Below the pieces are notes generated by a model that did not search any database, was not told the DNA's origin, and saw nothing but the letters and a program-made list of their open reading frames with translations. From positions 1-53,318 of the IMG/VR virus record IMGVR_UViG_3300033463_000040: a stretch of 53,318 nt of DNA; one strand, written 5' to 3'. Shown here piece after piece: positions 1 through 53,318 of this stretch; positions within the stretch are counted from its first letter, which is position 1; every line of letters starts with the position of its first letter. A program made the translations under genes and the position numbers. This DNA comes from a virus. Lineage: Duplodnaviria > Heunggongvirae > Uroviricota > Caudoviricetes.

Positions 1-3000
1 GTAATAATGGATCGGAAGATACCGTCATTACTTCTTCAGATACTGGTGCACCTGTAACAATACCAAAACATGCACCGTTATTTTCTGTAGTAGCATTTTC
101 AGTGGTATTTCCTGTTATATCTTTACCAAAGTAGAATGATTCAATGATTGTTTGAATAAATACTACTGTAGAAGCAAGATTATAGAATTGTTCAACAAAT
201 GTATCTATGTATGAATTAAAGTCAACACCTGCTGGTAATTTCATTTCTAGATTAACATGATTAGTTGGATACCATTGAGAACCTCTATCCCATTTAACCC
301 ATTCTAACCAAGTACCTTCGATTTTATCTGTAATTAAACCATAATCAATAACTGTTTCTGGGGTATCTGAAATATTACCATAATCTATATCTGGAAAACC
401 TACTTGCCAGAAATATGGCGAATTTGGTGTACCTTCATTTATATAACCATAGTTTGTTTGATTAATACGATATTCTTTTTGAATACCTTCACCTTTAGAT
501 GGATCAATTAATTCATCTTGTGTATAAAAATCAATATAGCATCGATCTTCATTCTTTTGTGTAGCCCTTAAAGAATTTACTGTTAATATACCATTTGTTC
601 CAGTATCTACACTTGCTGGTTCATTAGTAATATTTAAGTAATCTATTCCACTCATCGGTGAAAATATACCGAAAACTTTATTTATAGATCTATCAATTTC
701 TGTTATGGTATAGGTAAAGTTTTTAGATGGATCGGTATTATTATTTTTAAATACATCTCCAATCTTCATATATGCAATATCACCTAATAATTCAATTTTA
801 TAATTATTTTTTATAAAGTGTGAATCTATATCTACTATAATTTTAGGATTTGCTTTAGATAGGATTGTATAAGTATTATTAAATGGATACCAACCTTTTG
901 AAGGTGTATAATCCCAATAAGTAGCCGATCCGTTTTTATGTGCAGTAGCTATAAATTGTGAAATTGTTTCTTTATATCCACTTGGTAATGTATCAACAGT
1001 AAAGAATTGCTCATTGTCTATAACTCCACTTGTATCTCCTGTGATTTCGAAGCTATAACTATGCTTTAATCTCCAAATTTTGATCCAGCCATCTTTACCT
1101 TCTTCTGACCAGAAACTTCCATATGGTTGTGTACCTTTTCCACCTTTTCCACCTTGACCACCGGCTATGTTATATCCACCACCGCCGCCATCACCACCCC
1201 AACCACTTTTTACTGTGGTACGATCATATACATAATTCTCATCATATTTTCCCCCTTGAGCTATCCATGCGTTTAATTGTGCAACTATAGAAACCTCAGT
1301 GTCACCTCCATTACCACCACGAGCTTCTATAATAGTTTCACCCTCGACTTCTATACCCGAAGAACCTCCTCCTTGACCTCCTGCGTAAAAATATGTTGGA
1401 TAATAGTCAAAGAATCCGATTTCATGGTAAAGCATACCCATTTTACCATCATGATAACCACTACCTTTAGTTTCGGCATTTGTTCCACCATGTCCCATTG
1501 CAAATACTTTACCACCGCCTTGACCAACTTTTCCAGTAATTGTAGTTGTAGAAGTAAATGATTTATAAATAGTTTTTAATTCTCCATTATATCCATTGTA
1601 GGCTTTTATATCATTTACTATATCATAGCGTGAATCTCCTGCTGCCCCTGCTCCACCTGCACCAGCTACTTCAATTAAATATGTACCTGGTTCTAGTACT
1701 AAATTAATACCTTGCCCACCTGTAGTCCATTCTCCAATTAAATATTTATCTTCTTCAATGTGACTAGCTGTAACTTTTAATTGTAAAATATTAGAATGAT
1801 TTAAATAAAAATCTAATGCAGAAAGACTAATTCTATTATAACCACTTTTTGGATTTGGTGTAAATCTAATAATTTTACCATTACTATCTACTTCATCTAC
1901 AATTAATGAATACTTATTAGTATGATTAGTAAATTTTTGACCCACAGAAAAGTTAACATTTCCATCATCTCTAATCGACCAATCATAATCATAAGTTGTA
2001 TTTGGAGTGCTAATATTAAAGAAGGCAGATATTCCACTTTCTAATGGAAAATCACCATTAGTTTCAGTATAACCATCTAAAGTTTCTTGTGTATAACCAA
2101 TTCGAGCTCCTTCTTTAATACTTCCATTTCCATCTACATCTGTAACAATAATATCGATAGGATCTCGATCTGTGATAGCACGTAAATAATCACCAACTTT
2201 ATAACCACTACCACCGTTTCCTGTATCTATTTTTGTATTATAACTCCAAATAGTTCTTTTACTTTTATTTACACTACCTAATGGTGTAAATAATTGTTTC
2301 ATATTAATTAATTTTAAATCATTTTGTAAAATATTAACAAGATTATATGAATTTCTTGTACCAACTATTCTATAAAATTCTGTTAATTCTTCTATTAATT
2401 CTCTACGCTGTTTGTGTGTTAGTGTTTTAATATTTCCATCAAAACCTAATAACTTTAGTAAATTATTAATTTGAGAAGAATCTACTTTTTGAATTGATCT
2501 ACTATTTTTTAATCTTTGAATACTATCTTGTAATTCATCTAAAAGAATTCTTTGAAAGCAGGATAATATTTCTGGTAAAAATGTGTATCTTTTATCGAAG
2601 ACAGATAAATAATTTAATATACTTGTAGTTTCAGGTACTTCAATATAGTATTGATCTTTTGTAAATTCATAATAAGAAAAAGGCTGTATTTGTATTGCTT
2701 TTAATTGCTGATTTTCATAATTGGTATCAACTATAACAGCAATACCATTACAAAGTTTAGAATAAAGTATAAAGCCAGGTCTTAAATCATCAATGAGTAA
2801 TTTAGTTTGATCTTTAAATTTTAAAATTAAATTATATAATTTTGGTATTTTTACATTAAAATCATCATATGGACCATAAGTTAAATATCCAAAACTTGTT
2901 GTAAAATTAACAGAAGTTGTGTTATTATTAACAAATTTTACAATTTCAAAATATTCTATTTCGTTTAAAGTTTCTTTAATATTTAATTTTATTACATTTG

Positions 3001-3628
3001 GTTCGGCAATGTCTTTTTGAATAGCATTAAAAGGAACTTGTACACCATTAATAAATAATAATGTATTAGCTTTATCATATACTACTGGTAAAGATAATAA
3101 AAAATCTTGCTCATTTCTAACACTATATGCATTATTTTGATCTCTTTTAACTAAATTAAAAATTTCATCATGATTATATGAATTTCTAATAAAATTAACT
3201 TTACTTGAATATATTACTATTTCAAAAGTTTTGTCTGGGGTATCACTATATGGTTGTGTAAATGTAATAGTACCACCATTGTTATTATTATTACTTGGTA
3301 TAATAGTATATGCAGAAGATAGCTGTAATTCACCATCAATAAATACTAATACTTGATTTAATTCAACAGGGGTACCATTAATATCTATATTCGGTAAAGT
3401 AGTATTAGGTTCATACAAACCTGTTCTGAATAAGTAAGTATTTGCTACACCATTATTAAAATAGACACTCAAAGTATTTAAACTAGTATCTATTAAATTA
3501 ACTTGGCTATTAGCAATACTATATTTATCATTTGCTAATATTTTACCGTCACTAAAACACAAAGTGGCTTGATTAGCTTGTGTTACACTTAATGTACTAT
3601 TTACAGATATTTTATTGAAATCAGACAT
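1..3628 (-). CDS. Baseplate wedge protein (T4 gp7 / P2 gpI-like) with Gly-rich and beta-rich accessory domains; runs off the left edge (at least 1209 aa)
   Basis: Absent from the ORF track. Manual translation from ATG at 3628 (overlapping the TAA of the gp6-like gene) stays open to base 2. Contains LPEILSCFQRILLDELQDSIQRLKNSRSIQKVDSSQINNLLKLLGF...ELIEELTEFYRIVGTRNS and GAGGAG/GGQGG Gly-rich blocks. Baseplate context. Confidence 0.7.
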   Translation of the reverse strand, partial: MSDFNKISVNSTLSVTQANQATLCFSDGKILANDKYSIANSQVNLIDTSLNTLSVYFNNGVANTYLFRTGLYEPNTTLPNIDINGTPVELNQVLVFIDGELQLSSAYTIIPSNNNNNGGTITFTQPYSDTPDKTFEIVIYSSKVNFIRNSYNHDEIFNLVKRDQNNAYSVRNEQDFLLSLPVVYDKANTLLFINGVQVPFNAIQKDIAEPNVIKLNIKETLNEIEYFEIVKFVNNNTTSVNFTTSFGYLTYGPYDDFNVKIPKLYNLILKFKDQTKLLIDDLRPGFILYSKLCNGIAVIVDTNYENQQLKAIQIQPFSYYEFTKDQYYIEVPETTSILNYLSVFDKRYTFLPEILSCFQRILLDELQDSIQRLKNSRSIQKVDSSQINNLLKLLGFDGNIKTLTHKQRRELIEELTEFYRIVGTRNSYNLVNILQNDLKLINMKQLFTPLGSVNKSKRTIWSYNTKIDTGNGGSGYKVGDYLRAITDRDPIDIIVTDVDGNGSIKEGARIGYTQETLDGYTETNGDFPLESGISAFFNISTPNTTYDYDWSIRDDGNVNFSVGQKFTNHTNKYSLIVDEVDSNGKIIRFTPNPKSGYNRISLSALDFYLNHSNILQLKVTASHIEEDKYLIGEWTTGGQGINLVLEPGTYLIEVAGAGGAGAAGDSRYDIVNDIKAYNGYNGELKTIYKSFTSTTTITGKVGQGGGKVFAMGHGGTNAETKGSGYHDGKMGMLYHEIGFFDYYPTYFYAGGQGGGSSGIEVEGETIIEARGGNGGDTEVSIVAQLNAWIAQGGKYDENYVYDRTTVKSGWGGDGGGGGYNIAGGQGGKGGKGTQPYGSFWSEEGKDGWIKIWRLKHSYSFEITGDTSGVIDNEQFFTVDTLPSGYKETISQFIATAHKNGSATYWDYTPSKGWYPFNNTYTILSKANPKIIVDIDSHFIKNNYKIELLGDIAYMKIGDVFKNNNTDPSKNFTYTITEIDRSINKVFGIFSPMSGIDYLNITNEPASVDTGTNGILTVNSLRATQKNEDRCYIDFYTQDELIDPSKGEGIQKEYRINQTNYGYINEGTPNSPYFWQVGFPDIDYGNISDTPETVIDYGLITDKIEGTWLEWVKWDRGSQWYPTNHVNLEMKLPAGVDFNSYIDTFVEQFYNLASTVVFIQTIIESFYFGKDITGNTTENATTENNGACFGIVTGAPVSEEVMTVSSDPLL

Positions 3629-6600
3629 TATTTATACTCATTGTTAAGAATATCATTAATAATCAAGTTTTCTGCAGGTAATGTTAATAACTCATATGGC
3701 AAGCAGGTAATGTTATCAGAAGGAGTAATAACATTAAAGCGTTTAATTCCTTTAATATTATTTACTGTTTTCCATATATCTGATACATTTAGTGTACTAC
3801 CAATTGAGAAAGGTTTTAAATCAAACATTTGGTTAACTGCAGTGATAATATTATTTTTAACTTCTTGATATGTTACAATATTCTCATATTCTACATTTAA
3901 TTCAATTTTAATATTTTTAATATGAGGTTGTTTGAATTCAAGATATGTAGTAAAGTGATTATATTTATTTATAATAGGTAAATCAAATGCTTGAATATCT
4001 GTATTTGAATAGAAATTACCTGTATAACTACCGTATACATTTACTGTACTTGTAGATGTAATTGTAATTTTACCACCAGATCCAGAACCTACAATGTTTG
4101 TTAAATCCCCACCTGATACTTTAATACCACTTTTACCTCTTAAAATATAACTAGGATAAGTAGTATCTGTAGCTAAACTGATTAAATAATCTTTTGAAGT
4201 AATATTAATTATTTGTATTTGGAATATATATGTAGTATTATCAATAATTGTTGAATATTGAACAATATTACCAGTGCGATATTGATTTTCTTCTGTTAAT
4301 CCACTAATCTTAACATCATATTCATAATACTGCATAGATTCGGGTAAACCTAATTCTTTAGTCAAGATAGTATCGTTTTCAACATATGCTCCATCTCTAA
4401 ATAAGAACACTTTATCATTATATAATGTAGTGTTTAATACAGAAGTAGCATTAAAATATGCATTTGTTGTAGTATTATCAGATTTTATGCTAGAAATAGC
4501 AGTAGTGTTTGTAGCATCATAGGCAGTAATATACGAAGTCGTATCTAATGCTGTAATACCACCACTACCATTTACTGTCTTAACTTTAGCTATAATAGCT
4601 GAACCATCTTCTACATAAATCTGTGGAGTTTTAGTGCTATAAACATCAAATTTGGCACCTGTACCATGACCTATATAACTACCTGGATCCATAGAAATAT
4701 TACTTGCCGAAGCCATATTATCACTGCCATATTTATTTAAACCAATAAATTCAGCAGATTTAGCTCCACCAAAAGCATCTACTTCTGTAATAATAGCGTC
4801 TTTACCATTAAGTTTAAATGTTTCACCAACTAAATAGTTACTACCATTATTTTCAGCATATCTTTGAATAGTATAAAAATAATATTGTAAGTTTAATTTA
4901 TCGCCTACTGTAAATCCACTACCTGCTGTTCTTATACGTACTGTAGTATTAAATGTATTACTATCATGAACATGATATATCTTGCCAATATCTGGTGTTA
5001 TTAGATTACCATTTTTATCTGCTAACCATCCACTACTTAATTGAGGTATACCAGGAATAGTATATGCTTCAACTACATTACTTGCAGAAACTATAGGTAG
5101 ATTTAAATTAATTGCATTATTTTTTGTATAATTAATTGTAGAGCTAGATTCTTTATAAATGGCTTTAATTTGGTTTAATGCTACAACTCTTGGTGATTTA
5201 ATAGAAGAATCTTTAATAGTATAAACTTCAATTAAATAATGTTTATATCTAGCCCAGTCATATAATGTACCATATAAAATTACATTACTACCCATTGGAA
5301 CAGGTGTAGCAAATGTAAGTGTACCAGCATCTTTATCTATTGAATATTCATTTGCAGGCTTCATTTCTTGATTTACTTTTACTGAATAACTGTATTCTTC
5401 TTCTAATAAAGAAGGAGAAATTACAAATACAGATTGTGGTGTATCTGCGCATTGTTCTGATAAATCTTCATTTTCTTCAATAGCTGTACCAGGACTATAT
5501 ACATTTGTAGTAACCCAATCAGAGAAACTGTTTAAAGCAATATCAGTATCGAAAATATGCATACCTGTTAATTTTTGCCATTTAGTATTGTTTTTTACGT
5601 TATCATAAGAAGCATTGTCTTCATTTGTACCATAAATAGCAAATTGATGCATAAACTTACGATAATTTTCACTTGTAGAAGGAGATTTAAATGCAAATCC
5701 TGTAATGCTTATTTTCTTTTGGAAATCTAATTTTATTTGGAAAGGATTATCAAAAGTAATTAAGCTTGGTTGTTCATCTTCAGTTACACCACTACTAATA
5801 AATTCTTTTCCTTCCATATTTAATAATGCAGGGTTATTACTTGATTCTACCAATTTTTGATTAGTATCAATGGCAACTGTATCTGTAATTAAATCATTTA
5901 AAGGATAAATTTGTGATTCAAAATTAACCAAATTAGAATTTACACTTGGATCACATACTAAAATACCTGTTCCATCATTATCACGATATTTTACAGATAT
6001 TGGTAAACCATCACTATCAAAAGAAGAAATATCAATTATATAAGACCCTAAGAATCCACGAGCACTATTAATATTACCTTCAACTGAATATACTGCAGAA
6101 GTCGAATAATTGATTTCTGTAGGACTGATTTCAATTAATTTAACAGGTTGTAAATCATATTTTTGAATAGATTTAATACCTGTATAATAAACCATGTTCA
6201 TCATGATTTTATCATAACCACCTTGAATTGCGGCTTCTTCATATTCGCCCCAAACGTTAGTGGTTAAATATCCACAATGATTTAGTAACATTGTTTTATA
6301 ATCATTACGTCTAATTGCTCTTTGTCCAGAAGCAAATGTGTAAGGAGAAGACTCGCGTAATGTTTCAATAGATTGAGTATTAAATCCACCTGAAGCAGTA
6401 GTAATCGCAGTAATATCAACAGTTAATTGTTCACGCGTATTTTGTGAATTAGTATAATAAATTGGTGTGGTTAATTGAATATCTAATTCGTTATTATTTA
6501 AATTACCATTAGCCCCTTCATTAGTTACATATTCAATGCGAATAGTTGAATTGGTAGGTGGAATTAATCCATTGGTATTATTACCAAATTTTACATATGT

Positions 6601-7248
6601 TCTACCATCTGCATCTGTTTTAACAATTACTACTTGGGTTTCTGCTGCAATAGAAGTATCTGTTACAACATATGGTAAAAATGAATCAGTGATTTCCCAT
6701 TGTACACCATTCACAAATACTTTTACCATATTTGTGTTGCATCTAAAATCATCACAGAAATAAATTTTTTCACCAGAAATACCAGATGAATATTGTTCAA
6801 CTGTTTGTAATGTACCTTGTACTAGTTTAACATTATATAAACTATTAATTTCTAATGGAAAAACAATTGAATCAGGATTAAAGAATAATAAATCTTCAAC
6901 TTTAAAAGTAGATCCAGCTGGAATAATAATATTACTAATACCTTTTAAATTAGTACGTGTGATATTACAATATACTTGAGAAGAAATATTACCATGTAAT
7001 CTATTACCAAGAGTTTCAGCTAATTGATAAATACCTGCTTCTGAAAACGCAGAGTCCATATACATATTAGCCATACTAGAAACTAATTGATATTGTAACA
7101 TGGAGCCATAACTAGCCAATACATTTACTAAACTAGTCGCTGTATCAGAAGGATAAATGGCTTTAAATGTACTTGATTCTGCATTTAAACTATCTGCAAT
7201 AGCAGTTTGTAATGTACCATAATCATAAACTATACTATCTAATTTCAT
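3628..7248 (-). CDS. Baseplate wedge subunit, T4 gp6-like, with a large central insertion
   Basis: gp6-type N-terminus (YDYGTLQTAIADSL...LVNVLASYGSMLQYQL...YMDSA), ASGG...ESSPYTFASGQRAIRRNDY motif and C-terminal IELNVEY...FDLKPFSIGSTLNVSDIWK; lies next to the gp25-like gene. Confidence 0.8.
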   Translation of the reverse strand: MKLDSIVYDYGTLQTAIADSLNAESSTFKAIYPSDTATSLVNVLASYGSMLQYQLVSSMANMYMDSAFSEAGIYQLAETLGNRLHGNISSQVYCNITRTNLKGISNIIIPAGSTFKVEDLLFFNPDSIVFPLEINSLYNVKLVQGTLQTVEQYSSGISGEKIYFCDDFRCNTNMVKVFVNGVQWEITDSFLPYVVTDTSIAAETQVVIVKTDADGRTYVKFGNNTNGLIPPTNSTIRIEYVTNEGANGNLNNNELDIQLTTPIYYTNSQNTREQLTVDITAITTASGGFNTQSIETLRESSPYTFASGQRAIRRNDYKTMLLNHCGYLTTNVWGEYEEAAIQGGYDKIMMNMVYYTGIKSIQKYDLQPVKLIEISPTEINYSTSAVYSVEGNINSARGFLGSYIIDISSFDSDGLPISVKYRDNDGTGILVCDPSVNSNLVNFESQIYPLNDLITDTVAIDTNQKLVESSNNPALLNMEGKEFISSGVTEDEQPSLITFDNPFQIKLDFQKKISITGFAFKSPSTSENYRKFMHQFAIYGTNEDNASYDNVKNNTKWQKLTGMHIFDTDIALNSFSDWVTTNVYSPGTAIEENEDLSEQCADTPQSVFVISPSLLEEEYSYSVKVNQEMKPANEYSIDKDAGTLTFATPVPMGSNVILYGTLYDWARYKHYLIEVYTIKDSSIKSPRVVALNQIKAIYKESSSTINYTKNNAINLNLPIVSASNVVEAYTIPGIPQLSSGWLADKNGNLITPDIGKIYHVHDSNTFNTTVRIRTAGSGFTVGDKLNLQYYFYTIQRYAENNGSNYLVGETFKLNGKDAIITEVDAFGGAKSAEFIGLNKYGSDNMASASNISMDPGSYIGHGTGAKFDVYSTKTPQIYVEDGSAIIAKVKTVNGSGGITALDTTSYITAYDATNTTAISSIKSDNTTTNAYFNATSVLNTTLYNDKVFLFRDGAYVENDTILTKELGLPESMQYYEYDVKISGLTEENQYRTGNIVQYSTIIDNTTYIFQIQIINITSKDYLISLATDTTYPSYILRGKSGIKVSGGDLTNIVGSGSGGKITITSTSTVNVYGSYTGNFYSNTDIQAFDLPIINKYNHFTTYLEFKQPHIKNIKIELNVEYENIVTYQEVKNNIITAVNQMFDLKPFSIGSTLNVSDIWKTVNNIKGIKRFNVITPSDNITCLPYELLTLPAENLIINDILNNEYK

Positions 7249-7253
7249 GCTGA

Positions 7254-7667
7254 TTACTCTCTTGTTATAGTAGTACTTAAACTACTTACTGTATTCGATC
7301 CGATTAAACGAAATTCACAATTTACTTTATATGTATTTTTATCTATTTGTATAATTGAAATATCACCTCTAGATAAACTAATACGGGGTTCCCAATTAGT
7401 AATATCCATATATAGAAATGTTTCAATTTCACTAACATTAGCTATATTTTCAAATAACAATGAATATAAACTAGATCCATATTCACGATTAAAAGGATTA
7501 CTACCTTTTGGTGTCATTAATAAACGTTCAATACCTTGCTTTATAGATTCTATATTTGCCACTGTAGGATATAATTCATTTACACTACTTTTTGGTAATA
7601 ATTTACCAAGTAGTGGATCGGTATAAACTTTATTTAAAAAATGGGTATTTAAATCGTTATAAGCCAT
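7254..7667 (-). CDS. Baseplate wedge protein, GPW/gp25 family
   Basis: IKQGIERLLMTPKGSNPFNREYGSSLYSLLFE...ITNWEPRI signature. Confidence 0.85.
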   Translation of the reverse strand: MAYNDLNTHFLNKVYTDPLLGKLLPKSSVNELYPTVANIESIKQGIERLLMTPKGSNPFNREYGSSLYSLLFENIANVSEIETFLYMDITNWEPRISLSRGDISIIQIDKNTYKVNCEFRLIGSNTVSSLSTTITRE

Positions 7668-7709
7668 GATTTGTTAAAAATTTTATAAGGGAATTCTTGT
7701 TAAATCTTT

Positions 7710-7721
7710 ATAAAATAGAAC
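7710..7721 (-). promoter_or_regulatory. Phage-specific promoter motif GTTCTA
   Basis: Minus-strand GTTCTATTTTA in the gap upstream of the gp25-like gene; the motif recurs upstream of many genes. Confidence 0.55.
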
Positions 7722-7765
7722 TTATAAATTATAATATATTTAATAAATAAAATCTAATTTATAAT

Positions 7766-8290
7766 CTATTTTCCTGCAGCTAATATTGTATTCTTAATTA
7801 CAGTTTGAAATTCAGTAGCCGTAGGTGCTCTTGCCCCTGAATCAAATCCCCAGGTTCTTTCATTCTCAATTTTACAGTTTGGTCCTAATTTATCTGCCAT
7901 TATATTTACATTAGTTTTTGCAGCAGGATTTGTTTTCATTAAAGCAGTAACAGATATTGTTGAAGATCTAGTTTCATTATATGTATAAGTATATAAATTA
8001 TTAGCTGTTTGGTATGCTTTTGCTTCGCTTTCCGAATTAAAAGATTTAGGTGTATCATTTATAGTAGTACCATTTGGATCAACTATTATTGGGTTATTAT
8101 TTGGCACTGCTTCTTTTATTAACCAGCCTTGTTTTTCACCACTGTCTATTTTTAACGCAAAAATATTAGATGACATTGCTGCGGTTTTTAAAGCACTTTT
8201 TATATTGTCTAATGGTATTCCTTTAACTGAAATACTATTAAGTTTACTACCCAATTTTAGCATTAACGATAATCCAGCTGCCATAGACAT
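7766..8290 (-). CDS. Hypothetical protein in the baseplate cluster
   Basis: 174 aa ORF abutting the spike gene; no motif recognised. Confidence 0.55.
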   Translation of the reverse strand: MSMAAGLSLMLKLGSKLNSISVKGIPLDNIKSALKTAAMSSNIFALKIDSGEKQGWLIKEAVPNNNPIIVDPNGTTINDTPKSFNSESEAKAYQTANNLYTYTYNETRSSTISVTALMKTNPAAKTNVNIMADKLGPNCKIENERTWGFDSGARAPTATEFQTVIKNTILAAGK

Positions 8291-8293
8291 ATG

Positions 8294-8944
8294 TTAATTT
8301 TCTCCAACCATTGTTGAACTCGGACCTGGGAAGATACCTGGATGAGTATGCGTCATTAAACCAATTGAACCTTTGTTTGCTCTTACATCACTTTCTGATT
8401 TTATCATACCAGTAACATCTAGAGTACCGTTTATTTTTACATTACTTTTTATATTTGTTGTAGAAGCAGTTAAATTAACATTACCATTTACAATAATATT
8501 CATTTCTTCAATTTGACTTATGTCTATTTTACCTGCCCAAACTAATTGTAATAATCGCTGTACTTTATCTAATTTAATAAAATTACCATTTTGATCAAAT
8601 ATACCATAACTATTTAAATAATTATTACTAGAAGGAGTACTATTCGTTTTTTTATATAAACAACCTAAATAAACTAATGAATTAATATTATTACCGACCG
8701 CTAAAATTAATACTTTACTTCCAACTTCTGGAATAGAATGTAATATTGTAGATCCATCTATACCCATAAAACTACTATCTACTTTAGCTGCCCATGGTAA
8801 TTGATCTGTAGTTACTGTATTAGAATGAATTTGGTCTATTCTTACTTTTACTCGATAATTATACGTAGGATCATTATTATCTTCTACGGTACCAATAAAA
8901 AAAGGATTCTCATATTTTTCAAAAGTATTATCTAATTGATGCAT
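8294..8944 (-). CDS. Baseplate central spike (gp5/gpV-like, OB fold plus beta-helix)
   Basis: FIGTVEDNNDPTYNYRVKVRI...LPWA OB-fold start, beta-repeat region (VNGNVNLTA, INGTLDVTG) and terminal THTHPG metal-binding HxH. Confidence 0.85.
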   Translation of the reverse strand: MHQLDNTFEKYENPFFIGTVEDNNDPTYNYRVKVRIDQIHSNTVTTDQLPWAAKVDSSFMGIDGSTILHSIPEVGSKVLILAVGNNINSLVYLGCLYKKTNSTPSSNNYLNSYGIFDQNGNFIKLDKVQRLLQLVWAGKIDISQIEEMNIIVNGNVNLTASTTNIKSNVKINGTLDVTGMIKSESDVRANKGSIGLMTHTHPGIFPGPSSTMVGEN

Positions 8945-8958
8945 ATAATTAACTCCTT

Positions 8959-10110
8959 TTAATATGTTTCTCTTGTAAGAGCTTGACCATTTAATCCTTG
9001 CATAGTTAATTTGAGGGTAGAAGTAACAGCTTGTGTAGTTATACGAATATCAATATTTGTAATAATATAATTACCAGTAGCCATATTTACAGTATTTTCA
9101 ATATCTTGGCTATCCATTAATGCAAAGCTAATAACTTGTCCTAGTTGATAATTCATTAAATATTCACATTGTAAAATAACATTTGTAGAATATGTAGATA
9201 ATATACGAGCATTTTGTTTTCTTGCTAACCAATAATTTTTGTGGAAATTGCCTACATCAAATGGATACCAATTTGTAGCTAAGCCTTGTGATAGTTCTTT
9301 ACTAATATTAATTAAATTACTTTCTGCTACTACTTTTTTTGCGGCTGGATATTTCCATTGATAAGCTACTGTATCAAAATATTTATCATCACCACCATAA
9401 CCTTCGTGTAATAAGTTTTCTGTACCAGAAGGAATTGTAACTATAGCTGAAGAATACCCATAAATTTTATTTTTTTTATTATATAATCGTGGAAGTTGTG
9501 TAAACATCCAATTACTTTTACTTTTAGTTTTTAATATATTTGTTAAATTTTTATACATTAAGATTTTGTGCCTATCAAAACACCAGAACATAGCAGAAGT
9601 TTCATCAACCCAACCAAACTTTGTTATATTCCCTAAATGGTTATATAAATTATTAGTTCCAGATGCCCACAACTGATAATCATTTGTTTGATCAATATTA
9701 CTTGCTAATTTAAATTGTCTTGCAACTTCTTTAAATACATCAGAACTTGATCCATATAGATTAAATTGCGAGTAATATCTATAACCCGGATGAAAATCTA
9801 ATATACCATTTAATTCTATTTTACAAAACTGTTGATTAATACTAATTTCTTTAATATCATATAATCTAAAATATAGACTTTCAGCTAATTCATATAATTC
9901 TGATTTAATATCAAATCTAATACTTGTACCATCTACTATTGAACGTTCATTTATCCATACTACTGGTACACTTAAAGTTAGAGTACAATATGGAATAGGA
10001 TCTTCTATAGATTCAAAAATACGTGCATCCAATAAGCTAGTACCAGGCGCTTGAAAAATATCTAAACCATCGATAAAAATATTTACAGTATAAGCACTTT
10101 GTATATTCAT
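8959..10110 (-). CDS. Baseplate hub protein (gp27/Mu gp44-like)
   Basis: 383 aa directly upstream of the spike gene; IFESIEDPIPYCTLTL start and YQLGQVI...GNYIITNIDIRI end. Confidence 0.55.
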   Translation of the reverse strand: MNIQSAYTVNIFIDGLDIFQAPGTSLLDARIFESIEDPIPYCTLTLSVPVVWINERSIVDGTSIRFDIKSELYELAESLYFRLYDIKEISINQQFCKIELNGILDFHPGYRYYSQFNLYGSSSDVFKEVARQFKLASNIDQTNDYQLWASGTNNLYNHLGNITKFGWVDETSAMFWCFDRHKILMYKNLTNILKTKSKSNWMFTQLPRLYNKKNKIYGYSSAIVTIPSGTENLLHEGYGGDDKYFDTVAYQWKYPAAKKVVAESNLINISKELSQGLATNWYPFDVGNFHKNYWLARKQNARILSTYSTNVILQCEYLMNYQLGQVISFALMDSQDIENTVNMATGNYIITNIDIRITTQAVTSTLKLTMQGLNGQALTRETY

Positions 10111-10111
10111 T

Positions 10112-10513
10112 TTAATTTAGCTCAACTACTTTACCTAATCTATTATTATTTGAACTAATATTTTCATTAGTATTATTAATAAAATTACCAATTTGATTAA
10201 TGTCTACGATTGAATATACCCAGTCAGATTTAATATCTGTCATAGGATTTACCAAATTGTTAATAAGTAATACCCACCACCAATACTCTTGATCTGCTAA
10301 TATACTATTCTTAGCAACTAAATCAGGATAGCCATGCTCTTGCTCTAATACATAATAACGCTCGCTATCTGTAAATTTATTTTTATAGTCATTATACTGT
10401 ACATATAAATTCTTTAAACCGGCATTTATATCTGTAACAGAAATACCATTGTTATCAAGAATTCTATCTTGAAAGAAAGAGCTAAAAAGAACATTATTTT
10501 TATTTTTTATCAT
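10112..10513 (-). CDS. Baseplate wedge protein gp53-like (LysM-type)
   Basis: YYVLEQEHGYPDLVAKNSILADQEYWWWVLLINNLVNP matches the gp53 pattern (PDL..A..lYg....WW.ll..N.i.dP). Confidence 0.75.
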   Translation of the reverse strand: MIKNKNNVLFSSFFQDRILDNNGISVTDINAGLKNLYVQYNDYKNKFTDSERYYVLEQEHGYPDLVAKNSILADQEYWWWVLLINNLVNPMTDIKSDWVYSIVDINQIGNFINNTNENISSNNNRLGKVVELN

Positions 10514-10519
10514 TTAAAT

Positions 10520-11704
10520 TTAACCTCCTAATGGTGGATCAAATGGAACTTCACCTATTTGATTTGGAACAAGGGGTGTTTGATATCCATCTGGGGATGA
10601 TTCTGGTAATTGTATTGGTTTACCATCACTGGCTTTTGGTTCAGCTAGCATATAATTTCTTAATGAATTTAATGGATTTGTAATTGTAGATAAATCTGAT
10701 TGTACTGTACCTTGACCTGCTTGCTTATCTGATCTAGCCCACAACATTTCACTATATACATCAGAAGTAAGCGCTTCTAAAGTACTTATTTTTAAACGTA
10801 CTTCAGCTAATAAAGGATGTAAATATTTATGACCTGTTTCACCAAATATTTCATCACCTTCATTTACATCATATTTATGCATAATTTGAGCTTTTGTATT
10901 AGGATAATTTACTGCTACACTTTCAATAATACAATTATCAACTAATAAAATACCTCCTAATTGTAATATAATCCTTGCTTTATTTGCAACACTCATTTCA
11001 AAGTCTTCAGGTCTATTTGAACCTTCCCAGAATCTAGTATAGTGTAATTTATAAGATAGTGAAGAAGGAGGAGGTGTATAAAATCCCATACTATCTTCAC
11101 TGCTATATCTTGGTAAACATAATGAACCAAGAATTTCTAAAGCTTCGACTAAATTTGTGCCAGAATTACTATTTGTATCGTCTAATACAGGAATAGTTAA
11201 TTCTAAAGATAATGGTTCTGTTTTTTGCCATACTTTAAGACTTGAAACACGTAATGTACCAGAAGGAATGATTTTTCTATCTGAATCAAGTACTTGTGAA
11301 CCCATTTGTATTAATAAATTAGTTGCAGCATCACCAAAATCTAAAGGGGCTTCCCATTTAGAATTTAATGCATAACTAACTTTTTCTGGTAAGTTAGATA
11401 CAATCATAACCTGTTGATCTAATGCTTTATTATGATGATTAGTTTTTCCATATTGTATATATAAACGCATTTGATGGAAATGGCGAAAACGTTCATCAGC
11501 ATAATCAGTGCTATTACTCTTATCTTGACCATAAATTGAAACATCAGAAAAATCCAATGCTTTAAACATAGAAGGTACTACACCAGAGTGATATGTTTTA
11601 TGAAACTTATCCATTTCGGTAACTAATGCATGTGGATCTATACTTTGCTTTTTAGTTTTAGTTTCTGTTGCAGTTTTTGCTTCTGTTGGTCCTATTGTTG
11701 CCAT
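10520..11704 (-). CDS. Baseplate-tail tube junction protein (gp48/gp54-like)
   Basis: Lies between tape measure and gp53-like genes; LQLGGILLVDNCIIESVAVNY tube-fold-like segment. Confidence 0.45.
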   Translation of the reverse strand: MATIGPTEAKTATETKTKKQSIDPHALVTEMDKFHKTYHSGVVPSMFKALDFSDVSIYGQDKSNSTDYADERFRHFHQMRLYIQYGKTNHHNKALDQQVMIVSNLPEKVSYALNSKWEAPLDFGDAATNLLIQMGSQVLDSDRKIIPSGTLRVSSLKVWQKTEPLSLELTIPVLDDTNSNSGTNLVEALEILGSLCLPRYSSEDSMGFYTPPPSSLSYKLHYTRFWEGSNRPEDFEMSVANKARIILQLGGILLVDNCIIESVAVNYPNTKAQIMHKYDVNEGDEIFGETGHKYLHPLLAEVRLKISTLEALTSDVYSEMLWARSDKQAGQGTVQSDLSTITNPLNSLRNYMLAEPKASDGKPIQLPESSPDGYQTPLVPNQIGEVPFDPPLGG

Positions 11705-11707
11705 AGT

Positions 11708-13540
11708 TTATCTACCTTTATTTAATACATAACTGATGGAAGGTACACCAATATTATTCATGTTTCCAGACATATCGACAGCTTGACCAGTTTTTGGATC
11801 GATATTTGATCTAAATTGACTCCACCAGCTATCTGGATTAAATTCTCTAGCTAGTAAATCATAAATTCTGTCTAAAATAGTGTTTGTATTATGTGCTTCT
11901 GTTTTTACATCTTCTATTGGTGATTTTTGATCTGCTGTTAAATCGGTTCTATTCATAGTAGAGTCAATTTCATAAATTTGCTCATCTTTTCTAATAGGTG
12001 TAGTAAAACCAAATCCTTGATTAGCCCATTGTTGCATAGCAGGATTAGTTAAATCAAATGTAGAACCTTTAGATGAATAATATAAACCTTTTGCTGCAAG
12101 TCTATCATATTTTGCATCTATACCTTTATTAACAAGCCAATCCATTCCAAATAATCCACCAATACCACCGATAAGTGCGCCTGCAGGAACTGTAAACCAT
12201 GCAGAAGGTCCTCCTAATGCACCTATTGCACCACCTATTTTTGCACCTCCCCAAGCTCCTGCCATTCTAGCTGCAAATCCACCTAGTGCTTTATCTTCAT
12301 CCTTTTGAGTTGATGCATTAAAATAGTTATATCCTGAAATTCCTGCATCGAGTGCTATACCTGCTATTGAAGCAAGTTGTAATAGTTTACTAGCGCCGAC
12401 TAAACTACTTGCAATAATTCCACCCTCTGTAGTTCCTAACAAGGCTCTTAAACCGCCTTTCATTCTAGTAATAGGAACACCATTCTTAGTTTTAGGTAAT
12501 AGACTTTCTACCCAAGTGTATTTACCCTTGCGTATTCCTGATTCCGCAGCCTTTCCAATTCTACCTTGTTCTTCAAGAGTAAAGTTATTTTTTATATATG
12601 AATTTGTTCCAGTTAAATTAGCACGAGCTTCTTTTAATCTAGTAATTTGTTCTGTGGACATACCTTTTTTCTTAGCTAGAGCATCAATATTTTCATCCGC
12701 TTTGTATGCAAAAGCTCTTTCAGAAGGAGTAAATCTACCAGTTTCTTCTTGCCATCTAATTGTATCATTTATACTTCTTTCTATTGCAGATATAGATTTT
12801 CTTTGATTTACAGCAGATCTTTTAGCTATTCCGGCTCCTTTTTTTGCTCCTTCTACAACATTTTTTGCTCCAGTACCTACTGCACCTGCAAAAGTTTCTG
12901 GTTCTTCGTCTAAATCTATATGAAGCCTTTCTGCAATTTTACGTACGGCCATAGAAATTCCTCTAAGTAAAACTACCCCTGCTGCAATTTTACCTAGCGT
13001 ACCTATATTTAATAGTATAAATTTACCTAGTTTTGCCAAAAAACTTTCTCTTTTTTCTTTGTCTCCGATTTGTTGAGTAGAATTCTTTTTCCAAAAAGCT
13101 AAATATCCAATTATTTTATCTAAACGATTTGTAACAGGAGCTTGTTTATTAGCTTCTATTGCCGAACCTATTTTATTGTCTTTGTCACTTTTAAATAAAC
13201 CAGTAACTTTATTCCAACTATGTTTAGTAATTGTATGAATAACTTTATCAATACTTAATTTTTCAATAAGAGCAGGTGAAATACCCGTTATACCACCAAG
13301 TGCAATTTGTCTAAACTCATTAATTGATTTGTTTTTACTTAATTCTTGTGCAATTTCCTTAGCCAATGCTTTTTTATTATTGGTATCATCTTTAGTAGTT
13401 GTAGTAGTTTTAGTAGAAGCAGTTTTAGAAGATAAAAGTTCATTGGTTTGCTTTAAAGTTTTAAGCAATTCTTCAAAGTTTGATTTTAATACTAGTATAT
13501 TTTTACTACTATCATCATTAGTTGTTTTTATCTTCACCAT
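11708..13540 (-). CDS. Tape measure protein
   Basis: 610 aa, helical and Ala/Gly-rich with GAWGGAKIGGAIGALGG...GALIGGIGGLFG hydrophobic repeats; follows the tail chaperone. Confidence 0.65.
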   Translation of the reverse strand: MVKIKTTNDDSSKNILVLKSNFEELLKTLKQTNELLSSKTASTKTTTTTKDDTNNKKALAKEIAQELSKNKSINEFRQIALGGITGISPALIEKLSIDKVIHTITKHSWNKVTGLFKSDKDNKIGSAIEANKQAPVTNRLDKIIGYLAFWKKNSTQQIGDKEKRESFLAKLGKFILLNIGTLGKIAAGVVLLRGISMAVRKIAERLHIDLDEEPETFAGAVGTGAKNVVEGAKKGAGIAKRSAVNQRKSISAIERSINDTIRWQEETGRFTPSERAFAYKADENIDALAKKKGMSTEQITRLKEARANLTGTNSYIKNNFTLEEQGRIGKAAESGIRKGKYTWVESLLPKTKNGVPITRMKGGLRALLGTTEGGIIASSLVGASKLLQLASIAGIALDAGISGYNYFNASTQKDEDKALGGFAARMAGAWGGAKIGGAIGALGGPSAWFTVPAGALIGGIGGLFGMDWLVNKGIDAKYDRLAAKGLYYSSKGSTFDLTNPAMQQWANQGFGFTTPIRKDEQIYEIDSTMNRTDLTADQKSPIEDVKTEAHNTNTILDRIYDLLAREFNPDSWWSQFRSNIDPKTGQAVDMSGNMNNIGVPSISYVLNKGR

Positions 13541-13551
13541 GATTACTTCTC

Positions 13552-13734
13552 TTATATAAACTTATTAAGTCGTTCTTCTTGTTTCTTTTGTTCATCAATT
13601 AACTGTTGTAAATGCCTGTTATATAACCATTCTATAACTTCCCATGGAGTATTCATTAATTCTTCATAGGAAAGATGTAATTGATATACTAACCAATATA
13701 ATCTTTCATTTATATCAGTCTCAGTAAACAACGG
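13552..13734 (-). CDS. 60-codon tail assembly chaperone C-terminal module (T-like / gp51-like), probably reached by frameshift
   Basis: Not in the ORF track. PLFTETDINERLYWLVYQLHLSYEELMNTPWEVIEWLYNRHLQQLIDEQKKQEERLNKFI*; fills the gap before the tape measure gene, has no ATG at its 5' end and an in-frame TAG just upstream. Confidence 0.7.
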   Translation of the reverse strand, partial: PLFTETDINERLYWLVYQLHLSYEELMNTPWEVIEWLYNRHLQQLIDEQKKQEERLNKFI

Positions 13735-14443
13735 AAAAAAAGTCCTCTATAGATAACATGTATCCTCTAGAGACCTCCTTTCCACAATGGTTACATTTGA
13801 TATTGATATTTTCATCAATACCCCAAACTTCTTTACTTATCCACTCTTCTATTTGTGCAATATCTGAAGCTGTAATATCGCCTTGCTCAGCTAAAGCATA
13901 CATTTCTTCTAATGATTTACCGTTAGAAATTAAACATAAATCAATTAATAATAATCTAGCTTGTATATCAGTTTCATCTAATTTACGACGTTTCATAAAA
14001 GCTTCGATCATTAAATCATCTTTAACTGTTTTATGACGGATTCTAGTTTCACCTAATACGTCTAAATTAATAGTATAAACAGGTTTACTCGGTTCATCAA
14101 TTTTTAATGCACCAATATCTAAATCTACTTTGATCTCGTTTCCACAATCATCACAAGTGAAACCTAGCTTAATAGGATATTTAGCATAAGTTAAATAGCG
14201 AATTTTATAAAGTAAATATTGAACGTCATACCAATATAAATCTTCAAAAGTAACTTCTGGATTATCAATAACTACTAATTTTTTTAAAAAATCAAAATAA
14301 TCCTTAGTAGTTTTTTGTTCCTTTTGAGATAGTGATAAGATGTATTTTTGTTCAATTGGGGTAATACTTCTTATTGAAACATTAAATTGTTTTTCATAAG
14401 CAATCTTACCCGGTAGATCCGTAGCTTTATATTCTATAGCCAT
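13721..14443 (-). CDS. Tail/baseplate hub assembly chaperone, T4 gp26-like
   Basis: SIRSITPIEQKYIL, DVQYLLYKIRYLTY, two CxxC pairs (CDDC, CNHC), ends LSIEDFF. Confidence 0.7.
   Translation of the reverse strand: MAIEYKATDLPGKIAYEKQFNVSIRSITPIEQKYILSLSQKEQKTTKDYFDFLKKLVVIDNPEVTFEDLYWYDVQYLLYKIRYLTYAKYPIKLGFTCDDCGNEIKVDLDIGALKIDEPSKPVYTINLDVLGETRIRHKTVKDDLMIEAFMKRRKLDETDIQARLLLIDLCLISNGKSLEEMYALAEQGDITASDIAQIEEWISKEVWGIDENINIKCNHCGKEVSRGYMLSIEDFFSVVY
13735..13748 (-). promoter_or_regulatory. Candidate +1 ribosomal frameshift site (AGAGGAC-UUU-UUU-U-CCG)
   Basis: U7 run in the last codons of the gp26-like gene, immediately preceded by SD-like AGAGGA; the +1 frame opens the 60-codon ORF. Confidence 0.55.
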
Positions 14444-14458
14444 TTATTTACTCCTTTT

Positions 14459-15214
14459 TTAATTTTTACTCGTACTTTTTATTCTTCCACCATAAGTAGC
14501 AGATATATCATATTCTGATTCACTTGTTAAACCAGATAATACATTACCTATCATAGCTGATGGAGAAGAAATAAGACTTCCCGCACTTGATTTTGGTGTT
14601 TCTGTTTTAATGTTATCTACTTTAAACCAAGCTAATATACGCATTCTTTTTGGATCATCTGTATATTGTAATTCAAAATCTTGTTCTTTATATGGAAAAC
14701 ATCCTTGTAAAGTATATCTAGATTGTGTGTTTAAATAATTATTTAATAAGCCTAGTCCATTACCAACTACACCTGAACCTCCTGGACCATATACAATTAC
14801 TTCAATATTCTTCTTATATAATCTAAATGAATTATAATATTCACCAGCATCATTAAACATTAATCTACGCCAGGCTTCTAAGTAATGCTGTGTTTCCATA
14901 GTAGATGGACAAAACATTGTAAGCTTAACATCATGATAGCTTTCAATATCACGAGGAACATTATACCAACCTGTACGAATACGGCGTGTGTCTGTAGTAA
15001 AATTTTTAAAACCGAATGTAATTTCTTCTACAATTGGACGATACTTCATACCTGTTATAGATGACCAAAAACTTCGTCCTGAATTTGCTTCGATTGTATT
15101 ATTTCTAGGTACATAAGTTAAATCTAATTCAGGCATAATAACTTCAAACTGATCATTAAGCTGTTCATCAGGTAAATTATCAATATTAAGTTGGCTTGTA
15201 AATCTTAATGACAT
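14459..15214 (-). CDS. Tail tube-like protein (gp19/gp54 family)
   Basis: NDQFEVIMP, YLEAWRRLM...YYN...YKKNIEV, YTLQGCFPY pattern. Confidence 0.6.
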   Translation of the reverse strand: MSLRFTSQLNIDNLPDEQLNDQFEVIMPELDLTYVPRNNTIEANSGRSFWSSITGMKYRPIVEEITFGFKNFTTDTRRIRTGWYNVPRDIESYHDVKLTMFCPSTMETQHYLEAWRRLMFNDAGEYYNSFRLYKKNIEVIVYGPGGSGVVGNGLGLLNNYLNTQSRYTLQGCFPYKEQDFELQYTDDPKRMRILAWFKVDNIKTETPKSSAGSLISSPSAMIGNVLSGLTSESEYDISATYGGRIKSTSKN

Positions 15215-15228
15215 ATTATTTTATACCT

Positions 15229-15864
15229 TTATGTTAAACTTAGTGCAGATATACTTGTAGCTGTTTCAGTCCACCAATCATAATTAAATTTAACTTCTAT
15301 TTCTACTGGAGCCGAACTACTTGCATCAATTTGACCTACTGTATATTCTATTGGATAAAAACCTTTTAACCAAATATTTCTAGTAATGTTTTGATTATCT
15401 TTCATATCCTTTAATGCCGGTAAAAATTCTACTACACAACTAGATACATAATAACTAGAAGGAATTCTTGTACCTACCATGGGATTATGAATTAAATCAC
15501 ACCATGATTGTATTATATTAAGTACTCCTCCGTTTTGATCTTCTGTAATTTTGCAAGCCCAAACGCCTGATTTATTTTGAATAGTACCTAATTTACGACG
15601 AAATCCAGCGATAGTTGTACTACTTTGACCTAGTTTAGTACCAGGATAAGTAAAAGATGTACAACGTAATTCTAAGGTTTCAGCATGTACTGTTGATTTA
15701 TTTTCACCTCTATTATCACTCATCCAACTTGTAAGAGCATCTGATGTTTTTTGTTGAAGTTTAGCTAATTTCATAGCAGGGCATTCAGATATAGTAAATT
15801 TAACCTGAAACTGTCTTAGTGGATCATTTAAATTACGAATTTCATTTAATGTATGTAATGCCAT
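15229..15864 (-). CDS. Tail tube-like protein (gp19 family)
   Basis: DPLRQFQVKFT, LRCTSFTYPG, IWLKGFYPIEYTVGQID...EIEVKFNYDWW, typical of gp19-like tubes. Confidence 0.7.
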   Translation of the reverse strand: MALHTLNEIRNLNDPLRQFQVKFTISECPAMKLAKLQQKTSDALTSWMSDNRGENKSTVHAETLELRCTSFTYPGTKLGQSSTTIAGFRRKLGTIQNKSGVWACKITEDQNGGVLNIIQSWCDLIHNPMVGTRIPSSYYVSSCVVEFLPALKDMKDNQNITRNIWLKGFYPIEYTVGQIDASSSAPVEIEVKFNYDWWTETATSISALSLT

Positions 15865-15913
15865 GATAAATATATACCGGGGATTGTTTATGTATTAAAA
15901 ATATATTATCTTT

Positions 15914-15925
15914 TAATAATAGAAC
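15914..15925 (-). promoter_or_regulatory. Phage-specific promoter motif GTTCTA
   Basis: Minus-strand GTTCTATTATTA in the gap between terL and the tube gene. Confidence 0.55.
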
Positions 15926-15937
15926 TACTATAATTGT

Positions 15938-17971
15938 TTACAAATCAATTAATTCTTCTTGTTCTGTATTTATATATTTATCATATTGAATTTCTTTCTG
16001 AATTTCTTCTTTTTCATAATATTCATTTTGCGGTACATCTAAATAGTTCATTTGAGCATTAAATATAGCACCTACTAGTACATCTGCTCCATCTTTTAAT
16101 TGAGTAGTCCTTGTTACTTTACCTCTATCAATGATTAAAGCTTCTAGTTCTCTTTTAAGCTTTTCACATTGACCTACTTTAACTTTTCCATTTTCTATTA
16201 AAGCAGCTGCATTTAAATATGGATCTAATTTAACGTCTACAGATACTTTTTCTACTTTATCAAAGAGCTTAGATTGTTCCCAATTATTTAATGTTAAAGC
16301 AGATTGAAATTGATCGCAAGATATAGTATGAATAGGTATATGTCCTCTTGTAACTAATTCCATAGCAAAGTTTTGTACTGCATCTAGATCTGTCATATTT
16401 TTAGCTGTTACATATATAATAAAATCAACTACATACATTGTTTCTTTTTCTCTAGTTATTTCATTGATTTTATATTCTTTATGCAACATACAAATACCTG
16501 TATCACATTCACCAGTACTTGACAAATCAAAATGCATATATCTTGGTACACCAGGGCATCTTCTTAAACGCCATTCATCTTTCATACCTTCTTTTATGAA
16601 TATCTTATCTAAAGGTAAACTATCAAATATATTTACATTATCTTTTAAATTAGCTTCTATAGTTAATTCGGGTATAAGATTAATATTTTCTAATTGAGTA
16701 GTATCTCTAAATACAATTCCTTGATCTTGTGTACTAATACCTAAAATATCTTGAATAGACTGATCTAAATCTGCCTCAAAAGAAGGTCTATAAATAGCAG
16801 GTACTCTAGCAATTTCACATCCAGAGACTAAATCATAATCTAATAACCCTAACCTATGATCATCATGTTCATCTTCATAATTTTTTAATTGAGCTAATTC
16901 ACCTGGATCTGTTATAATTTTACTTGGAATACTACCATTTCCTGCCATTACATAGAAATAATCATTACTATTTCCTATAAATTCTTCTGATGTTTTAACT
17001 TCAAATCGCATAGGTCTAAGATATAAGAATTTAGGATCTTTACACCATTTTTTATTATATTCAGATGTAACTGAGTTTTTAGCACGAGCAGATGACATAA
17101 CCGCTTGGAATGTAAAAGGTGAACCCATAAAACGACCATCAACACGACCATCTATAGAGTTAATCAATTCCATACCTTCTTCTGTACCTTTTTCATTCAT
17201 TTCGTCGCATTCTGAAATGAGAATGTCATAACCTACAGTATTAGATATTTGAGAACCTAGTGTTAATATGATATTATCTGGAAATATAATAGTCATATTA
17301 CTTTTATCTACATACCAAGGTACAGGGACTTTGGGATTAGTTAGATCAAAGTTTTCAAAAGCTCGGGCTTGTCTTACTCTTTGGAAGCAAGGCATATTAC
17401 TTAATAATTCAATGAATGGTTGGAATAATACTTGATAAGCAGTTTTTTGTGTAACCGATAAAATAAACATAGCAAGTGTAGATTGTGCTTCAACTTTTAA
17501 TATTTGTCTTGGATAACGTAAACATAATAAACGATATAAAGCATATACACATGCTTTTTCAGCAGTTCTTGATTTACCAGTACCTGTAGCTCCACCAAAT
17601 AATACCTTTTTCATTGGATGATCTGGGTTAAATATTTCACATAATTTCTTACGCCAATATGGATATATAGTACCAGATATATTTCCCATATAAAAAGGAT
17701 TATCTAGAAATTCTTCTATTGTAGGGCAAGGTCTTCTATAAATAAGATTATCAATATTTTTAACTAATTCTTCATCTTGATTAGTAATATATAAATATAA
17801 AGATAATCTTTGATTTAATAAAGATTGATTTTTAATTTGATCGTTTGAATAGTTTTCCATATAATATTGAAAAATTTCATCAAACAAAGGTGAAAATAAT
17901 ACCTCTTGAAAGGTTTCAGAGTTATCAAATGGAACAATAGGAAGAGCTGCTAATTTTTCTTCAATTGTCAT
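15938..17971 (-). CDS. terL: Terminase large subunit
   Basis: Walker A GGATGTGKS, Walker B ILISECDE, RNase H acidic residues HFDLSSTGECDTG, SCDQFQS, KDGAD. Confidence 0.85.
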   Translation of the reverse strand: MTIEEKLAALPIVPFDNSETFQEVLFSPLFDEIFQYYMENYSNDQIKNQSLLNQRLSLYLYITNQDEELVKNIDNLIYRRPCPTIEEFLDNPFYMGNISGTIYPYWRKKLCEIFNPDHPMKKVLFGGATGTGKSRTAEKACVYALYRLLCLRYPRQILKVEAQSTLAMFILSVTQKTAYQVLFQPFIELLSNMPCFQRVRQARAFENFDLTNPKVPVPWYVDKSNMTIIFPDNIILTLGSQISNTVGYDILISECDEMNEKGTEEGMELINSIDGRVDGRFMGSPFTFQAVMSSARAKNSVTSEYNKKWCKDPKFLYLRPMRFEVKTSEEFIGNSNDYFYVMAGNGSIPSKIITDPGELAQLKNYEDEHDDHRLGLLDYDLVSGCEIARVPAIYRPSFEADLDQSIQDILGISTQDQGIVFRDTTQLENINLIPELTIEANLKDNVNIFDSLPLDKIFIKEGMKDEWRLRRCPGVPRYMHFDLSSTGECDTGICMLHKEYKINEITREKETMYVVDFIIYVTAKNMTDLDAVQNFAMELVTRGHIPIHTISCDQFQSALTLNNWEQSKLFDKVEKVSVDVKLDPYLNAAALIENGKVKVGQCEKLKRELEALIIDRGKVTRTTQLKDGADVLVGAIFNAQMNYLDVPQNEYYEKEEIQKEIQYDKYINTEQEELIDL

Positions 17972-18663
17972 TATTTACTTGTGCCTTCTACATCAATAGG
18001 TGTGACTTTTTTAGGTGCTCTTTTCCAAGTATCAATAGCATTACTTAAATTGTTTAATGTGTCTAAATTTTGTACTGGAGCTGAACCTGTACCAATATTT
18101 AGGCTTGGATTATTAATAGAAGCACCTTCTGCTGTAGCATTATTAATAGTCAAATTAATACCCCCTTGACCACTATTTCCAGGTATACTTCCGGAATTAC
18201 CTGACATTTTAGCCAAAGCTTGTTGAGCATCGATCGCTGATACTTCAGTTAAATCATTATAAATCTTAGCTTGAGTTTCTAAATCTAATACATCAATATT
18301 TTGAATGAGATTTAATAATAATTTATTTTTTAAAGTTTCAGCAGTAGTATTATTCATCATACGAGATTGAATAAAGTTAGTACAAGTGGCTTGAATAACC
18401 TTATTCTGCATTTCTATTGTTTCATCATTTTGAATTTGTGCAAGAATAGCAGCAGTTTTATTCAATTCTACTAATGCACCAAGCATAGTTTTATTTTCTT
18501 CTTTTAAACTACTGTTCGCAACGATACTTTCTTGTTCTTCCAAAGAAGGGAGAGGTGGTTCTTCAATAGTAGCAATATCTGTACCTGGAATTTCTTCAGG
18601 TATTTCATCTACAAATACATCATCACCAGTCCATATTTTTGGTTGATCATCAATTTGTGGCAT
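17971..18663 (-). CDS. Hypothetical protein, possible terminase small subunit
   Basis: Directly upstream of terL with TAATG overlap; helical; function from position only. Confidence 0.35.
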   Translation of the reverse strand: MPQIDDQPKIWTGDDVFVDEIPEEIPGTDIATIEEPPLPSLEEQESIVANSSLKEENKTMLGALVELNKTAAILAQIQNDETIEMQNKVIQATCTNFIQSRMMNNTTAETLKNKLLLNLIQNIDVLDLETQAKIYNDLTEVSAIDAQQALAKMSGNSGSIPGNSGQGGINLTINNATAEGASINNPSLNIGTGSAPVQNLDTLNNLSNAIDTWKRAPKKVTPIDVEGTSK

Positions 18664-18688
18664 TATTTATTTCCTTTACTTCATTATA

Positions 18689-19171
18689 TTAATAATGACG
18701 GCTAGTCCATTTTTTACCTTGTACTGCCATTTCAATTCGTTTTTTAGTATTATTTCTATTACAATGAAGATAATTTCTTACATCAGCTCCATTTTTGTTC
18801 ATAAAAACACACCATTCATCAAAAATTTCTAATAAATGCTTCTCTTCTTCTTCTGTAATATTCATAAATTGACGAATATCTTTACTTTTAGCAGGAAGAT
18901 TTACATTTATATGTTTATGCATATCTAGATATGTATATTCTGCAGCTTGTAAACACTCTTTAAATTCTTTTATTGATGGTATTTTAATTGTCATACCATA
19001 AAATAGTCTAATTATTTTCATTATAAGGGCAGGATCTTGAACGATGCTCATTAATTCAAAGAAACCTGGATAACCCCGTGATTCTAACATACTTAAAGCA
19101 GTAAATACAAACTCAGAAGAGCTATATTCTTCATCTGAAACTTCAAAATATCCTCTAGGCTTTTTCTGCAT
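18689..19171 (-). CDS. Hypothetical protein, weak Mor-like regulator resemblance
   Basis: IMKIIRLFYGMTIKIPS segment; AGAG RBS-like sequence upstream. Confidence 0.4.
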   Translation of the reverse strand: MQKKPRGYFEVSDEEYSSSEFVFTALSMLESRGYPGFFELMSIVQDPALIMKIIRLFYGMTIKIPSIKEFKECLQAAEYTYLDMHKHINVNLPAKSKDIRQFMNITEEEEKHLLEIFDEWCVFMNKNGADVRNYLHCNRNNTKKRIEMAVQGKKWTSRHY

Positions 19172-19448
19172 TTTGTACTTTTCTCTTTATTCTTGTATAT
19201 TTGGCTGTAGAATGATGGTATTTTGTTTTCCATCCTTCTACTATAGGATATAATGAATATATCCAATAGTTAATTTGCATATTATCAGATGTAAATTTAG
19301 TATATTTATTTGGACTATTTAAAAACAGCTTAAGAATTGCTATTAACCAATATAATTCTTCTCTAGAAGATGAACAAGTATCAAAAGTATCTTCAATTAC
19401 TTCATATAATTCATCTAATTCTTTAAAAGAGGCTGTAATCTGGTCCAT
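19155..19448 (-). CDS. Hypothetical protein
   Basis: 97 aa ORF overlapping both neighbours. Confidence 0.5.
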   Translation of the reverse strand: MDQITASFKELDELYEVIEDTFDTCSSSREELYWLIAILKLFLNSPNKYTKFTSDNMQINYWIYSLYPIVEGWKTKYHHSTAKYTRIKRKVQNAEKA

Positions 19449-19695
19449 CTCTACATATTTTATAGACTTCCTTTATGTCTTCTTTACCTAATAATTCAAT
19501 TAATCCAAATTTTTTTCTTTCTAATTGCAATTGATTATTTTCATCTAGCTTTATTTTACCAAATAAAGTCTTTGCTTCACCTTCTTCAACAATTTCTTGT
19601 ACTGTTTCGGCTAAATATGAATATAATACTAAGCATACTGTTGATTCTGGTATATTTAAAGCTTCAGAAATGAGTTTTACTTTATTCTGCATCAT
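19423..19695 (-). CDS. HU/IHF-like DNA-binding protein (divergent)
   Basis: KLISEALNIPESTVCLVLYSYLAETVQEIVEEGEAKTLFGKI follows the HU helix-helix-G..FG pattern. Confidence 0.45.
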   Translation of the reverse strand: MMQNKVKLISEALNIPESTVCLVLYSYLAETVQEIVEEGEAKTLFGKIKLDENNQLQLERKKFGLIELLGKEDIKEVYKICRDGPDYSLF

Positions 19696-20080
19696 TTTCT
19701 TCGTTTAAAGCTCCTTGTTTGCGCAAATCTTTCAAATCAATATTATTTTGTTTAACATATGTTTCAATTTGTTCTTGTTCGCGTAATGATTTAATTGCTT
19801 CATTTGCTTTAGCCCACCACATATCATGTACTTCTTTCTTATTTTTGTATTCCATAGCCAAACAAGAAAATAATACAGTAGCTTCACGCCCATCTGGATA
19901 TTTAACTTTTTCACCTTCTAAATTTGTATCAGAATATTTAATTGGTGCAAAGTGAAATTTATTATCAATAGGATTTTTACCGGCGAGACCAATTAAATTC
20001 ATCCATACACCAGGTGTTTTTTCAGCCCAAGCTTGTTCAGTTAATCCTTCTGGAATTTCAATTGGTGTATTAGTAATCAT
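19682..20080 (-). CDS. Hypothetical protein
   Basis: Start moved to ATG at 20080, which has AGGAG upstream; the track used a TTG at 20110. Confidence 0.6.
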   Translation of the reverse strand: MITNTPIEIPEGLTEQAWAEKTPGVWMNLIGLAGKNPIDNKFHFAPIKYSDTNLEGEKVKYPDGREATVLFSCLAMEYKNKKEVHDMWWAKANEAIKSLREQEQIETYVKQNNIDLKDLRKQGALNEENDAE

Positions 20081-20091
20081 TATAACTCCTT

Positions 20092-20262
20092 TTAATCTTT
20101 TATTGTCCAATATGTAAGAGTATAGCGTACAGATTGTTTTATATGATCAAATACAGTATCGTATCTTAATACATCACTTGGCGCTATATTATTTTCTTTA
20201 ATATAGGTATTTAATTCATTTAGTGAACCTACCATAACCTCTTTAATTTTCCAATTAGACAT
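20092..20262 (-). CDS. Small hypothetical protein (56 aa)
   Basis: Not in the track. AAGGAG RBS then MSNWKIKEVMVGSLNELNTYIKENNIAPSDVLRYDTVFDHIKQSVRYTLTYWTIKD*. Confidence 0.65.
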   Translation of the reverse strand: MSNWKIKEVMVGSLNELNTYIKENNIAPSDVLRYDTVFDHIKQSVRYTLTYWTIKD

Positions 20263-20273
20263 AATTACTCCTT

Positions 20274-20675
20274 TTAATAAAAATTTTTAATGTCTGTTAG
20301 TTCTTTAAAACAACAAATATTATCTTTTCTTAGAATTTCGTCTGCCATATCTACTATATCATTTAATCCTTTTGATTCTCCTTTAAATAGAATCTTGTAT
20401 TCAGATATAATAGTTACTTTATCTTTATAGAATTTCTTAACTATATTTAATGCTCTTTCATATTTTGGTGTTAACCCTAATATTGCAATTTGTTTATCAA
20501 TTTTCCAATGTTCAAAAAAAGTATTATATAGTTTATAGTTATTTTTCCTTAGATTTATTATTTTATTTTTAGACAATCCATATTCGGCTGTTAATAAATC
20601 AAATGGAATTCCGAAAGCCAGTTTTATAAGTAATTCAACTTTTGTTTCTGGCTCTAGATTGGATTTTATAGCCAT
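20274..20675 (-). CDS. Putative helix-turn-helix protein
   Basis: KVELLIKLAFGIPFDLLTAEYGLSKNKIINLRK resembles an HTH. Confidence 0.45.
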   Translation of the reverse strand: MAIKSNLEPETKVELLIKLAFGIPFDLLTAEYGLSKNKIINLRKNNYKLYNTFFEHWKIDKQIAILGLTPKYERALNIVKKFYKDKVTIISEYKILFKGESKGLNDIVDMADEILRKDNICCFKELTDIKNFY

Positions 20676-20832
20676 TTTTAATCTTCTTTTTAAGTAAATA
20701 ATAAATTAGAAATATTTATATACTATTTAATTAGAACAGTTTATTTTTAGAGAGATTAGAAAAAAATTAAAAAATTTATTTTACTTATTTAGATATTTTT
20801 TCTATTCTATATATTAGAAAAGAGAAAAAATC
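20676..20832. promoter_or_regulatory. Divergent promoter region between structural and metabolic blocks
   Basis: Strand switch; minus-strand GTTCTAATTAAAT (20737-20725); plus-strand TTTACT-N17-TATTCT (20780-20808) overlapping ATTCTATATATT. Confidence 0.55.
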
Positions 20833-21126
20833 ATGAATAAGTTTATTATGCTTAAAGAAATAAAAATAGCATATAATAAAAAAGATATGCTCTGGAATAT
20901 CCCAGAAGAAGGTGATTATTACTTAATAAATGTATCACAAATTATTTGGATTCATCCTATTTCAAATAAAGAAGCAGGCTATTCATACGTTGAATTAAGA
21001 TTTGAAGATGGTTCTCATTTGTGTGTTAAAAATTCAAAAGATGAAATTCTTGAAATGATGCTTTTAAAACCATGGTGGAAAAACCTAATCGATGGTATTA
21101 AATGGTTGTTTATAAAGAAAAAATAA
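20833..21126 (+). CDS. Hypothetical protein
   Basis: 97 aa ORF; YLINVSQIIWI...VELRFEDG. Confidence 0.55.
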   Translation: MNKFIMLKEIKIAYNKKDMLWNIPEEGDYYLINVSQIIWIHPISNKEAGYSYVELRFEDGSHLCVKNSKDEILEMMLLKPWWKNLIDGIKWLFIKKK

Positions 21127-21136
21127 AGGATAAAAA

Positions 21137-21652
21137 ATGACAAGTATAATGAGTACATATTGGCTTCGTGATGATATTAGAGATATGAAAGCTTGTACTA
21201 GATACATCTTATTTAGATGCTGTAAAAAAGTAAGAGAAACATATAAATTAGGTGAAGATATTGTGGGTTGGGAAAGTTCTGTACGCACAACTTATTTACC
21301 TATAGATTTTATGGATTTCAAATGGATAGTAGATCGTTGTAACTTTGAATTAGCTAAGAATTTTGGTACTGATTTGTTACCTAATAGTTTTTTGAGTTGG
21401 TATCAAGATAGTCATTTTGTACCTGAAAATTTTGATGATGACTTCACTTGTGATTATAAACGCCAAAAAAATGGTAAATTTAAAAAAGTACAATCTAATA
21501 ATGTAGAATCAGATTTTATTTCTGCAGCAGAAACTTGGGCAATGGACAAAATTATTCGTAGATGGAAGTTATATGGTAGATTCTATATAAAGTTAGATAA
21601 TCTTAAATGGAAAGTTAAAAACAAATTTAAAAGGAGTAAAATAAAATGGTAA
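21137..21652 (+). CDS. Hypothetical protein
   Basis: 171 aa ORF with AAGGA RBS. Confidence 0.6.
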   Translation: MTSIMSTYWLRDDIRDMKACTRYILFRCCKKVRETYKLGEDIVGWESSVRTTYLPIDFMDFKWIVDRCNFELAKNFGTDLLPNSFLSWYQDSHFVPENFDDDFTCDYKRQKNGKFKKVQSNNVESDFISAAETWAMDKIIRRWKLYGRFYIKLDNLKWKVKNKFKRSKIKW

Positions 21653-22743
21653 GAACTATTGGAACAGCTTCATATGGTTTAAGAGCACCTATTATCAAAC
21701 AAGGTGATGATTTAATTCAGATTGTAGTTGATACGGTTTTGAATTCTGGTTTAGAAATTAAAGATAGAGATGTATTAGGTATTACAGAATCTATCGTTGC
21801 TAGATGTCAAGGTAATTATGTTACTATTGATGAAGTAGCAGAAGAAGTTAGAAAAATTAGTGATAATGCGGATGTTATTATTATAGATAGACCAATTTAT
21901 TCCCGTAATCGTTTTGCTATGATTTTAAAAGCAATTGCTAGAGGAACTGGTAAAAAAGTAGTTATTATTATGCCACCAGTTGATGAAGTTGGCAATGTAA
22001 TAAGAAATCATCCTTTTACTAAATTAAATTATGATGAATATTATAAATCAATTGTAGAAGGCGAAGGTAAAGAGTGTGAAATTATTGATGATATAAAAAA
22101 TAAAGAATTACTTTCTATTTATAAAGAGAATCCATTTGTAATAGATGCTAGAATGTATTTTACAACGAGTAATGAAGAAGAAATAAAAGAATTGAAAAAT
22201 AATATCGGTGGTTATTGTACGTTAGCATATATTTGTAGAAATAAATGTGAATATGGTTTATATGGCTCTAATAAAGCATCTGAAGAAATGTTAAAACTAT
22301 TTCCAAGTGGTGAATATTCAAGAAATTTAGTTAGAGAAGTTCAACAAAGAATTAAAGATGCAACTGGAAAACTGATTGAGGTTATGATTTATGGAGATGG
22401 CTGTTTCAAAGATCCTGTTGGTGGAATTTGGGAATTTGCTGATCCAGTAGTAAGTCCTGCCTCAACTATGGGATTACAAGGTACTCCAAATGAAATTAAA
22501 ATTAAAAACTTTGCTGATGAAAAGTATAAAGATTTACATGGTGAAGAATTAAATACGGCTATCAAAGAAGAAATTAAAAATAAAAGTTCTAACTTGAAAG
22601 GCAATATGATGAGTCAAGGTACGACACCGCGTAGATATACTGATTTATTAGGTTCGTTAATGGATCTTACTTCAGGATCGGGTGATAAAGGGACACCGTT
22701 TATATATGTCCAAGGCTATTTTGACAATATGTCCAATGATTAA
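21646..22743 (+). CDS. CofE-family (F420-0:gamma-glutamyl ligase-like) protein
   Basis: GLRAPIIKQGDDL, DRDVLGITESIVARCQGNY, MIYGDGCFKDP, DLLGSLMDLTSGSGDKGTPFIYVQGY. Confidence 0.8.
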   Translation: MVRTIGTASYGLRAPIIKQGDDLIQIVVDTVLNSGLEIKDRDVLGITESIVARCQGNYVTIDEVAEEVRKISDNADVIIIDRPIYSRNRFAMILKAIARGTGKKVVIIMPPVDEVGNVIRNHPFTKLNYDEYYKSIVEGEGKECEIIDDIKNKELLSIYKENPFVIDARMYFTTSNEEEIKELKNNIGGYCTLAYICRNKCEYGLYGSNKASEEMLKLFPSGEYSRNLVREVQQRIKDATGKLIEVMIYGDGCFKDPVGGIWEFADPVVSPASTMGLQGTPNEIKIKNFADEKYKDLHGEELNTAIKEEIKNKSSNLKGNMMSQGTTPRRYTDLLGSLMDLTSGSGDKGTPFIYVQGYFDNMSND

Positions 22744-22748
22744 AAATT

Positions 22749-22777
22749 TTCCCCAGTTAATTCTGGGGAATTTTTTT
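22749..22777 (+). terminator. Intrinsic terminator
   Basis: TTCCCCAG-TTAATT-CTGGGGAA followed by T7. Confidence 0.8.
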
Positions 22778-22845
22778 ATAAACAGAAAATTTTTCTAATT
22801 TTTATTTTACTAATGTTTAATTCTATAGTATGATAAGGAAAGAAA

Positions 22846-23055
22846 ATGAATACGGTAGTAGATCAGCTTAAAGGATATATAGCATTACCAATACAAGCAA
22901 CAAATAAAGCAGGATGGATAGTAAATTTTAATGATAATGGAAAATGGAGACCAATCGATTTTAATTTGCAAGAAGATGCTTGGAGTTATTTTTATAGTAA
23001 ATTAAATGAATTAAAAGCAAAGTTTTTAGGTCAACCATTGCAAACACAGAAATAA
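22846..23055 (+). CDS. Hypothetical protein
   Basis: 69 aa with AAGGA RBS, after ATTCTATAGTAT promoter-like motif at 22820. Confidence 0.55.
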   Translation: MNTVVDQLKGYIALPIQATNKAGWIVNFNDNGKWRPIDFNLQEDAWSYFYSKLNELKAKFLGQPLQTQK

Positions 23056-23056
23056 T

Positions 23057-23133
23057 GCTCCCTTAGCTCAATCGGATAGAGCATCAGATTTCTAATCTGC
23101 AGGTTGGGGATTCGAATTCCTCAGGGAGTGCCA
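23057..23133 (+). tRNA. tRNA-Arg (anticodon TCT)
   Basis: Acceptor GCTCCCT/AGGGAGT plus G-CCA; D arm GCTC/GAGC; anticodon loop TT-TCT-AA; T loop TTCGAAT. Confidence 0.92.
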
Positions 23134-23155
23134 ATTCTCTAAAAAGGAGTAATTA

Positions 23156-24481
23156 ATGATAGACAAAACATTAAATCAAATTGTTAATAAAGAAAAAGAT
23201 AAATTAAATAGTGAATTAGTACTTATTGCATCTGAGAATTATCCATCTCAAGATATATTAGATTTAATGGGTTCTGCTTGTTCTGTACCTTATACAGAAG
23301 GTTATCCTTTATCTGTATCTAAACAAGGTCGTCATTATGCTGGTTGTGAAGTTATTGATGAATTAGAAGAATATTGTATTGTTAAAGCATGTGAATTGTT
23401 TAGAGTTAAATTTGCTAATGTACAACCAATGTCTGGATCACATGCTAATACTTGTGTATATTATGCTTTTTGTAAACCAGGAGATCGTACCTTATCAGGT
23501 AATCTTAATGAATTAGCGCATTTAACTCATGGAAGTAAATTTACACATTCTGGTCGTTTTTATGAAAATCATAACTATGAATTAATTAATGAAAGAATTG
23601 ATTATGATGAAATAAAATCTAAATTATATGATGTATGCCCAAGATTGTTAATTATGGGCTATTCTGCATATTCAAAAAAGATTGATTTTCAAAAAGTACG
23701 TGAAATAGTTGATGAATATAATAAAGAATTATTATTAAACATTAAGCATTGTATGGGATTTCCACCAGAAGAAGAAGAAAAAGAGTATGAATCTAAAAAA
23801 TGTATTCTTTGGACTGACATGGCTCATTTTAGTGGATTTATTGCTGCTCATGTATGGGAAGATAAATATGATCCAACACAATGGTCAGATGTGGTAACTA
23901 CAACTACTCATAAAACTTTAAGAGGCCCGCGTTCTGCAATTATTTTATGGAATAATCCAGATTATTGTAAGAAAATTAATCAAGCCGTATTTCCAGCTAA
24001 TGCAGGTGGTACTAATCAAGCAGCAGTAGCAGCCAAAGCTCAAGCGTTTATTGAAGCATTACAGCCTGAATTTAAAGATTATATTAATCAAGTACATACT
24101 AATATAAAAGCATTAGTTAAAGGTATTGAAGAAGAAGATACTGAACATAAATTACGTTTTGTTAGTGGTGCTGATACTGAAAATCACATGATATTACTCG
24201 ATGTTAAAGGTGCAGGAATTACAGGTAAAGAAGCTGAAGATTTATTGACAGCAAACCATATTATTTGTAATAAAAATATGATTACCGGAGATACTAAACC
24301 TTCAGAATGTACAGGTATTAGATTAGGTACACCTGCTATTACAACTCGTGGTTTTACTGAAGAAATGAGTAATACCCTAGGTAAAGTAATTGCTAGTATT
24401 TTATTAAAACAAGGTGATCAGCAAGAAATTACATCTGTTATTGTATCATTATTAAATGAAGTCGGTGAATTTTATAAATAA
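23156..24481 (+). CDS. glyA: Serine hydroxymethyltransferase
   Basis: LIASEN, EGYP...HYAGCE, ANVQPMSGSHAN, HLTHG, DMAHFSG, TTTTHKTLRGPR (PLP Lys), GIRLGTPAITTRG. Confidence 0.95.
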   Translation: MIDKTLNQIVNKEKDKLNSELVLIASENYPSQDILDLMGSACSVPYTEGYPLSVSKQGRHYAGCEVIDELEEYCIVKACELFRVKFANVQPMSGSHANTCVYYAFCKPGDRTLSGNLNELAHLTHGSKFTHSGRFYENHNYELINERIDYDEIKSKLYDVCPRLLIMGYSAYSKKIDFQKVREIVDEYNKELLLNIKHCMGFPPEEEEKEYESKKCILWTDMAHFSGFIAAHVWEDKYDPTQWSDVVTTTTHKTLRGPRSAIILWNNPDYCKKINQAVFPANAGGTNQAAVAAKAQAFIEALQPEFKDYINQVHTNIKALVKGIEEEDTEHKLRFVSGADTENHMILLDVKGAGITGKEAEDLLTANHIICNKNMITGDTKPSECTGIRLGTPAITTRGFTEEMSNTLGKVIASILLKQGDQQEITSVIVSLLNEVGEFYK

Positions 24482-24485
24482 CTGC

Positions 24486-24514
24486 TTTACATTGTATTAA
24501 AATACATATATAAT
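24486..24514 (+). promoter_or_regulatory. Sigma70-type promoter
   Basis: (GC)TTTACA-N17-TATAAT upstream of clpP. Confidence 0.7.
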
Positions 24515-24548
24515 TAATATAAATTAACTTAAATTAAGGAGTTTATAT

Positions 24549-25136
24549 ATGTTAGGTATACCTGGTGTTGTTTGGACAGATTCCAAGGGTAATGATAGTT
24601 TTATTAATTTAGCTACTCGTTTGGCTAAAGATCGTATTATTATTCTTCAAGGTGAAATTGAAGATGAGATGGCTATGGAAATAGTAGCACAATTACGTTA
24701 TTTGGAATCAGAAGATAAAGAAAAACCAATTAAAATGTTAATCCAAAGTCCCGGTGGTTCAGTTTCGGCCGGTTGGTCAATTATTGATACAATGAATGAT
24801 ATTAAATGTCCAATATCTACTATTGTACAGGGTGATGTTGCTAGTATGGCTACTGTAATTGCAGTATCTGGAGAAAAAGGTATGCGTTATGCTTTACCAC
24901 ATGCTAAAATTATGTTACATACAGTAGCAAGTCAAGCACAAGGTAAAGTTCAAGATATGGAAATTTATATGAATCAAGCTAAACAAACCAATGAAGAAAT
25001 CTTTGAATATTTATCTAAAAGATTAGATCAACCTATAGATAAATTAAAGAAGGATTGTGATAGAGATTATTGGTTAACTGCCACTGAATGGAAAAAATAT
25101 GGTGGTTGTGATGAAGTTAAAAAAGTTAAAAAATAA
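24549..25136 (+). CDS. clpP: ATP-dependent Clp protease proteolytic subunit
   Basis: RLAKDRIIILQGEI, IQSPGGSV, VASMA (Ser), MLHTV (His), DRDYW (Asp). Confidence 0.92.
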   Translation: MLGIPGVVWTDSKGNDSFINLATRLAKDRIIILQGEIEDEMAMEIVAQLRYLESEDKEKPIKMLIQSPGGSVSAGWSIIDTMNDIKCPISTIVQGDVASMATVIAVSGEKGMRYALPHAKIMLHTVASQAQGKVQDMEIYMNQAKQTNEEIFEYLSKRLDQPIDKLKKDCDRDYWLTATEWKKYGGCDEVKKVKK

Positions 25137-25160
25137 AAAATTGTTTGTTCTTGTTGTCTG

Positions 25161-25185
25161 AGAGCCTATTTATTAGGCTCTTTTT
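25161..25185 (+). terminator. Intrinsic terminator
   Basis: AGAGCCTA-TTTAT-TAGGCTCT followed by a T run. Confidence 0.75.
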
Positions 25186-25263
25186 ATTTTGGAATTGGAA
25201 AAAAACGTCTGTATCTTTTATTAAAAAAGTTATATAATTTTTTAATGAAGGAGTAAAAGTATT

Positions 25264-26499
25264 ATGGAAGATGAAGTATTATATCTAGATTATGCAGCAA
25301 CTGCACCTGTTTCTAATATTGTTAGTAGAAATTATTATGATGCTATAAATATTTTTGGTAATCCTGCTTCTTTTCATAAAGAAGGTGAAAAAGCATATCA
25401 AGCAATAGAAAAGAGTAAATTAAATATTTTACAATGTTTAAATCATAATGAAGATTGGAATATTTTATTTACTTCTGGTGCAACAGAATCGATTAATACC
25501 ATTTTTTATTCTTTTAATCCTGAACTAATTATTACAACAGATCTTGAACATCATGCAGTTAAAGCCGCTTCTAGTGCTTGTGTTGTTAGTAATGGTATTA
25601 CTCGTTGGATTCAAATTAATTTATTTGATATTATTACAAATACACCAACATATTTAGATGGTATACTTATTTCTTATACACGTATTTTAATATCTATTAT
25701 TGCAGTAAATAATGAAACAGGTCTAATTATTCCAGTAGATAAAGTACTATCAGCAAAAGAATACGTTCATTCTAAATTTCCAGATGCTGAAATTGTTGTA
25801 CATTTAGATTTTACTCAAGGCTTTTGTAAAATTCCTTATGATATGACAGATATTGATTGCTATTCATTTTCTGCTCATAAAATTGGATTTTTTAAAAGTT
25901 TCGGTGGATTAATTTATAAAAAAGGAATAGTAGAGAAGTATATTCAAAAAAATCCATTGATTAAAGGTGGTATGCAACAAAATGGATTAAGATCGGGTAC
26001 AGAAAATCCAACATTTGTATATTTATTAAATAAACTTATTGAAGATCATATGAATAACCTTAATAATAATTATACTAAAGCTCAAATTATTAAAACCGCT
26101 TTTTATCAAATTATTCCAGAAATAGTAAATAAATATAATAAAGCAGTAGAATTATTATTTACTTCTAAAAATACAGATGAATATTCGCCTTATATTATTA
26201 ATTTTTCAATTTTAGGTATTGAAGGTGAAAGTTTAGTTAGTGCTTTAGGTAATAAAATATGTATTTCAACTGGAAGTGCATGTAGCGAAGAAAACTTATC
26301 GGGAAGTGAAGTAATTAAGAATTATTATAAAAATTTAGGTGTACAAAGTGAAGATATTTTAGATACTTATGCAAATAGTGCAGTTCGTATTTCTTATGAT
26401 AGTTCTTTAACTATAAATCAAATTGTAGAAGATTTTCAGCCTACTTTTGATGAAGCGGTAAAAAATTTAGCAAAAGCAAGTACTTATAAAAAGGATTAA
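25264..26499 (+). CDS. iscS: Cysteine desulfurase (IscS/NifS family)
   Basis: YLDYAATAP, GNPAS, FTSGATES, VNNETG, HLDFTQ, SFSAHK, LRSGTEN, STGSAC. Confidence 0.9.
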   Translation: MEDEVLYLDYAATAPVSNIVSRNYYDAINIFGNPASFHKEGEKAYQAIEKSKLNILQCLNHNEDWNILFTSGATESINTIFYSFNPELIITTDLEHHAVKAASSACVVSNGITRWIQINLFDIITNTPTYLDGILISYTRILISIIAVNNETGLIIPVDKVLSAKEYVHSKFPDAEIVVHLDFTQGFCKIPYDMTDIDCYSFSAHKIGFFKSFGGLIYKKGIVEKYIQKNPLIKGGMQQNGLRSGTENPTFVYLLNKLIEDHMNNLNNNYTKAQIIKTAFYQIIPEIVNKYNKAVELLFTSKNTDEYSPYIINFSILGIEGESLVSALGNKICISTGSACSEENLSGSEVIKNYYKNLGVQSEDILDTYANSAVRISYDSSLTINQIVEDFQPTFDEAVKNLAKASTYKKD

Positions 26500-26501
26500 A
26501 A

Positions 26502-26990
26502 ATGGAAAGTTGTTCTGGAAATTGTAATACTTGTACAGTTGATCATTCTTTGGATCAAATAAGTAACAGAGGTCATGGTATTTCTTATTCATCTTTGGCT
26601 ATTCAATACGCACAAGATGGTAAGTATTTGAATAGAGATGATAATTTAAATTTAATATTACAAGAAGATAATGTATCAGTTTTTGAAGGAGCCTTTGGAG
26701 GACCTGCTTGTGGTGATATTGTAAATTTATGGGTAAAATTAGATACTAATCATAATACTATATTAGATGCTAAATTTTTATCTACGGGTTGTTATGGTTC
26801 ATTATCAAGTACTTCTTATGGCTGTGAACAAATAATTGGAAAAAATTTATTTGATATTAATACACAAGAATTAACTAAAAATATTATGGAAACCTTAGAC
26901 TTACCTAAAATAAAAGCACATTGTAGTGTGTTTATTGGGCAGTGTTTAGAAGAAATTCGTGAAAAAGTTAATAAAATAATTAAATTCTAA
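26502..26990 (+). CDS. iscU: Fe-S scaffold (IscU/NifU-N family) with Cys-rich N-terminal extension
   Basis: GPACGDIV, GC, KAHCS ligands; extra N-terminal CSGNCNTC. Confidence 0.85.
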   Translation: MESCSGNCNTCTVDHSLDQISNRGHGISYSSLAIQYAQDGKYLNRDDNLNLILQEDNVSVFEGAFGGPACGDIVNLWVKLDTNHNTILDAKFLSTGCYGSLSSTSYGCEQIIGKNLFDINTQELTKNIMETLDLPKIKAHCSVFIGQCLEEIREKVNKIIKF

Positions 26991-27019
26991 TATATATGAA
27001 ATTTAAATAGGAGTAATAC

Positions 27020-28210
27020 ATGGCTAAAGTTGAAAAAACTCAATTAGATAAAGACATGGCAGCTGCTTTGGCATTGATTCATAAACAATTTGGTGAAGAT
27101 TCAATGTTAACTTTTGATGACACTACAGCAATTAAGAAAATTGATACAGTTTCTACTGGTTCATTAAATCTTGATGTTGCTTTAGGAGTTGGTGGTTTAC
27201 CTATGGGAAGAATTAATACAATTTATGGTGAATCATCATCTGGTAAATCTACTATTGCATTACAATTAGTAGCAAATGCTCAAAAACAAGGATATTTATG
27301 TGCATATTTAGATTCAGAACACGCGGTTGATCTTGGATATGCTCAAGCTTTAGGTGTAGATTTGAAGCACTTATTATTTGCTCAACCAAATGATGGTGTA
27401 GAATGTTTTCAAATGGCTGAAGCTTTATTAAAACAAAAGTTAGTTAAAGTTATTGTATTTGACTCTGTTTCTACTATGATTTCAATGCAAGAGCGTGAAG
27501 GTGAAATGGGTGATAACTTTATTGGTAGACAAGCTAAAATGATGTCTGATGGTTTAAAACGTATTACTCCATTGGCTTATGATGCTGGTTGTATGTGTTT
27601 CTTTATTTCACAGACTCGTAAGAATATTGGTGTTATGTATGGTGATACTGATGTTATGTCAGGTGGTGAAGCATTAAAATTCTATAGTACTGTTATTATG
27701 AAAATCTGGAAAAAGCAATCACCTACTACAGAAAAGATTAATGGTGAAGAAGTCGCTACATCTGTTGAAACTACAGTTAAAGTTGTGAAAAATAAAGTTG
27801 CTCCTCCTTTCCGTACGGCTAAATTTATTATTAGATATGGTAAAGGTGTATCTCAAGAAGAAGAAGTATTTGATCTTGCTGTAAAATTTGGTATTTTAGA
27901 AAAAGCAGGTGCATGGGTACGCTATAAAGGTGAAAACATTGCTCAAGGTAAAGAAAAAGCTATGATTTGGTTAAAAGAAGATCCAGATCGTATGCAACAT
28001 TTTAAAGAAACCGTATTATCATATGTAACTGGTAAAAATGTAGAAATGAACGGTGAAGTAGAAGATGATACAGAAGTTACTACAGACGAGCACGGTGTAG
28101 ATCTTGAAGCTATTTATAATTCAGAAGATCCTTATAAAGAAGCTGTTAAGCAATTCGGTTTGGAAGATCAAATTGTAGAAACGGAAAATTCTTCATCCGA
28201 AAATGAATAA
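27020..28210 (+). CDS. recA: Recombinase A
   Basis: STGSLNLDVALGVGGLPMGR, GESSSGKS, LDSEHA, VFDSV, GGEALKFYS, KVVKNKVAPPFR; acidic C-tail. Confidence 0.97.
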   Translation: MAKVEKTQLDKDMAAALALIHKQFGEDSMLTFDDTTAIKKIDTVSTGSLNLDVALGVGGLPMGRINTIYGESSSGKSTIALQLVANAQKQGYLCAYLDSEHAVDLGYAQALGVDLKHLLFAQPNDGVECFQMAEALLKQKLVKVIVFDSVSTMISMQEREGEMGDNFIGRQAKMMSDGLKRITPLAYDAGCMCFFISQTRKNIGVMYGDTDVMSGGEALKFYSTVIMKIWKKQSPTTEKINGEEVATSVETTVKVVKNKVAPPFRTAKFIIRYGKGVSQEEEVFDLAVKFGILEKAGAWVRYKGENIAQGKEKAMIWLKEDPDRMQHFKETVLSYVTGKNVEMNGEVEDDTEVTTDEHGVDLEAIYNSEDPYKEAVKQFGLEDQIVETENSSSENE

Positions 28211-28230
28211 ATTATGTTATTCTATAATTA
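28183..28230 (+). promoter_or_regulatory. Bipartite phage promoter GGAAA...TTCTA
   Basis: GGAAAATT at 28183 and ATTCTATAATTA at 28219; same spacing as at four other sites. Confidence 0.5.
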
Positions 28231-28257
28231 TGTGTAACATTAAAAAAGGAGTACGAA

Positions 28258-28497
28258 ATGGCATGGTCTATTAAATACACAAAATTGAATCGTCGTGGTT
28301 GTGATATTATATTACCCACTAAAGTTTATAATCAATTAAAAGAAAATAATATAAGTGTAAGTATTACAAATCAAGGCAGTGTTCAATTGTTTAATACAAA
28401 AAATCATAAATATATGGGTACTTTAAAATCATACATGGGTGCTACTAGTTTTAAAAATGGTAATCCTTGTGATTTTCATGTATCTAATTTGATTTAA
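28258..28497 (+). CDS. Hypothetical protein
   Basis: 79 aa with AAGGAG RBS. Confidence 0.6.
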   Translation: MAWSIKYTKLNRRGCDIILPTKVYNQLKENNISVSITNQGSVQLFNTKNHKYMGTLKSYMGATSFKNGNPCDFHVSNLI

Positions 28498-28751
28498 TGG
28501 AGGAAAATATTATGACAGTTGAAGTAGATAAAGCTCGCTTATTACAATATGTTGAACGAATTGAAGTATATAACGATACAATTACTGATGCTAATGCTAG
28601 TAAAAAGGCAATTTATGAAGAAGCAAAAGCAGAAGGTTTTGCTAAAAAAGGTATTGATTATGTAGTTCGTCAGCGCAAAAAAGATCGTGATCAAATCGCT
28701 GAAGAAAAAGAATTGTTTAACGCATATTCTAAAGCAGCAGGCTTAGACTAG
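28497..28751 (+). CDS. GapR / T4 DsbA-like (DUF2312) dsDNA-binding protein
   Basis: RLLQYVERIE...KKAIYEEAKAEGF...VVRQRKKDRDQIAEEKELFNAY..AAGL follows the DUF2312 pattern. Confidence 0.75.
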   Translation: MEENIMTVEVDKARLLQYVERIEVYNDTITDANASKKAIYEEAKAEGFAKKGIDYVVRQRKKDRDQIAEEKELFNAYSKAAGLD

Positions 28752-28755
28752 AGAG

Positions 28756-28819
28756 TTAGATTAGGGTAGAGTATAAGGTTTTTTAATCCATTATTTTCCT
28801 TATATTCTATCCTAGCTAA
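28756..28819 (+). promoter_or_regulatory. Long RNA hairpin just upstream of the polymerase RBS
   Basis: TAGGGTAGAGTATAAGG (28762-28778) pairs with CCTTATATTCTATCCTA (28798-28814): 17 bp with two G-U pairs, extendable to about 22 bp; GGAGG at 28828. Confidence 0.65.
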
Positions 28820-28837
28820 AAGTATTTGGAGGAACAA

Positions 28838-31800
28838 ATGCAGGGTTGTCCATTTATTAAAAGAAGTAAGAAAGAATACGAGTCAGAGTTAGGACCTAAG
28901 CTTTTTTTAATAGCTGAACAACCTTTAGAAACAGATAAAGAAGAAATCTTTGATTCTTTTATAGCTATAAATTATTTAACTGAAGTATTTAAAAGTAGAT
29001 TTAAATCAGCAGAAACACATATTACTTATGTTAAAGATTCTACAAATGAACCTTTTGCACGAAATGTATTTTTTAATCTTTTAGGGCATTATGTTAAAAG
29101 AGGTACATTAGAGCCTGATAAGTTAGTTATTGCATTTGTAGGTCAAAAAGCATTTGAAGCATTTAAAGCAGATTATTTATCACAACCGGATATGGGTGGA
29201 ATTGAATTATATCTAAATGAAAATAAAAAGATTCTTAGAATTACAGCCGTATGGTTAAATAGATTGGTTTTAGACGAAAAAGGTAAGCCAAAAGATGTAT
29301 TAGTACCATATGTAATTTTACCTGATATTACAGAAGATTATACAAATATTGTACAACAATTAAATAATATTTCATTTAGTAAAGAAATAGTTTTATCACC
29401 TTATTGCGATACCAATCAAATTATTACTAAACTACAATTCTTATTAGAAGCTTATGAAGACAATATTTTATCCTATTTTACTTTTGAAGGTAAAGCCAAT
29501 TTAGTAACTCGTAAGATTGAATATTTTAGTATTTATGATGAATATACTAAAATTACTTTAAGGTATTGCCCTACTGATGATATTTGTAAAAATGATTCTC
29601 AAGAGTTAAAGTTAAAGTTTTATGATATATTAAAAAAAGTATTGATTACTATTCCTGTAATTGGTAATAATGTAGAAAATTTAATACAATTATTTCCATT
29701 TAAAGATCAAATAACTATATCTGATGTTAATAATTTACCAGAAGTAACAACTATAGGTAAAGCTAGTAAATTTGAAATTACAGGTGATAGAAATGGTACT
29801 GAACCTTCAGAATGGTATTATAAATGGTATAAAGAAGTATTACCAACTTTAGGATTAGATGATAAAGAAATCGAAAGAGAAGGTTATAATACTAAACAAA
29901 AATTTGAATGGATATACGATATTGAAGTATTTCATGATGATTGGCTTTTTGTTGCTAAAACTTTAGATGGTAAAAATAGATTAATCTGTTGGAATGATCC
30001 AGAAAGATTATATGATTGGGCCAAGAATAAAATTTTAATTGGATTTAATAATGCAGCATATGACGATGTAGTTATTCGTCATGCTATGTGTTTTCCATTT
30101 TTAATTGATCAAAGCCTAACTGTTAAAAAGTATTCAGATGCTTTAATTTTACATGGAGCTAAACCTGCATATCCTGAAATGAAGCCAAAATCAAATTGGA
30201 ATCCTAATTTCTTATCTTGGGATATTAGTTTTCATGGTCCATTTGATATCCGTCGTAATTCATTAAAAAAGCTTACTATGTCTGTATTAAATAAACGTAA
30301 TTATGATAGTAGCGTTTCATTTGATACTCCAAGAAAATTAACACCAAAAGAAAGATTGGATGTTGAAAAGTATTGCGAAATGGACGTTGATAATACTTTA
30401 GCATTATTTATGCCAGATCCTGATAATCCAAAACGTACATTTGCAAAAGAATCATATGATATTCGCTGGAATATGATTGTTGAATATAAGATGAAAGCTA
30501 AAACTCTTATTAATAAATCATCGTCTTTTGCAGGTAAATTATTGTGTGGTGAAGATGCTAAAGCTAATAAACAAAATACTTATAAAATAGTAAATGGCAA
30601 GAAACAATATTATTCTATTCCAGAATTAGCAATGAAAGAATTAGTAAATGATGATGGTACACCAACAAAACTTTTACAATTCTATTTAGATAATCAAGAT
30701 AATCCGGATTATATTAAAGAAAAGTTTGAAGTACAACTTGGTGGTTTTGATGAAGGTCATAAATATCAATTTGGATTTGGTGGATTACATCAAGCTTTGA
30801 TTGGATATAGAAGTAAAAATTTAGTTAATATGGACGTTGCTTCATTGTATCCTTCTTTATTGGTGGAATATGGATTAATGTCTAGAGGGGCTGCTAAAAA
30901 TCCTGAATCATATAAAGAAGTATATCATACACGTTTACAAGCTAAAAAAGAAGGAAAAACACTTCTTAATTTAGGTCTTAAATTGATTCTTAACGGTGCT
31001 ATTGGTGCTATGTTATCAGAATTTAATCCATTATATGATACATGGTCTAATTCATCAATTTGCGTGCATGGACAATTGCTATTATTTATTTTGGTAAAAC
31101 GCTTATATGATGCTGGTTTTAATATTATTCAAACCAACACTGATGGTATTATGATTGAACGCCAAGAAGGGGTAGATTTTATGCCTATTGCTGATCAATG
31201 GCAAAAAGAAACGAGATTAGTCTTGGAATTTGATGAAATTGATACTTTAGCTCAGAATAATGTTAATAATTACTATTGTAAGTTTACTAATGGCAAAGTA
31301 AAGTCTAAAGGGTTTTATTTATCAAACGAAAAATTTGGTAAAGCTACTTCTAAGATTTTATGTAATATGGTAACAGATCAGCCGTTATTAGATGGTGTAG
31401 AACCAAGAGATTTTGTATTATATAAGAAACATGCGATTGGTGAGATTTATGATGGTAAAACTAATAAAAAAGTTGATGGTCGTAGTTTAGCTTTTGTAGT
31501 AGGTTTTCCTAATGATCCAAGAACACAATCTTATTATAGTCGTAGTAAAAACGCAAGAAGTGTTGCTAAGAAAGATGAAAATGGTAATCCTGTTTTAGAT
31601 AAAGATGGTAAACCTGAAACAGAAATAGTACATACTATAAGTAAGATTACAGGTTTTAATGATCATATGCTATTAGTTGATGATTTAAATACCTTAACTA
31701 TGGATGAAATTAATACTATGCAATATATCGCATTTGCTAGAAATTTATTAGATGATAATAGTGGTGAATTTGGTCCATATTATACAGCAGATTATGAAAA

Positions 31801-32509
31801 GGTCGAAGAAAAAGATGTATTACAAGCTTTAAATAATTTTAAAGATAATACAGCCGAATATCCAACTAATAGTAATGTATATGCACAAAATTTACTATTT
31901 GAATGTGATGATATGACTAAAGAAGAACAAGAAGAACAAATTAATAAACATAAAGATTTGTGGTATCGTGTTGTTTGGTCGGGTAGTAAATCATATCATT
32001 GTGTAGTTAAATTAAGTCATCCTGTAACAGCTTTGCAATATAAGAATATATGGTATTATATTATGTATACTTATAAGCTTATTGGATGTGATGAACAAGC
32101 CAATGTACCATCTAAATATACCCGAGTACCAGATCAAATGAATCCAAAAACTGGTGAAATGGCTACTTTATATTTATATGATAAAAATGTCTTAGATGTT
32201 GATACTATTTTAGCCGAATTACCAAGAATTAAAGAAAGTATAAAACCATTTAAAGAATATACAGGTAAAGTTGATATGAAAGCCTTGGAGAGACATATTA
32301 AAAAATTTGACTGGAGTGAAGGTAATCGCTTTGCTGCTTGTCAAAAACTATCTCCAAGATTAATATCACAAGTACCTATGGAAGAATTATTAAAGATGAT
32401 TCCTGATGGTGATTGTTTAGATAAAGATCATAAGTTTGTAATTCGTAATAAATATAAATATTATGAAAAGCATAAAGATGAAATTGAAAAAGAATTGTTA
32501 GAAGGATAA
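28838..32509 (+). CDS. Family B DNA polymerase with degenerate UDG-like N-terminus, 3'-5' exonuclease and C-terminal AEP primase domain
   Basis: Exo YDIEVF, GFNNAAYD, YCEMDV; Pol DVASLYPS, KLILNGAIG, QTNTDG; AEP LLFECDD, SGSKSYH, GCD...TRVP. Start set at the ATG after GGAGG. Confidence 0.88.
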   Translation: MQGCPFIKRSKKEYESELGPKLFLIAEQPLETDKEEIFDSFIAINYLTEVFKSRFKSAETHITYVKDSTNEPFARNVFFNLLGHYVKRGTLEPDKLVIAFVGQKAFEAFKADYLSQPDMGGIELYLNENKKILRITAVWLNRLVLDEKGKPKDVLVPYVILPDITEDYTNIVQQLNNISFSKEIVLSPYCDTNQIITKLQFLLEAYEDNILSYFTFEGKANLVTRKIEYFSIYDEYTKITLRYCPTDDICKNDSQELKLKFYDILKKVLITIPVIGNNVENLIQLFPFKDQITISDVNNLPEVTTIGKASKFEITGDRNGTEPSEWYYKWYKEVLPTLGLDDKEIEREGYNTKQKFEWIYDIEVFHDDWLFVAKTLDGKNRLICWNDPERLYDWAKNKILIGFNNAAYDDVVIRHAMCFPFLIDQSLTVKKYSDALILHGAKPAYPEMKPKSNWNPNFLSWDISFHGPFDIRRNSLKKLTMSVLNKRNYDSSVSFDTPRKLTPKERLDVEKYCEMDVDNTLALFMPDPDNPKRTFAKESYDIRWNMIVEYKMKAKTLINKSSSFAGKLLCGEDAKANKQNTYKIVNGKKQYYSIPELAMKELVNDDGTPTKLLQFYLDNQDNPDYIKEKFEVQLGGFDEGHKYQFGFGGLHQALIGYRSKNLVNMDVASLYPSLLVEYGLMSRGAAKNPESYKEVYHTRLQAKKEGKTLLNLGLKLILNGAIGAMLSEFNPLYDTWSNSSICVHGQLLLFILVKRLYDAGFNIIQTNTDGIMIERQEGVDFMPIADQWQKETRLVLEFDEIDTLAQNNVNNYYCKFTNGKVKSKGFYLSNEKFGKATSKILCNMVTDQPLLDGVEPRDFVLYKKHAIGEIYDGKTNKKVDGRSLAFVVGFPNDPRTQSYYSRSKNARSVAKKDENGNPVLDKDGKPETEIVHTISKITGFNDHMLLVDDLNTLTMDEINTMQYIAFARNLLDDNSGEFGPYYTADYEKVEEKDVLQALNNFKDNTAEYPTNSNVYAQNLLFECDDMTKEEQEEQINKHKDLWYRVVWSGSKSYHCVVKLSHPVTALQYKNIWYYIMYTYKLIGCDEQANVPSKYTRVPDQMNPKTGEMATLYLYDKNVLDVDTILAELPRIKESIKPFKEYTGKVDMKALERHIKKFDWSEGNRFAACQKLSPRLISQVPMEELLKMIPDGDCLDKDHKFVIRNKYKYYEKHKDEIEKELLEG

Positions 32510-32549
32510 GTTCTTAATAATATTCAATTTAAAACCAAAAGGAATTTTA

Positions 32550-32756
32550 ATGGTTAAAGTATTGGTTGTAGATAATAATGTTGAAAAAGCATTAAAAAAG
32601 ATTAAACGTAAAGGTCTTAAAGAAGGCTTTTCATTTGAACAAAAACGCCGTAGTAGATATATTAAACCAAATGTACGCAAAGTTCAACGTAAAAAAGAAC
32701 AAGTACGTAATGAAATGAAACGCCAACGTATTCAAAAACAGGTTTGGGGTTTTTAA
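32550..32756 (+). CDS. rpsU: Ribosomal protein bS21
   Basis: VLVVDNNVEKALKKIKRKGLKEG...KRRSRYIKPNVRK. Confidence 0.85.
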   Translation: MVKVLVVDNNVEKALKKIKRKGLKEGFSFEQKRRSRYIKPNVRKVQRKKEQVRNEMKRQRIQKQVWGF

Positions 32757-32763
32757 TCTGTTT

Positions 32764-32811
32764 TGGAAATTTATTTTAAAAAAGGTTATCAAATTTAACA
32801 TTCTATATAAT
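32764..32811 (+). promoter_or_regulatory. Bipartite phage promoter TGGAAA...TTCTA
   Basis: TGGAAATTT (first G at 32765) and ATTCTATATAAT (TTCTA at 32801), upstream of dUTPase. Confidence 0.6.
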
Positions 32812-32832
32812 GTATAACAAAGGAGTACTTTT

Positions 32833-33342
32833 ATGATTTATACAAAAATTAAGGATGTTAAAGATCCAATTGGTAATCGCCAAGAAGATGCTGGTATTGA
32901 CTTTTTCGTTCCAAATGATTGGAATGAAGGTAAATCTTATATTTTGAGATTAGGTGAACAAGTTAATATTCCATCTGGTATTAAAACTAAATTAAAAAGC
33001 AATCAATATTTACAAATGATGAATAAATCTGGTGTAGCATTAAAGAAAGGTTTAGTATTTGGTGCTTGTGTAATTGATGCAGGTTATCGTGGTGAAATTC
33101 ATTTGAATATGTTTAAAGTAGTAAAAGGCACCGAAGATATTCGAGTTCGTCGTAAAGGATTTTTAGGTTGGTTAGGATTTAAAGAATGGGCAACTGTAAT
33201 TAATCCAGGTGATAAGATTATTCAAGGTATTATTATTAACATCTCAAATGAAGCTTTAAAAGGTGTACCTAATAAAGTATATGATCAGGGTCCAAAAACA
33301 AAAAGAGCAACAGGTGGTTTTGGAAGTACTGGTTCAAAATAA
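32833..33342 (+). CDS. dut: Trimeric dUTPase
   Basis: AGIDFF, KSGVA, VIDAGYRGEI, KIIQG, RATGGFGSTG (five motifs). Confidence 0.9.
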   Translation: MIYTKIKDVKDPIGNRQEDAGIDFFVPNDWNEGKSYILRLGEQVNIPSGIKTKLKSNQYLQMMNKSGVALKKGLVFGACVIDAGYRGEIHLNMFKVVKGTEDIRVRRKGFLGWLGFKEWATVINPGDKIIQGIIINISNEALKGVPNKVYDQGPKTKRATGGFGSTGSK

Positions 33343-33359
33343 TAAAGTTCCTGTGCGTG

Positions 33360-33398
33360 AATATCCTTAGTTGTCATGGGCTAAGGATATTTTTTTTT
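33360..33398 (+). terminator. Intrinsic terminator
   Basis: AATATCCTTAG-N10-CTAAGGATATT followed by a T run. Confidence 0.8.
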
Positions 33399-33404
33399 AT
33401 ATAA

Positions 33405-33452
33405 TGGAAATTTTGTTTGATTTTTATCTGGCTAGTTTAAATTCTATATTAT
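33405..33452 (+). promoter_or_regulatory. Bipartite phage promoter TGGAAA...TTCTA
   Basis: TGGAAATTTT (G at 33406) and ATTCTATATTAT (TTCTA at 33442); heads the DUF5664/ThyA-like operon. Confidence 0.6.
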
Positions 33453-33468
33453 ATAAAGGAGCTAAAAC

Positions 33469-33621
33469 ATGACAGATATAATTTCAAAAATTATTTTAGG
33501 TATTTGTTTTACTATTGTTGTATTTTTGCTTGGTGTTGATATTGGTACTAGATATATTGAAATTACACCAGAACAATGTTTATCAGTTTGTGTAGAACAA
33601 TTTGAAAAATTCGGTTGCTAA
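33469..33621 (+). CDS. Small membrane protein (50 aa)
   Basis: Not in the track. AAGGAG RBS; MTDIISKIILGICFTIVVFLLGVDIGTRYIEITPEQCLSVCVEQFEKFGC*. Confidence 0.65.
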   Translation: MTDIISKIILGICFTIVVFLLGVDIGTRYIEITPEQCLSVCVEQFEKFGC

Positions 33622-33638
33622 AAGAAAGGAGAATTACT

Positions 33639-34010
33639 ATGGCTAAGAAAGAATATAAAGAAATAATTACTGCAAAAGAACCAGGTGGTGGAATTAAATA
33701 TGATCAAGGTAAACTTAATTGGTCTTTATTACCATGGGAAGTTATTGAAACGGCAGTAAATAGATATACAGTTGGTGCAAAAAAATATGAACCTTGGTCA
33801 TGGACATTAGTAGATCATGGTAAAGAAAGATATGAGTCTGCTTTAATGCGACATTTTATGGAATATAAAAGAGGTAATCGTTGGGATGAAGATCCTAATT
33901 TTGAAGAACATCCATCTACTCATTTACAAGCAGCACTTTGGAATATGATATGTTTAGTATATTATGAATTACAAGATATTAAAAAAGAAAATGATGAAAA
34001 GAAGGATTAA
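33639..34010 (+). CDS. dATP/dGTP diphosphohydrolase-like protein (DUF5664 family)
   Basis: GIKYDQGKLNWSLLP, GAKKYEPWSW, RYESALMRH, HLQAALWN; start set at the ATG after AAGGAG. Confidence 0.75.
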   Translation: MAKKEYKEIITAKEPGGGIKYDQGKLNWSLLPWEVIETAVNRYTVGAKKYEPWSWTLVDHGKERYESALMRHFMEYKRGNRWDEDPNFEEHPSTHLQAALWNMICLVYYELQDIKKENDEKKD

Positions 34011-34013
34011 AAA

Positions 34014-34388
34014 ATGAAAGTATTACACAAAGTAATTACAGAGAAAGCATATAAAAATGCTTTAGAGCGTAGTGAAATGAATCATAGAACAGAAACTCCT
34101 AGTTTTCTATTTTATGGTAAAGGTCGTTATGATAAAATTTTATATATAGAAAAAGGTAAAGTACGTTCAAGTAAATGTTCTTTTATATCTAATGAAGTAA
34201 TCCCTTTTGATTTGAATGATTTAGATGATTTACAGTATTTTAATAGTTCTTATCATACATTTATTAATAATATTACTAAAGGTCAAAATCATAGTGTATC
34301 AGTATGTGAAGTAGATAGTGATGGTAATTTAATAAGAGATTTGGAAGAGTATGAAGTTCTAGATATATGTAATCGTGCAAAAAAATAA
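34014..34388 (+). CDS. Hypothetical protein
   Basis: 124 aa ORF with AAGGA RBS inside the operon. Confidence 0.55.
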   Translation: MKVLHKVITEKAYKNALERSEMNHRTETPSFLFYGKGRYDKILYIEKGKVRSSKCSFISNEVIPFDLNDLDDLQYFNSSYHTFINNITKGQNHSVSVCEVDSDGNLIRDLEEYEVLDICNRAKK

Positions 34389-34399
34389 AAGGATTATAT

Positions 34400-35275
34400 A
34401 TGAATGCTTACAACCAACAATATTTAAATTTGCTTAAAGAAATTTTAAAGGAAGGTTTTAATGCGCCTTGCCGTACAGGCAACGAAGTCCTTGTAAGATT
34501 AAATAAAAGTCTTACCTGGGATTTAAACGAAGGCTTTCCTATTCTTACTTTTAGACAAATTCCTTTTAAAGGCGTAAAAGGTGAATTATCTTGCTTTTTA
34601 GAAGGGATTACAGATAAGCAAATATATAAAGAGCGTGGTTGTAATTATTGGGATTATTGGTGTAATCCTAAAAAAGTTCCATATTTTAATAAAGAAGGAA
34701 TGAAAGAAGAGAGAGATTTAGGTAATATTTATGGTTGGAATTATCGTTATTTTGGTGCACAATATGAAAGCTATGATACAGGTTATAAAGGACAAGGTAT
34801 TGATCAGCTTTCTCAAATTGTAGATACTCTTAAAACAAATCCATATGATCGTCGTATGATTATGACAGCGTGGGATCCTGCTCATATGGATACAATGGGT
34901 TTACCACCATGCCTACATACATGGCAATTTAATTATCTTAATAATCAATTACATCTAACAGGAATTCAAAGAAGTGCAGATACTATTTTAGGTGTACCAT
35001 CAGATATGGTTCAAGGTGCTTTATTATTACATTTAATGGCACAAACAGTTGGTATGCAGGTTGGTACATTAACATTAGAGTTTTGTAATTGTCATATTTA
35101 TGATAATCATCTTCCTATTATTGCTGAGCATATGAATACTTGGGAAAAATGTGAAATTCCTTTGCCTAATTTAATCTTAGATCCAAATGCAACAGTATTT
35201 AATTTCTTACCAGATATGGCTAAATTAGAAAATTATCAATATGGAGAAAAAGTAAGTTTTGAAATAGCCGTTTAA
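34400..35275 (+). CDS. thyA: Thymidylate synthase (ThyA) family enzyme with dCMP-type specificity residues
   Basis: CRTG, EGFPILT, GEL, DLGNIYG, GIDQL, RRMIMTAW, LPPC, QRSAD, HIY, C-terminal EIAV; PCL replaces PCH and PSD replaces PFN. Confidence 0.88.
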   Translation: MNAYNQQYLNLLKEILKEGFNAPCRTGNEVLVRLNKSLTWDLNEGFPILTFRQIPFKGVKGELSCFLEGITDKQIYKERGCNYWDYWCNPKKVPYFNKEGMKEERDLGNIYGWNYRYFGAQYESYDTGYKGQGIDQLSQIVDTLKTNPYDRRMIMTAWDPAHMDTMGLPPCLHTWQFNYLNNQLHLTGIQRSADTILGVPSDMVQGALLLHLMAQTVGMQVGTLTLEFCNCHIYDNHLPIIAEHMNTWEKCEIPLPNLILDPNATVFNFLPDMAKLENYQYGEKVSFEIAV

Positions 35276-35308
35276 TCTGTTCTATATTTATATTTAAGGA
35301 GTGAAATT

Positions 35309-35473
35309 ATGCAAGTAGATCAAAATATTTGTATTGGTTGTGGTGCATGTCAAGCGATGTGTCCTGCAGGTGCAATTCGGTTTAAAAATGGTAAATCTGA
35401 AATAGATCAAAGTAAATGTTTAAATTGTGGTTCATGCGCAACAGTATGTCCAATGGGTTGTATTTCTAAGTAA
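35309..35473 (+). CDS. 2x[4Fe-4S] ferredoxin (54 aa)
   Basis: Not in the track. AAGGAG RBS; MQVDQNICIGCGACQAMCPAGAIRFKNGKSEIDQSKCLNCGSCATVCPMGCISK* with two CxxCxxCxxxCP motifs. Confidence 0.92.
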   Translation: MQVDQNICIGCGACQAMCPAGAIRFKNGKSEIDQSKCLNCGSCATVCPMGCISK

Positions 35474-35546
35474 TTTTTATCTAAAAACAATCGCTTATTT
35501 GAATTTTAGTCCATTAACTATATATAAAAAATAGTTAATATAATGC

Positions 35547-35575
35547 TTTACTTTTTCAATAATTGCTTGTATAAT
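35547..35575 (+). promoter_or_regulatory. Sigma70-type promoter
   Basis: (GC)TTTACT-N17-TATAAT. Confidence 0.7.
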
Positions 35576-35604
35576 ATATATAGTTAATAAATAAGGAGAC
35601 ACTT

Positions 35605-35844
35605 ATGGTAAAAAAGCGTTCTTTAGACAGTTTACTAACAAAATTAGAAGATATGCCAGTTGGATCTGAAATATGGACTAAAAAATCCAATGGATATGTT
35701 GCTGATAACATTGCTACTGTAAAAAAAAGATTTCCTGATCGTAAATATAAACAGCTTTCTGTACGAACACATATAAAACCTTTTGATGAAAGTATTTGCT
35801 TAGCAGATTTTGAAAAAGTTATTTTTATTACTAGATTAGCATAA
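35605..35844 (+). CDS. Hypothetical protein
   Basis: 79 aa with AAGGAG RBS. Confidence 0.6.
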   Translation: MVKKRSLDSLLTKLEDMPVGSEIWTKKSNGYVADNIATVKKRFPDRKYKQLSVRTHIKPFDESICLADFEKVIFITRLA

Positions 35845-35845
35845 C

Positions 35846-35880
35846 AAAACCCATAGTTCTAATATAATACTATGGGTTTT
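35846..35880 (+). promoter_or_regulatory. Perfect 12-bp hairpin containing a GTTCTA promoter and the next gene's start codon
   Basis: AAAACCCATAGT (35846-35857) / ACTATGGGTTTT (35869-35880); GTTCTA at 35856, ATG at 35872. Confidence 0.7.
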
Positions 35881-36930
35881 AAATATAAATTGATGATACT
35901 CGTAGCGGGTATCTTAGCTTTAACTTCATCACTTTTAACAGCTCTTGGAATGGCAGAATTATTTCAAGGGTTATTTATTATATTTTTAATTATCGATTTA
36001 GGTCGATTCCTTGTATTAAATTTTGTTGTTGATGAATGGAAAAATCTTAGATTTATTAAATGGATTATTACATTAATACTAAGTTTATTATTTGTTTATT
36101 CTGCAGTAGGTGTATATAATAAACTTAATTCTATGATACCAGAATCTATACAGACGGCTATGATTGAAGCTGCTTCTTATAACAAAGCACAAGACAATGC
36201 CGAAATTAAACAAACTAGATCTACAGATTTGGCATCTATTGCGCAATCTGAATATCAAAAAAGTATGGATTGGAATTCAAAAGATTATGAAAATTGTATG
36301 AAACGTGCTAATGGCAATGTAGATGCTGAAAACAAGTGTAATAATACTAAAAGAAGATTAGATCGTAATGCTTCTACTGCTTTAAAAGAAGCAATGAAAA
36401 CTGCAAACCAAGATTTAGATACCACCCAAGAAGCTGTTAATAAAAATGTAAAGAATCAAGGTGAAATTGCTGGAGTTTTAACCACTGTTTGTCGTATATT
36501 ACCAAACACCGATTGTAAAACCTATGATGGACTACAAACTGCTTTAACTGTTATTATATTATTAGTTATTTGTGGATTAGATTATCTTCAATTATCTATT
36601 GTTTTAGCCGTAAATACTCGTAAAAATAAAAAAGATCCAGAAAAAGAAGAAGTAGTTAAAGAAATTATAGTAGAAAAAGAAGTAATTAAAGAAAAACCTT
36701 CAAAAAAGAAGAAAATTTTAAAGAAAAAAGTAAAAATCGAGCCAGAAATAAAAGAAAAATCTACTATAAAAGAAGAAAGTACTAAGTCTGAAGCAAAAAA
36801 ATCTAATCCTTTTCAAAAAATTTTCTCTAATCCAGTTACTACTAAAGAAGAAAAAATAGAGAAACCTTCTCTAGAAAAAAAGCCTCGCCATAAAAAGCCT
36901 TTTAGTCACGAGACTGATTTTTATAAGTAA
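35872..36930 (+). CDS. Multi-pass membrane protein with coiled-coil soluble domain and Lys/Glu-rich tail
   Basis: Three N-terminal hydrophobic segments, helical region with Cys pairs, a further TM (ALTVIILLVICG) and a charged tail. Confidence 0.65.
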   Translation: MGFKYKLMILVAGILALTSSLLTALGMAELFQGLFIIFLIIDLGRFLVLNFVVDEWKNLRFIKWIITLILSLLFVYSAVGVYNKLNSMIPESIQTAMIEAASYNKAQDNAEIKQTRSTDLASIAQSEYQKSMDWNSKDYENCMKRANGNVDAENKCNNTKRRLDRNASTALKEAMKTANQDLDTTQEAVNKNVKNQGEIAGVLTTVCRILPNTDCKTYDGLQTALTVIILLVICGLDYLQLSIVLAVNTRKNKKDPEKEEVVKEIIVEKEVIKEKPSKKKKILKKKVKIEPEIKEKSTIKEESTKSEAKKSNPFQKIFSNPVTTKEEKIEKPSLEKKPRHKKPFSHETDFYK

Positions 36931-36968
36931 AATTTTCTAAAAAATATCCCCGGAAAAATTAATTAAAA

Positions 36969-37017
36969 TGGAAATTTTTATGACTTAGATAATGATATCT
37001 AAGCTGTTCTATAATAT
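36969..37017 (+). promoter_or_regulatory. Bipartite phage promoter TGGAAA...GTTCTA
   Basis: TGGAAATTTT (G at 36970) and GTTCTATAATAT at 37006; heads trx-nrdG-nrdD. Confidence 0.6.
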
Positions 37018-37044
37018 ATCAAAGTATATAAAAGGAGTAATATA

Positions 37045-37299
37045 ATGGCACATATTATAGAGATCAAAACACCAAATTGTCAAAGATGTAAGCAGTTTGA
37101 GCCAGAATATCAGCAAATACAAGCAGAATTTCCAAATAATACTTATGATGTGTTAATTTTTGGTCAAAATCCAGAAGCAATGGAATATGCTACTAAATAT
37201 GGTATTAAATCTGCACCCACTTTTGTAATCGAACAAGAAGGTAAAGATACTATAGTAGTTAAACAAGAAATTTTACGTGATACATTAAAATCCTTATAA
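37045..37299 (+). CDS. Thioredoxin/glutaredoxin-like protein
   Basis: TPNCQRCKQF CxxC motif; KYGIKSAPTFVI cis-Pro motif. Confidence 0.8.
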   Translation: MAHIIEIKTPNCQRCKQFEPEYQQIQAEFPNNTYDVLIFGQNPEAMEYATKYGIKSAPTFVIEQEGKDTIVVKQEILRDTLKSL

Positions 37300-37305
37300 T
37301 TTAAT

Positions 37306-37821
37306 ATGATAAGCTTTGAAACTACATTTTTAGATTATCCTAATCCAGACGATCTCGCTGTTGTAGTAATTATGTCTGGATGCTCACATAACTGTTTAGG
37401 ATGTCAAAATCCAAAATTACAAGAATTACATGAAGAATGGACATATGATCAAGAACAATCTATTATATTAGAAATTCAAAAGTTGTGTTTAAGAAATGAG
37501 ACTAATAAGATAGTTTTATCTGGTGGTGATCCATTAAATCCATGTAATAGAAATTTAACTATTCATATTTGTGAACTTTTAGGTAATAATACAGAATATA
37601 AATATGATATTTGTATTTATACAGGATATGATATAGAGGAAGTTAAGGAAATGGGTTTAAATGGATTTACTTTTATTAAGTGTGGTAAATTTGATGCTCA
37701 TTCTATGCGCGAATCTAAAAAAACAGATGAATATATCCAATTTGTAAATACAACACAAAACTTATTTGATAAAAACTATAATCAAATATCTAAAGATGGA
37801 AGATACTATTTTACTAAATAA
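37306..37821 (+). CDS. nrdG: Anaerobic ribonucleotide reductase activase (radical SAM)
   Basis: MSGCSHNCLGCQN, VLSGGDP, IYTGY, IKCGKF...QFVNTTQ. Confidence 0.88.
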   Translation: MISFETTFLDYPNPDDLAVVVIMSGCSHNCLGCQNPKLQELHEEWTYDQEQSIILEIQKLCLRNETNKIVLSGGDPLNPCNRNLTIHICELLGNNTEYKYDICIYTGYDIEEVKEMGLNGFTFIKCGKFDAHSMRESKKTDEYIQFVNTTQNLFDKNYNQISKDGRYYFTK

Positions 37822-37835
37822 CATGGAGTATAAAA

Positions 37836-39590
37836 ATGACCGAAGAAAAGAAAGCGATTAAAATTAAGTTTCCTGAATTCGATAATAATATGGAAAATCC
37901 ATATCAGGATGAGATGAATAAGCTTATTGATGCAAATTTGTCTGATGCTACAACTACTCGTACTTTAAAAAATATTACAGAAACATTAACGAAAGCGCTT
38001 CGGTCTAAGTATGATATTAAAGATAAAGAAGTTTTAAAAGATAAAGTAAATGAATTACTTAAATTACATGGTTTATCTGCTGAAAATTTTGATCCATTAG
38101 CTAATATCTCCAAACAAGTATTTGGTAATCTTCAGTCTGTAAATGATGTATCTATTGATGATAATGCAAATAAAACAGATTCAAATATGACAGGTGTTTG
38201 TGTAGAATCATTTCTACCATATCAAAAATTAGCAGGATATGATTATTTATATCAAACTATTAAAGATTTATATGGTAAAGAAGAGGCTAAAAAATGTACA
38301 GCAGATATGTATGATTTTAGTCTTTTTTTAAACGATTCTACTAAAATCCTTATTCCATATTGTTATTGTATCGATGCTTCTAAAATTGTAACAGAAGGTC
38401 GTAATTTTGGTCAAGTACATTCTTCACCTGCTCATCGTATTTCTACTTATATTTCAGTATTAGGAGATACAATTCGTGAAATTTCCTTTAATATTGCAGG
38501 TGCTGTAGCCATTGGTACTTTCTTTATGGATGTTTGTCATTTGGCAATTTACCGTGAACGTATTGCTTTAGATGACCTTAGAAATGACAAAAAAGTACGG
38601 AAATCTATGGCAAATCATTTCCAGCAATTTATTCATACAGTAAATCATTATTCTCGTAATGCTGTAGAATCACCTTTTACCAATGTATCGTTATTTGATA
38701 AAAACAAATTAGAAGGTTTAATCGAAGATGATAATTATGGTTGGTATTTTCCTAAAAAAGCAGCAGTATGCGAAGATAATAATATAGAAGATACAAAAGA
38801 AGCTTGGAAAGAATTTGTTTTAGATTATATTGAAGAATTACAAGAAATTTATATTGATGTCTTCGATGAAGGTGATCCATTACGTGGTGGTTTACAATTT
38901 CCATTTCCTGTAACTACCTGTAACTTTGGTACTACTAAAGATGAAAGCGGTAATAATAAGTTAACATATGAAGATAATAAATTGCTTGATTATTTGACCA
39001 AGAATGCAGATATTTCTCGTTATAATATTTATGCTTCAGAAGGTTCAAAAGTTGCTTCATGCTGTCGTTTATTAAGCGATTCTGACTTTTTAGCATATGC
39101 AGGTGGTGTTAATTCATTTGGTGGTTCACAGGTCTCTTTAGGCTCACATCGTGTAGTAACTATTAATTTTGCTAGATGTGCTTATGAAGCCGAATCTTAT
39201 GATGACTTTAAAAAGATTGTAGCAGAGCGTGTTGCTAGAATGGGTAAGATTTTAAAAGCACATAAAGTTTTAATCTTAAAATTAGAAGAATTAGGTAAGC
39301 AACCTTGGATTTCTAATGGATGGATTGATATGTCTCATATGTTTAGTACTTTTGGTTGTGTCGGATATGTAGAAGCTGATAAGATCTTAAAATTTAAATT
39401 TGATCATATCGATTTTGATTACATGAAAGATTTCTTAGTGTATTTCAATGATGAATGTCAAAGAATTGCTACTCAAGAAAACATTATTTTTAATATTGAA
39501 GCAATCCCAGCCGAAGGTGCTGCGCCAAAGATTGCTAAAGCAGATAAACTAATTTTTGCTGATGAAAATGGTGATTACTTATACGAATAG
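37836..39590 (+). CDS. nrdD: Class III ribonucleotide reductase, catalytic N-terminal part
   Basis: PYCYCID, QQFIHTVN, PFTNVSLFD, FPFPVTT, SCCRL finger loop, GSHRVVTINFAR, IEAIPAEG. Confidence 0.88.
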   Translation: MTEEKKAIKIKFPEFDNNMENPYQDEMNKLIDANLSDATTTRTLKNITETLTKALRSKYDIKDKEVLKDKVNELLKLHGLSAENFDPLANISKQVFGNLQSVNDVSIDDNANKTDSNMTGVCVESFLPYQKLAGYDYLYQTIKDLYGKEEAKKCTADMYDFSLFLNDSTKILIPYCYCIDASKIVTEGRNFGQVHSSPAHRISTYISVLGDTIREISFNIAGAVAIGTFFMDVCHLAIYRERIALDDLRNDKKVRKSMANHFQQFIHTVNHYSRNAVESPFTNVSLFDKNKLEGLIEDDNYGWYFPKKAAVCEDNNIEDTKEAWKEFVLDYIEELQEIYIDVFDEGDPLRGGLQFPFPVTTCNFGTTKDESGNNKLTYEDNKLLDYLTKNADISRYNIYASEGSKVASCCRLLSDSDFLAYAGGVNSFGGSQVSLGSHRVVTINFARCAYEAESYDDFKKIVAERVARMGKILKAHKVLILKLEELGKQPWISNGWIDMSHMFSTFGCVGYVEADKILKFKFDHIDFDYMKDFLVYFNDECQRIATQENIIFNIEAIPAEGAAPKIAKADKLIFADENGDYLYE

Positions 39591-39599
39591 GAGTAAAAA

Positions 39600-40031
39600 A
39601 TGCGTAAAAGAAAAATGGAAGATATATATGCTAATCAATGGTGCAGTTTATGGGAAGATTTTACAATCTCTGAAAAAATGAAACGAGATGGTGAAATTAA
39701 TTCACTTATGACAGGTGGATCTATTGTTCACTATTCAGTAGATAGTAAATTAACTTCACAACAAGCTAAAAATATGATTATGAAAGCAATTGATGCAGGT
39801 GCAGAACATTTTGCTTTGAATTGTGTTTATACAGAATGTCGTGAATGCCATAAAGTAGAAAAAGGTAACTTTGAAATATGTCCACACTGTGCTAGTAAAA
39901 AATTAAATCATTTTTCTCGTGTAATTGGATATTTTTCAATTGTAGAAAACTGGAATCCTACTCGTAGAAAAGAAGATTTTCCAAATCGTAAGTTTATTAA
40001 AGCAGAACAACTTAAGGAACAGTTAATCTAA
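39600..40031 (+). CDS. nrdD: Class III ribonucleotide reductase, separate C-terminal glycyl-radical/Zn-ribbon part
   Basis: TGGSIVH, CRECH...CPHC, FSRVIGYF...NWNPTRRKED...R; own AGGAG RBS. Confidence 0.88.
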   Translation: MRKRKMEDIYANQWCSLWEDFTISEKMKRDGEINSLMTGGSIVHYSVDSKLTSQQAKNMIMKAIDAGAEHFALNCVYTECRECHKVEKGNFEICPHCASKKLNHFSRVIGYFSIVENWNPTRRKEDFPNRKFIKAEQLKEQLI

Positions 40032-40039
40032 ACTTCTCA

Positions 40040-40069
40040 AAAAAAGAGGTTGAAATATACCTCTTTTTT
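40040..40069 (+). terminator. Intrinsic terminator
   Basis: AAAAAAGAGGT-N8-ACCTCTTTTTT. Confidence 0.7.
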
Positions 40070-40085
40070 AATAAAAAGGTATACA

Positions 40086-40673
40086 ATGGCAAATCTTCAT
40101 TTCTTTTATGGAACAATGGCAGCAGGTAAAAGTTCTCATTTAATACAAGAAAGATATAACTTTGAACAAAAAAATGCCGATGTTTGGGTAATTAAACCTA
40201 AAGCTGATAGCAGGACAGAAGAACCAAAAATTACTTCTAGAATTGGATTAGAATGCCCAGCAACTATTATGAAAGAGATTAAATGGGAAGACATTATCCA
40301 AATGCGAGAATTTTATTCTAAAATATATATGGTAGATGAAGTTCAATTTTTTAAGCCAAAAGATATAGATAGTTTAGTCAAACTTGCAGATACATATGAT
40401 AGATTAATTTTTTGTTATGGTTTATTAACAGATGTAAACGAAAAGTTATTTCCTGCTTCTAAACATTTAATTGAAGTAGGGGCTAAATTACACGAATTAA
40501 GGACTACTTGTCAAATGATAGGTTGTATGAATACTGCAAATCATCATTTACGATATCATCCTTCTGGTTATTTAATTAGAGAAAGTAAAACTATAGATAT
40601 TGATGATGGACATGTTGTTTATAAATCTGTATGTCGTCAGTGCTATGACAGAGAAATGAGAAAAAAGAGATAA
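40086..40673 (+). CDS. tdk: Thymidine kinase
   Basis: FYGTMAAGKSSHL, IKPKADSR, ITSRIG, VDEVQF, YGLLTD, C-terminal CRQC; start set at ATG 40086. Confidence 0.9.
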   Translation: MANLHFFYGTMAAGKSSHLIQERYNFEQKNADVWVIKPKADSRTEEPKITSRIGLECPATIMKEIKWEDIIQMREFYSKIYMVDEVQFFKPKDIDSLVKLADTYDRLIFCYGLLTDVNEKLFPASKHLIEVGAKLHELRTTCQMIGCMNTANHHLRYHPSGYLIRESKTIDIDDGHVVYKSVCRQCYDREMRKKR

Positions 40674-40675
40674 AT

Positions 40676-40723
40676 TGGAAAAATAATATTTTATATAAAA
40701 TACTTTTTAGAGTTCTATATTAT
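40676..40723 (+). promoter_or_regulatory. Bipartite phage promoter; probably leaderless transcript
   Basis: TGGAAAAAT (G at 40677), GTTCTA at 40712, 6 nt, then ATG at 40724; no SD. Confidence 0.6.
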
Positions 40724-41386
40724 ATGTCAGATTCAACAAAACAGCATTATTTTAAAAATAGAAATACAAGTAAACGCGGTAAAAATCGTGAGTTATATTT
40801 TACTCCCGATTTTATTATAAAATTGATTGTAGATGATTTACTTGATACATATCCTGAATTAAGAGAAAAAACTTGGGTAGATCCTTGTGCTGCAGATGGT
40901 AGATGGGAAAAATATATTCGTAGTAAAGGTATAACTTGTAAAAGTTATGATTTATGCCCATTAGATTCAACCGTTATACAGCAAGACTTTTTAAATGATT
41001 CTTGTACTAGCTTAAAAGATTGCTTTATTATAGGCAATCCTCCGTTTTCGTTGTTAAAACCCTTTATAAAAAAAGCACTGTCTTTAACTGATCAATGCTA
41101 TTTTTTGGGAGGATCTCAGATTATTACAGGTAAATTATCTGATAAAGTAAAAATGCTGCATACATTTGAAAATTTTGAAGGTAATCAAAAAGATCATCGC
41201 TCTAAAATAGCCTTTATTGATACTTTAAATAATGATTTGATGGTATGGTGTTGTGGGGCAGTTTTTACAAATGATACACAACCTAACTTTGTACGGAATA
41301 AAATAATAACTCCTACAAATTTTAGAGTAGGAGCTACTAGTTTGTGCGAAAAAGATTCACGTGTTCATGTATTAAAAAAAGTATAA
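40724..41386 (+). CDS. Amino (N6-adenine/N4-cytosine) DNA methyltransferase
   Basis: YFTP, WVDPCAADG (motif I), QQDFL, IIGNPPF (motif IV). Confidence 0.75.
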   Translation: MSDSTKQHYFKNRNTSKRGKNRELYFTPDFIIKLIVDDLLDTYPELREKTWVDPCAADGRWEKYIRSKGITCKSYDLCPLDSTVIQQDFLNDSCTSLKDCFIIGNPPFSLLKPFIKKALSLTDQCYFLGGSQIITGKLSDKVKMLHTFENFEGNQKDHRSKIAFIDTLNNDLMVWCCGAVFTNDTQPNFVRNKIITPTNFRVGATSLCEKDSRVHVLKKV

Positions 41387-41389
41387 TCT

Positions 41390-41944
41390 TTATTTTAATC
41401 GAATCATTATAGACTTACTCATTTTAATACGTTCTTTTCGGCTTTTATTATTTGCATCTGTACCCTTATTACGTAATTTATTTTCAGCAACCGTAATACA
41501 ATCAATCCCACTTTCTTTTGTAAGTAAATTAAGTATTTCATTTCTGATGTATTCTTCATCTTGTTTATAATCAATTTCTGCTATTTTTTTACAAATATAA
41601 GCCATTGGTGCATTATGATCTAAATGAAAAATTTTTGCTTTTGGATTGCGAAACATAGCATATGTTTGTTGCTGAGTTGCTCGATTTTTCATACTTCTAT
41701 TTAAAACTTCATGTATAATCATTTCTTTATAGTTAGATATACCTAATCTTGTAAATTCATCTATGGCAGCTTGACTTACATATATTGGTAATATATCATT
41801 AGCTTTATATATAATTTTATTTAGTATACAACCATTTGCATCACCTCCTCCTTTAAGAAAGAAATCTGCATAATGTGTAAAAGTAATAGTATTTTGTAAG
41901 CGTACTATTGCAACAATAGATTCAATATAATCACAAGTTTTCAT
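41390..41944 (-). CDS. Hypothetical protein, possible HNH-like nuclease
   Basis: HLDHNAP...CITVAENK resembles a His-Me finger; convergent with the MTase. Confidence 0.4.
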   Translation of the reverse strand: MKTCDYIESIVAIVRLQNTITFTHYADFFLKGGGDANGCILNKIIYKANDILPIYVSQAAIDEFTRLGISNYKEMIIHEVLNRSMKNRATQQQTYAMFRNPKAKIFHLDHNAPMAYICKKIAEIDYKQDEEYIRNEILNLLTKESGIDCITVAENKLRNKGTDANNKSRKERIKMSKSIMIRLK

Positions 41945-41981
41945 TATTTTAACCTTTTTTTCTATTTAAATTACATTATTT

Positions 41982-42012
41982 ATTATATACAAATTTTATT
42001 AACTTGTAAAGC
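41982..42012 (-). promoter_or_regulatory. Sigma70-type promoter
   Basis: GCTTTACA-N17-TATAAT on the minus strand. Confidence 0.7.
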
Positions 42013-42026
42013 TATAATCGAATTTA

Positions 42027-42038
42027 GTTCTATAAAAT
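42027..42038 (+). promoter_or_regulatory. Phage-specific promoter motif GTTCTA
   Basis: GTTCTATAAAAT. Confidence 0.55.
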
Positions 42039-42119
42039 AAGGAATTATTATTATGCGCGCCGTAATAATAATATTCCTCAGATTTGATAAGGCGCTAATA
42101 AATACTAGAGGAAAATAAA

Positions 42120-42377
42120 ATGACAGCAGTTGTTAAATCTCATATTTATAAAGATGAAATGGTACATGCAGTATATTCTGATGTAGTAGAAACATTAACA
42201 GAACCCGTTGCAATGGCTGATGTAATTGCAGGCATTGAAGTTGAATCTGGTGAATCTGTTCCAGATGTTAAAGAATTGCGTTCTTTCCGTACATCTGCAA
42301 AGAAAATTTTGTTCGGTGCAGATGCTGGTAAATTAGCAGTTCGTGCTGTACTACGTTATGTACCAGTTACTGAATAA
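42120..42377 (+). CDS. Small hypothetical protein, possibly highly expressed
   Basis: 85 aa, GAGGA RBS, own promoter and terminator, CGT/GCA/GTT-rich codons. Confidence 0.65.
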   Translation: MTAVVKSHIYKDEMVHAVYSDVVETLTEPVAMADVIAGIEVESGESVPDVKELRSFRTSAKKILFGADAGKLAVRAVLRYVPVTE

Positions 42378-42397
42378 TTTTATGTTTAGTATAAATT

Positions 42398-42425
42398 AAA
42401 ACCTCCTTTATTCGGAGGTTTTTTT
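42398..42425. terminator. Bidirectional intrinsic terminator
   Basis: AAAACCTCC-TTTATTC-GGAGGTTTT between convergent genes. Confidence 0.8.
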
Positions 42426-42428
42426 ATC

Positions 42429-43217
42429 TTAAAAATATTTTTCTTTTTTATGTATTTTAATATTTTGTAACTCATATTTACAAGGTTGAGATAAAGTATT
42501 ATTTAATAAAGTATTTAGATCTTTAAACTTGCTATTATTTACAATATTATCTGCTACAGATAACCAACCACATATTTTAAGTAAATCTAAAGAATCATCT
42601 CTTTTTTCTGTAACTTTAACATCAAATGATAATATAAAAGGTTTTTTTGGTTTATCGTAATTTTTATATAAAGTTCGTTTATGTAATACTTTTGAAGTTT
42701 TCATAAATTCTTGAACAAGTGGTAAATTAATTACTTCTAAAAATTTTTGTTTATTAATTTTTATAGGTAAATGTGCTTCATATGAATATAAAGGTTTTCT
42801 AATGCCTAATTCATTTAATAAATTCTTTATATGAGCAAATCCATCTGCCCAACCACCAACATGTGATTTATACCTAATAATAATATCATCTAATTTTCCT
42901 AGATTAGAATCAATTACTTTTTCTAACGGTAAAATTGGACTAATTGCAAAAAAATCATCATTCATTAAGATAAAATTATCTGAAATATTTGGGCATTCAC
43001 AAGCTTTGATTACATTTAAAGTAGAATTAGCCCATTTTGTTCCTTTTTGTTCAACCGGAAGATATTCCACATTTGTAACCCAAGCTGGCTTATATCCAAT
43101 AATCCATACTTTATTATTAGGATAATATTTAGCAATCGATCTAAGAGAATATCTTAAATCTATACCTTTTTCGCCAGGTTTAATTATATATACAAAATCC
43201 ATATTATTTGTATTCAT
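42429..43217 (-). CDS. Stealth-family-like sugar-phosphate transferase
   Basis: MDFVY (CR1-like), DLRYSLRSI (CR2-like), FILMNDDFF. Confidence 0.65.
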   Translation of the reverse strand: MNTNNMDFVYIIKPGEKGIDLRYSLRSIAKYYPNNKVWIIGYKPAWVTNVEYLPVEQKGTKWANSTLNVIKACECPNISDNFILMNDDFFAISPILPLEKVIDSNLGKLDDIIIRYKSHVGGWADGFAHIKNLLNELGIRKPLYSYEAHLPIKINKQKFLEVINLPLVQEFMKTSKVLHKRTLYKNYDKPKKPFILSFDVKVTEKRDDSLDLLKICGWLSVADNIVNNSKFKDLNTLLNNTLSQPCKYELQNIKIHKKEKYF

Positions 43218-43957
43218 TAAAAATACCTATCTCTTTTTTTCTTTAATTTAGAAAGATGCATTTCTGTATATAATTTTCTATGCACTGCTAAAATTGTAGC
43301 ATTAATTTGTAATCTTTCTTCTGTTTTGATAGTATTACATAAATTAGTTTCATGCGCTCTATAATAATATAATGGTTCAAGAATACTTTTTATTGGCATC
43401 CTTTCTAATATTTGTAAATGAAAATCAAAATCTTCACACATTTTATAATTTTCATTAATAGCTATTTCTGACAACAAAGAAGTCCTAAACATCATTCCAC
43501 CGGCATATCCGTAACCATTAATCTTTCCAAATAATACAGATTTTAAATTCCACTGCACTGGTCTATGTATATACTGTTGTCTTTTACCAAATCTTTTTAA
43601 TTCACAACATACCGCCCCATAATTAGGATTATTTTCTAAAAAAGTTACTTCTTTTTCTATCAAAGTTGGATCTATTATATCGTCACTATCTATTCTAACT
43701 ACATATTTACCCGTTGCTAAATTAAATACTTTTTGTGCAGTTTTATTCATTCCTAAATTAGTTTTGTTTCTTACTAATTTAATCTTTGGAGATAATTTTT
43801 TTATATAATTATATTTTATGTTAGGAGAACAATCATCGATAAAAATAATTTCCAAATTTTGATATGTTTGATTTAGTATGCTTTCAATACATTCATTAAC
43901 ATATTCTTTTTTTATATCATATAATAAAGAAACTATTGAAACTAATGGTTGTTCCAT
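43217..43957 (-). CDS. Glycosyltransferase family 2
   Basis: LVSIV, ECIESILNQTYQNLEIIFIDDCS, RIDSDD (DxD), EDFDF. Confidence 0.9.
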   Translation of the reverse strand: MEQPLVSIVSLLYDIKKEYVNECIESILNQTYQNLEIIFIDDCSPNIKYNYIKKLSPKIKLVRNKTNLGMNKTAQKVFNLATGKYVVRIDSDDIIDPTLIEKEVTFLENNPNYGAVCCELKRFGKRQQYIHRPVQWNLKSVLFGKINGYGYAGGMMFRTSLLSEIAINENYKMCEDFDFHLQILERMPIKSILEPLYYYRAHETNLCNTIKTEERLQINATILAVHRKLYTEMHLSKLKKKRDRYF

Positions 43958-43975
43958 CTTAAAACCTTTGGTAAT

Positions 43976-44003
43976 AAAAAACCTAAGAATTACTCCTTAG
44001 GTT
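43976..44003 (-). terminator. Intrinsic terminator overlapped by a GTTCTA promoter
   Basis: Minus strand AACCTAAGGA-GTAA-TTCTTAGGTT-TTTT; GTTCTA at 44010-44005. Confidence 0.65.
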
Positions 44004-44011
44004 ATAGAACT

Positions 44012-44896
44012 TTATAGTTCAATAGGTGTACTTTCTTTTATTTCTTTTTCATCTTGCTCATGCTTTAAATATTCATAAATAAGTTCATTTGTATAAACTT
44101 CATTTTCAAGTACATCCATTTTACGCTTAGCGATTTTAAAATCACCTGCTGTAATATACTTTAATTCTTTTAATTGTTCTTTAGTTAAACTAAAATCTTT
44201 ACCGAAATAAGTTTTAATTCCAGATACCACATTCTTTTCTTGCATATAATCATATTTAATTTTAAATAAGAATCTACGCAAAGAAGCAGGATCAAGCTTA
44301 GATTTTAAATTAGTAGTCATAATAAATGGATAAGGATGATCTTCCATTTGTGTTAATACTTCATTTGTAGCTGCGCATTCAAAATCTCTTTCAGCTTTTC
44401 TTCTATCAAATAAGAAAGTATCTGCTTCATCTAATAATAAAATAGCTTTCTTTTCTTTTGCTTCCTTAAATGCCATACGAATATTCTTTTCGGTAGCACC
44501 AACCCATTTATCAATAAGATCAGATGCACGGCGTTTAATAATAGGCATACCCAATTCTTGTGCTAAATATTGTCCATAATATGACTTTCCAGACCCAGAT
44601 TCACCATATAATAAAATACCATAATCTGTATGTTTAGAAGCTTTTAATTTTTTAGTCAATTCTTTTAAATCTGTATTACAATTAACCATACCAAAATCAA
44701 ATTTAATCTTTTCTTTTGGTACTTCTGGTTCATCTTGCTCTTTAGTTGGCATACTACCTGAGCCACCATTTTGAATATCCTTTTGAATAGCTTCCCGAAT
44801 TTCTGGTGGTAATAAATCCAATACACGAGGATCATCAATACCCTGTACAATAATACGAACGAAATTTGGATCTGTTGGATTATTATTGTTTGCCAT
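44012..44896 (-). CDS. AAA+ ATPase
   Basis: ILLYGESGSGKS, LLLDEAD, MTTN, DPASLRRF arginine finger. Confidence 0.88.
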   Translation of the reverse strand: MANNNNPTDPNFVRIIVQGIDDPRVLDLLPPEIREAIQKDIQNGGSGSMPTKEQDEPEVPKEKIKFDFGMVNCNTDLKELTKKLKASKHTDYGILLYGESGSGKSYYGQYLAQELGMPIIKRRASDLIDKWVGATEKNIRMAFKEAKEKKAILLLDEADTFLFDRRKAERDFECAATNEVLTQMEDHPYPFIMTTNLKSKLDPASLRRFLFKIKYDYMQEKNVVSGIKTYFGKDFSLTKEQLKELKYITAGDFKIAKRKMDVLENEVYTNELIYEYLKHEQDEKEIKESTPIEL

Positions 44897-44908
44897 TTAT
44901 ATACTCCG

Positions 44909-45334
44909 TTATTCTGTTAAACTTTTAGCTAATGCTTGTATTTTTTTCAAAGTTTCTTCTGCTTTAATTAAATTATCTTTACCAAAGGTAGCTATTTCTA
45001 CTTTGGTTTCATTAGAAATCTTTTCATTATTAAGACATGTATGTAAAGCTTCACTTAATTCAATCATAGCTTTACCATAATTATTAATACATGTATCTAG
45101 ATGTAAAAATAATTCTAATTTATCTTTAACTGAAAAGCATTTCATTACTTCTACAACGTGTTCTCTTCTTTCTATTAGAATATCTGACCAAGCCTCTATT
45201 TGACTATAAAATTTGTCTAATTCTTCTTTTGTTGGTTTTTCTGAAATATCAACATTTAGAATTAATTGTTTTAAGTTTTTTAAATGCTTATCAAGTAACA
45301 TTTTTTGTTTTTTACGTTTAAGCCAGTTAAACAT
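44909..45334 (-). CDS. Hypothetical helical protein
   Basis: 141 aa with AAGGA RBS and its own sigma70-type promoter. Confidence 0.6.
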   Translation of the reverse strand: MFNWLKRKKQKMLLDKHLKNLKQLILNVDISEKPTKEELDKFYSQIEAWSDILIERREHVVEVMKCFSVKDKLELFLHLDTCINNYGKAMIELSEALHTCLNNEKISNETKVEIATFGKDNLIKAEETLKKIQALAKSLTE

Positions 45335-45361
45335 AGGTTATTCCTTTATCTTATATTTATA

Positions 45362-45392
45362 ATTATATACAAAATTAAAGGTAAAGTAAAGC
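45362..45392 (-). promoter_or_regulatory. Sigma70-type promoter
   Basis: GCTTTACT-N17-TATAAT on the minus strand. Confidence 0.7.
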
Positions 45393-45399
45393 AATAAAA

Positions 45400-45432
45400 T
45401 TTATACCCCAAATATAGAGTTTGGGGTATAAA
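45400..45432 (-). terminator. Intrinsic terminator
   Basis: TTTATACCCCAAA / TTTGGGGTATAAA 13-bp stem downstream of the Hsp20 gene. Confidence 0.75.
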
Positions 45433-45468
45433 CTATGCTCCTTTTTAGCCTCCTTTTAAGCTCTATAA

Positions 45469-45981
45469 TTACTCCACAGTAATCGATTTTGGTTTGGGCT
45501 TATTAGGTTGAGGTATTTTAACAATTACGCGTAATAAGCCATCTTTAAGCTTTGCAGATTCAAATTCTGTATCTTCTGTTACACTATGAGACCAAGTAAA
45601 CTGTGTTTTAGATGAGATATTATGTTCATATTCTTTACCATAATGTTCACTTTTTGTATTAGGTTCTTCTTCTTTATCACCCATAAAAGTACCTTCAATT
45701 TTCATAATACCTTTATCAATAGTAATATCTAATTTACTATTATCATGATTCCATCCTGGTAAAGCCAATTCAAATAACAAACGTTCTTCATCTTTTGTAG
45801 ATACGTTTTTAACATTAGCACGAGGAAATCCGGTACGATCTATTAATGTATTTCTTAATGTTGGAATATCATTATCCCAATTAATAAAGGGATTAAAATT
45901 AAAAAAACCGTCAAAATCACGCAATAATTCTGAAATAGCGTTTGCTGGACGGGATAATGTTAGTGTATTTTTTTCTGTCAT
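45469..45981 (-). CDS. Small heat shock protein (Hsp20 family)
   Basis: FPRANV, FELALPGW, LDITIDKGIMKIEG, SAKLKDGLLRVIV alpha-crystallin pattern. Confidence 0.85.
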   Translation of the reverse strand: MTEKNTLTLSRPANAISELLRDFDGFFNFNPFINWDNDIPTLRNTLIDRTGFPRANVKNVSTKDEERLLFELALPGWNHDNSKLDITIDKGIMKIEGTFMGDKEEEPNTKSEHYGKEYEHNISSKTQFTWSHSVTEDTEFESAKLKDGLLRVIVKIPQPNKPKPKSITVE

Positions 45982-46041
45982 ATCATACTCCTATTTTTAT
46001 AGTAAGTTATTAAAACGTAAACCAGGTTATTCTGTATTTAC

Positions 46042-46077
46042 TTTTATTAGAACTATAAATTTTCAGTTCTATATAAT
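46042..46077. promoter_or_regulatory. Back-to-back pair of GTTCTA promoters
   Basis: Minus GTTCTAATAAAA (46053-46042) and plus GTTCTATATAAT (46066-46077). Confidence 0.6.
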
Positions 46078-46108
46078 ATATAGAAATTATTTTAAAAATT
46101 TAAACCCC

Positions 46109-46582
46109 ATGTATAGCAGAACTTCATTTAAAACAAGAGCTAAAATTAAATCTATACTAAACAGGAAAAAAGCTATTCCTAGACAGCAATTAATTAAAGT
46201 AGGCAATACAAATATTAAACATGGAATATCTCAATCTGAAATAAATTGGCTTAATTTATTAGGTGTACCCGAAAGATCTAAGTTAATAAGAGGTTTTCAT
46301 GGAAAGATTTATATAGTTGATGGTTATGATCCTAAAACTAATACATGTTTTGAATATTTAGGTTGTAGTTGGCATGGTTCTCATCGTACTTATTCTAGAA
46401 ATAGAGATGCAATTATACCTTTCCTTAAAAAATCACCAAATCAATTATACAATGAAACGATAGAAAGATTTAATTTTCTTCAAAGTATTGGCTGTAAAAT
46501 TTTCTTTGTTTGGGAAGATGACGATAAAAAAAGAAGATCAAATGGGCGTTTTTATAGAGGTCCTGGTGATAATCTATATTAA
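46109..46582 (+). CDS. Vsr/DUF559-like PD-(D/E)XK endonuclease
   Basis: SQSEINWL, IVDGYD, CFEYLGCSWHG, IFFVWEDD. Confidence 0.6.
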   Translation: MYSRTSFKTRAKIKSILNRKKAIPRQQLIKVGNTNIKHGISQSEINWLNLLGVPERSKLIRGFHGKIYIVDGYDPKTNTCFEYLGCSWHGSHRTYSRNRDAIIPFLKKSPNQLYNETIERFNFLQSIGCKIFFVWEDDDKKRRSNGRFYRGPGDNLY

Positions 46583-46593
46583 AAGGTGTAATT

Positions 46594-46953
46594 ATGACAT
46601 TAAGACAAATATTAGATCAAACATTAGAATTATTAGAATATGAAGGTAAATTTAAATCATTTGGTGATCTTCAAAAACATAAATATCAAATGTCAAAACC
46701 TGATGAAGATAAAGAAATTCGTCGTATTATGTATGAAGGTGGTTTAGGTAACAGTGAAGAAGCTAAGGCAAAAGCACGGGAAACAAAATTAAAAAAGCGT
46801 AAAGAGGGTAAATATGATGAAGCATATAAAACGGCTGCTTCACGTAGAGCCAATTGGTATAAAAACCCTGAAAATTATGAAAAATTTAAAAAAGCATTAC
46901 AAAAACGTGATAAGAAAAAATTAATATCTCAATCTTCAGGTAGTAATGCTTGA
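46594..46953 (+). CDS. Hypothetical basic protein
   Basis: 119 aa Lys-rich ORF with AAGGTG RBS-like sequence. Confidence 0.55.
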   Translation: MTLRQILDQTLELLEYEGKFKSFGDLQKHKYQMSKPDEDKEIRRIMYEGGLGNSEEAKAKARETKLKKRKEGKYDEAYKTAASRRANWYKNPENYEKFKKALQKRDKKKLISQSSGSNA

Positions 46954-47318
46954 ATTTCTTTACATTTATCTATTTCACTTATACTCAATTTTTTACCGGA
47001 ATTAACTCTTTTCCGGTATTTTTCTAATTCTTGATCTATATAACGAGCAAGATATTTTTTATGCATATTTTTTGCAGATTGTTCTGTATTGAACAAAAAT
47101 GTATGACAAGGTAGCGTAATAGAGCCACGCAAATATACAGTAAAACTATATCTAGGAGCTCTTTTATAAAATTCTTCCAAATTATTTGTTTTTGGTAAAT
47201 CTGGATTATAGTAAGATTTACAAATATCCGAAACTTTACCTATCTTATAATTTTTAGGAATATTAAACTCTTGATTGATATGTTCAATCGTTTGTTTATA
47301 CGCTACCTTTTTCATCAT
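46929..47318 (-). CDS. Hypothetical protein
   Basis: 129 aa with AAGGAG RBS. Confidence 0.6.
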   Translation of the reverse strand: MMKKVAYKQTIEHINQEFNIPKNYKIGKVSDICKSYYNPDLPKTNNLEEFYKRAPRYSFTVYLRGSITLPCHTFLFNTEQSAKNMHKKYLARYIDQELEKYRKRVNSGKKLSISEIDKCKEIQALLPED

Positions 47319-47342
47319 ACTCTCCTTTCTACGATAACTATA

Positions 47343-47741
47343 TTAATCTTCTTTAATATCTTTACCATAAACTTTTTTATTTTTTGGTTCAAAGCGTTTG
47401 ATCACATTCATTACACTCCAGTGATCGAATAAAGGATTCGCTTTTGCGAATCCTTCCAACTCAGCATGATGCTTCTGCATAAATTTTACTGCATCTTTCT
47501 TGCTTTCAAAGCATAATCCAGAATACAATTCTTTTCTTTCATTTATGTAGCCAATATCTTTGCCGCGTGGAAGGGAAGTATCCCAAGGTTTCCATTTCTT
47601 AGAACCTTCTTTGAGAGTTACTTGATTTGTTGCTGTATCATATTCAACAAAGGCTTCGCGTGCTGCTGTACCTCTTTTGAATTTTGTTTCACGATTTCCA
47701 CATCTTTGCCATGTATGAAGTTTTATTTTTACTATTCCCAT
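47343..47741 (-). CDS. Hypothetical protein
   Basis: 132 aa, strong AGGAGG RBS, upstream TATAAT at 47847-47842. Confidence 0.65.
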   Translation of the reverse strand: MGIVKIKLHTWQRCGNRETKFKRGTAAREAFVEYDTATNQVTLKEGSKKWKPWDTSLPRGKDIGYINERKELYSGLCFESKKDAVKFMQKHHAELEGFAKANPLFDHWSVMNVIKRFEPKNKKVYGKDIKED

Positions 47742-47924
47742 GTGCGTCCTCCTTGGTAGTAAAATTTATTTTCATTGGTTTTGAAATCGAAATCGAATAA
47801 CCTTTCTTTCAAAGTATATTCTTTTTTCTTTTTCCTATTGTATTATAACGCCTTTTCATAAAAAAAGAAAGCGAAAAATAAAATTTTTTTCGCTTAATTT
47901 TCCAAACTGTTTATAAAATACGGT

Positions 47925-48305
47925 TTATGCATAACAATGATATATATAATCATATAACTCTTCTACATTATTAATAGTATAAGTTACATCACCTTCTTTT
48001 ATTGTAAAAAACTTATGATCTGCTTCACCGATTTTTTTACAAATGCCTGCCTCATCTGGCTCACCATAAATATTATTATTAACTTCATATAACCAATATT
48101 CAATAAGATTATAAGGATCATCTGGGTCTAAATCCATCGCTTGACATAATAATGTAATATATCGTTTACACATTTTATCAAAGCCTGTAAACAGTAACCC
48201 ATTTCCATCAAAGAATTTTTCAGCAAATGCAGTAATATCTAAACGAAGCCGATCTTCTTCATCAAAGAATTTCATAGCATTTACAAACTGTTCTTTAGTA
48301 AGCAT
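47925..48305 (-). CDS. Hypothetical protein
   Basis: 126 aa; LIEYWLYE...TINNVEELYDYI. Confidence 0.6.
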   Translation of the reverse strand: MLTKEQFVNAMKFFDEEDRLRLDITAFAEKFFDGNGLLFTGFDKMCKRYITLLCQAMDLDPDDPYNLIEYWLYEVNNNIYGEPDEAGICKKIGEADHKFFTIKEGDVTYTINNVEELYDYIYHCYA

Positions 48306-48308
48306 ATT

Positions 48309-48854
48309 TTATAATCCTAATTTCTTTTTAATATAGCTAAACCAACTTTTCTTTTTTGCTTTTGGATCTATTATTTTTTCAGCAATAATTATTTCATTAC
48401 TTAATAATGCTCGTAACTGAGCTTTAGTAATATCCCAACAAGCATTTGTACCAATATTTGTTAATTTATATTGAATTTTATCATCTTCATCTAAATAATA
48501 TTTTACAATTAAAGTTTGACGTTTAACACCTTCTTCAAATTTACTTGTAAATTGAATATTACAAGATAAATGTTTAATAAAACAATACTCTACTTTATCT
48601 GAAATATTTTTAAGATCATTTTCTACTTGCTTAATCAATTCCTTTTCTTCTAAATACAATTTAATATATCTAGCAACCGACCAAGGTGTAGTTAATGTAT
48701 CTTTAAACTCACCATAAACTAAAATATCATCTTCTTCAAGTAGTTCTTTAGCTGTATCAAAAGGAATACTATCATAATCGTCTAATTTTTTTAATTTTAG
48801 ACGTTTTTTAAATTCATCTTTTACAACTTCTAATAATTCTTCAAATTGATCCAT
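48309..48854 (-). CDS. Hypothetical protein
   Basis: 181 aa ORF in a tightly packed run. Confidence 0.6.
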   Translation of the reverse strand: MDQFEELLEVVKDEFKKRLKLKKLDDYDSIPFDTAKELLEEDDILVYGEFKDTLTTPWSVARYIKLYLEEKELIKQVENDLKNISDKVEYCFIKHLSCNIQFTSKFEEGVKRQTLIVKYYLDEDDKIQYKLTNIGTNACWDITKAQLRALLSNEIIIAEKIIDPKAKKKSWFSYIKKKLGL

Positions 48855-48865
48855 AATTATAACCT

Positions 48866-49072
48866 TTAAATATGAGATTTATGCTTAAGAACCTTTGCAA
48901 ATTTATGGCTATACATACCTCTTGCACGACGTTGTTTACGATTCATTCTTTTAAATAAGGGTGTATTACCAACATTTGATGCACTAGAAAGTGAACCATC
49001 TGGATTAAATTGCATTCCCAAAGCTTTTGCTAACGAAGCATCTTGAGCGGATGTACTAACAGCATCTGACAT
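48866..49072 (-). CDS. Hypothetical protein
   Basis: 68 aa, AAGGAG RBS, GTTCTATATATT motif at 49103-49092. Confidence 0.6.
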   Translation of the reverse strand: MSDAVSTSAQDASLAKALGMQFNPDGSLSSASNVGNTPLFKRMNRKQRRARGMYSHKFAKVLKHKSHI

Positions 49073-49131
49073 ATAAAACTCCTTTATTTATAATATATAG
49101 AACATTATATAAACGAGGATTATATAAAAAA

Positions 49132-49524
49132 TTATTCCATTTCTGTTGATGTTTCTTTAAGCAGTTGTTCTTCTATGGCTAATACAGTTTTAACATAACT
49201 ATATGCATTCATTTTTAATAAAACTTCAAAACTTTCTTTTTTATCTGGACAAACTTTACACAAATTATTATAAATTATCTCATAACCAAGAAGTATTATC
49301 TTAGCAAAGTCATTTCTTTCTTTTGCTTCCATATAATTTATCATAAATCCATCAAAAGATGTATTTATAAGATGCGGAGGATCTAAATTAACTGTACCGT
49401 AAATACCATTATTAGCATGTATATCTACCCAAGCTGAAGTACCTACTGGTATAGTACAAAGATCTTCTTTTTTTATTTCTTCATCAACTGAAGCTTGGCC
49501 GTTTCTAAGGATAGAATCAAACAT
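49132..49524 (-). CDS. Hypothetical protein
   Basis: 130 aa with AAGGAG RBS inside the 3' end of the ligase gene. Confidence 0.55.
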   Translation of the reverse strand: MFDSILRNGQASVDEEIKKEDLCTIPVGTSAWVDIHANNGIYGTVNLDPPHLINTSFDGFMINYMEAKERNDFAKIILLGYEIIYNNLCKVCPDKKESFEVLLKMNAYSYVKTVLAIEEQLLKETSTEME

Positions 49525-51362
49525 TTTTGCTCCTTTGCTTTCATGATTTTACTAGAAGTACTATTTGGATCTTTTGCAATCAGAACATTTACTTTTTTAC
49601 TAAATGTTTCAGTTACTGTAGCTCCATTATCTTCTAAATATTTTGCGAATTCTTTATCTCTAACACCTGTAAAGCATATCACATATTTATTAAAAGGTAA
49701 AGTCGAATTTTTCTGTATTTTCTTAAATTGATATCCAAAAGATTTAAATAGACTAATTATACTTAACCAATTACCATAGTTATTGTTATATTGCTTTACT
49801 CTATTAGACCCAAAATTTTCAATTTCTTCAGTTAAAGATACCAGTTCACCATATTTTTGTTCAATTTGAGATAATAAACTTTCACCAAAACCTGGACCAA
49901 ATGCACCACAAGCATCTGCAAGTTTAGATTCAGTAATTTCATCTTTAATTTTTTGAATACTATTATATAATTTACTACCATTAACTCCCAATGCAATTAC
50001 AAATGTTGCTTCATTAAATGATAACAAAAATAATGGATTTTCAAGCTGTGGATTCATATCTAGAAGCTTTTTCATAGATGCTTCACCTGCTTGATCTAAT
50101 TTTAATGTTTCAGCAAAATGCATTAATCGTTGAATAGTTACTTCTTTTATACTTTTATCTTTTAAATATAAATCTACACCCTCTTGATAAATATCATTAG
50201 GCAAATTAAAATCAGTTGAAGGTGTTAATACTTCTTCAAGATATGGAATAACTAATCCGGCCCGTTTAATTATTACTTTAGATCCAATACCACATTGTTT
50301 ATCTACTAAATTTTGATAATTATGACCTGTTACATTAGATATAGTAGATCCACATAATTCAATTGGTTCAATATTTAATACCGGAGTTAATTTACCTGAT
50401 TTTGAAGGTTGCCAAGTAATATCTTTAACGATAGATTCTGCTTTATTATCATAAATACCAATCTTAAATTTACGACTACATTTAGGATTAATAGTACCAG
50501 ATATAAAGCCTTCTTCTGGATTATCTACTTGTGTTAAAATAATACCATCTATTTCATATTTAGATATAAATAAGAATTCTTTTACTTGTTCAATTAATTC
50601 TTTTTCTGTAGTAGTATCATCTATTTCAAAATTCCAAGGCGTTTCAAATCCAAGTTCGTCTAAATAATCATCTATATCTAATCCTTTGCCTTTTGAACTC
50701 CAATATGCAACAAAATGTGCATGCTTAAATACAGCTTCATTACTTTCTTTTCTATTTAAAGCACCGGCAATGGTATTACGTCCATTCTTTTGTTCTTTGC
50801 CTTCTATTTCTGCTACTTCTTGTAACATTGTAGATATTTCATCTTTAGGACATAATAATTCACCACGAACTACTAACGTATCAGTATTTGTTATGGTTTG
50901 TGGTATATTAGATATAAAAGGAATATGACGCATGATATCTTTTCCTTTTATACCTCTACCTCTAGTTGCAGCTGAATATAATTTACCTTCTTTATATGTA
51001 AGAATGATAGAACAACCATCTAATTTTTCACTCAATAAAAACAAATGATGACCTACTTTCCATTTGTCCCAATCTCCTTCTTTTAACTCTTCCATACTTC
51101 CCATTGGTTCACTATGAATTACTTCTTTACCATAACCCGCATTTTCAGCTTGTAATTCTTTAAAAAATTTATTGCCAGGCCATTTCTTTTTAGCTTCAGT
51201 ATATATAATATCATATATACTATCAACTAAGCGCGTTTCAGTTAATTCTAAATTTAAAATCTTATTAACTTGTACCAAATCTTCCTGAGTTAATACATAT
51301 ACCCCACCTTCTGAATAGGCAAGATTAGCGGCTTTAATAATATCTTTTATTTTCTTATTCAT
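49473..51362 (-). CDS. ligA: NAD-dependent DNA ligase
   Basis: SEKLDG, VRGE, RNTIAGAL, EIDGIIL, TPVLNIEPIELCGSTISNVTGHN, C-terminal BRCT (ICFTG...FSKKVNVLIA). Confidence 0.92.
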   Translation of the reverse strand: MNKKIKDIIKAANLAYSEGGVYVLTQEDLVQVNKILNLELTETRLVDSIYDIIYTEAKKKWPGNKFFKELQAENAGYGKEVIHSEPMGSMEELKEGDWDKWKVGHHLFLLSEKLDGCSIILTYKEGKLYSAATRGRGIKGKDIMRHIPFISNIPQTITNTDTLVVRGELLCPKDEISTMLQEVAEIEGKEQKNGRNTIAGALNRKESNEAVFKHAHFVAYWSSKGKGLDIDDYLDELGFETPWNFEIDDTTTEKELIEQVKEFLFISKYEIDGIILTQVDNPEEGFISGTINPKCSRKFKIGIYDNKAESIVKDITWQPSKSGKLTPVLNIEPIELCGSTISNVTGHNYQNLVDKQCGIGSKVIIKRAGLVIPYLEEVLTPSTDFNLPNDIYQEGVDLYLKDKSIKEVTIQRLMHFAETLKLDQAGEASMKKLLDMNPQLENPLFLLSFNEATFVIALGVNGSKLYNSIQKIKDEITESKLADACGAFGPGFGESLLSQIEQKYGELVSLTEEIENFGSNRVKQYNNNYGNWLSIISLFKSFGYQFKKIQKNSTLPFNKYVICFTGVRDKEFAKYLEDNGATVTETFSKKVNVLIAKDPNSTSSKIMKAKEQKCLILSLETAKLQLMKK

Positions 51363-51600
51363 CTGTGTTTGTCGAAGTATCTGTATCTCTACTTTGCATT
51401 ACTAAATTCCAATGATTTACTGCACCTTTTTTATTAGCACCAACAAATTCATATGGACTATATTTTTCACAATTAGTACATCTAGCATATACCAAATTAT
51501 CTACCTTAAAATAGGTAGGATAACTTATTATGTTTTTACGCCTACATATCTTACAAGGTGCTGCTCCATTCGAATCTAACACAAGGTCTTTTTCATTCAT
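51355..51600 (-). CDS. Small Zn-finger protein (Lar-like)
   Basis: PCKIC...RCTNC...AVNHWN. Confidence 0.5.
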   Translation of the reverse strand: MNEKDLVLDSNGAAPCKICRRKNIISYPTYFKVDNLVYARCTNCEKYSPYEFVGANKKGAVNHWNLVMQSRDTDTSTNTDE

Positions 51601-51627
51601 TTTTTCAAATCCTCTTTATTTATTATA

Positions 51628-51656
51628 ATTATATACCAAAAAGATTATATTGTAAA
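51628..51656 (-). promoter_or_regulatory. Sigma70-type promoter
   Basis: TTTACA-N17-TATAAT on the minus strand. Confidence 0.65.
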
Positions 51657-51702
51657 ACAAAATTTTTCCAAAAACTATATATTTTAAATAGTTCTATATA
51701 AT

Positions 51703-52032
51703 ATGTCAGATTATATGTATATTATTGCAAATGATAAAGGTTATATTAAAGTAGGTGTATCTAATAATCCAGATCGCCGTTTAAGACAATTACAAACTGG
51801 TAATGCACATAAACTTACATTATTATATACAGAAGCTTTTGAATGTACCCGAGCACATTTATTAAAGATAGAAAAAATTGTACATAAAGAATTAAAAAAA
51901 GTGTCTACAAAATGTATGGGAGAATGGTTTTTTGTAGACACTGATGATATAACTAAGATTAAAAATATAATTATTTATTATCGTATTCGTTATGAAGATG
52001 ATTTAATGGCATTTAACCGTTTATTCCATTAA
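51703..52032 (+). CDS. GIY-YIG superfamily protein (T5orf172-like)
   Basis: YMYII...YIKVGVSNNPDRRLRQLQTGN...EKIVH...GEWF; GTTCTA-N6-ATG upstream. Confidence 0.8.
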   Translation: MSDYMYIIANDKGYIKVGVSNNPDRRLRQLQTGNAHKLTLLYTEAFECTRAHLLKIEKIVHKELKKVSTKCMGEWFFVDTDDITKIKNIIIYYRIRYEDDLMAFNRLFH

Positions 52033-52700
52033 TTCCATAAATTTCCATAATGTTTTACAAATAAATATTTACCTACTTCTCTCATATTATATACTATATC
52101 CTCTGTACAAAAATAATAACCTTCTCTATATTCACGATTAGATACTAATTTAGCCCAAATTTCTTTCTTTTCTTTTAATGTTTTGGCTTTGTCTAATTGT
52201 TTATTGCATTTTTTTACCATAGGTTCCCATTTTTTATTCCATCCATCCCAATCAGTATTTTCTAATTCCATATCATCAAAAGCATCACACATATGAGTTA
52301 AAATATCTGACCATTCTTTTATAGCGCGATTCCAACATCTTTTATCCTCTTTTTTATCGGCTAATCTACTCCAATGAGAATCCCATTTATAACCCTTTTT
52401 TAAAGATTTTTGTTGTTCATCCCATAAAAAGCTACTTGGAACATATGCTGGATTATCAATATATACATCTTTAAAAGCTCTTAAACGTGGTGCAATAAGT
52501 TTAGTTAAACTATAATCCAAACTCCAAAGCTCTGTTTCATCAAATCCTTTAGTCCAGCGATCTTTTAAAGTACGCCAATAAAAATGTGTAAATATTGTAC
52601 GACCTTGATACTTAGGAATCAATCTACGAATACCCTTATAATACCCGTAATGTACTACATTTTCTAAAAAATCTTTAAATCTATTCTTTTTCATCTTCAT
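52029..52700 (-). CDS. Hypothetical phage protein
   Basis: ETELWSLDYSLTKLIAPRLRAFK...YLFVKHYGNLW; start set at the ATG after AAGGAG. Confidence 0.65.
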   Translation of the reverse strand: MKMKKNRFKDFLENVVHYGYYKGIRRLIPKYQGRTIFTHFYWRTLKDRWTKGFDETELWSLDYSLTKLIAPRLRAFKDVYIDNPAYVPSSFLWDEQQKSLKKGYKWDSHWSRLADKKEDKRCWNRAIKEWSDILTHMCDAFDDMELENTDWDGWNKKWEPMVKKCNKQLDKAKTLKEKKEIWAKLVSNREYREGYYFCTEDIVYNMREVGKYLFVKHYGNLWN

Positions 52701-52845
52701 TGCTCCTTTTTTCAATCTCTTTTTTTAATGCTTCATATAACTTCTTAACTTTTTTATTACAATTTGTTTCATATTCTATTTTAATATTTAAAAATTCAGT
52801 CAGTAACTCTAAATCTTCTAATTTACTTACTTCATTTGGTTTCAT
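52681..52845 (-). CDS. Small hypothetical protein (54 aa)
   Basis: Not in the track. AAGGA RBS; MKPNEVSKLEDLELLTEFLNIKIEYETNCNKKVKKLYEALKKEIEKRSNEDEKE*. Confidence 0.55.
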   Translation of the reverse strand: MKPNEVSKLEDLELLTEFLNIKIEYETNCNKKVKKLYEALKKEIEKRSNEDEKE

Positions 52846-52854
52846 ATCTAATCC

Positions 52855-52950
52855 TTATAATTCTGGTGATACAAATATTGCAGTAAATAAAACTATTATA
52901 CCTAATCCTATTATTATGTAGTCTAAAATTGTCGATTCATCTTTTACCAT
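52855..52950 (-). CDS. Small membrane peptide (31 aa)
   Basis: TAATG coupling with the upstream gene; MVKDESTILDYIIIGLGIIVLFTAIFVSPEL*. Confidence 0.5.
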   Translation of the reverse strand: MVKDESTILDYIIIGLGIIVLFTAIFVSPEL

Positions 52951-53318
52951 TATTTTCCTGCACTATTCTTAATTGATTCAAGATATGATTCTTCTGAATC
53001 TGATCTACTTAATAAAATAGTATTTAATTGACCACCTATAACTTGTCCTATTGCATAATAATCATTTAAAATAGTTAATGATTTCCAAATACAATTACCT
53101 ACTGTAATATCTGTAATCAATAAATCTGGATATGTAAATGATTCAGCATCAGCATTAGGATTTTTATTCAAATATGAAGCTAAATCAAAACATTCATCAA
53201 ATTGTTTTATTTCTATTTTATTATTCCAAAAATGAACATCTAATGTTTGTGTAATAACGTCATGATAAGGTATACTTTTGTTATCAGCTGCTAAAATAAT
53301 AACTGTTTTAGGATTTTC
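52950..53318 (-). CDS. Hypothetical protein, 5' end beyond the right edge
   Basis: The frame of the tracked 73 aa ORF stays open to base 53318 (ENPKTVIILAADNKSIPYH...). Confidence 0.65.
   Translation of the reverse strand, partial: ENPKTVIILAADNKSIPYHDVITQTLDVHFWNNKIEIKQFDECFDLASYLNKNPNADAESFTYPDLLITDITVGNCIWKSLTILNDYYAIGQVIGGQLNTILLSRSDSEESYLESIKNSAGK

What the first reader, a model, noticed from the sequence alone, without database searches (positions are those of the whole stretch)
21646..46582. Putative complete cytosine-modification pathway spread across the window
Inference linking seen genes. The ThyA-like dCMP (hydroxy)methylase would make the base. GlyA and the CofE-like ligase would supply methylene-THF. 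Tdk would supply dTMP by salvage if the ThyA homologue no longer makes it. dUTPase and the DUF5664 protein would clear competing dNTPs. PolB has an altered base-pair pocket. GT2 and Stealth enzymes could decorate hmC, and a Vsr-like nuclease could repair T:G from mC deamination. No DHFR is visible in the window: a hydroxymethylase regenerates THF and needs only SHMT, whereas a methylase needs DHFR. No dNMP kinase is visible either.
Basis: inference. Interest (0 to 1): 0.8.

Follow-up and report, generated by a model that had tools for sequence, protein, structure and literature searches.

The report
Phage 5-methylcytosine nucleotide pathway, not hydroxymethyl
A ~230-kb cattle-gut phage carries a thymidylate-synthase look-alike retargeted to cytosine, plus folate and nucleotide helper genes, so it most likely builds 5-methylcytosine (not sugar-decorated hydroxymethylcytosine) into its DNA, a strategy already known from phage Xp12.

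Summary
The ThyA homologue (34400-35275) has Asp at E. coli Asn177, as do all 120 closest homologues.

It keeps each feature that published work ties to reductive methylation: Leu143, Trp83, Asp169 and the C-terminal tail. It lacks each hydroxymethylase or 5-hydroxylase signature. The predicted product is therefore 5-methyl-dCMP.

The "no DHFR" argument fails. The window lies in a record that is only 49% complete. A DHFR and a dCMP-deaminase-family gene sit on what is almost certainly the other half of this genome, and also in a 98%-complete relative whose only TS-family gene is the Asp variant.

The set matches the Xp12/Pamexvirus 5-methylcytosine cassette: NTP pyrophosphatase, TS(Asp177), deaminase, DHFR. 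This phage adds SHMT, a CofE-like ligase, Tdk, dUTPase and anaerobic RNR.

- **dNMP kinase:** none found here, although relatives have a T4-type kinase beside the gene.
- **GT2 and Stealth-like genes:** they change position between relatives, and neither a hydroxylated base nor a TET enzyme is predicted, so a DNA-sugar role is unsupported.
- **Vsr-like fold:** moderately supported.

This scan has reached the same reading in at least 12 other genomes. The finding is a new member of a known kind.

The parts
21646..22743 (+). CofE-like gamma-glutamyl ligase homologue (365 aa), a candidate folate polyglutamate ligase
   Evidence: Pfam PF01996 at 154 bits, with an insertion of about 130 aa. It falls far below the NCBIfam CofE equivalog cut-offs. 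It lies just upstream of SHMT in G001 too, at 60% identity. Precedent: the Chlamydia CofE homologue CT611 complements folC (PMC1971073). The function is inferred.
23156..24481 (+). Serine hydroxymethyltransferase (GlyA), which regenerates 5,10-methylene-THF
   Evidence: Pfam PF00464 at 353 bits. Present in all 4 records of this phage family and in none of 19 other TS-carrying viral records.
32833..33342 (+). Trimeric dUTPase
   Evidence: PF00692 at 36 bits, PHROG 135 E 7e-25, TIGR00576 E 4.5e-18. Motifs AGYRGE and GGFGSTG are present. A terminator-like hairpin at 33359-33392 follows it.
33615..34010 (+). DUF5664 / PF18909 NTP pyrophosphohydrolase-like protein, the proposed dCTPase supplying dCMP
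   Evidence: PF18909 E 4.5e-21; PHROG 801 'dATP/dGTP pyrophosphohydrolase' E 1.6e-22. It ends 4 nt before the next ORF, in the same transcription unit as the TS homologue. It holds the same position in L003, L052 and L053. Xp12 has a PRA-PH pyrophosphatase at the equivalent place. Substrate untested.
34014..34388 (+). Orphan 124-aa ORF between the pyrophosphatase and the TS homologue
   Evidence: No Pfam, PHROG or atlas relative and no P-loop. Conserved in L053; replaced by an unrelated 218-aa ORF in L052. Role unknown.
34400..35275 (+). TS-family dCMP C5-methyltransferase (predicted 5-methyl-dCMP synthase)
   Evidence: PF00303 at 238 bits. In E. coli numbering: N177 is Asp202, H147 is Leu172, F176 is Ser201. 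Retained: L143, D169, W80, W83, Y94, C146, R166, and the C-terminal ...FEIAV. All 114 of the 120 closest homologues that matched the motif pattern have Asp at this position; the other 6 did not match the pattern.
35309..35473 (+). 2x[4Fe-4S] ferredoxin (54 aa) directly downstream of the TS homologue
   Evidence: ORF seen. Pfam Fer4 is on record for the identical gene. Conserved in L052 and L053. It more likely serves NrdG/NrdD than the methylase (inference).
37045..40031 (+). Thioredoxin, NrdG activase and split anaerobic ribonucleotide reductase NrdD (584 + 143 aa)
   Evidence: Pfam. NrdD is unsplit in G001 (716 aa) and L050 (725 aa).
40050..40673 (+). Thymidine kinase (TK1 type), for thymidine salvage
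   Evidence: PF00265 at 119 bits. Present in this phage and L052; absent from G001-G003.
42429..43957 (-). GT2 glycosyltransferase (43217-43957) translationally coupled to a Stealth-like protein (42429-43217). Probably not part of the nucleotide pathway.
   Evidence: GT2 at 93 bits. Stealth_CR2 at 30 bits, below cut-off; PHROG 7999 E 8e-50, function unknown. Position differs between relatives: beside dUTPase/TS in L052 and L053, and just upstream of the tail sheath gene in G001.
46109..46582 (+). Vsr/DUF559-fold nuclease-like protein (157 aa)
   Evidence: hhalign against E. coli Vsr: 87.6% probability, E 3.5e-6. YIVDGY aligns with FVVDEY (Asp51), GCSWHGSH with GCFWHHHH, and FFVWE with LIVWE. 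Atlas neighbours are DUF559/NUMOD3/Vsr phage nucleases. The fold model was unusable, pLDDT 42. Syntenic in G001 and L052.

Best explanation
The stretch is the nucleotide-supply module of an anaerobic, AT-rich (28% GC) jumbo phage from the bovine gut. Its centre is a thymidylate-synthase-family enzyme retargeted from dUMP to dCMP.

Proposed steps (all inferred unless marked):
1. The DUF5664 pyrophosphatase converts dCTP to dCMP.
2. The Asp177 enzyme methylates dCMP reductively, using 5,10-methylene-THF, to give 5-methyl-dCMP and dihydrofolate. The residue pattern is shown; the chemistry is inferred from it.
3. A DHFR encoded in the other half of the genome, together with SHMT, recycles the folate. 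The CofE-like ligase may add the glutamate tail.
4. 5-methyl-dCMP is phosphorylated and built into phage DNA in place of C. The kinase is unidentified in this phage; relatives have a T4-type dNMP kinase beside the gene.
5. Thymidine nucleotides come from deamination of 5-methyl-dC nucleotides, by the dCMP-deaminase-family enzyme next to DHFR, and from Tdk salvage. No uracil-specific TS is seen.

NrdDG, thioredoxin, ferredoxin and NifS/NifU feed the module, and dUTPase keeps uracil out. GT2/Stealth-like and the PolB peculiarities are probably unrelated. The Vsr-fold nuclease could deal with T:G mismatches from 5mC deamination, but that is speculative.
For: The specificity switch is present and conserved in the clade. 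Published work shows that Asn177Asp redirects TS to dCMP, and that positions 177 and 147 are the two most modification-associated positions in viromes (PMC8670742). This protein also has Leu in place of His147.

All methylase-type features are retained and all hydroxymethylase or hydroxylase signatures are absent (PMC6400193; PMC13326640).

The 98%-complete relative G001 has this Asp variant as its only TS-family gene, no ThyX, and a DHFR and a dCMP deaminase. A DHFR implies a DHF-producing reaction.

The own-genome DHFR (P0136) shares its longest contig length, 231,566 bp, and two samples with the window's own TS protein. In one assembly the two contigs are 136,184 and 95,497 bp, which together come to about 231.7 kb. 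A deaminase lies two genes upstream of that DHFR.

Xp12 and AXL1, phages with 5mC genomes, have the same four functions in one cassette. In such phages the deaminase makes dTTP from 5mdCTP, and 5 of 7 metavirome Asp177 TS homologues tested made 5mdCMP (bioRxiv 10.1101/2024.12.05.627091).

A T4-type dNMP kinase lies 1.3-4 kb upstream of the TS homologue in G001, G002 and L050.
Against: - There is no chemistry or DNA-composition data. Everything rests on residue rules and gene content.
- No dNMP kinase was found in the 117-kb record, near the DHFR, or among the top 120 kinase homologues.
- The DHFR link to this genome is inferred from matching contig length and samples, not read from DNA.
- DHFR and deaminase also accompany Asn-type TS genes in unrelated phages, so their presence alone does not discriminate.
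- The Leu143 rule is a correlation: Xp12 itself has Asn there.
- C-containing palindromes such as GGATCC and GGTACC are under-represented, which full 5mC substitution would not obviously predict.
- GT2/Stealth-like genes sit directly beside the module in the two closest relatives.
Confidence: 0.6

Rival explanations
1. Cytosine-first thymidylate route only. The Asp177 enzyme makes 5-methyl-dCMP, the deaminase converts essentially all of it to thymidine nucleotides, and the packaged DNA is canonical. For a genome that is 72% A+T, the pathway would simply turn the host's dC pool into dT.
For: - The deaminase-family gene sits beside DHFR in this genome and its relatives.
- No dNMP kinase able to push 5mdCMP towards DNA was found in this phage.
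- No other TS or ThyX is present in the complete relative, so dT must come from somewhere.
- C-containing restriction palindromes are still avoided.
- Earlier notes of this scan propose this route for CPR bacteria (unchecked leads).
Against: - In viromes, Asp177 TS genes are enriched on contigs with modified cytosine (PMC8670742).
- The characterised deaminase of this kind acts on the triphosphate, which means a 5mdCTP pool exists and is available to the polymerase.
- An adjacent NTP pyrophosphatase and, in relatives, a T4-type dNMP kinase fit replacement of dCTP.
- This phage also has Tdk for dT supply.
Confidence: 0.2
2. The enzyme is a dCMP hydroxymethylase that regenerates THF, and the GT2 and Stealth-like enzymes decorate 5hmC in DNA with sugar or sugar-phosphate.
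For: - Asp177 is shared with T4 gp42.
- GT-A-fold enzymes do glycosylate phage DNA and are often found near ThyS genes (bioRxiv 10.1101/2023.12.21.572611).
- In the closest relatives, GT2-GT2-x-Stealth-like lies directly between PolB/S21 and dUTPase-DUF5664-TS on the same strand.
- GT2/Stealth-like genes are present in every sufficiently covered genome of the family.
Against: - All four hydroxymethylase signatures fail: Asp/Glu at position 143, Ser/Thr before the catalytic Tyr, Val at position 83, and no C-terminal tail. In T4, even D145N abolishes 5hm-dCMP formation (PMC6400193).
- DHFR co-occurs with this enzyme as the sole TS-family gene.
- In G001 the GT cluster lies just upstream of the tail sheath gene, about 130 kb from the TS homologue.
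- No TET/JBP gene was found.
- Stealth_CR2 is below threshold.
Confidence: 0.09
3. It is still an ordinary thymidylate synthase working on dUMP, and the Asp is tolerated.
For: It has high overall similarity to canonical TS (32% identity to E. coli, up to about 39% to other TS). All folate-side and catalytic residues are intact. It is the only TS-family gene in the complete relative.
Against: Asn177Asp switches preference to dCMP in two TS enzymes (cited in PMC8670742). The Asp and the loss of His147 are fixed across more than 100 homologues at 60-80% identity, which indicates selection rather than drift.
Confidence: 0.05

Closest known systems
Xanthomonas phage Xp12 / Pamexvirus (AXL1, PaMx74) 5-methylcytosine cassette: PRA-PH pyrophosphatase, TS homologue (dCMP methyltransferase), dCMP-deaminase-family enzyme, DHFR
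   Same: The same four functions are present. Both TS homologues have Asp at position 177, a non-His residue at 147 and a non-acidic residue at 143. In both, the pyrophosphatase lies immediately upstream of the TS homologue. Neither has a second TS.
   Different: - The TS here is a separate lineage, much closer to canonical TS. It keeps Leu143 and the ...IAV tail, where Xp12 has Asn143 and a different C-terminus.
- The pyrophosphatase belongs to PF18909, not PRA-PH.
- Deaminase and DHFR are in another part of the genome.
- This phage adds SHMT, a CofE-like ligase, Tdk and an anaerobic RNR with Fe-S support.
- It is a jumbo myovirus of an anaerobic gut host, not a 64-kb siphovirus.
Metavirome Asp177 TS homologues linked to 5mC-selective deaminases (MetaGPA; PMC8670742; bioRxiv 10.1101/2024.12.05.627091)
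   Same: The residue signature at positions 147 and 177 is the same. Both associate with a dCMP-deaminase-family gene and an NTP pyrophosphatase. The predicted product is 5mdCMP.
   Different: In those contigs the deaminase usually lies within 3 kb of the TS. Here it is far away, next to DHFR. This protein has not been tested.
T4 gp42 dCMP hydroxymethylase with gp56 dCTPase, gp1 dNMP kinase and alpha/beta-glucosyltransferases
   Same: The logic is the same: destroy dCTP, modify dCMP with a TS-family enzyme carrying Asp at the specificity position, then phosphorylate with a dNMP kinase. Relatives G001, G002 and L050 carry a PF21448 kinase.
   Different: gp42 has Asp145, Val85 and Ser94 and lacks the C-terminal tail. 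This enzyme has none of those features. The T4 glucosyltransferases have the GT-B fold; the enzyme here is GT2.
Chlamydia CT611 (FolC2), a CofE-family protein acting as folylpolyglutamate synthase
   Same: Both are CofE-family proteins in a setting without F420 biosynthesis, placed next to folate genes (here SHMT).
   Different: No sequence-level comparison with CT611 was made. The phage protein has a large insertion and is untested.

Membership tests
Thymidylate synthase / dCMP hydroxymethylase superfamily (PF00303) | Full-length match to the family profile, with catalytic Cys146, Arg166, Tyr94 and Glu58 | tested here: met
   238 bits over profile positions 1-266. Cys171, Arg191, Tyr111 and the conserved Glu are aligned.
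Canonical dUMP-specific thymidylate synthase (ThyA) | Asn at E. coli position 177 (and His147) | tested here: not met
   Asp202 and Leu172. Scores fall below all but one NCBIfam ThyA equivalog cut-off.
T4-type dCMP hydroxymethylase | [quoted passage not shown] | tested here: not met
   Leu168, invariant in 25 clade members. The rule comes from PMC6400193 and PMC13326640.
T4-type dCMP hydroxymethylase | No C-terminal tail; Val in place of Trp83; Ser/Thr next to the catalytic Tyr | tested here: not met
   The tail ...VSFEIAV is present, Trp87 is retained, and Asn109-Ile110 precede Tyr111.
5-hydroxy-dCMP synthase (RB69 gp48 / DLP3 gp80) | Asn at E. coli Asp169 | tested here: not met
   Asp194, invariant in the clade. 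The rule comes from PMC13326640. That enzyme needs O2, and this phage uses an anaerobic RNR.
Xp12-type dCMP C5-methyltransferase pathway | Asp177 with a non-acidic residue at position 143 | tested here: met
   Asp202 and Leu168. Xp12 has Asp and Asn at these positions.
Xp12-type dCMP C5-methyltransferase pathway | DHFR and a dCMP-deaminase-family gene in the same genome, and no second TS | tested here: inconclusive
   Met in the 98%-complete relative G001. For this phage it is inferred from identical longest-contig length and shared samples. The DNA of that half could not be read.
Xp12-type dCMP C5-methyltransferase pathway | NTP pyrophosphatase next to the TS homologue | tested here: met
   The PF18909 protein ends 390 nt upstream, in the same unit. 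It is a different family from Xp12's PRA-PH.
Xp12-type dCMP C5-methyltransferase pathway | Product is 5-methyl-dCMP, and 5mC replaces C in virion DNA | not testable with these tools
   The only runs holding the sequence are kept as assembled contigs of bovine gut metagenomes.
Phage DNA glycosyl-hypermodification system | A hydroxylated base precursor (5hmC, 5hmU or 5hoC), from a hydroxymethylase/hydroxylase or from a TET/5mYOX enzyme | tested here: not met
   The TS signatures predict a methyl group (above). No Tet_JBP match in G000-G003.
Phage DNA glycosyl-hypermodification system | Glycosyltransferase clustered with the base-modifying enzyme | tested here: inconclusive
   Adjacent in L052 and L053, 7 kb away on the other strand in the window, and about 130 kb away just upstream of the tail sheath gene in G001.
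Vsr very-short-patch repair endonuclease | Vsr catalytic core (Asp51, the His cluster in FWH, the WE strand) | tested here: inconclusive
   hhalign 87.6%, E 3.5e-6 over 68 columns. No Pfam Vsr match. The model had pLDDT 42. T:G specificity was not tested.
CofE (F420-0:gamma-glutamyl ligase) | Score above the curated equivalog cut-off | tested here: not met
   Pfam domain match at 154 bits, but TIGR01916 scores 33 bits against a cut-off of 181. It is a family member, not an orthodox CofE.
Stealth hexose-1-phosphate transferases | Conserved regions CR1-CR4 above threshold | tested here: inconclusive
   Only CR2 matches, at 30 bits against a cut-off of 39.4. The G001 homologue adds a faint CR4 match.

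The most novel reading that the evidence does not exclude
Two readings remain open.

1. Despite its methylase-like residues, this TS lineage supplies a base that the co-inherited GT2 plus Stealth-like (sugar-1-phosphate transferase-like) pair decorates on DNA. That would be an oxygen-independent cytosine hypermodification in phages of strict anaerobes.

2. More modestly, this phage family encodes a complete private folate one-carbon cycle: TS-like enzyme, DHFR, SHMT and a CofE-type folate polyglutamate ligase. I found no report of such a ligase in a phage.

I would put the CofE-folate reading at about 0.35, with lower interest (about 0.45).
Probability: 0.08. Interest if true: 0.8.

Novelty: new member of a known kind. 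Interest (0 to 1): 0.35.

Why it matters
If the prediction holds, an abundant family of cattle-rumen jumbo phages (more than 100 homologue clusters, contigs of 200-260 kb) replaces cytosine with 5-methylcytosine. Three consequences follow.
- It would change how these phages interact with host restriction systems and with methyl-dependent nucleases.
- It would bias bisulfite or enzymatic methylome readings and some library preparations from rumen viromes.
- It would extend the Xp12-type pathway to anaerobic Firmicutes-type hosts, with a TS lineage only a few substitutions away from ordinary ThyA. That lineage is useful material for studying what sets dUMP/dCMP and methyl/hydroxymethyl specificity.

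The accompanying SHMT, DHFR and CofE-like set would be an unusually complete phage-borne folate cycle.

The strategy itself is already described, and this scan has met it repeatedly. The value here is incremental.

Tried and rejected
- **Single-protein search of viral contigs for the TS.** It found nothing. The alignment-based scan worked.
- **Reading the other half of the genome.** The look-up of encoding contigs gave gene lists but no DNA, because the sample files were too large. The metagenome scan returned only relatives at 43-68% identity.
- **dNMP kinase in this phage.** None was found:
  - the Pfam search of the genome found nothing;
  - a clade-specific HMM found nothing;
  - a Walker-A scan found only terminase, RecA, Tdk, AAA and Pnkp proteins plus two motif-only matches, in PolB and a 372-aa ORF;
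  - no kinase homologue with contig length 231,566 was among the 120 listed of 247.
  
  This is absence of evidence only.
- **The ORFs between DUF5664 and the TS as hidden kinases.** Rejected: no P-loop, and they are not conserved.
- **Z-genome reading of the PF18909 'dATP/dGTP' hydrolase.** Rejected: no PurZ or adenylosuccinate synthetase in G000-G003.
- **Palindrome avoidance as a proxy for modification.** Inconclusive. AT-only and C/G-containing palindromes are similarly mildly depleted, and a few C-containing hexamers (GGATCC 2 observed against 13 expected, GGTACC 4 against 19) are low. Counts are small and were not corrected for multiple testing.
- **Fold of the Vsr-like protein.** pLDDT 42, unusable.
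- **Fold of the conserved 343-354-aa protein upstream of DHFR.** pLDDT 67, and no PDB match at E below 1. The weak sigma-factor rows are not evidence.
- **DHFR/deaminase co-occurrence with Asp versus Asn TS types across 23 viral records.** It does not discriminate.
- **Sequencing runs.** Only assembled contigs of bovine gut metagenomes are held, so there is no read-level signal of modification.
- **Promoter scan.** Not above the level of shuffled sequence.

Full report
**What the window is.** It is 28% GC, with structural genes on the minus strand up to about 20 kb and a long plus-strand block of replication and nucleotide-metabolism genes after that. It is the first 53 kb of a 117-kb IMG/VR record that CheckV rates 49% complete. 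The identical TS protein is on record on a 231,566-bp contig. The sequence is held in bovine gut metagenome runs.

**Gene content.**
- The same scans add ClpP, NifS, NifU, RecA, an AAA ATPase and Hsp20.
- Small ORFs add ribosomal protein S21, GapR, a ferredoxin and a thioredoxin.
- 'Stealth' is a sub-threshold CR2 match.
- The 'Vsr-like' ORF has no Pfam match, but its profile aligns with the catalytic core of E. coli Vsr at 87.6% probability.
- The 1227-aa polymerase has a canonical motif A, but motif B is KLILNGAIG and motif C is NTDG.

**The TS homologue.**
- Alignment with solved TS structures and with E. coli ThyA, Xp12 TS and T4 gp42 puts Asp202 at Asn177, Leu172 at His147 and Ser201 at Phe176.
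- Cys146, Arg166, Asp169, Tyr94, Trp80, Trp83, Leu143 and the C-terminal tail (...FEIAV) are all retained.
- Of the 120 nearest homologues (60-100% identity), 114 matched the active-site motif pattern and all of those have Asp at this position.

**What the published rules say.**
- Asn177Asp switches TS to dCMP. Positions 177 and 147 are the two most modification-associated positions in virome TS genes (PMC8670742).
- Hydroxymethylases have Asp/Glu three residues before the catalytic Cys, a Ser/Thr near the catalytic Tyr, Val for Trp83, and no C-terminal tail. In T4, D145N abolishes 5hm-dCMP formation (PMC6400193; PMC13326640).
- 5-hydroxy-dCMP synthases have Asn at Asp169 and use flavin and O2.
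- The window's enzyme fails all hydroxymethylase and hydroxylase signatures and keeps all hydride-transfer features. I therefore read it as a reductive dCMP methylase that makes 5-methyl-dCMP and dihydrofolate.

**DHFR and the deaminase.** The window and the 117-kb record do lack DHFR, but three results undercut the argument.
- The syntenic relative G001 (237 kb, 98% complete, TS 62% identical) has a DHFR, a dCMP-deaminase-family gene, only this one TS-family gene and no ThyX.
- A search with the G001 DHFR found a 200-aa DHFR (P0136) whose longest contig is also 231,566 bp. It occurs in the same two samples as the window's own TS protein. In one assembly the two contigs measure 136,184 and 95,497 bp, together about the genome length.
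- Two genes upstream of that DHFR lies a 191-aa dCMP_cyt_deam_1/MafB19 protein. The block deaminase, a roughly 350-aa protein, then DHFR is conserved in relatives. DHFR and TS also share contig lengths 233,645 and 82,826.

A DHFR kept together with an Asp177 enzyme as the only TS-family gene fits DHF-producing chemistry.

**Comparison with known 5mC phages.**
- Xp12 (MT664984) carries HhH-GPD, a PRA-PH pyrophosphatase, TS(Asp177), a dCMP deaminase and DHFR in a row. AXL1 has the same cassette (PMC9206674).
- In such phages the deaminase converts 5mdCTP to dTTP, which removes the need for a uracil-specific TS. Five of seven metavirome Asp177 TS homologues tested produced 5mdCMP.
- This phage has the same four functions. 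Its pyrophosphatase, of a different family (PF18909), lies immediately upstream in the same unit. A terminator-like hairpin follows dUTPase, and none lies before the ferredoxin.

- SHMT is present in all four records of this phage family and in none of 19 other TS-carrying viral records. CofE-like is in 2 of 4 and 0 of 19.
- CofE-like lies just upstream of SHMT in G001 as well.
- These four records are kin, so this shows co-inheritance, not independent association.
- A T4-type dNMP kinase (PF21448) lies 1.3-4 kb upstream of the TS homologue in G001, G002 and L050. It is absent from this record and from the TS neighbourhoods of the closest relatives L052 and L053.
- L052 and L053 instead share dUTPase, DUF5664, a variable ORF, TS and ferredoxin; L052, whose locus reaches far enough downstream, also has Tdk.
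- The kinase step is therefore unresolved for this phage.

**GT2 and Stealth-like.** The two genes are translationally coupled in the window. They lie beside dUTPase/DUF5664/TS in L052 and L053, but just upstream of the tail sheath gene in G001. GT-A enzymes can glycosylate phage DNA, but they need a hydroxylated base. None is predicted here, and no TET/JBP gene was found. Cell-wall polymer or virion-protein glycosylation are at least as likely. I keep a DNA role as a low-probability rival.

**Verdict.**
- It is wrong on the chemistry (methyl, not hydroxymethyl) and on the DHFR argument.
- It is unsupported on the sugar decoration and the polymerase link.
- The pathway is not shown to be complete.
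- The main rival is that 5-methyl-dC nucleotides serve only as a route to thymidine.
- This scan has reached the same 'dCMP methylase, Xp12-like' reading on at least a dozen other genomes. I used those notes as leads only.

Noticed in passing
window 32550-32756 (+): A phage-encoded ribosomal protein S21 (68 aa) sits between PolB and dUTPase. It is conserved in L052 and L053.
   Followed up: partly
window 28826-32509 (+): The family-B polymerase matches no Pfam family or PDB sequence. Motif A is canonical, motif B is KLILNGAIG (the pocket Tyr is replaced by Ile) and motif C is NTDG.
   Followed up: partly
window 40724-41386 (+); L001 9334-9981 (G001): There are small methyltransferase-like ORFs here. 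The window's 220-aa protein matches PHROG 799 'DNA methyltransferase' (E 1e-15). An unrelated 215-aa Eco57I/Dam-like ORF lies directly upstream of the TS homologue in G001. A second DNA modification, on adenine, is possible.
   Followed up: no
L060 3162-4226; L061; L062; L063; L064; G001 66285-67316 (-): A conserved, Lys-rich, all-helical protein of 343-363 aa always lies immediately upstream of DHFR, with overlapping stop and start. It has no Pfam family and no significant fold match. The only PDB rows, to sigma factors, are insignificant.
   Followed up: partly
L009, L010, L016, L022, L023; L017-L021: Other viral TS homologues, 37-39% identical, carry Ser at the Asn177 position. A further group reads Asn-Asp at positions 176-177 and keeps His147. 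Their specificities are unknown.
   Followed up: no
window 33615-34388 versus G001 175899-176534, G002, L050: Within this phage family the slot between dUTPase and the TS homologue holds one of two things: DUF5664 plus an orphan ORF (window, L003, L052, L053), with Tdk further downstream where the locus reaches it (window, L052), or a T4-type dNMP kinase, with neither DUF5664 nor Tdk. This looks like two alternative solutions.
   Followed up: partly
window 37836-40031: NrdD is split into 584- and 143-aa ORFs in this phage and in L052, but is a single ORF of 716-725 aa in G001 and L050.
   Followed up: no
window 25264-26990 and 35309-35473: NifS-like cysteine desulfurase, a NifU-like scaffold and a 2x[4Fe-4S] ferredoxin are phage-encoded. 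They may support the radical-SAM activase NrdG. NifS and NifU were not found in G001.
   Followed up: no
G000 and G001, whole records: The hexamer palindromes GGATCC, GGTACC, CCATGG, GATATC and GAATTC occur at 0.15-0.6 of the Markov expectation.
   Followed up: partly

Follow-up and report, generated by a model that had tools for sequence, protein, structure and literature searches.

The gene at positions 34400 to 35275 (forward strand) of the DNA analyzed here encodes a 291-aa ThyA-family protein that, by the residues of its active site, is most likely a dCMP-specific homologue that methylates rather than hydroxymethylates its substrate, that is, it is a predicted dCMP C5-methyltransferase (5-methyl-dCMP synthase). 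Here, we will use "window" for the whole stretch analyzed, 53,318 nucleotides with a G+C content of 28%, which makes up the first 53 kb of a 117-kb IMG/VR record judged to be 49% complete. The explanation that we favor, and hold to be probable, is that dCMP would be converted to 5-methyl-dCMP with hydride transfer, the folate being recycled by a phage DHFR and a phage serine hydroxymethyltransferase (SHMT). A preliminary description of this sequence had already put the protein forward as a candidate dCMP-type ThyA homologue favoring methylation over hydroxymethylation, a prediction to which Asp177, a residue other than His at position 147, Leu143, Asp169, Trp80, Trp83, and the C-terminal tail (all in E. 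coli numbering) lend support.

The ATG of the gene is preceded by an AAGGA ribosome-binding site, and the translated ORF carries PPCLHTWQF and QRSADTILGVPSD. PF00303 covers the protein over its full length (profile positions 1-266 of 266, E 1.3e-70, 238 bits), TIGR03284 matches with 184 bits against a cut-off of 108, and PHROG 160 is also matched; with the other NCBIfam ThyA equivalog models, the protein scores under their cut-offs. The AlphaFold2 model (pLDDT 92.4) resembles the human, mouse, and WSSV thymidylate synthases, with Foldseek TM values of 0.88-0.91. As judged from these profiles and the model, the protein is a full-length member of the ThyA-fold family. In HMMER alignments with solved thymidylate synthases, Cys171-Leu172 (codons 34910-34912 and 34913-34915) falls on the Cys-His pair and Ser201-Asp202 (Asp202 codon 35003-35005) on the Phe-Asn pair, with PPC-L-H opposite PPC-H-x and VPS-D opposite VPF-N. 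A MAFFT alignment with E. coli ThyA, taken as in all our MAFFT alignments from NC_000913, gives the same correspondence (C146=C171, H147=L172, N177=D202), the Cys-to-Asp/Asn spacing is 31 residues in both proteins, and the C-terminal tail, ...SFEIAV, lies opposite ...KAPVAI (Ile289-Ala290-Val291 codons, 35264-35272). These alignments bear out what had been read earlier from the letters alone, that is, a Leu directly after the catalytic Cys, an Asp at the Asn177 site at the E. coli C146-N177 distance, and a canonical tail.

In canonical dTMP synthase (EC 2.1.1.45), the Asn at E. coli position 177 and the His at position 147 read uracil O4/N3, Cys146 is catalytic, and Arg21, Arg126, Arg127, Arg166, and Ser167 bind phosphate. 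The Asn177-His147 pair is absent from the window protein, which has Asp202 and Leu172. To see how far such a state is shared, one can turn to the relatives: a search of 5.8 billion proteins returned 524 at E <= 1e-10, the best 120 of which share 60-100% identity with the query, many of them on contigs of 200-263 kb, and the residue counts given here cover the 118 full-length sequences among these best 120. Every one of them has Asp at position 177 (118/118), and at position 147 there are 110 with Leu, five with Met, three with Val, and none with His; since this state is fixed in homologues spanning 60-100% identity, it is not the result of chance or sequencing error. Cys146, the four arginines, Ser167, Glu58, Tyr94, Asp169, His207, and Tyr209 are all present and invariant in the 118 members. 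Twelve residues were listed as lying <=6 Å from C5, and eight of these are the same as in E. coli, the remainder being A142G, H147L, C168A, and N177D.

The combination of Asp177 with a residue other than His at 147 is an established signature (MetaGPA 2021, a 2024 preprint, and NAR 2026), and the novelty that the preliminary description had implied is not supported. In an alignment of 433 ThyA homologues drawn from viromes that had been selected for modified cytosine, Yang et al. (2021, MetaGPA, PMC8670742) found 177 and 147 to be the two positions that best set apart the homologues on cytosine-modified viral contigs, with unmodified contigs having mostly Asn177 and modified contigs mostly Asp177. 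Thymidylate-synthase homologues beside seven deaminases have since been cloned, having been predicted to be dCMP methylases from residue 177; five of these metagenomic homologues, as well as the Xp12 enzyme, made 5mdC in vivo, a synthase-linked deaminase converted 5mdCTP to dTTP, and the mining of IMG/VR for Asp177 homologues was already under way by the same group (bioRxiv 10.1101/2024.12.05.627091). Virome mining by this approach is by now routine.

A different set of residues bears on the product. The hydroxymethylase signature derives from the ternary complex of T4 dCH, in which an Asp (or Glu) at Cys-3 activates the substrate water, Ser/Thr occupies Tyr-2, Val replaces Trp83, and the C-terminal tail is absent; the S94N change at Tyr-2 inactivates this enzyme (Park et al. 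2019, PMC6400193). In the code published in 2026, N177D denotes dCMP as substrate, a bulky hydrophobic residue at 143 denotes methyl transfer, L143D/E denotes hydroxymethyl transfer, and D169N denotes a 5-hydroxy-dCMP synthase (PMC13326640). Throughout the clade, position 143 is Leu (118/118; window Leu168, codon 34901-34903) and position 169 is Asp (118/118; window Asp194, codon 34979-34981). The Trp at position 80 is likewise universal (118/118; window Trp84) and that at position 83 nearly so (116/118; window Trp87), the Tyr-2 site (E. coli P92) is Asn in 116/118 (window Asn109), and the tail reads [I/V]-A-[V/I] in 118/118 (I-A-V in the window protein). The T4 signature of an acidic Cys-3, Ser/Thr at Tyr-2, and a missing tail is therefore not present, Leu168, Asn109, and a full tail being found instead; neither is the D169N mark of the 5-hydroxy-dCMP synthases (RB69 gp48 type), Asp194 being invariant in the clade. 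The window protein agrees with the product rule for dCMP methyltransferases in having a non-acidic residue at 143 (Leu168), Trp84, Trp87, and the I-A-V tail, and since Leu143, Asp169, Trp80, Trp83, and the tail are all kept, the predicted product is 5-methyl-dCMP, together with dihydrofolate. One should employ some caution with the Leu143 rule: the proven Xp12 methylase has Asn143, Ser at Tyr-2, Phe83, and a shorter tail, so that the rule should read "no acidic residue" at 143 and not "Leu", and it is a correlation, not a law.

Two further replacements in the folate PABA pocket run through the clade: E. coli Ile79 is Tyr in 118/118 (window codon 34646-34648) and Phe176 is Ala, Ser, or Thr in 118/118 (window codon 35000-35002). 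Tyr79 with a small residue at 176 also occurs in some Asn177 enzymes (e.g., P0132, P0134, and P0177), and the two changes look like a compensating pair independent of the dCMP switch.

The clade is set well apart from other known sequences. When 1.84 billion cluster representatives were searched exhaustively with HMMER, a sharp identity gap was revealed, with one representative at 61% and the others at <=40%; to the nearest representatives of 50%-identity clusters, the clade has only about 40% identity. No protein of a cultured phage exceeded 39% identity in a tblastn search with the ThyA protein, and no match was obtained by megablast when 10 kb surrounding the gene were compared with 50,697 phage records. 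The search for related loci found none with the single protein and four relatives with the family alignment. The clade sequences come from runs of 2019-2024, mostly from bovine gut (Logan contigs), and by these sequences the clade is a well-populated bovine-gut lineage and a new member of an established enzyme class.

A tree with the Xp12 and T4 gp42 enzymes, which had been proposed as a check, places the query clade on its own with a support of 100, the Xp12 enzyme and T4 gp42 forming long outlying branches, and no grouping of the clade with the Xp12 enzyme was seen among its 76 rows. Asp177 is scattered among canonical Asn/His enzymes in this tree, with at least nine state changes, whether arising or reverting, a count that is approximate, as the tree was built quickly and many of its inner branches are weak. 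Judged by sequence, the Xp12 enzyme is farther from canonical thymidylate synthase than this lineage, and the Asp177 state of the lineage may be separate in origin from that of the Xp12 enzyme.

The neighborhood of the gene is a nucleotide-metabolism block. It begins with a CofE-like ligase, SHMT, ClpP, NifS/NifU, RecA, a 1223-aa ORF, and ribosomal protein S21, and continues with a dUTPase, a PF18909 protein, a 124-aa ORF, the ThyA homologue, a ferredoxin, thioredoxin, NrdG, a split NrdD, and thymidine kinase. The genes of this block whose positions are given in the present paragraph are on the forward strand. SHMT (23156-24481) regenerates the one-carbon donor methylene-THF, and the thymidine kinase (40086-40673), of which no homologue was found in the relative G001, offers a salvage route to dTMP. 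The trimeric dUTPase homologue (32833-33342, 169 aa) is syntenic with the ThyA gene in 4/4 related loci and could serve in dUTP exclusion or possibly in dCMP supply. The small PF18909 (dGTP_diPhyd_N / DUF5664) protein (33639-34010) is a candidate nucleotide pyrophosphohydrolase, for which a PDB sequence search gave nothing usable. The 124-aa ORF (34014-34388), lying between the PF18909 and ThyA genes and a few bp from each, matches no family, and the loci of the relatives contain no homologue of it. Directly 3' of the ThyA gene, the 2x[4Fe-4S] ferredoxin (35309-35473) is probably a partner of the anaerobic reductase and not of the ThyA enzyme, and the anaerobic ribonucleotide reductase module (37306-40031; NrdG 37306-37821, NrdD 37836-39590 and 39600-40031) would supply dNTP precursors in an anaerobic host.

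Several other features of this region are worth recording for those annotating related genomes. NrdD (37836-40031) is encoded by two genes in the same frame (584 and 143 aa), between which a TAG and then GAG TAA are found, together with an AGGAG ribosome-binding site and a fresh ATG; because the break has its own ribosome-binding site and ATG, the glycyl-radical C-terminal piece would be made separately. The same split occurs in G002, and NrdD is a single fused ORF in G001 and G004. The CofE-like F420-0:gamma-glutamyl ligase homologue (21646-22743, PF01996 E 6e-45), just 5' of SHMT and kept in G001 at 60% identity, might, given the folate enzymes nearby, add glutamates to folate or another cofactor. 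The 1223-aa ORF (28838-32509) is about 60% conserved in all relatives and has no Pfam match. Small ORFs resembling N6-adenine DNA methyltransferases of PHROG 799 are found after the thymidine kinase (40724-41386, E 1e-15) and directly 5' of the ThyA gene in G001 (E 4e-63; L011 9334-9981), and the phage may, by this likeness, practice adenine methylation as well. Some 7-9 kb downstream of the ThyA gene, a GT2 glycosyltransferase and a Stealth-like protein are encoded; the glycosyltransferases (42429-43957) were considered as DNA modifiers and dropped, there being no link to the nucleotide module, from which their homologues are far removed in G001. T4-like structural genes are also present in the phage.

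No second ThyA, ThyX, PF00383 deaminase, DHFR, C5 DNA methylase, or PF21448 kinase was found in the 117-kb record, though at 49% completeness its gene absences should not be taken as evidence of absence from the whole genome. The missing half can be approached through matching contigs. The DHFR homologue P0405 and the window ThyA protein have in common a longest contig of 231,566 bp, three sources, an ENA sample, and a Logan run, and the ENA sample has the ThyA gene and the DHFR gene on separate contigs, of 136,184 and 95,497 bp (about 231.7 kb taken together). Upstream of P0405, at a distance of 1.6 kb, a 191-aa PF00383/MafB19 deaminase is encoded. From the matching contig, sample, and run, the query phage very probably carries both the DHFR and the deaminase-family protein on its other half. 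The arrangement of deaminase, an ORF of about 350 aa, and DHFR recurs in metagenome contigs L043 and L045. Since a hydroxymethylase returns THF and only methyl transfer gives DHF, a phage DHFR argues for a methyl product.

The conserved ORF of about 350 aa (L043 3162-4226, L045 8913-9998, L047 8970-10004; also G001 66285-66986) follows the deaminase and has no Pfam or PHROG family, and there is an overlap of 4 nt between it and the start codon of DHFR in L043, L045, and the contig of the query phage; it was considered as the missing kinase or dCTPase and dropped, as it belongs to no family and there are sigma-factor-like and HTH proteins of phages among its Atlas neighbors. In the relatives, the NAD-dependent DNA ligase gene and the small gene next to it are separated by a dCMP-deaminase-family gene of 145-151 aa (G001 196219-199218); in the query phage, ligase and next gene abut (49473-51600) and the deaminase is missing at that site, the distinct 191-aa deaminase lying beside DHFR on the other contig. 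Among the best 120 homologues of the ligase-side deaminase of the relatives, none was on a contig matching the query subclade in length.

Two near-complete relatives, G001 (237 kb, 98% complete) and G002 (227 kb, 95% complete), carry a single ThyA apiece, which is of the Asp type, along with one deaminase and one DHFR each; neither ThyX nor a second ThyA was found in them. In three of the four loci of the relatives, a T4 gp1-type dNMP kinase (PF21448 E 3e-18; PHROG 139 E 4e-47) is encoded between the dUTPase and ThyA genes, a position that the PF18909 gene occupies in the query phage and L013. Searches of the 117-kb record and G001 with tblastn and phmmer saw a T4 gp1 homologue in G001 only and a T4 gp56-type dCTPase in neither, and no dNMP kinase was found in the 117 kb. 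Past the window, the record encodes a UDG-family protein (PF03167), a NUDIX hydrolase, a HAD/PNKP-like protein, and a peptide deformylase (81425-91000), and the NUDIX protein is a candidate for the missing dCTP-clearing activity.

The observed fold, residues, clade conservation, and gene content allow the substrate, product, and DNA composition to be predicted as follows. A thymidylate-synthase-fold enzyme would take dCMP in place of dUMP and pass the one-carbon unit of 5,10-methylene-THF to C5, where the cofactor hydride would reduce it to give 5-methyl-dCMP and dihydrofolate. Cys171 would attack C6, Asp202 would bind and protonate cytosine N3/N4 where Asn177 would bind uracil, and Leu172 would stand in for the His contacting uracil O4. 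Leu168, Trp84, Trp87, and the closing C-terminal tail would exclude water, with the result that the exocyclic methylene intermediate would be reduced, not hydrated, and phage DHFR and SHMT would recycle the folate. We infer that 5-methyl-dCMP would then be phosphorylated (in the relatives, by the T4 gp1-type dNMP kinase) and built into DNA as 5-methylcytosine (5mC), and that part of the 5-methyl-dC nucleotides would be turned into thymidine nucleotides by the phage deaminase, with thymidine kinase adding salvage. The preliminary description had also suggested that the genome may carry 5-methyl- or 5-hydroxymethylcytosine; given dCMP methylation, we think there is a good chance that the base would reach virion DNA as 5mC.

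The same enzymology would hold, and the fate of the product alone would differ, if 5-methyl-dCMP were only an intermediate that the deaminase converts into thymidine nucleotides, giving the phage a dUMP-independent source of dTTP while its virion cytosine stays ordinary. In favor of this, the genome has an A+T content of 72%, the sole ThyA/ThyX homologue of the near-complete relatives is the Asp-type enzyme, a PF00383 deaminase accompanies the synthase, deaminases of this kind act on 5mdCTP (bioRxiv 10.1101/2024.12.05.627091), and the absence of an identified dCTP-excluding dCTPase from the record and G001 fits as well. However, the published synthase-deaminase pairs concentrate on cytosine-modified contigs and Xp12 does both (PMC8670742; bioRxiv 10.1101/2024.12.05.627091), and the gp1-type kinase beside the synthase in the relatives suggests channeling to the triphosphate pool; we regard an intermediate-only role as unlikely. 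The missing kinase in the 117 kb and the missing dCTPase nevertheless count against our favored explanation, as does the distance from the Xp12 enzyme (about 29% identity and no sister position in the tree).

The A+T content and the want of another thymidylate synthase would equally fit a retained activity on dUMP. The enzyme might still act chiefly as a thymidylate synthase (dUMP to dTMP) whose active site is unusual and whose specificity is possibly relaxed and dual, being the sole ThyA-family gene product of an A+T-rich phage, with every catalytic and folate-binding feature intact save 147 and 177, and with an adjoining dUTPase that would supply dUMP. Against this, 118/118 members have Asp177 and have lost His147, and thymidine kinase and the deaminase are other sources of thymidylate; we consider this improbable, and a little more so than the intermediate-only role. 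Least probable by our estimate is a dCMP hydroxymethylase that makes 5hm-dCMP like T4 gp42, or another C5 product that is later glycosylated, for although Asp177 is common to gp42 and the phage has T4-like structural genes and the downstream GT2 and Stealth-like proteins, Cys-3 is Leu and not Asp/Glu, Tyr-2 is the Asn that inactivates T4 dCH as S94N (PMC6400193), Trp83 and the full tail are present, position 169 is Asp and not Asn, no DHF would be made and hence there would be no reason for a phage DHFR, and the glycosyltransferase homologues of G001 are far from the nucleotide module.

Returning to methylation of dCMP as the preferred reading, a broader proposal can be put forward only tentatively, as somewhat short of an even chance: that T4-like rumen jumbo phages with genomes of about 230 kb have, as a whole clade, abandoned the dUMP route, a single 5-methyl-dC pool feeding both full replacement of C by 5mC and, by way of the phage deaminase, most of the thymidine of the 72% A+T genome. 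Were 5mC indeed to stand in place of cytosine in an abundant group of cattle-rumen jumbo phages, host restriction cutting of phage DNA would be affected, as would methylation-sensitive library preparation and nanopore base-calling and, hence, the reading of rumen viromes; on the broader proposal, 5mC genomes would be common among cattle-gut phages. The paired deaminase could be of the 5mC-selective class that is now used in methylome sequencing. The current understanding of the enzyme family is unchanged by this finding.

Among the closest known systems is that of phage Xp12, in which every C is replaced by 5mC (PMC7653180). Its enzyme (QNN97214.1, MT664984) is like the window enzyme in its ThyA fold, Asp177, non-His147, and Asp169, and both phages combine a dCMP-deaminase-family gene and DHFR with the ThyA homologue in their repertoire, this being very probable for the query phage. 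The Xp12 enzyme differs, however, in forming a long separate branch and in having Asn143, Phe83, Pro147, and a tail that is four residues shorter, where the window enzyme has Leu143, Trp83, and the canonical tail; in addition, the synthase, deaminase, and DHFR genes are adjacent in Xp12, whereas in the query phage, with its genome of about 231 kb, the synthase gene is in one half and the deaminase-DHFR pair in the other. The Asp177 homologues of MetaGPA have the same diagnostic pair, association with a PF00383 deaminase, and predicted product as the window enzyme; the window clade belongs to bovine gut jumbo phages.

The engineered enzymes E. coli N177D and L. casei N229D carry the same substitution as the window enzyme on an otherwise canonical scaffold with an intact tail. 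A second change at L. casei His199 is said, in work by Agarwalla et al. from 1997, to improve dCMP methylation. The single substitution makes thymidylate synthase a dCMP methylase, according to the work cited in PMC8670742. The window enzyme differs in being natural and fixed under selection and in having the extra clade-wide changes of Ile79 to Tyr, Phe176 to Ala/Ser/Thr, and Cys168 to Ala, and its nearness to canonical thymidylate synthase would make it a clean natural counterpart of N177D/N229D for the study of pyrimidine specificity. T4 gp42, finally, is like the window enzyme in its ThyA fold, catalytic Cys, Asp at the 177 site, and dCMP substrate, the latter being predicted for the window enzyme, but it is a tail-less protein of 246 aa with Asp145 at Cys-3, Ser94 at Tyr-2, and Val at the Trp83 site, and it yields THF and no DHF, which only methyl transfer yields (PMC6400193); none of these features is found in the window enzyme.

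Follow-up and report, generated by a model that had tools for sequence, protein, structure and literature searches.

A class III ribonucleotide reductase encoded in two adjacent genes by a large uncultivated gut phage

Introduction

How does a class III ribonucleotide reductase (RNR) come to have its catalytic subunit, NrdD, encoded by two separate genes, and what might the detached piece, which bears the radical site, do for the phage that encodes it? The question is raised by a 53,318-nt stretch of viral DNA (IMGVR_UViG_3300033463_000040:1-53318, hereafter the window), which comes from an IMG/VR virus contig of 117 kb (49% complete, 28% GC). This record includes myovirus-type and replication genes, and the virus is a large uncultivated gut phage. 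A sequence-only reading of the locus had taken the split for an evolved arrangement, more than a single error, and the small product for an autonomous part comparable to GrcA, the small glycyl-radical protein that serves pyruvate formate-lyase (PFL). The first of these claims holds; the second is not supported.

Among class I and class II RNRs, enzymes with a split catalytic subunit have already been described. In Aeromonas phage Aeh1, as in the window, a phage RNR catalytic subunit is encoded in two ORFs, NrdA-a and NrdA-b, and the split, which goes with a MobE insertion, is reported to have kept function and left short extensions on the new termini (Friedrich 2007 and Crona 2011, as cited in PMC3653736 and bioRxiv 10.1101/2022.08.31.505936). 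The class II NrdJa/NrdJb pair of Pseudomonas aeruginosa and Thermus phage phiYS40 also resembles the window in its consecutive ORFs and very short spacer; this spacer measures 12 nt in phiYS40, and in both the C-terminal NrdJ piece includes a zinc-binding module (PMC9669993; PMC3653736). Unlike the window enzyme, NrdJ belongs to another RNR class with a B12 cofactor, and its small piece has no radical site. For phage nrdD genes, the survey of Dwivedi et al. describes interruption by introns, inteins, or unexplained fragmentation, alongside the split nrdJ with its 12-nt spacer, and includes no two-gene nrdD arrangement of the window type (PMC3653736). A megablast search of GenBank phages with the region gave no match, and the tblastn matches were all remote NrdDs in one piece, with identities no higher than 33%; no cultured phage therefore shows this type of split. 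A full-text literature search, which was not exhaustive, found no description of a split or two-polypeptide glycyl radical enzyme.

Results and discussion

Two adjacent genes encode successive parts of one NrdD

The large and small nrdD ORFs (Table 1) lie in the same reading frame and are separated by a 9-nt spacer, with the junction reading ...TAC GAA TAG GAG TAA AAA ATG CGT. Two different in-frame stops thus stand between the ORFs, and a Shine–Dalgarno (SD) sequence lies 6 nt ahead of the second ATG, as the sequence-only reading had described. The two products match adjoining sections of the Pfam NRDD profile (PF13597; ranges in Table 1) without overlap, which indicates that they are successive parts of one complete NrdD. 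Likewise, the NCBIfam model NF006127 (length 631) is matched from 16 to 499 by the large product and from 497 to 629 by the small one, and coverage of the whole NrdD family is reached only by both products combined. Their added lengths, 584 + 143 aa, equal that of fused relatives with the longer of two junction loops (724–729 aa).

Table 1. Location of the nrd genes and associated features, counted from the first nucleotide of the window
Feature	Position	Strand	Basis
Thioredoxin (84 aa)	37045..37299	+	Pfam PF00085, E 1.3e-8
NrdG-type radical-SAM activase (171 aa)	37306..37821	+	Pfam Fer4_12, Radical_SAM
NrdD large chain (584 aa)	37836..39590	+	Pfam NRDD 42-432; T. maritima NrdD alignment; AF2
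Finger-loop SCCR (large-chain residues 408-411)	39057-39068	+	
Large-chain Glu555 (NIEAIP)	39498-39500	+	
Junction TAG / AGGAG / TAA / ATG	39588..39602	+	direct read of sequence
Junction TAG	39588-39590	+	
Junction AGGAG	39589-39593	+	
Junction TAA	39594-39596	+	
NrdD small chain (143 aa), ATG at 39600	39600..40031	+	Pfam NRDD 438-555; A2 alignment invariant columns; AF2
Zn ribbon CxxC...CxxC (small-chain Cys80/83/94/97)	39837-39890	+	
Radical Gly codon GGA (small-chain G110)	39927-39929	+	
Inverted repeat AAAAGAGG/CCTCTTTT + T run	40042..40069	+	read from sequence
Thymidine kinase (tk) ATG	40086		

The large chain comprises the N-terminal helical region and the barrel strands through the NIEAIP strand, including the SCCR finger loop, and has no glycyl loop. 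The small chain starts with a basic N-terminal strand (MRKRK) and an ANQW motif, and it holds both the Zn ribbon and the radical Gly (motif SRVIGYF) in their entirety, which confirms the earlier description. In an alignment of 27 small chains, Gly110, Cys80, Cys83, and Cys94 are invariant and Cys97 is nearly so; across both chains, all catalytic residues are retained. A Pfam scan of the large product (E<=0.01) detected no ATP-cone or other extra domain, in agreement with the N-terminus as first read, and neither piece has an intein Pfam match.

The nrdD pair is the distal part of a trx-nrdG-nrdD unit headed by the thioredoxin gene, which is kept 5' of nrdG in four related loci (L002, L003, L020, and L034). 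The gene between them encodes an activase that matches the NCBIfam NrdG model TIGR02491 with an E value of 5.8e-15, under the family cut-off, as for all NrdG models, and nrdG adjoins nrdD in related loci wherever that flank is covered. Downstream of the unit lies tk, and the inverted repeat that precedes it may be a terminator or attenuator closing the nrd unit, as judged from its base pairing and T run; a consensus scan did not flag this repeat. Within the 117-kb record (49% complete), we found one NRDD locus and no other RNR class.

The residues of the large chain also point to a particular NrdD subtype. The finger loop reads ASCCR without a leading Met and aligns to residues 328–331 of Thermotoga maritima NrdD (TmNrdD), and the NIEAIP Glu555 aligns to Tm Glu495. 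An SCCR loop without Met combined with a Glu at the Tm Glu495 position is the mark of thioredoxin-dependent class III RNRs (PMC9669993), and the window enzyme has this signature of the N. bacilliformis / T. maritima type. This signature makes the phage thioredoxin encoded next to nrdG the probable reductant, and it fits with trx being the first gene of the unit.

The split is old and maintained by purifying selection

A catalytic subunit made as one polypeptide is a defining property of class III RNRs; here it is instead encoded by two cistrons with stops between them, not in the window alone but in 23 distinct contigs among the loci retrieved. A homologue search covering 5.8 billion proteins yielded 49 clusters of stand-alone small proteins of about 144 aa (57–87% identity) and some 80 clusters of large pieces of 581–592 aa (56–92% identity), all of the latter stopping within a few residues of ...GNY... 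Of the 127 relatives examined, all 480 aa or longer, 82 are split forms. In public MAG records, the large pieces go under the name "hypothetical protein".

The split contigs include about 19 different junction DNA sequences from independent assemblies, with spacers of 9, 10, 11, 12, 13, 17, 19, 20, 24, 25, 27, and 89 nt that fall in any frame, and every resolved split junction has GGAG, GAGG, or AGGA 6–12 nt ahead of the ATG. When the window was compared to three split relatives, dN/dS was 0.04–0.05 for the large gene and 0.08–0.11 for the small gene, with dS >1 and synonymous sites near saturation for both ORFs. Both nrdD genes are under strong purifying selection. The break is thus real, old, and maintained by selection, and the view that it evolved and is more than a single error is borne out by the 23 contigs, the SD sites, and these ratios.

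These data bear directly on two simpler explanations. The two in-frame stops, along with the existence of a few fused close relatives, would be expected if the gene were broken or if the stops came from an assembly or sequencing artefact; this reading has to contend with the number of junction sequences in independent assemblies, with SD and ATG present in those that are resolved, and with low dN/dS and intact catalytic residues on both sides of the break. It is already effectively refuted, and we give it almost no credence. The common frame of the two window ORFs could also suggest that a single chain is made after all, by read-through, bypass, frameshift, or protein trans-splicing, and phage T4 gene 60 is a precedent for ribosomes bypassing a gap in a coding sequence (bioRxiv 10.1101/2022.08.31.505936). 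Against this, spacers of 10, 11, 13, 17, 19, 20, 25, and 89 nt in relatives do not keep the frame, two different stops would have to be passed, the window encodes a single tRNA, Arg-TCT, no intein halves are present, and the sizes of the two products already account for the length of the fused form. Production of a single chain is accordingly extremely improbable. Taken together, the many junctions, the variable frame, and the low dN/dS exclude assembly error, pseudogene formation, and read-through, bypass, or frameshift alike.

The sequence-only reading had treated a fused gene in close relatives, combined with stops that lacked support, as evidence against the split. The stops are supported by many independent contigs; a fused close relative does exist (P0050, 85–87% identical).

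The break falls in a clade-specific hairpin ahead of the radical domain

We modelled the read-through product with AF2 as a single chain, in which both stops were entered as Gly and a 5-residue linker joined the two parts, using an alignment of 55 homologues. The resulting model (pLDDT 89.4, pTM 0.91) is most similar in fold to TmNrdD structures 4U3E/4COI in Foldseek (TM-score 0.80–0.86, E about 1e-31), and TmNrdD is also the nearest solved structure by sequence (phmmer E 5e-51). The junction is modelled as a beta-hairpin at pLDDT ~90, with the break at its tip and residues 580–585 (DYLYE plus linker) paired with residues 588–593 (linker plus MRKRK). This hairpin is a clade-specific insertion relative to TmNrdD (residues ~513–520), short-loop relatives, and outgroups, and makes split and long-loop forms about 7–9 residues longer than all three. 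In the split enzyme, this hairpin would become a ribbon with no turn, made by the large chain's acidic C-terminus and the small chain's basic N-terminus.

The small chain is modelled as the hairpin strand followed by a helix, a strand (43–47), a second helix, and a second strand (70–74), the two strands corresponding to residues 631–635 and 658–662 of the read-through model; the Zn ribbon, the Gly loop, and two C-terminal helices complete it. In TmNrdD, the Zn ribbon follows the last barrel strand and precedes the Gly loop (PMC4493059). This placement, together with the modelled strands, indicates that the small chain exceeds a glycyl radical domain and completes the barrel: in the model, it is the radical domain plus the last two strands of the catalytic barrel. 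Compared to one-piece NrdDs (T. maritima 4COI/4U3E; phage T4 1HK8), the phage enzyme thus has a similar fold, the same SCCR finger loop, an equivalent of Tm Glu495, an RVxGY motif, a Zn ribbon at the corresponding place before the Gly loop, and an activase neighbour. It differs in being derived from two cistrons and in the position of its break, about 110 residues ahead of the radical Gly and within the inserted hairpin.

We consider it fairly probable, if well short of certain, that these genes encode an obligate two-chain class III RNR that arose as genes in pieces and functions like the fused form. The two cistrons would be co-transcribed and separately translated. The 584-aa chain would contribute the specificity region, most of the ten-stranded barrel, and the finger loop with the thiyl Cys (SCCR), and the 143-aa chain would contribute the last two barrel strands, the Zn ribbon, and the radical-Gly loop. 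From the model, we infer that the two chains assemble, which would occur non-covalently, the acidic tail ...DYLYE pairing with the basic head MRKRK... as strands of the hairpin. NrdG, encoded upstream, would then install the radical on Gly110 of the small chain, and the neighbouring phage thioredoxin would probably serve as reductant.

Split and fused alleles are exchanged by recombination

Three junction alleles occur in the clade, namely a short-loop fused form (712–717 aa), a long-loop fused form, and the split form, and long-loop fused proteins include the same extra hairpin residues as split ones. Among the split junctions, two types or more can be told apart: type A has the form ...GNYxx[E/D]stop / MRKFKMP..., and type B reads ...GNYNFstop-stop followed, after 19–20 nt, by ME..(T/V)..LHGSYKLP..., with a small chain of 152 aa. 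The fused P0050 is nested among the nearest split relatives of the window. At the junction, all that separates it from them is a single in-frame block of 27 nt, with the stop, SD, and ATG inside it. A further candidate split, L016 (P0255), was set aside as its upstream ORF enters a scaffold gap.

A tree of the large-chain region requires 11 changes between split and fused states, at least 9 of which are forced by well-supported branches. The C-terminal tree, in which some of the "small" proteins are contig-edge fragments, includes 14 such changes in a similar pattern. We rejected the use of these figures as counts of fission events on account of these fragments and of intragenic recombination: in pairwise sliding-window comparisons along nrdG-nrdD-tk, identity swings between 75% and 99% inside the gene, and nrdD is a recombination mosaic. 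Intragenic recombination thus shuttles junction alleles between phages. Since recombination confounds the tree, neither the number nor the direction of the split–fused changes is settled.

Near relatives from overlapping JGI sample series alternate between the fused and the split state, which argues for near-neutrality, and we infer that splitting leaves the function of the enzyme unchanged or almost so. That split forms have persisted for long and outnumber fused ones could also reflect a selective benefit.

Homing endonucleases at related loci suggest an origin for the fission

A distant NrdD lineage offers a possible view of how such a break arises. In L012, whose small piece is 41% identical, the break in nrdD lies in the same loop. 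Its large piece closes with ...DHWIFDGPDPDWN, and a terminator-like hairpin comes next; two genes matching the homing endonucleases of PHROG 3339 (phrog_3339; E 7e-119 and 2e-44) lie between the pieces, and the small piece starts with MNVKERIYANQF... after the endonuclease pair, with a third such gene behind it. In L002, which is 88% identical to the window, a gene for a GIY-YIG homing endonuclease is located between the small gene and tk, a position at which the window has no endonuclease gene. Homing endonucleases are thus active at the locus in L002 and L012, as they are in Aeh1. Unlike the class Ia NrdA of Aeh1, the window enzyme is of class III, has no endonuclease between its pieces, and bears the radical site on the split-off piece. 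No endonuclease was found between the pieces in roughly 50 close-clade loci, nor any of the phrog_3339 type in the 117-kb record (49% complete). Inteins are abundant in relatives of the window NrdD, with proteins of up to 1987 aa.

Precedents for such a course exist in MobE/NrdA of Aeh1 and in MobA/topoisomerase, where the insertion adds terminal extensions that are retained, and where the endonuclease is later lost and secondary fusion follows (bioRxiv 10.1101/2022.08.31.505936; PMC3653736). Based on the endonucleases of L012 and L002, the crowding of inteins, and these precedents, we propose a sequence of four steps. An ancestral short loop would first have been entered by a free-standing homing endonuclease, causing fission and leaving extensions on the new termini. 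Loss of the endonuclease would then have left a short spacer with stop, SD, and start, the state seen in the window, and small in-frame deletions would have re-fused some lineages into the long-loop fused forms. Because the close-clade loci have no endonuclease insert, a mobile-element origin of the split in this clade rests on analogy; an endonuclease probably lay at its origin there, and the split has the look of a scar that mobile DNA left in a surface loop.

Is the small chain an exchangeable radical subunit?

The sequence-only reading had seen in the small protein an autonomous part similar to GrcA. Spare parts of this kind have been validated only for PFL, with YfiD and T4 Y06I (PMC8683613), and their existence outside PFL is called an open question in reviews (PMC8683613; PMC13450708), a 2026 review still describing it as undetermined. 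The resemblance is real in some respects: GrcA/YfiD of E. coli and Y06I of T4 are, like the window small chain, small glycyl-radical proteins (~14–16 kDa) associated with a radical-SAM activase, and T4 Y06I is also encoded by a phage (PMC8683613). One could therefore imagine that oxygen cleaves the small chain at Gly110, that the damaged 143-aa chain is swapped, and that a fresh NrdG-activated copy joins the 584-aa body. The oxygen-labile residue does lie on the small chain, and the split has long been kept in many lineages under purifying selection.

Several observations nonetheless stand against this possibility, and the small chain departs from GrcA in each respect that could be tested. GrcA is an extra copy that acts beside an intact, full-length PFL with its own radical domain, and replaces the cleaved radical domain only. 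In the window, the large chain stops before the Gly loop and the small chain is the only radical carrier, which makes it a regular subunit and no spare. In addition, the small chain belongs to the NrdD family and, unlike GrcA, brings a Zn ribbon and, in the AF2 model, two core barrel strands, so that an exchange would require the barrel to open. Neither the small chain nor the rest of the 117-kb record matches PF01228 (Gly_radical). The small gene has no second copy, nor a promoter motif to itself: GTTCTA, the motif of this phage, does not occur within nrdD, sigma-70-like matches to an internal promoter occur at chance level only, and the two nrdD genes have SD sites of a similar kind. Finally, close relatives found in overlapping JGI sample series alternate between the fused and the split form, and the habitat is the anaerobic gut. 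The autonomous, GrcA-like part first envisaged is thus not borne out, and the broader spare-part idea is only weakly favoured, an exchange of damaged small chains being unlikely on the present evidence.

A second potential benefit of separation concerns activation. Activation of a one-piece NrdD requires a movement of the C-terminal domain, since the Gly lies buried (PMC4493059), whereas GrcA receives its radical as a small protein on its own (PMC13450708); NrdG might likewise activate a free small chain, before or without assembly, and spare the enzyme a large conformational opening. Fused relatives with the same NrdG neighbour exist, and a small chain on its own would expose hydrophobic barrel strands, and we hold such an advantage to be quite unlikely.

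Significance

The obligate two-chain enzyme that we favour would add class III to the RNRs with a split catalytic subunit, and its relatives provide a natural experiment in which split, long-loop fused, and short-loop fused orthologues are found at 60–90% identity. This clade makes it possible to test whether the separation of the chains alters recovery from oxygen, activation by NrdG, or nothing. If exchange of the small chain did take place, it would represent the first repair resembling a spare part for a glycyl radical enzyme outside PFL, and the natural fused orthologues (~87% identity) are built-in controls for that reading. More broadly, and by analogy with the better-known split genes, the locus may illustrate how homing-endonuclease traffic and recombination can fix, and later undo, the fission of an essential enzyme.

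Split junctions and possibly detached NrdD pieces

In one split lineage (relatives L010 and L058), the two NrdD pieces have a non-coding spacer of 89 nt between them, as opposed to 9–27 nt elsewhere, and this longer spacer may be the leftover of a deleted insert. Two further relatives carry possibly detached pieces (see table). In L015, the small piece starts 14 nt downstream of a preceding gene that resembles a C5 DNA methyltransferase at its end, on a contig too short for the large piece to show. In L016, the C-terminal piece (P0255) is fused to a tail of ~130 aa rich in lysine and glutamate, and the ORF 5' of it enters a scaffold gap, so this locus counts only as a candidate split.

Surroundings of the small nrdD gene

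Homing endonuclease genes were detected next to the small piece in two relatives. The GIY-YIG-type gene of L002, an 88% identical relative, sits between small nrdD and the thymidine kinase gene (tk), where the window has no such gene. The three paralogs of the distant lineage L012 gave some matches, all of them weak: GNAT/Mom-like in two genes and REase_MTES_1575 in one. Between small nrdD and tk, the window itself includes an inverted repeat followed by a T run, likely a terminator or attenuator, at which a consensus scan of the window made no call, i.e. it was missed. A single tRNA was found in the window.

Features of the window and related loci
Feature	Location	Details
NrdD small piece	L015:2-1893 region	141 aa, 36% identical
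NrdD C-terminal piece	L016:723-1520	P0255
GIY-YIG-type homing endonuclease gene	L002:3717-4595	phrog_314, E 5e-37
Three paralogous DUF7487 / phrog_3339 homing-endonuclease-family genes	L012:863-6426	flanking small NrdD piece
tRNA-Arg (TCT)	window 23057-23133	
Inverted repeat + T run	window 40042-40069	AAAAGAGG/CCTCTTTT
Large nrdD gene interruption	L004:1835-3409	near residue 400-410, at SCCR finger loop
Large nrdD gene interruption	L020:2928-3991	near residue 400-410, at SCCR finger loop

Inteins in related NrdDs

Many inteins, from families PF14890, PF14528, and PF05204, were observed in NrdDs of the window's and neighbouring phage clades (P0055–P0092 and P0182–P0220). Intein-bearing proteins reach 1553–1987 aa, implying multiple inteins in a single gene. 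The large-gene interruptions of L004 and L020, 1.1–1.6 kb in size, are probably inteins inserted at the catalytic cysteine.
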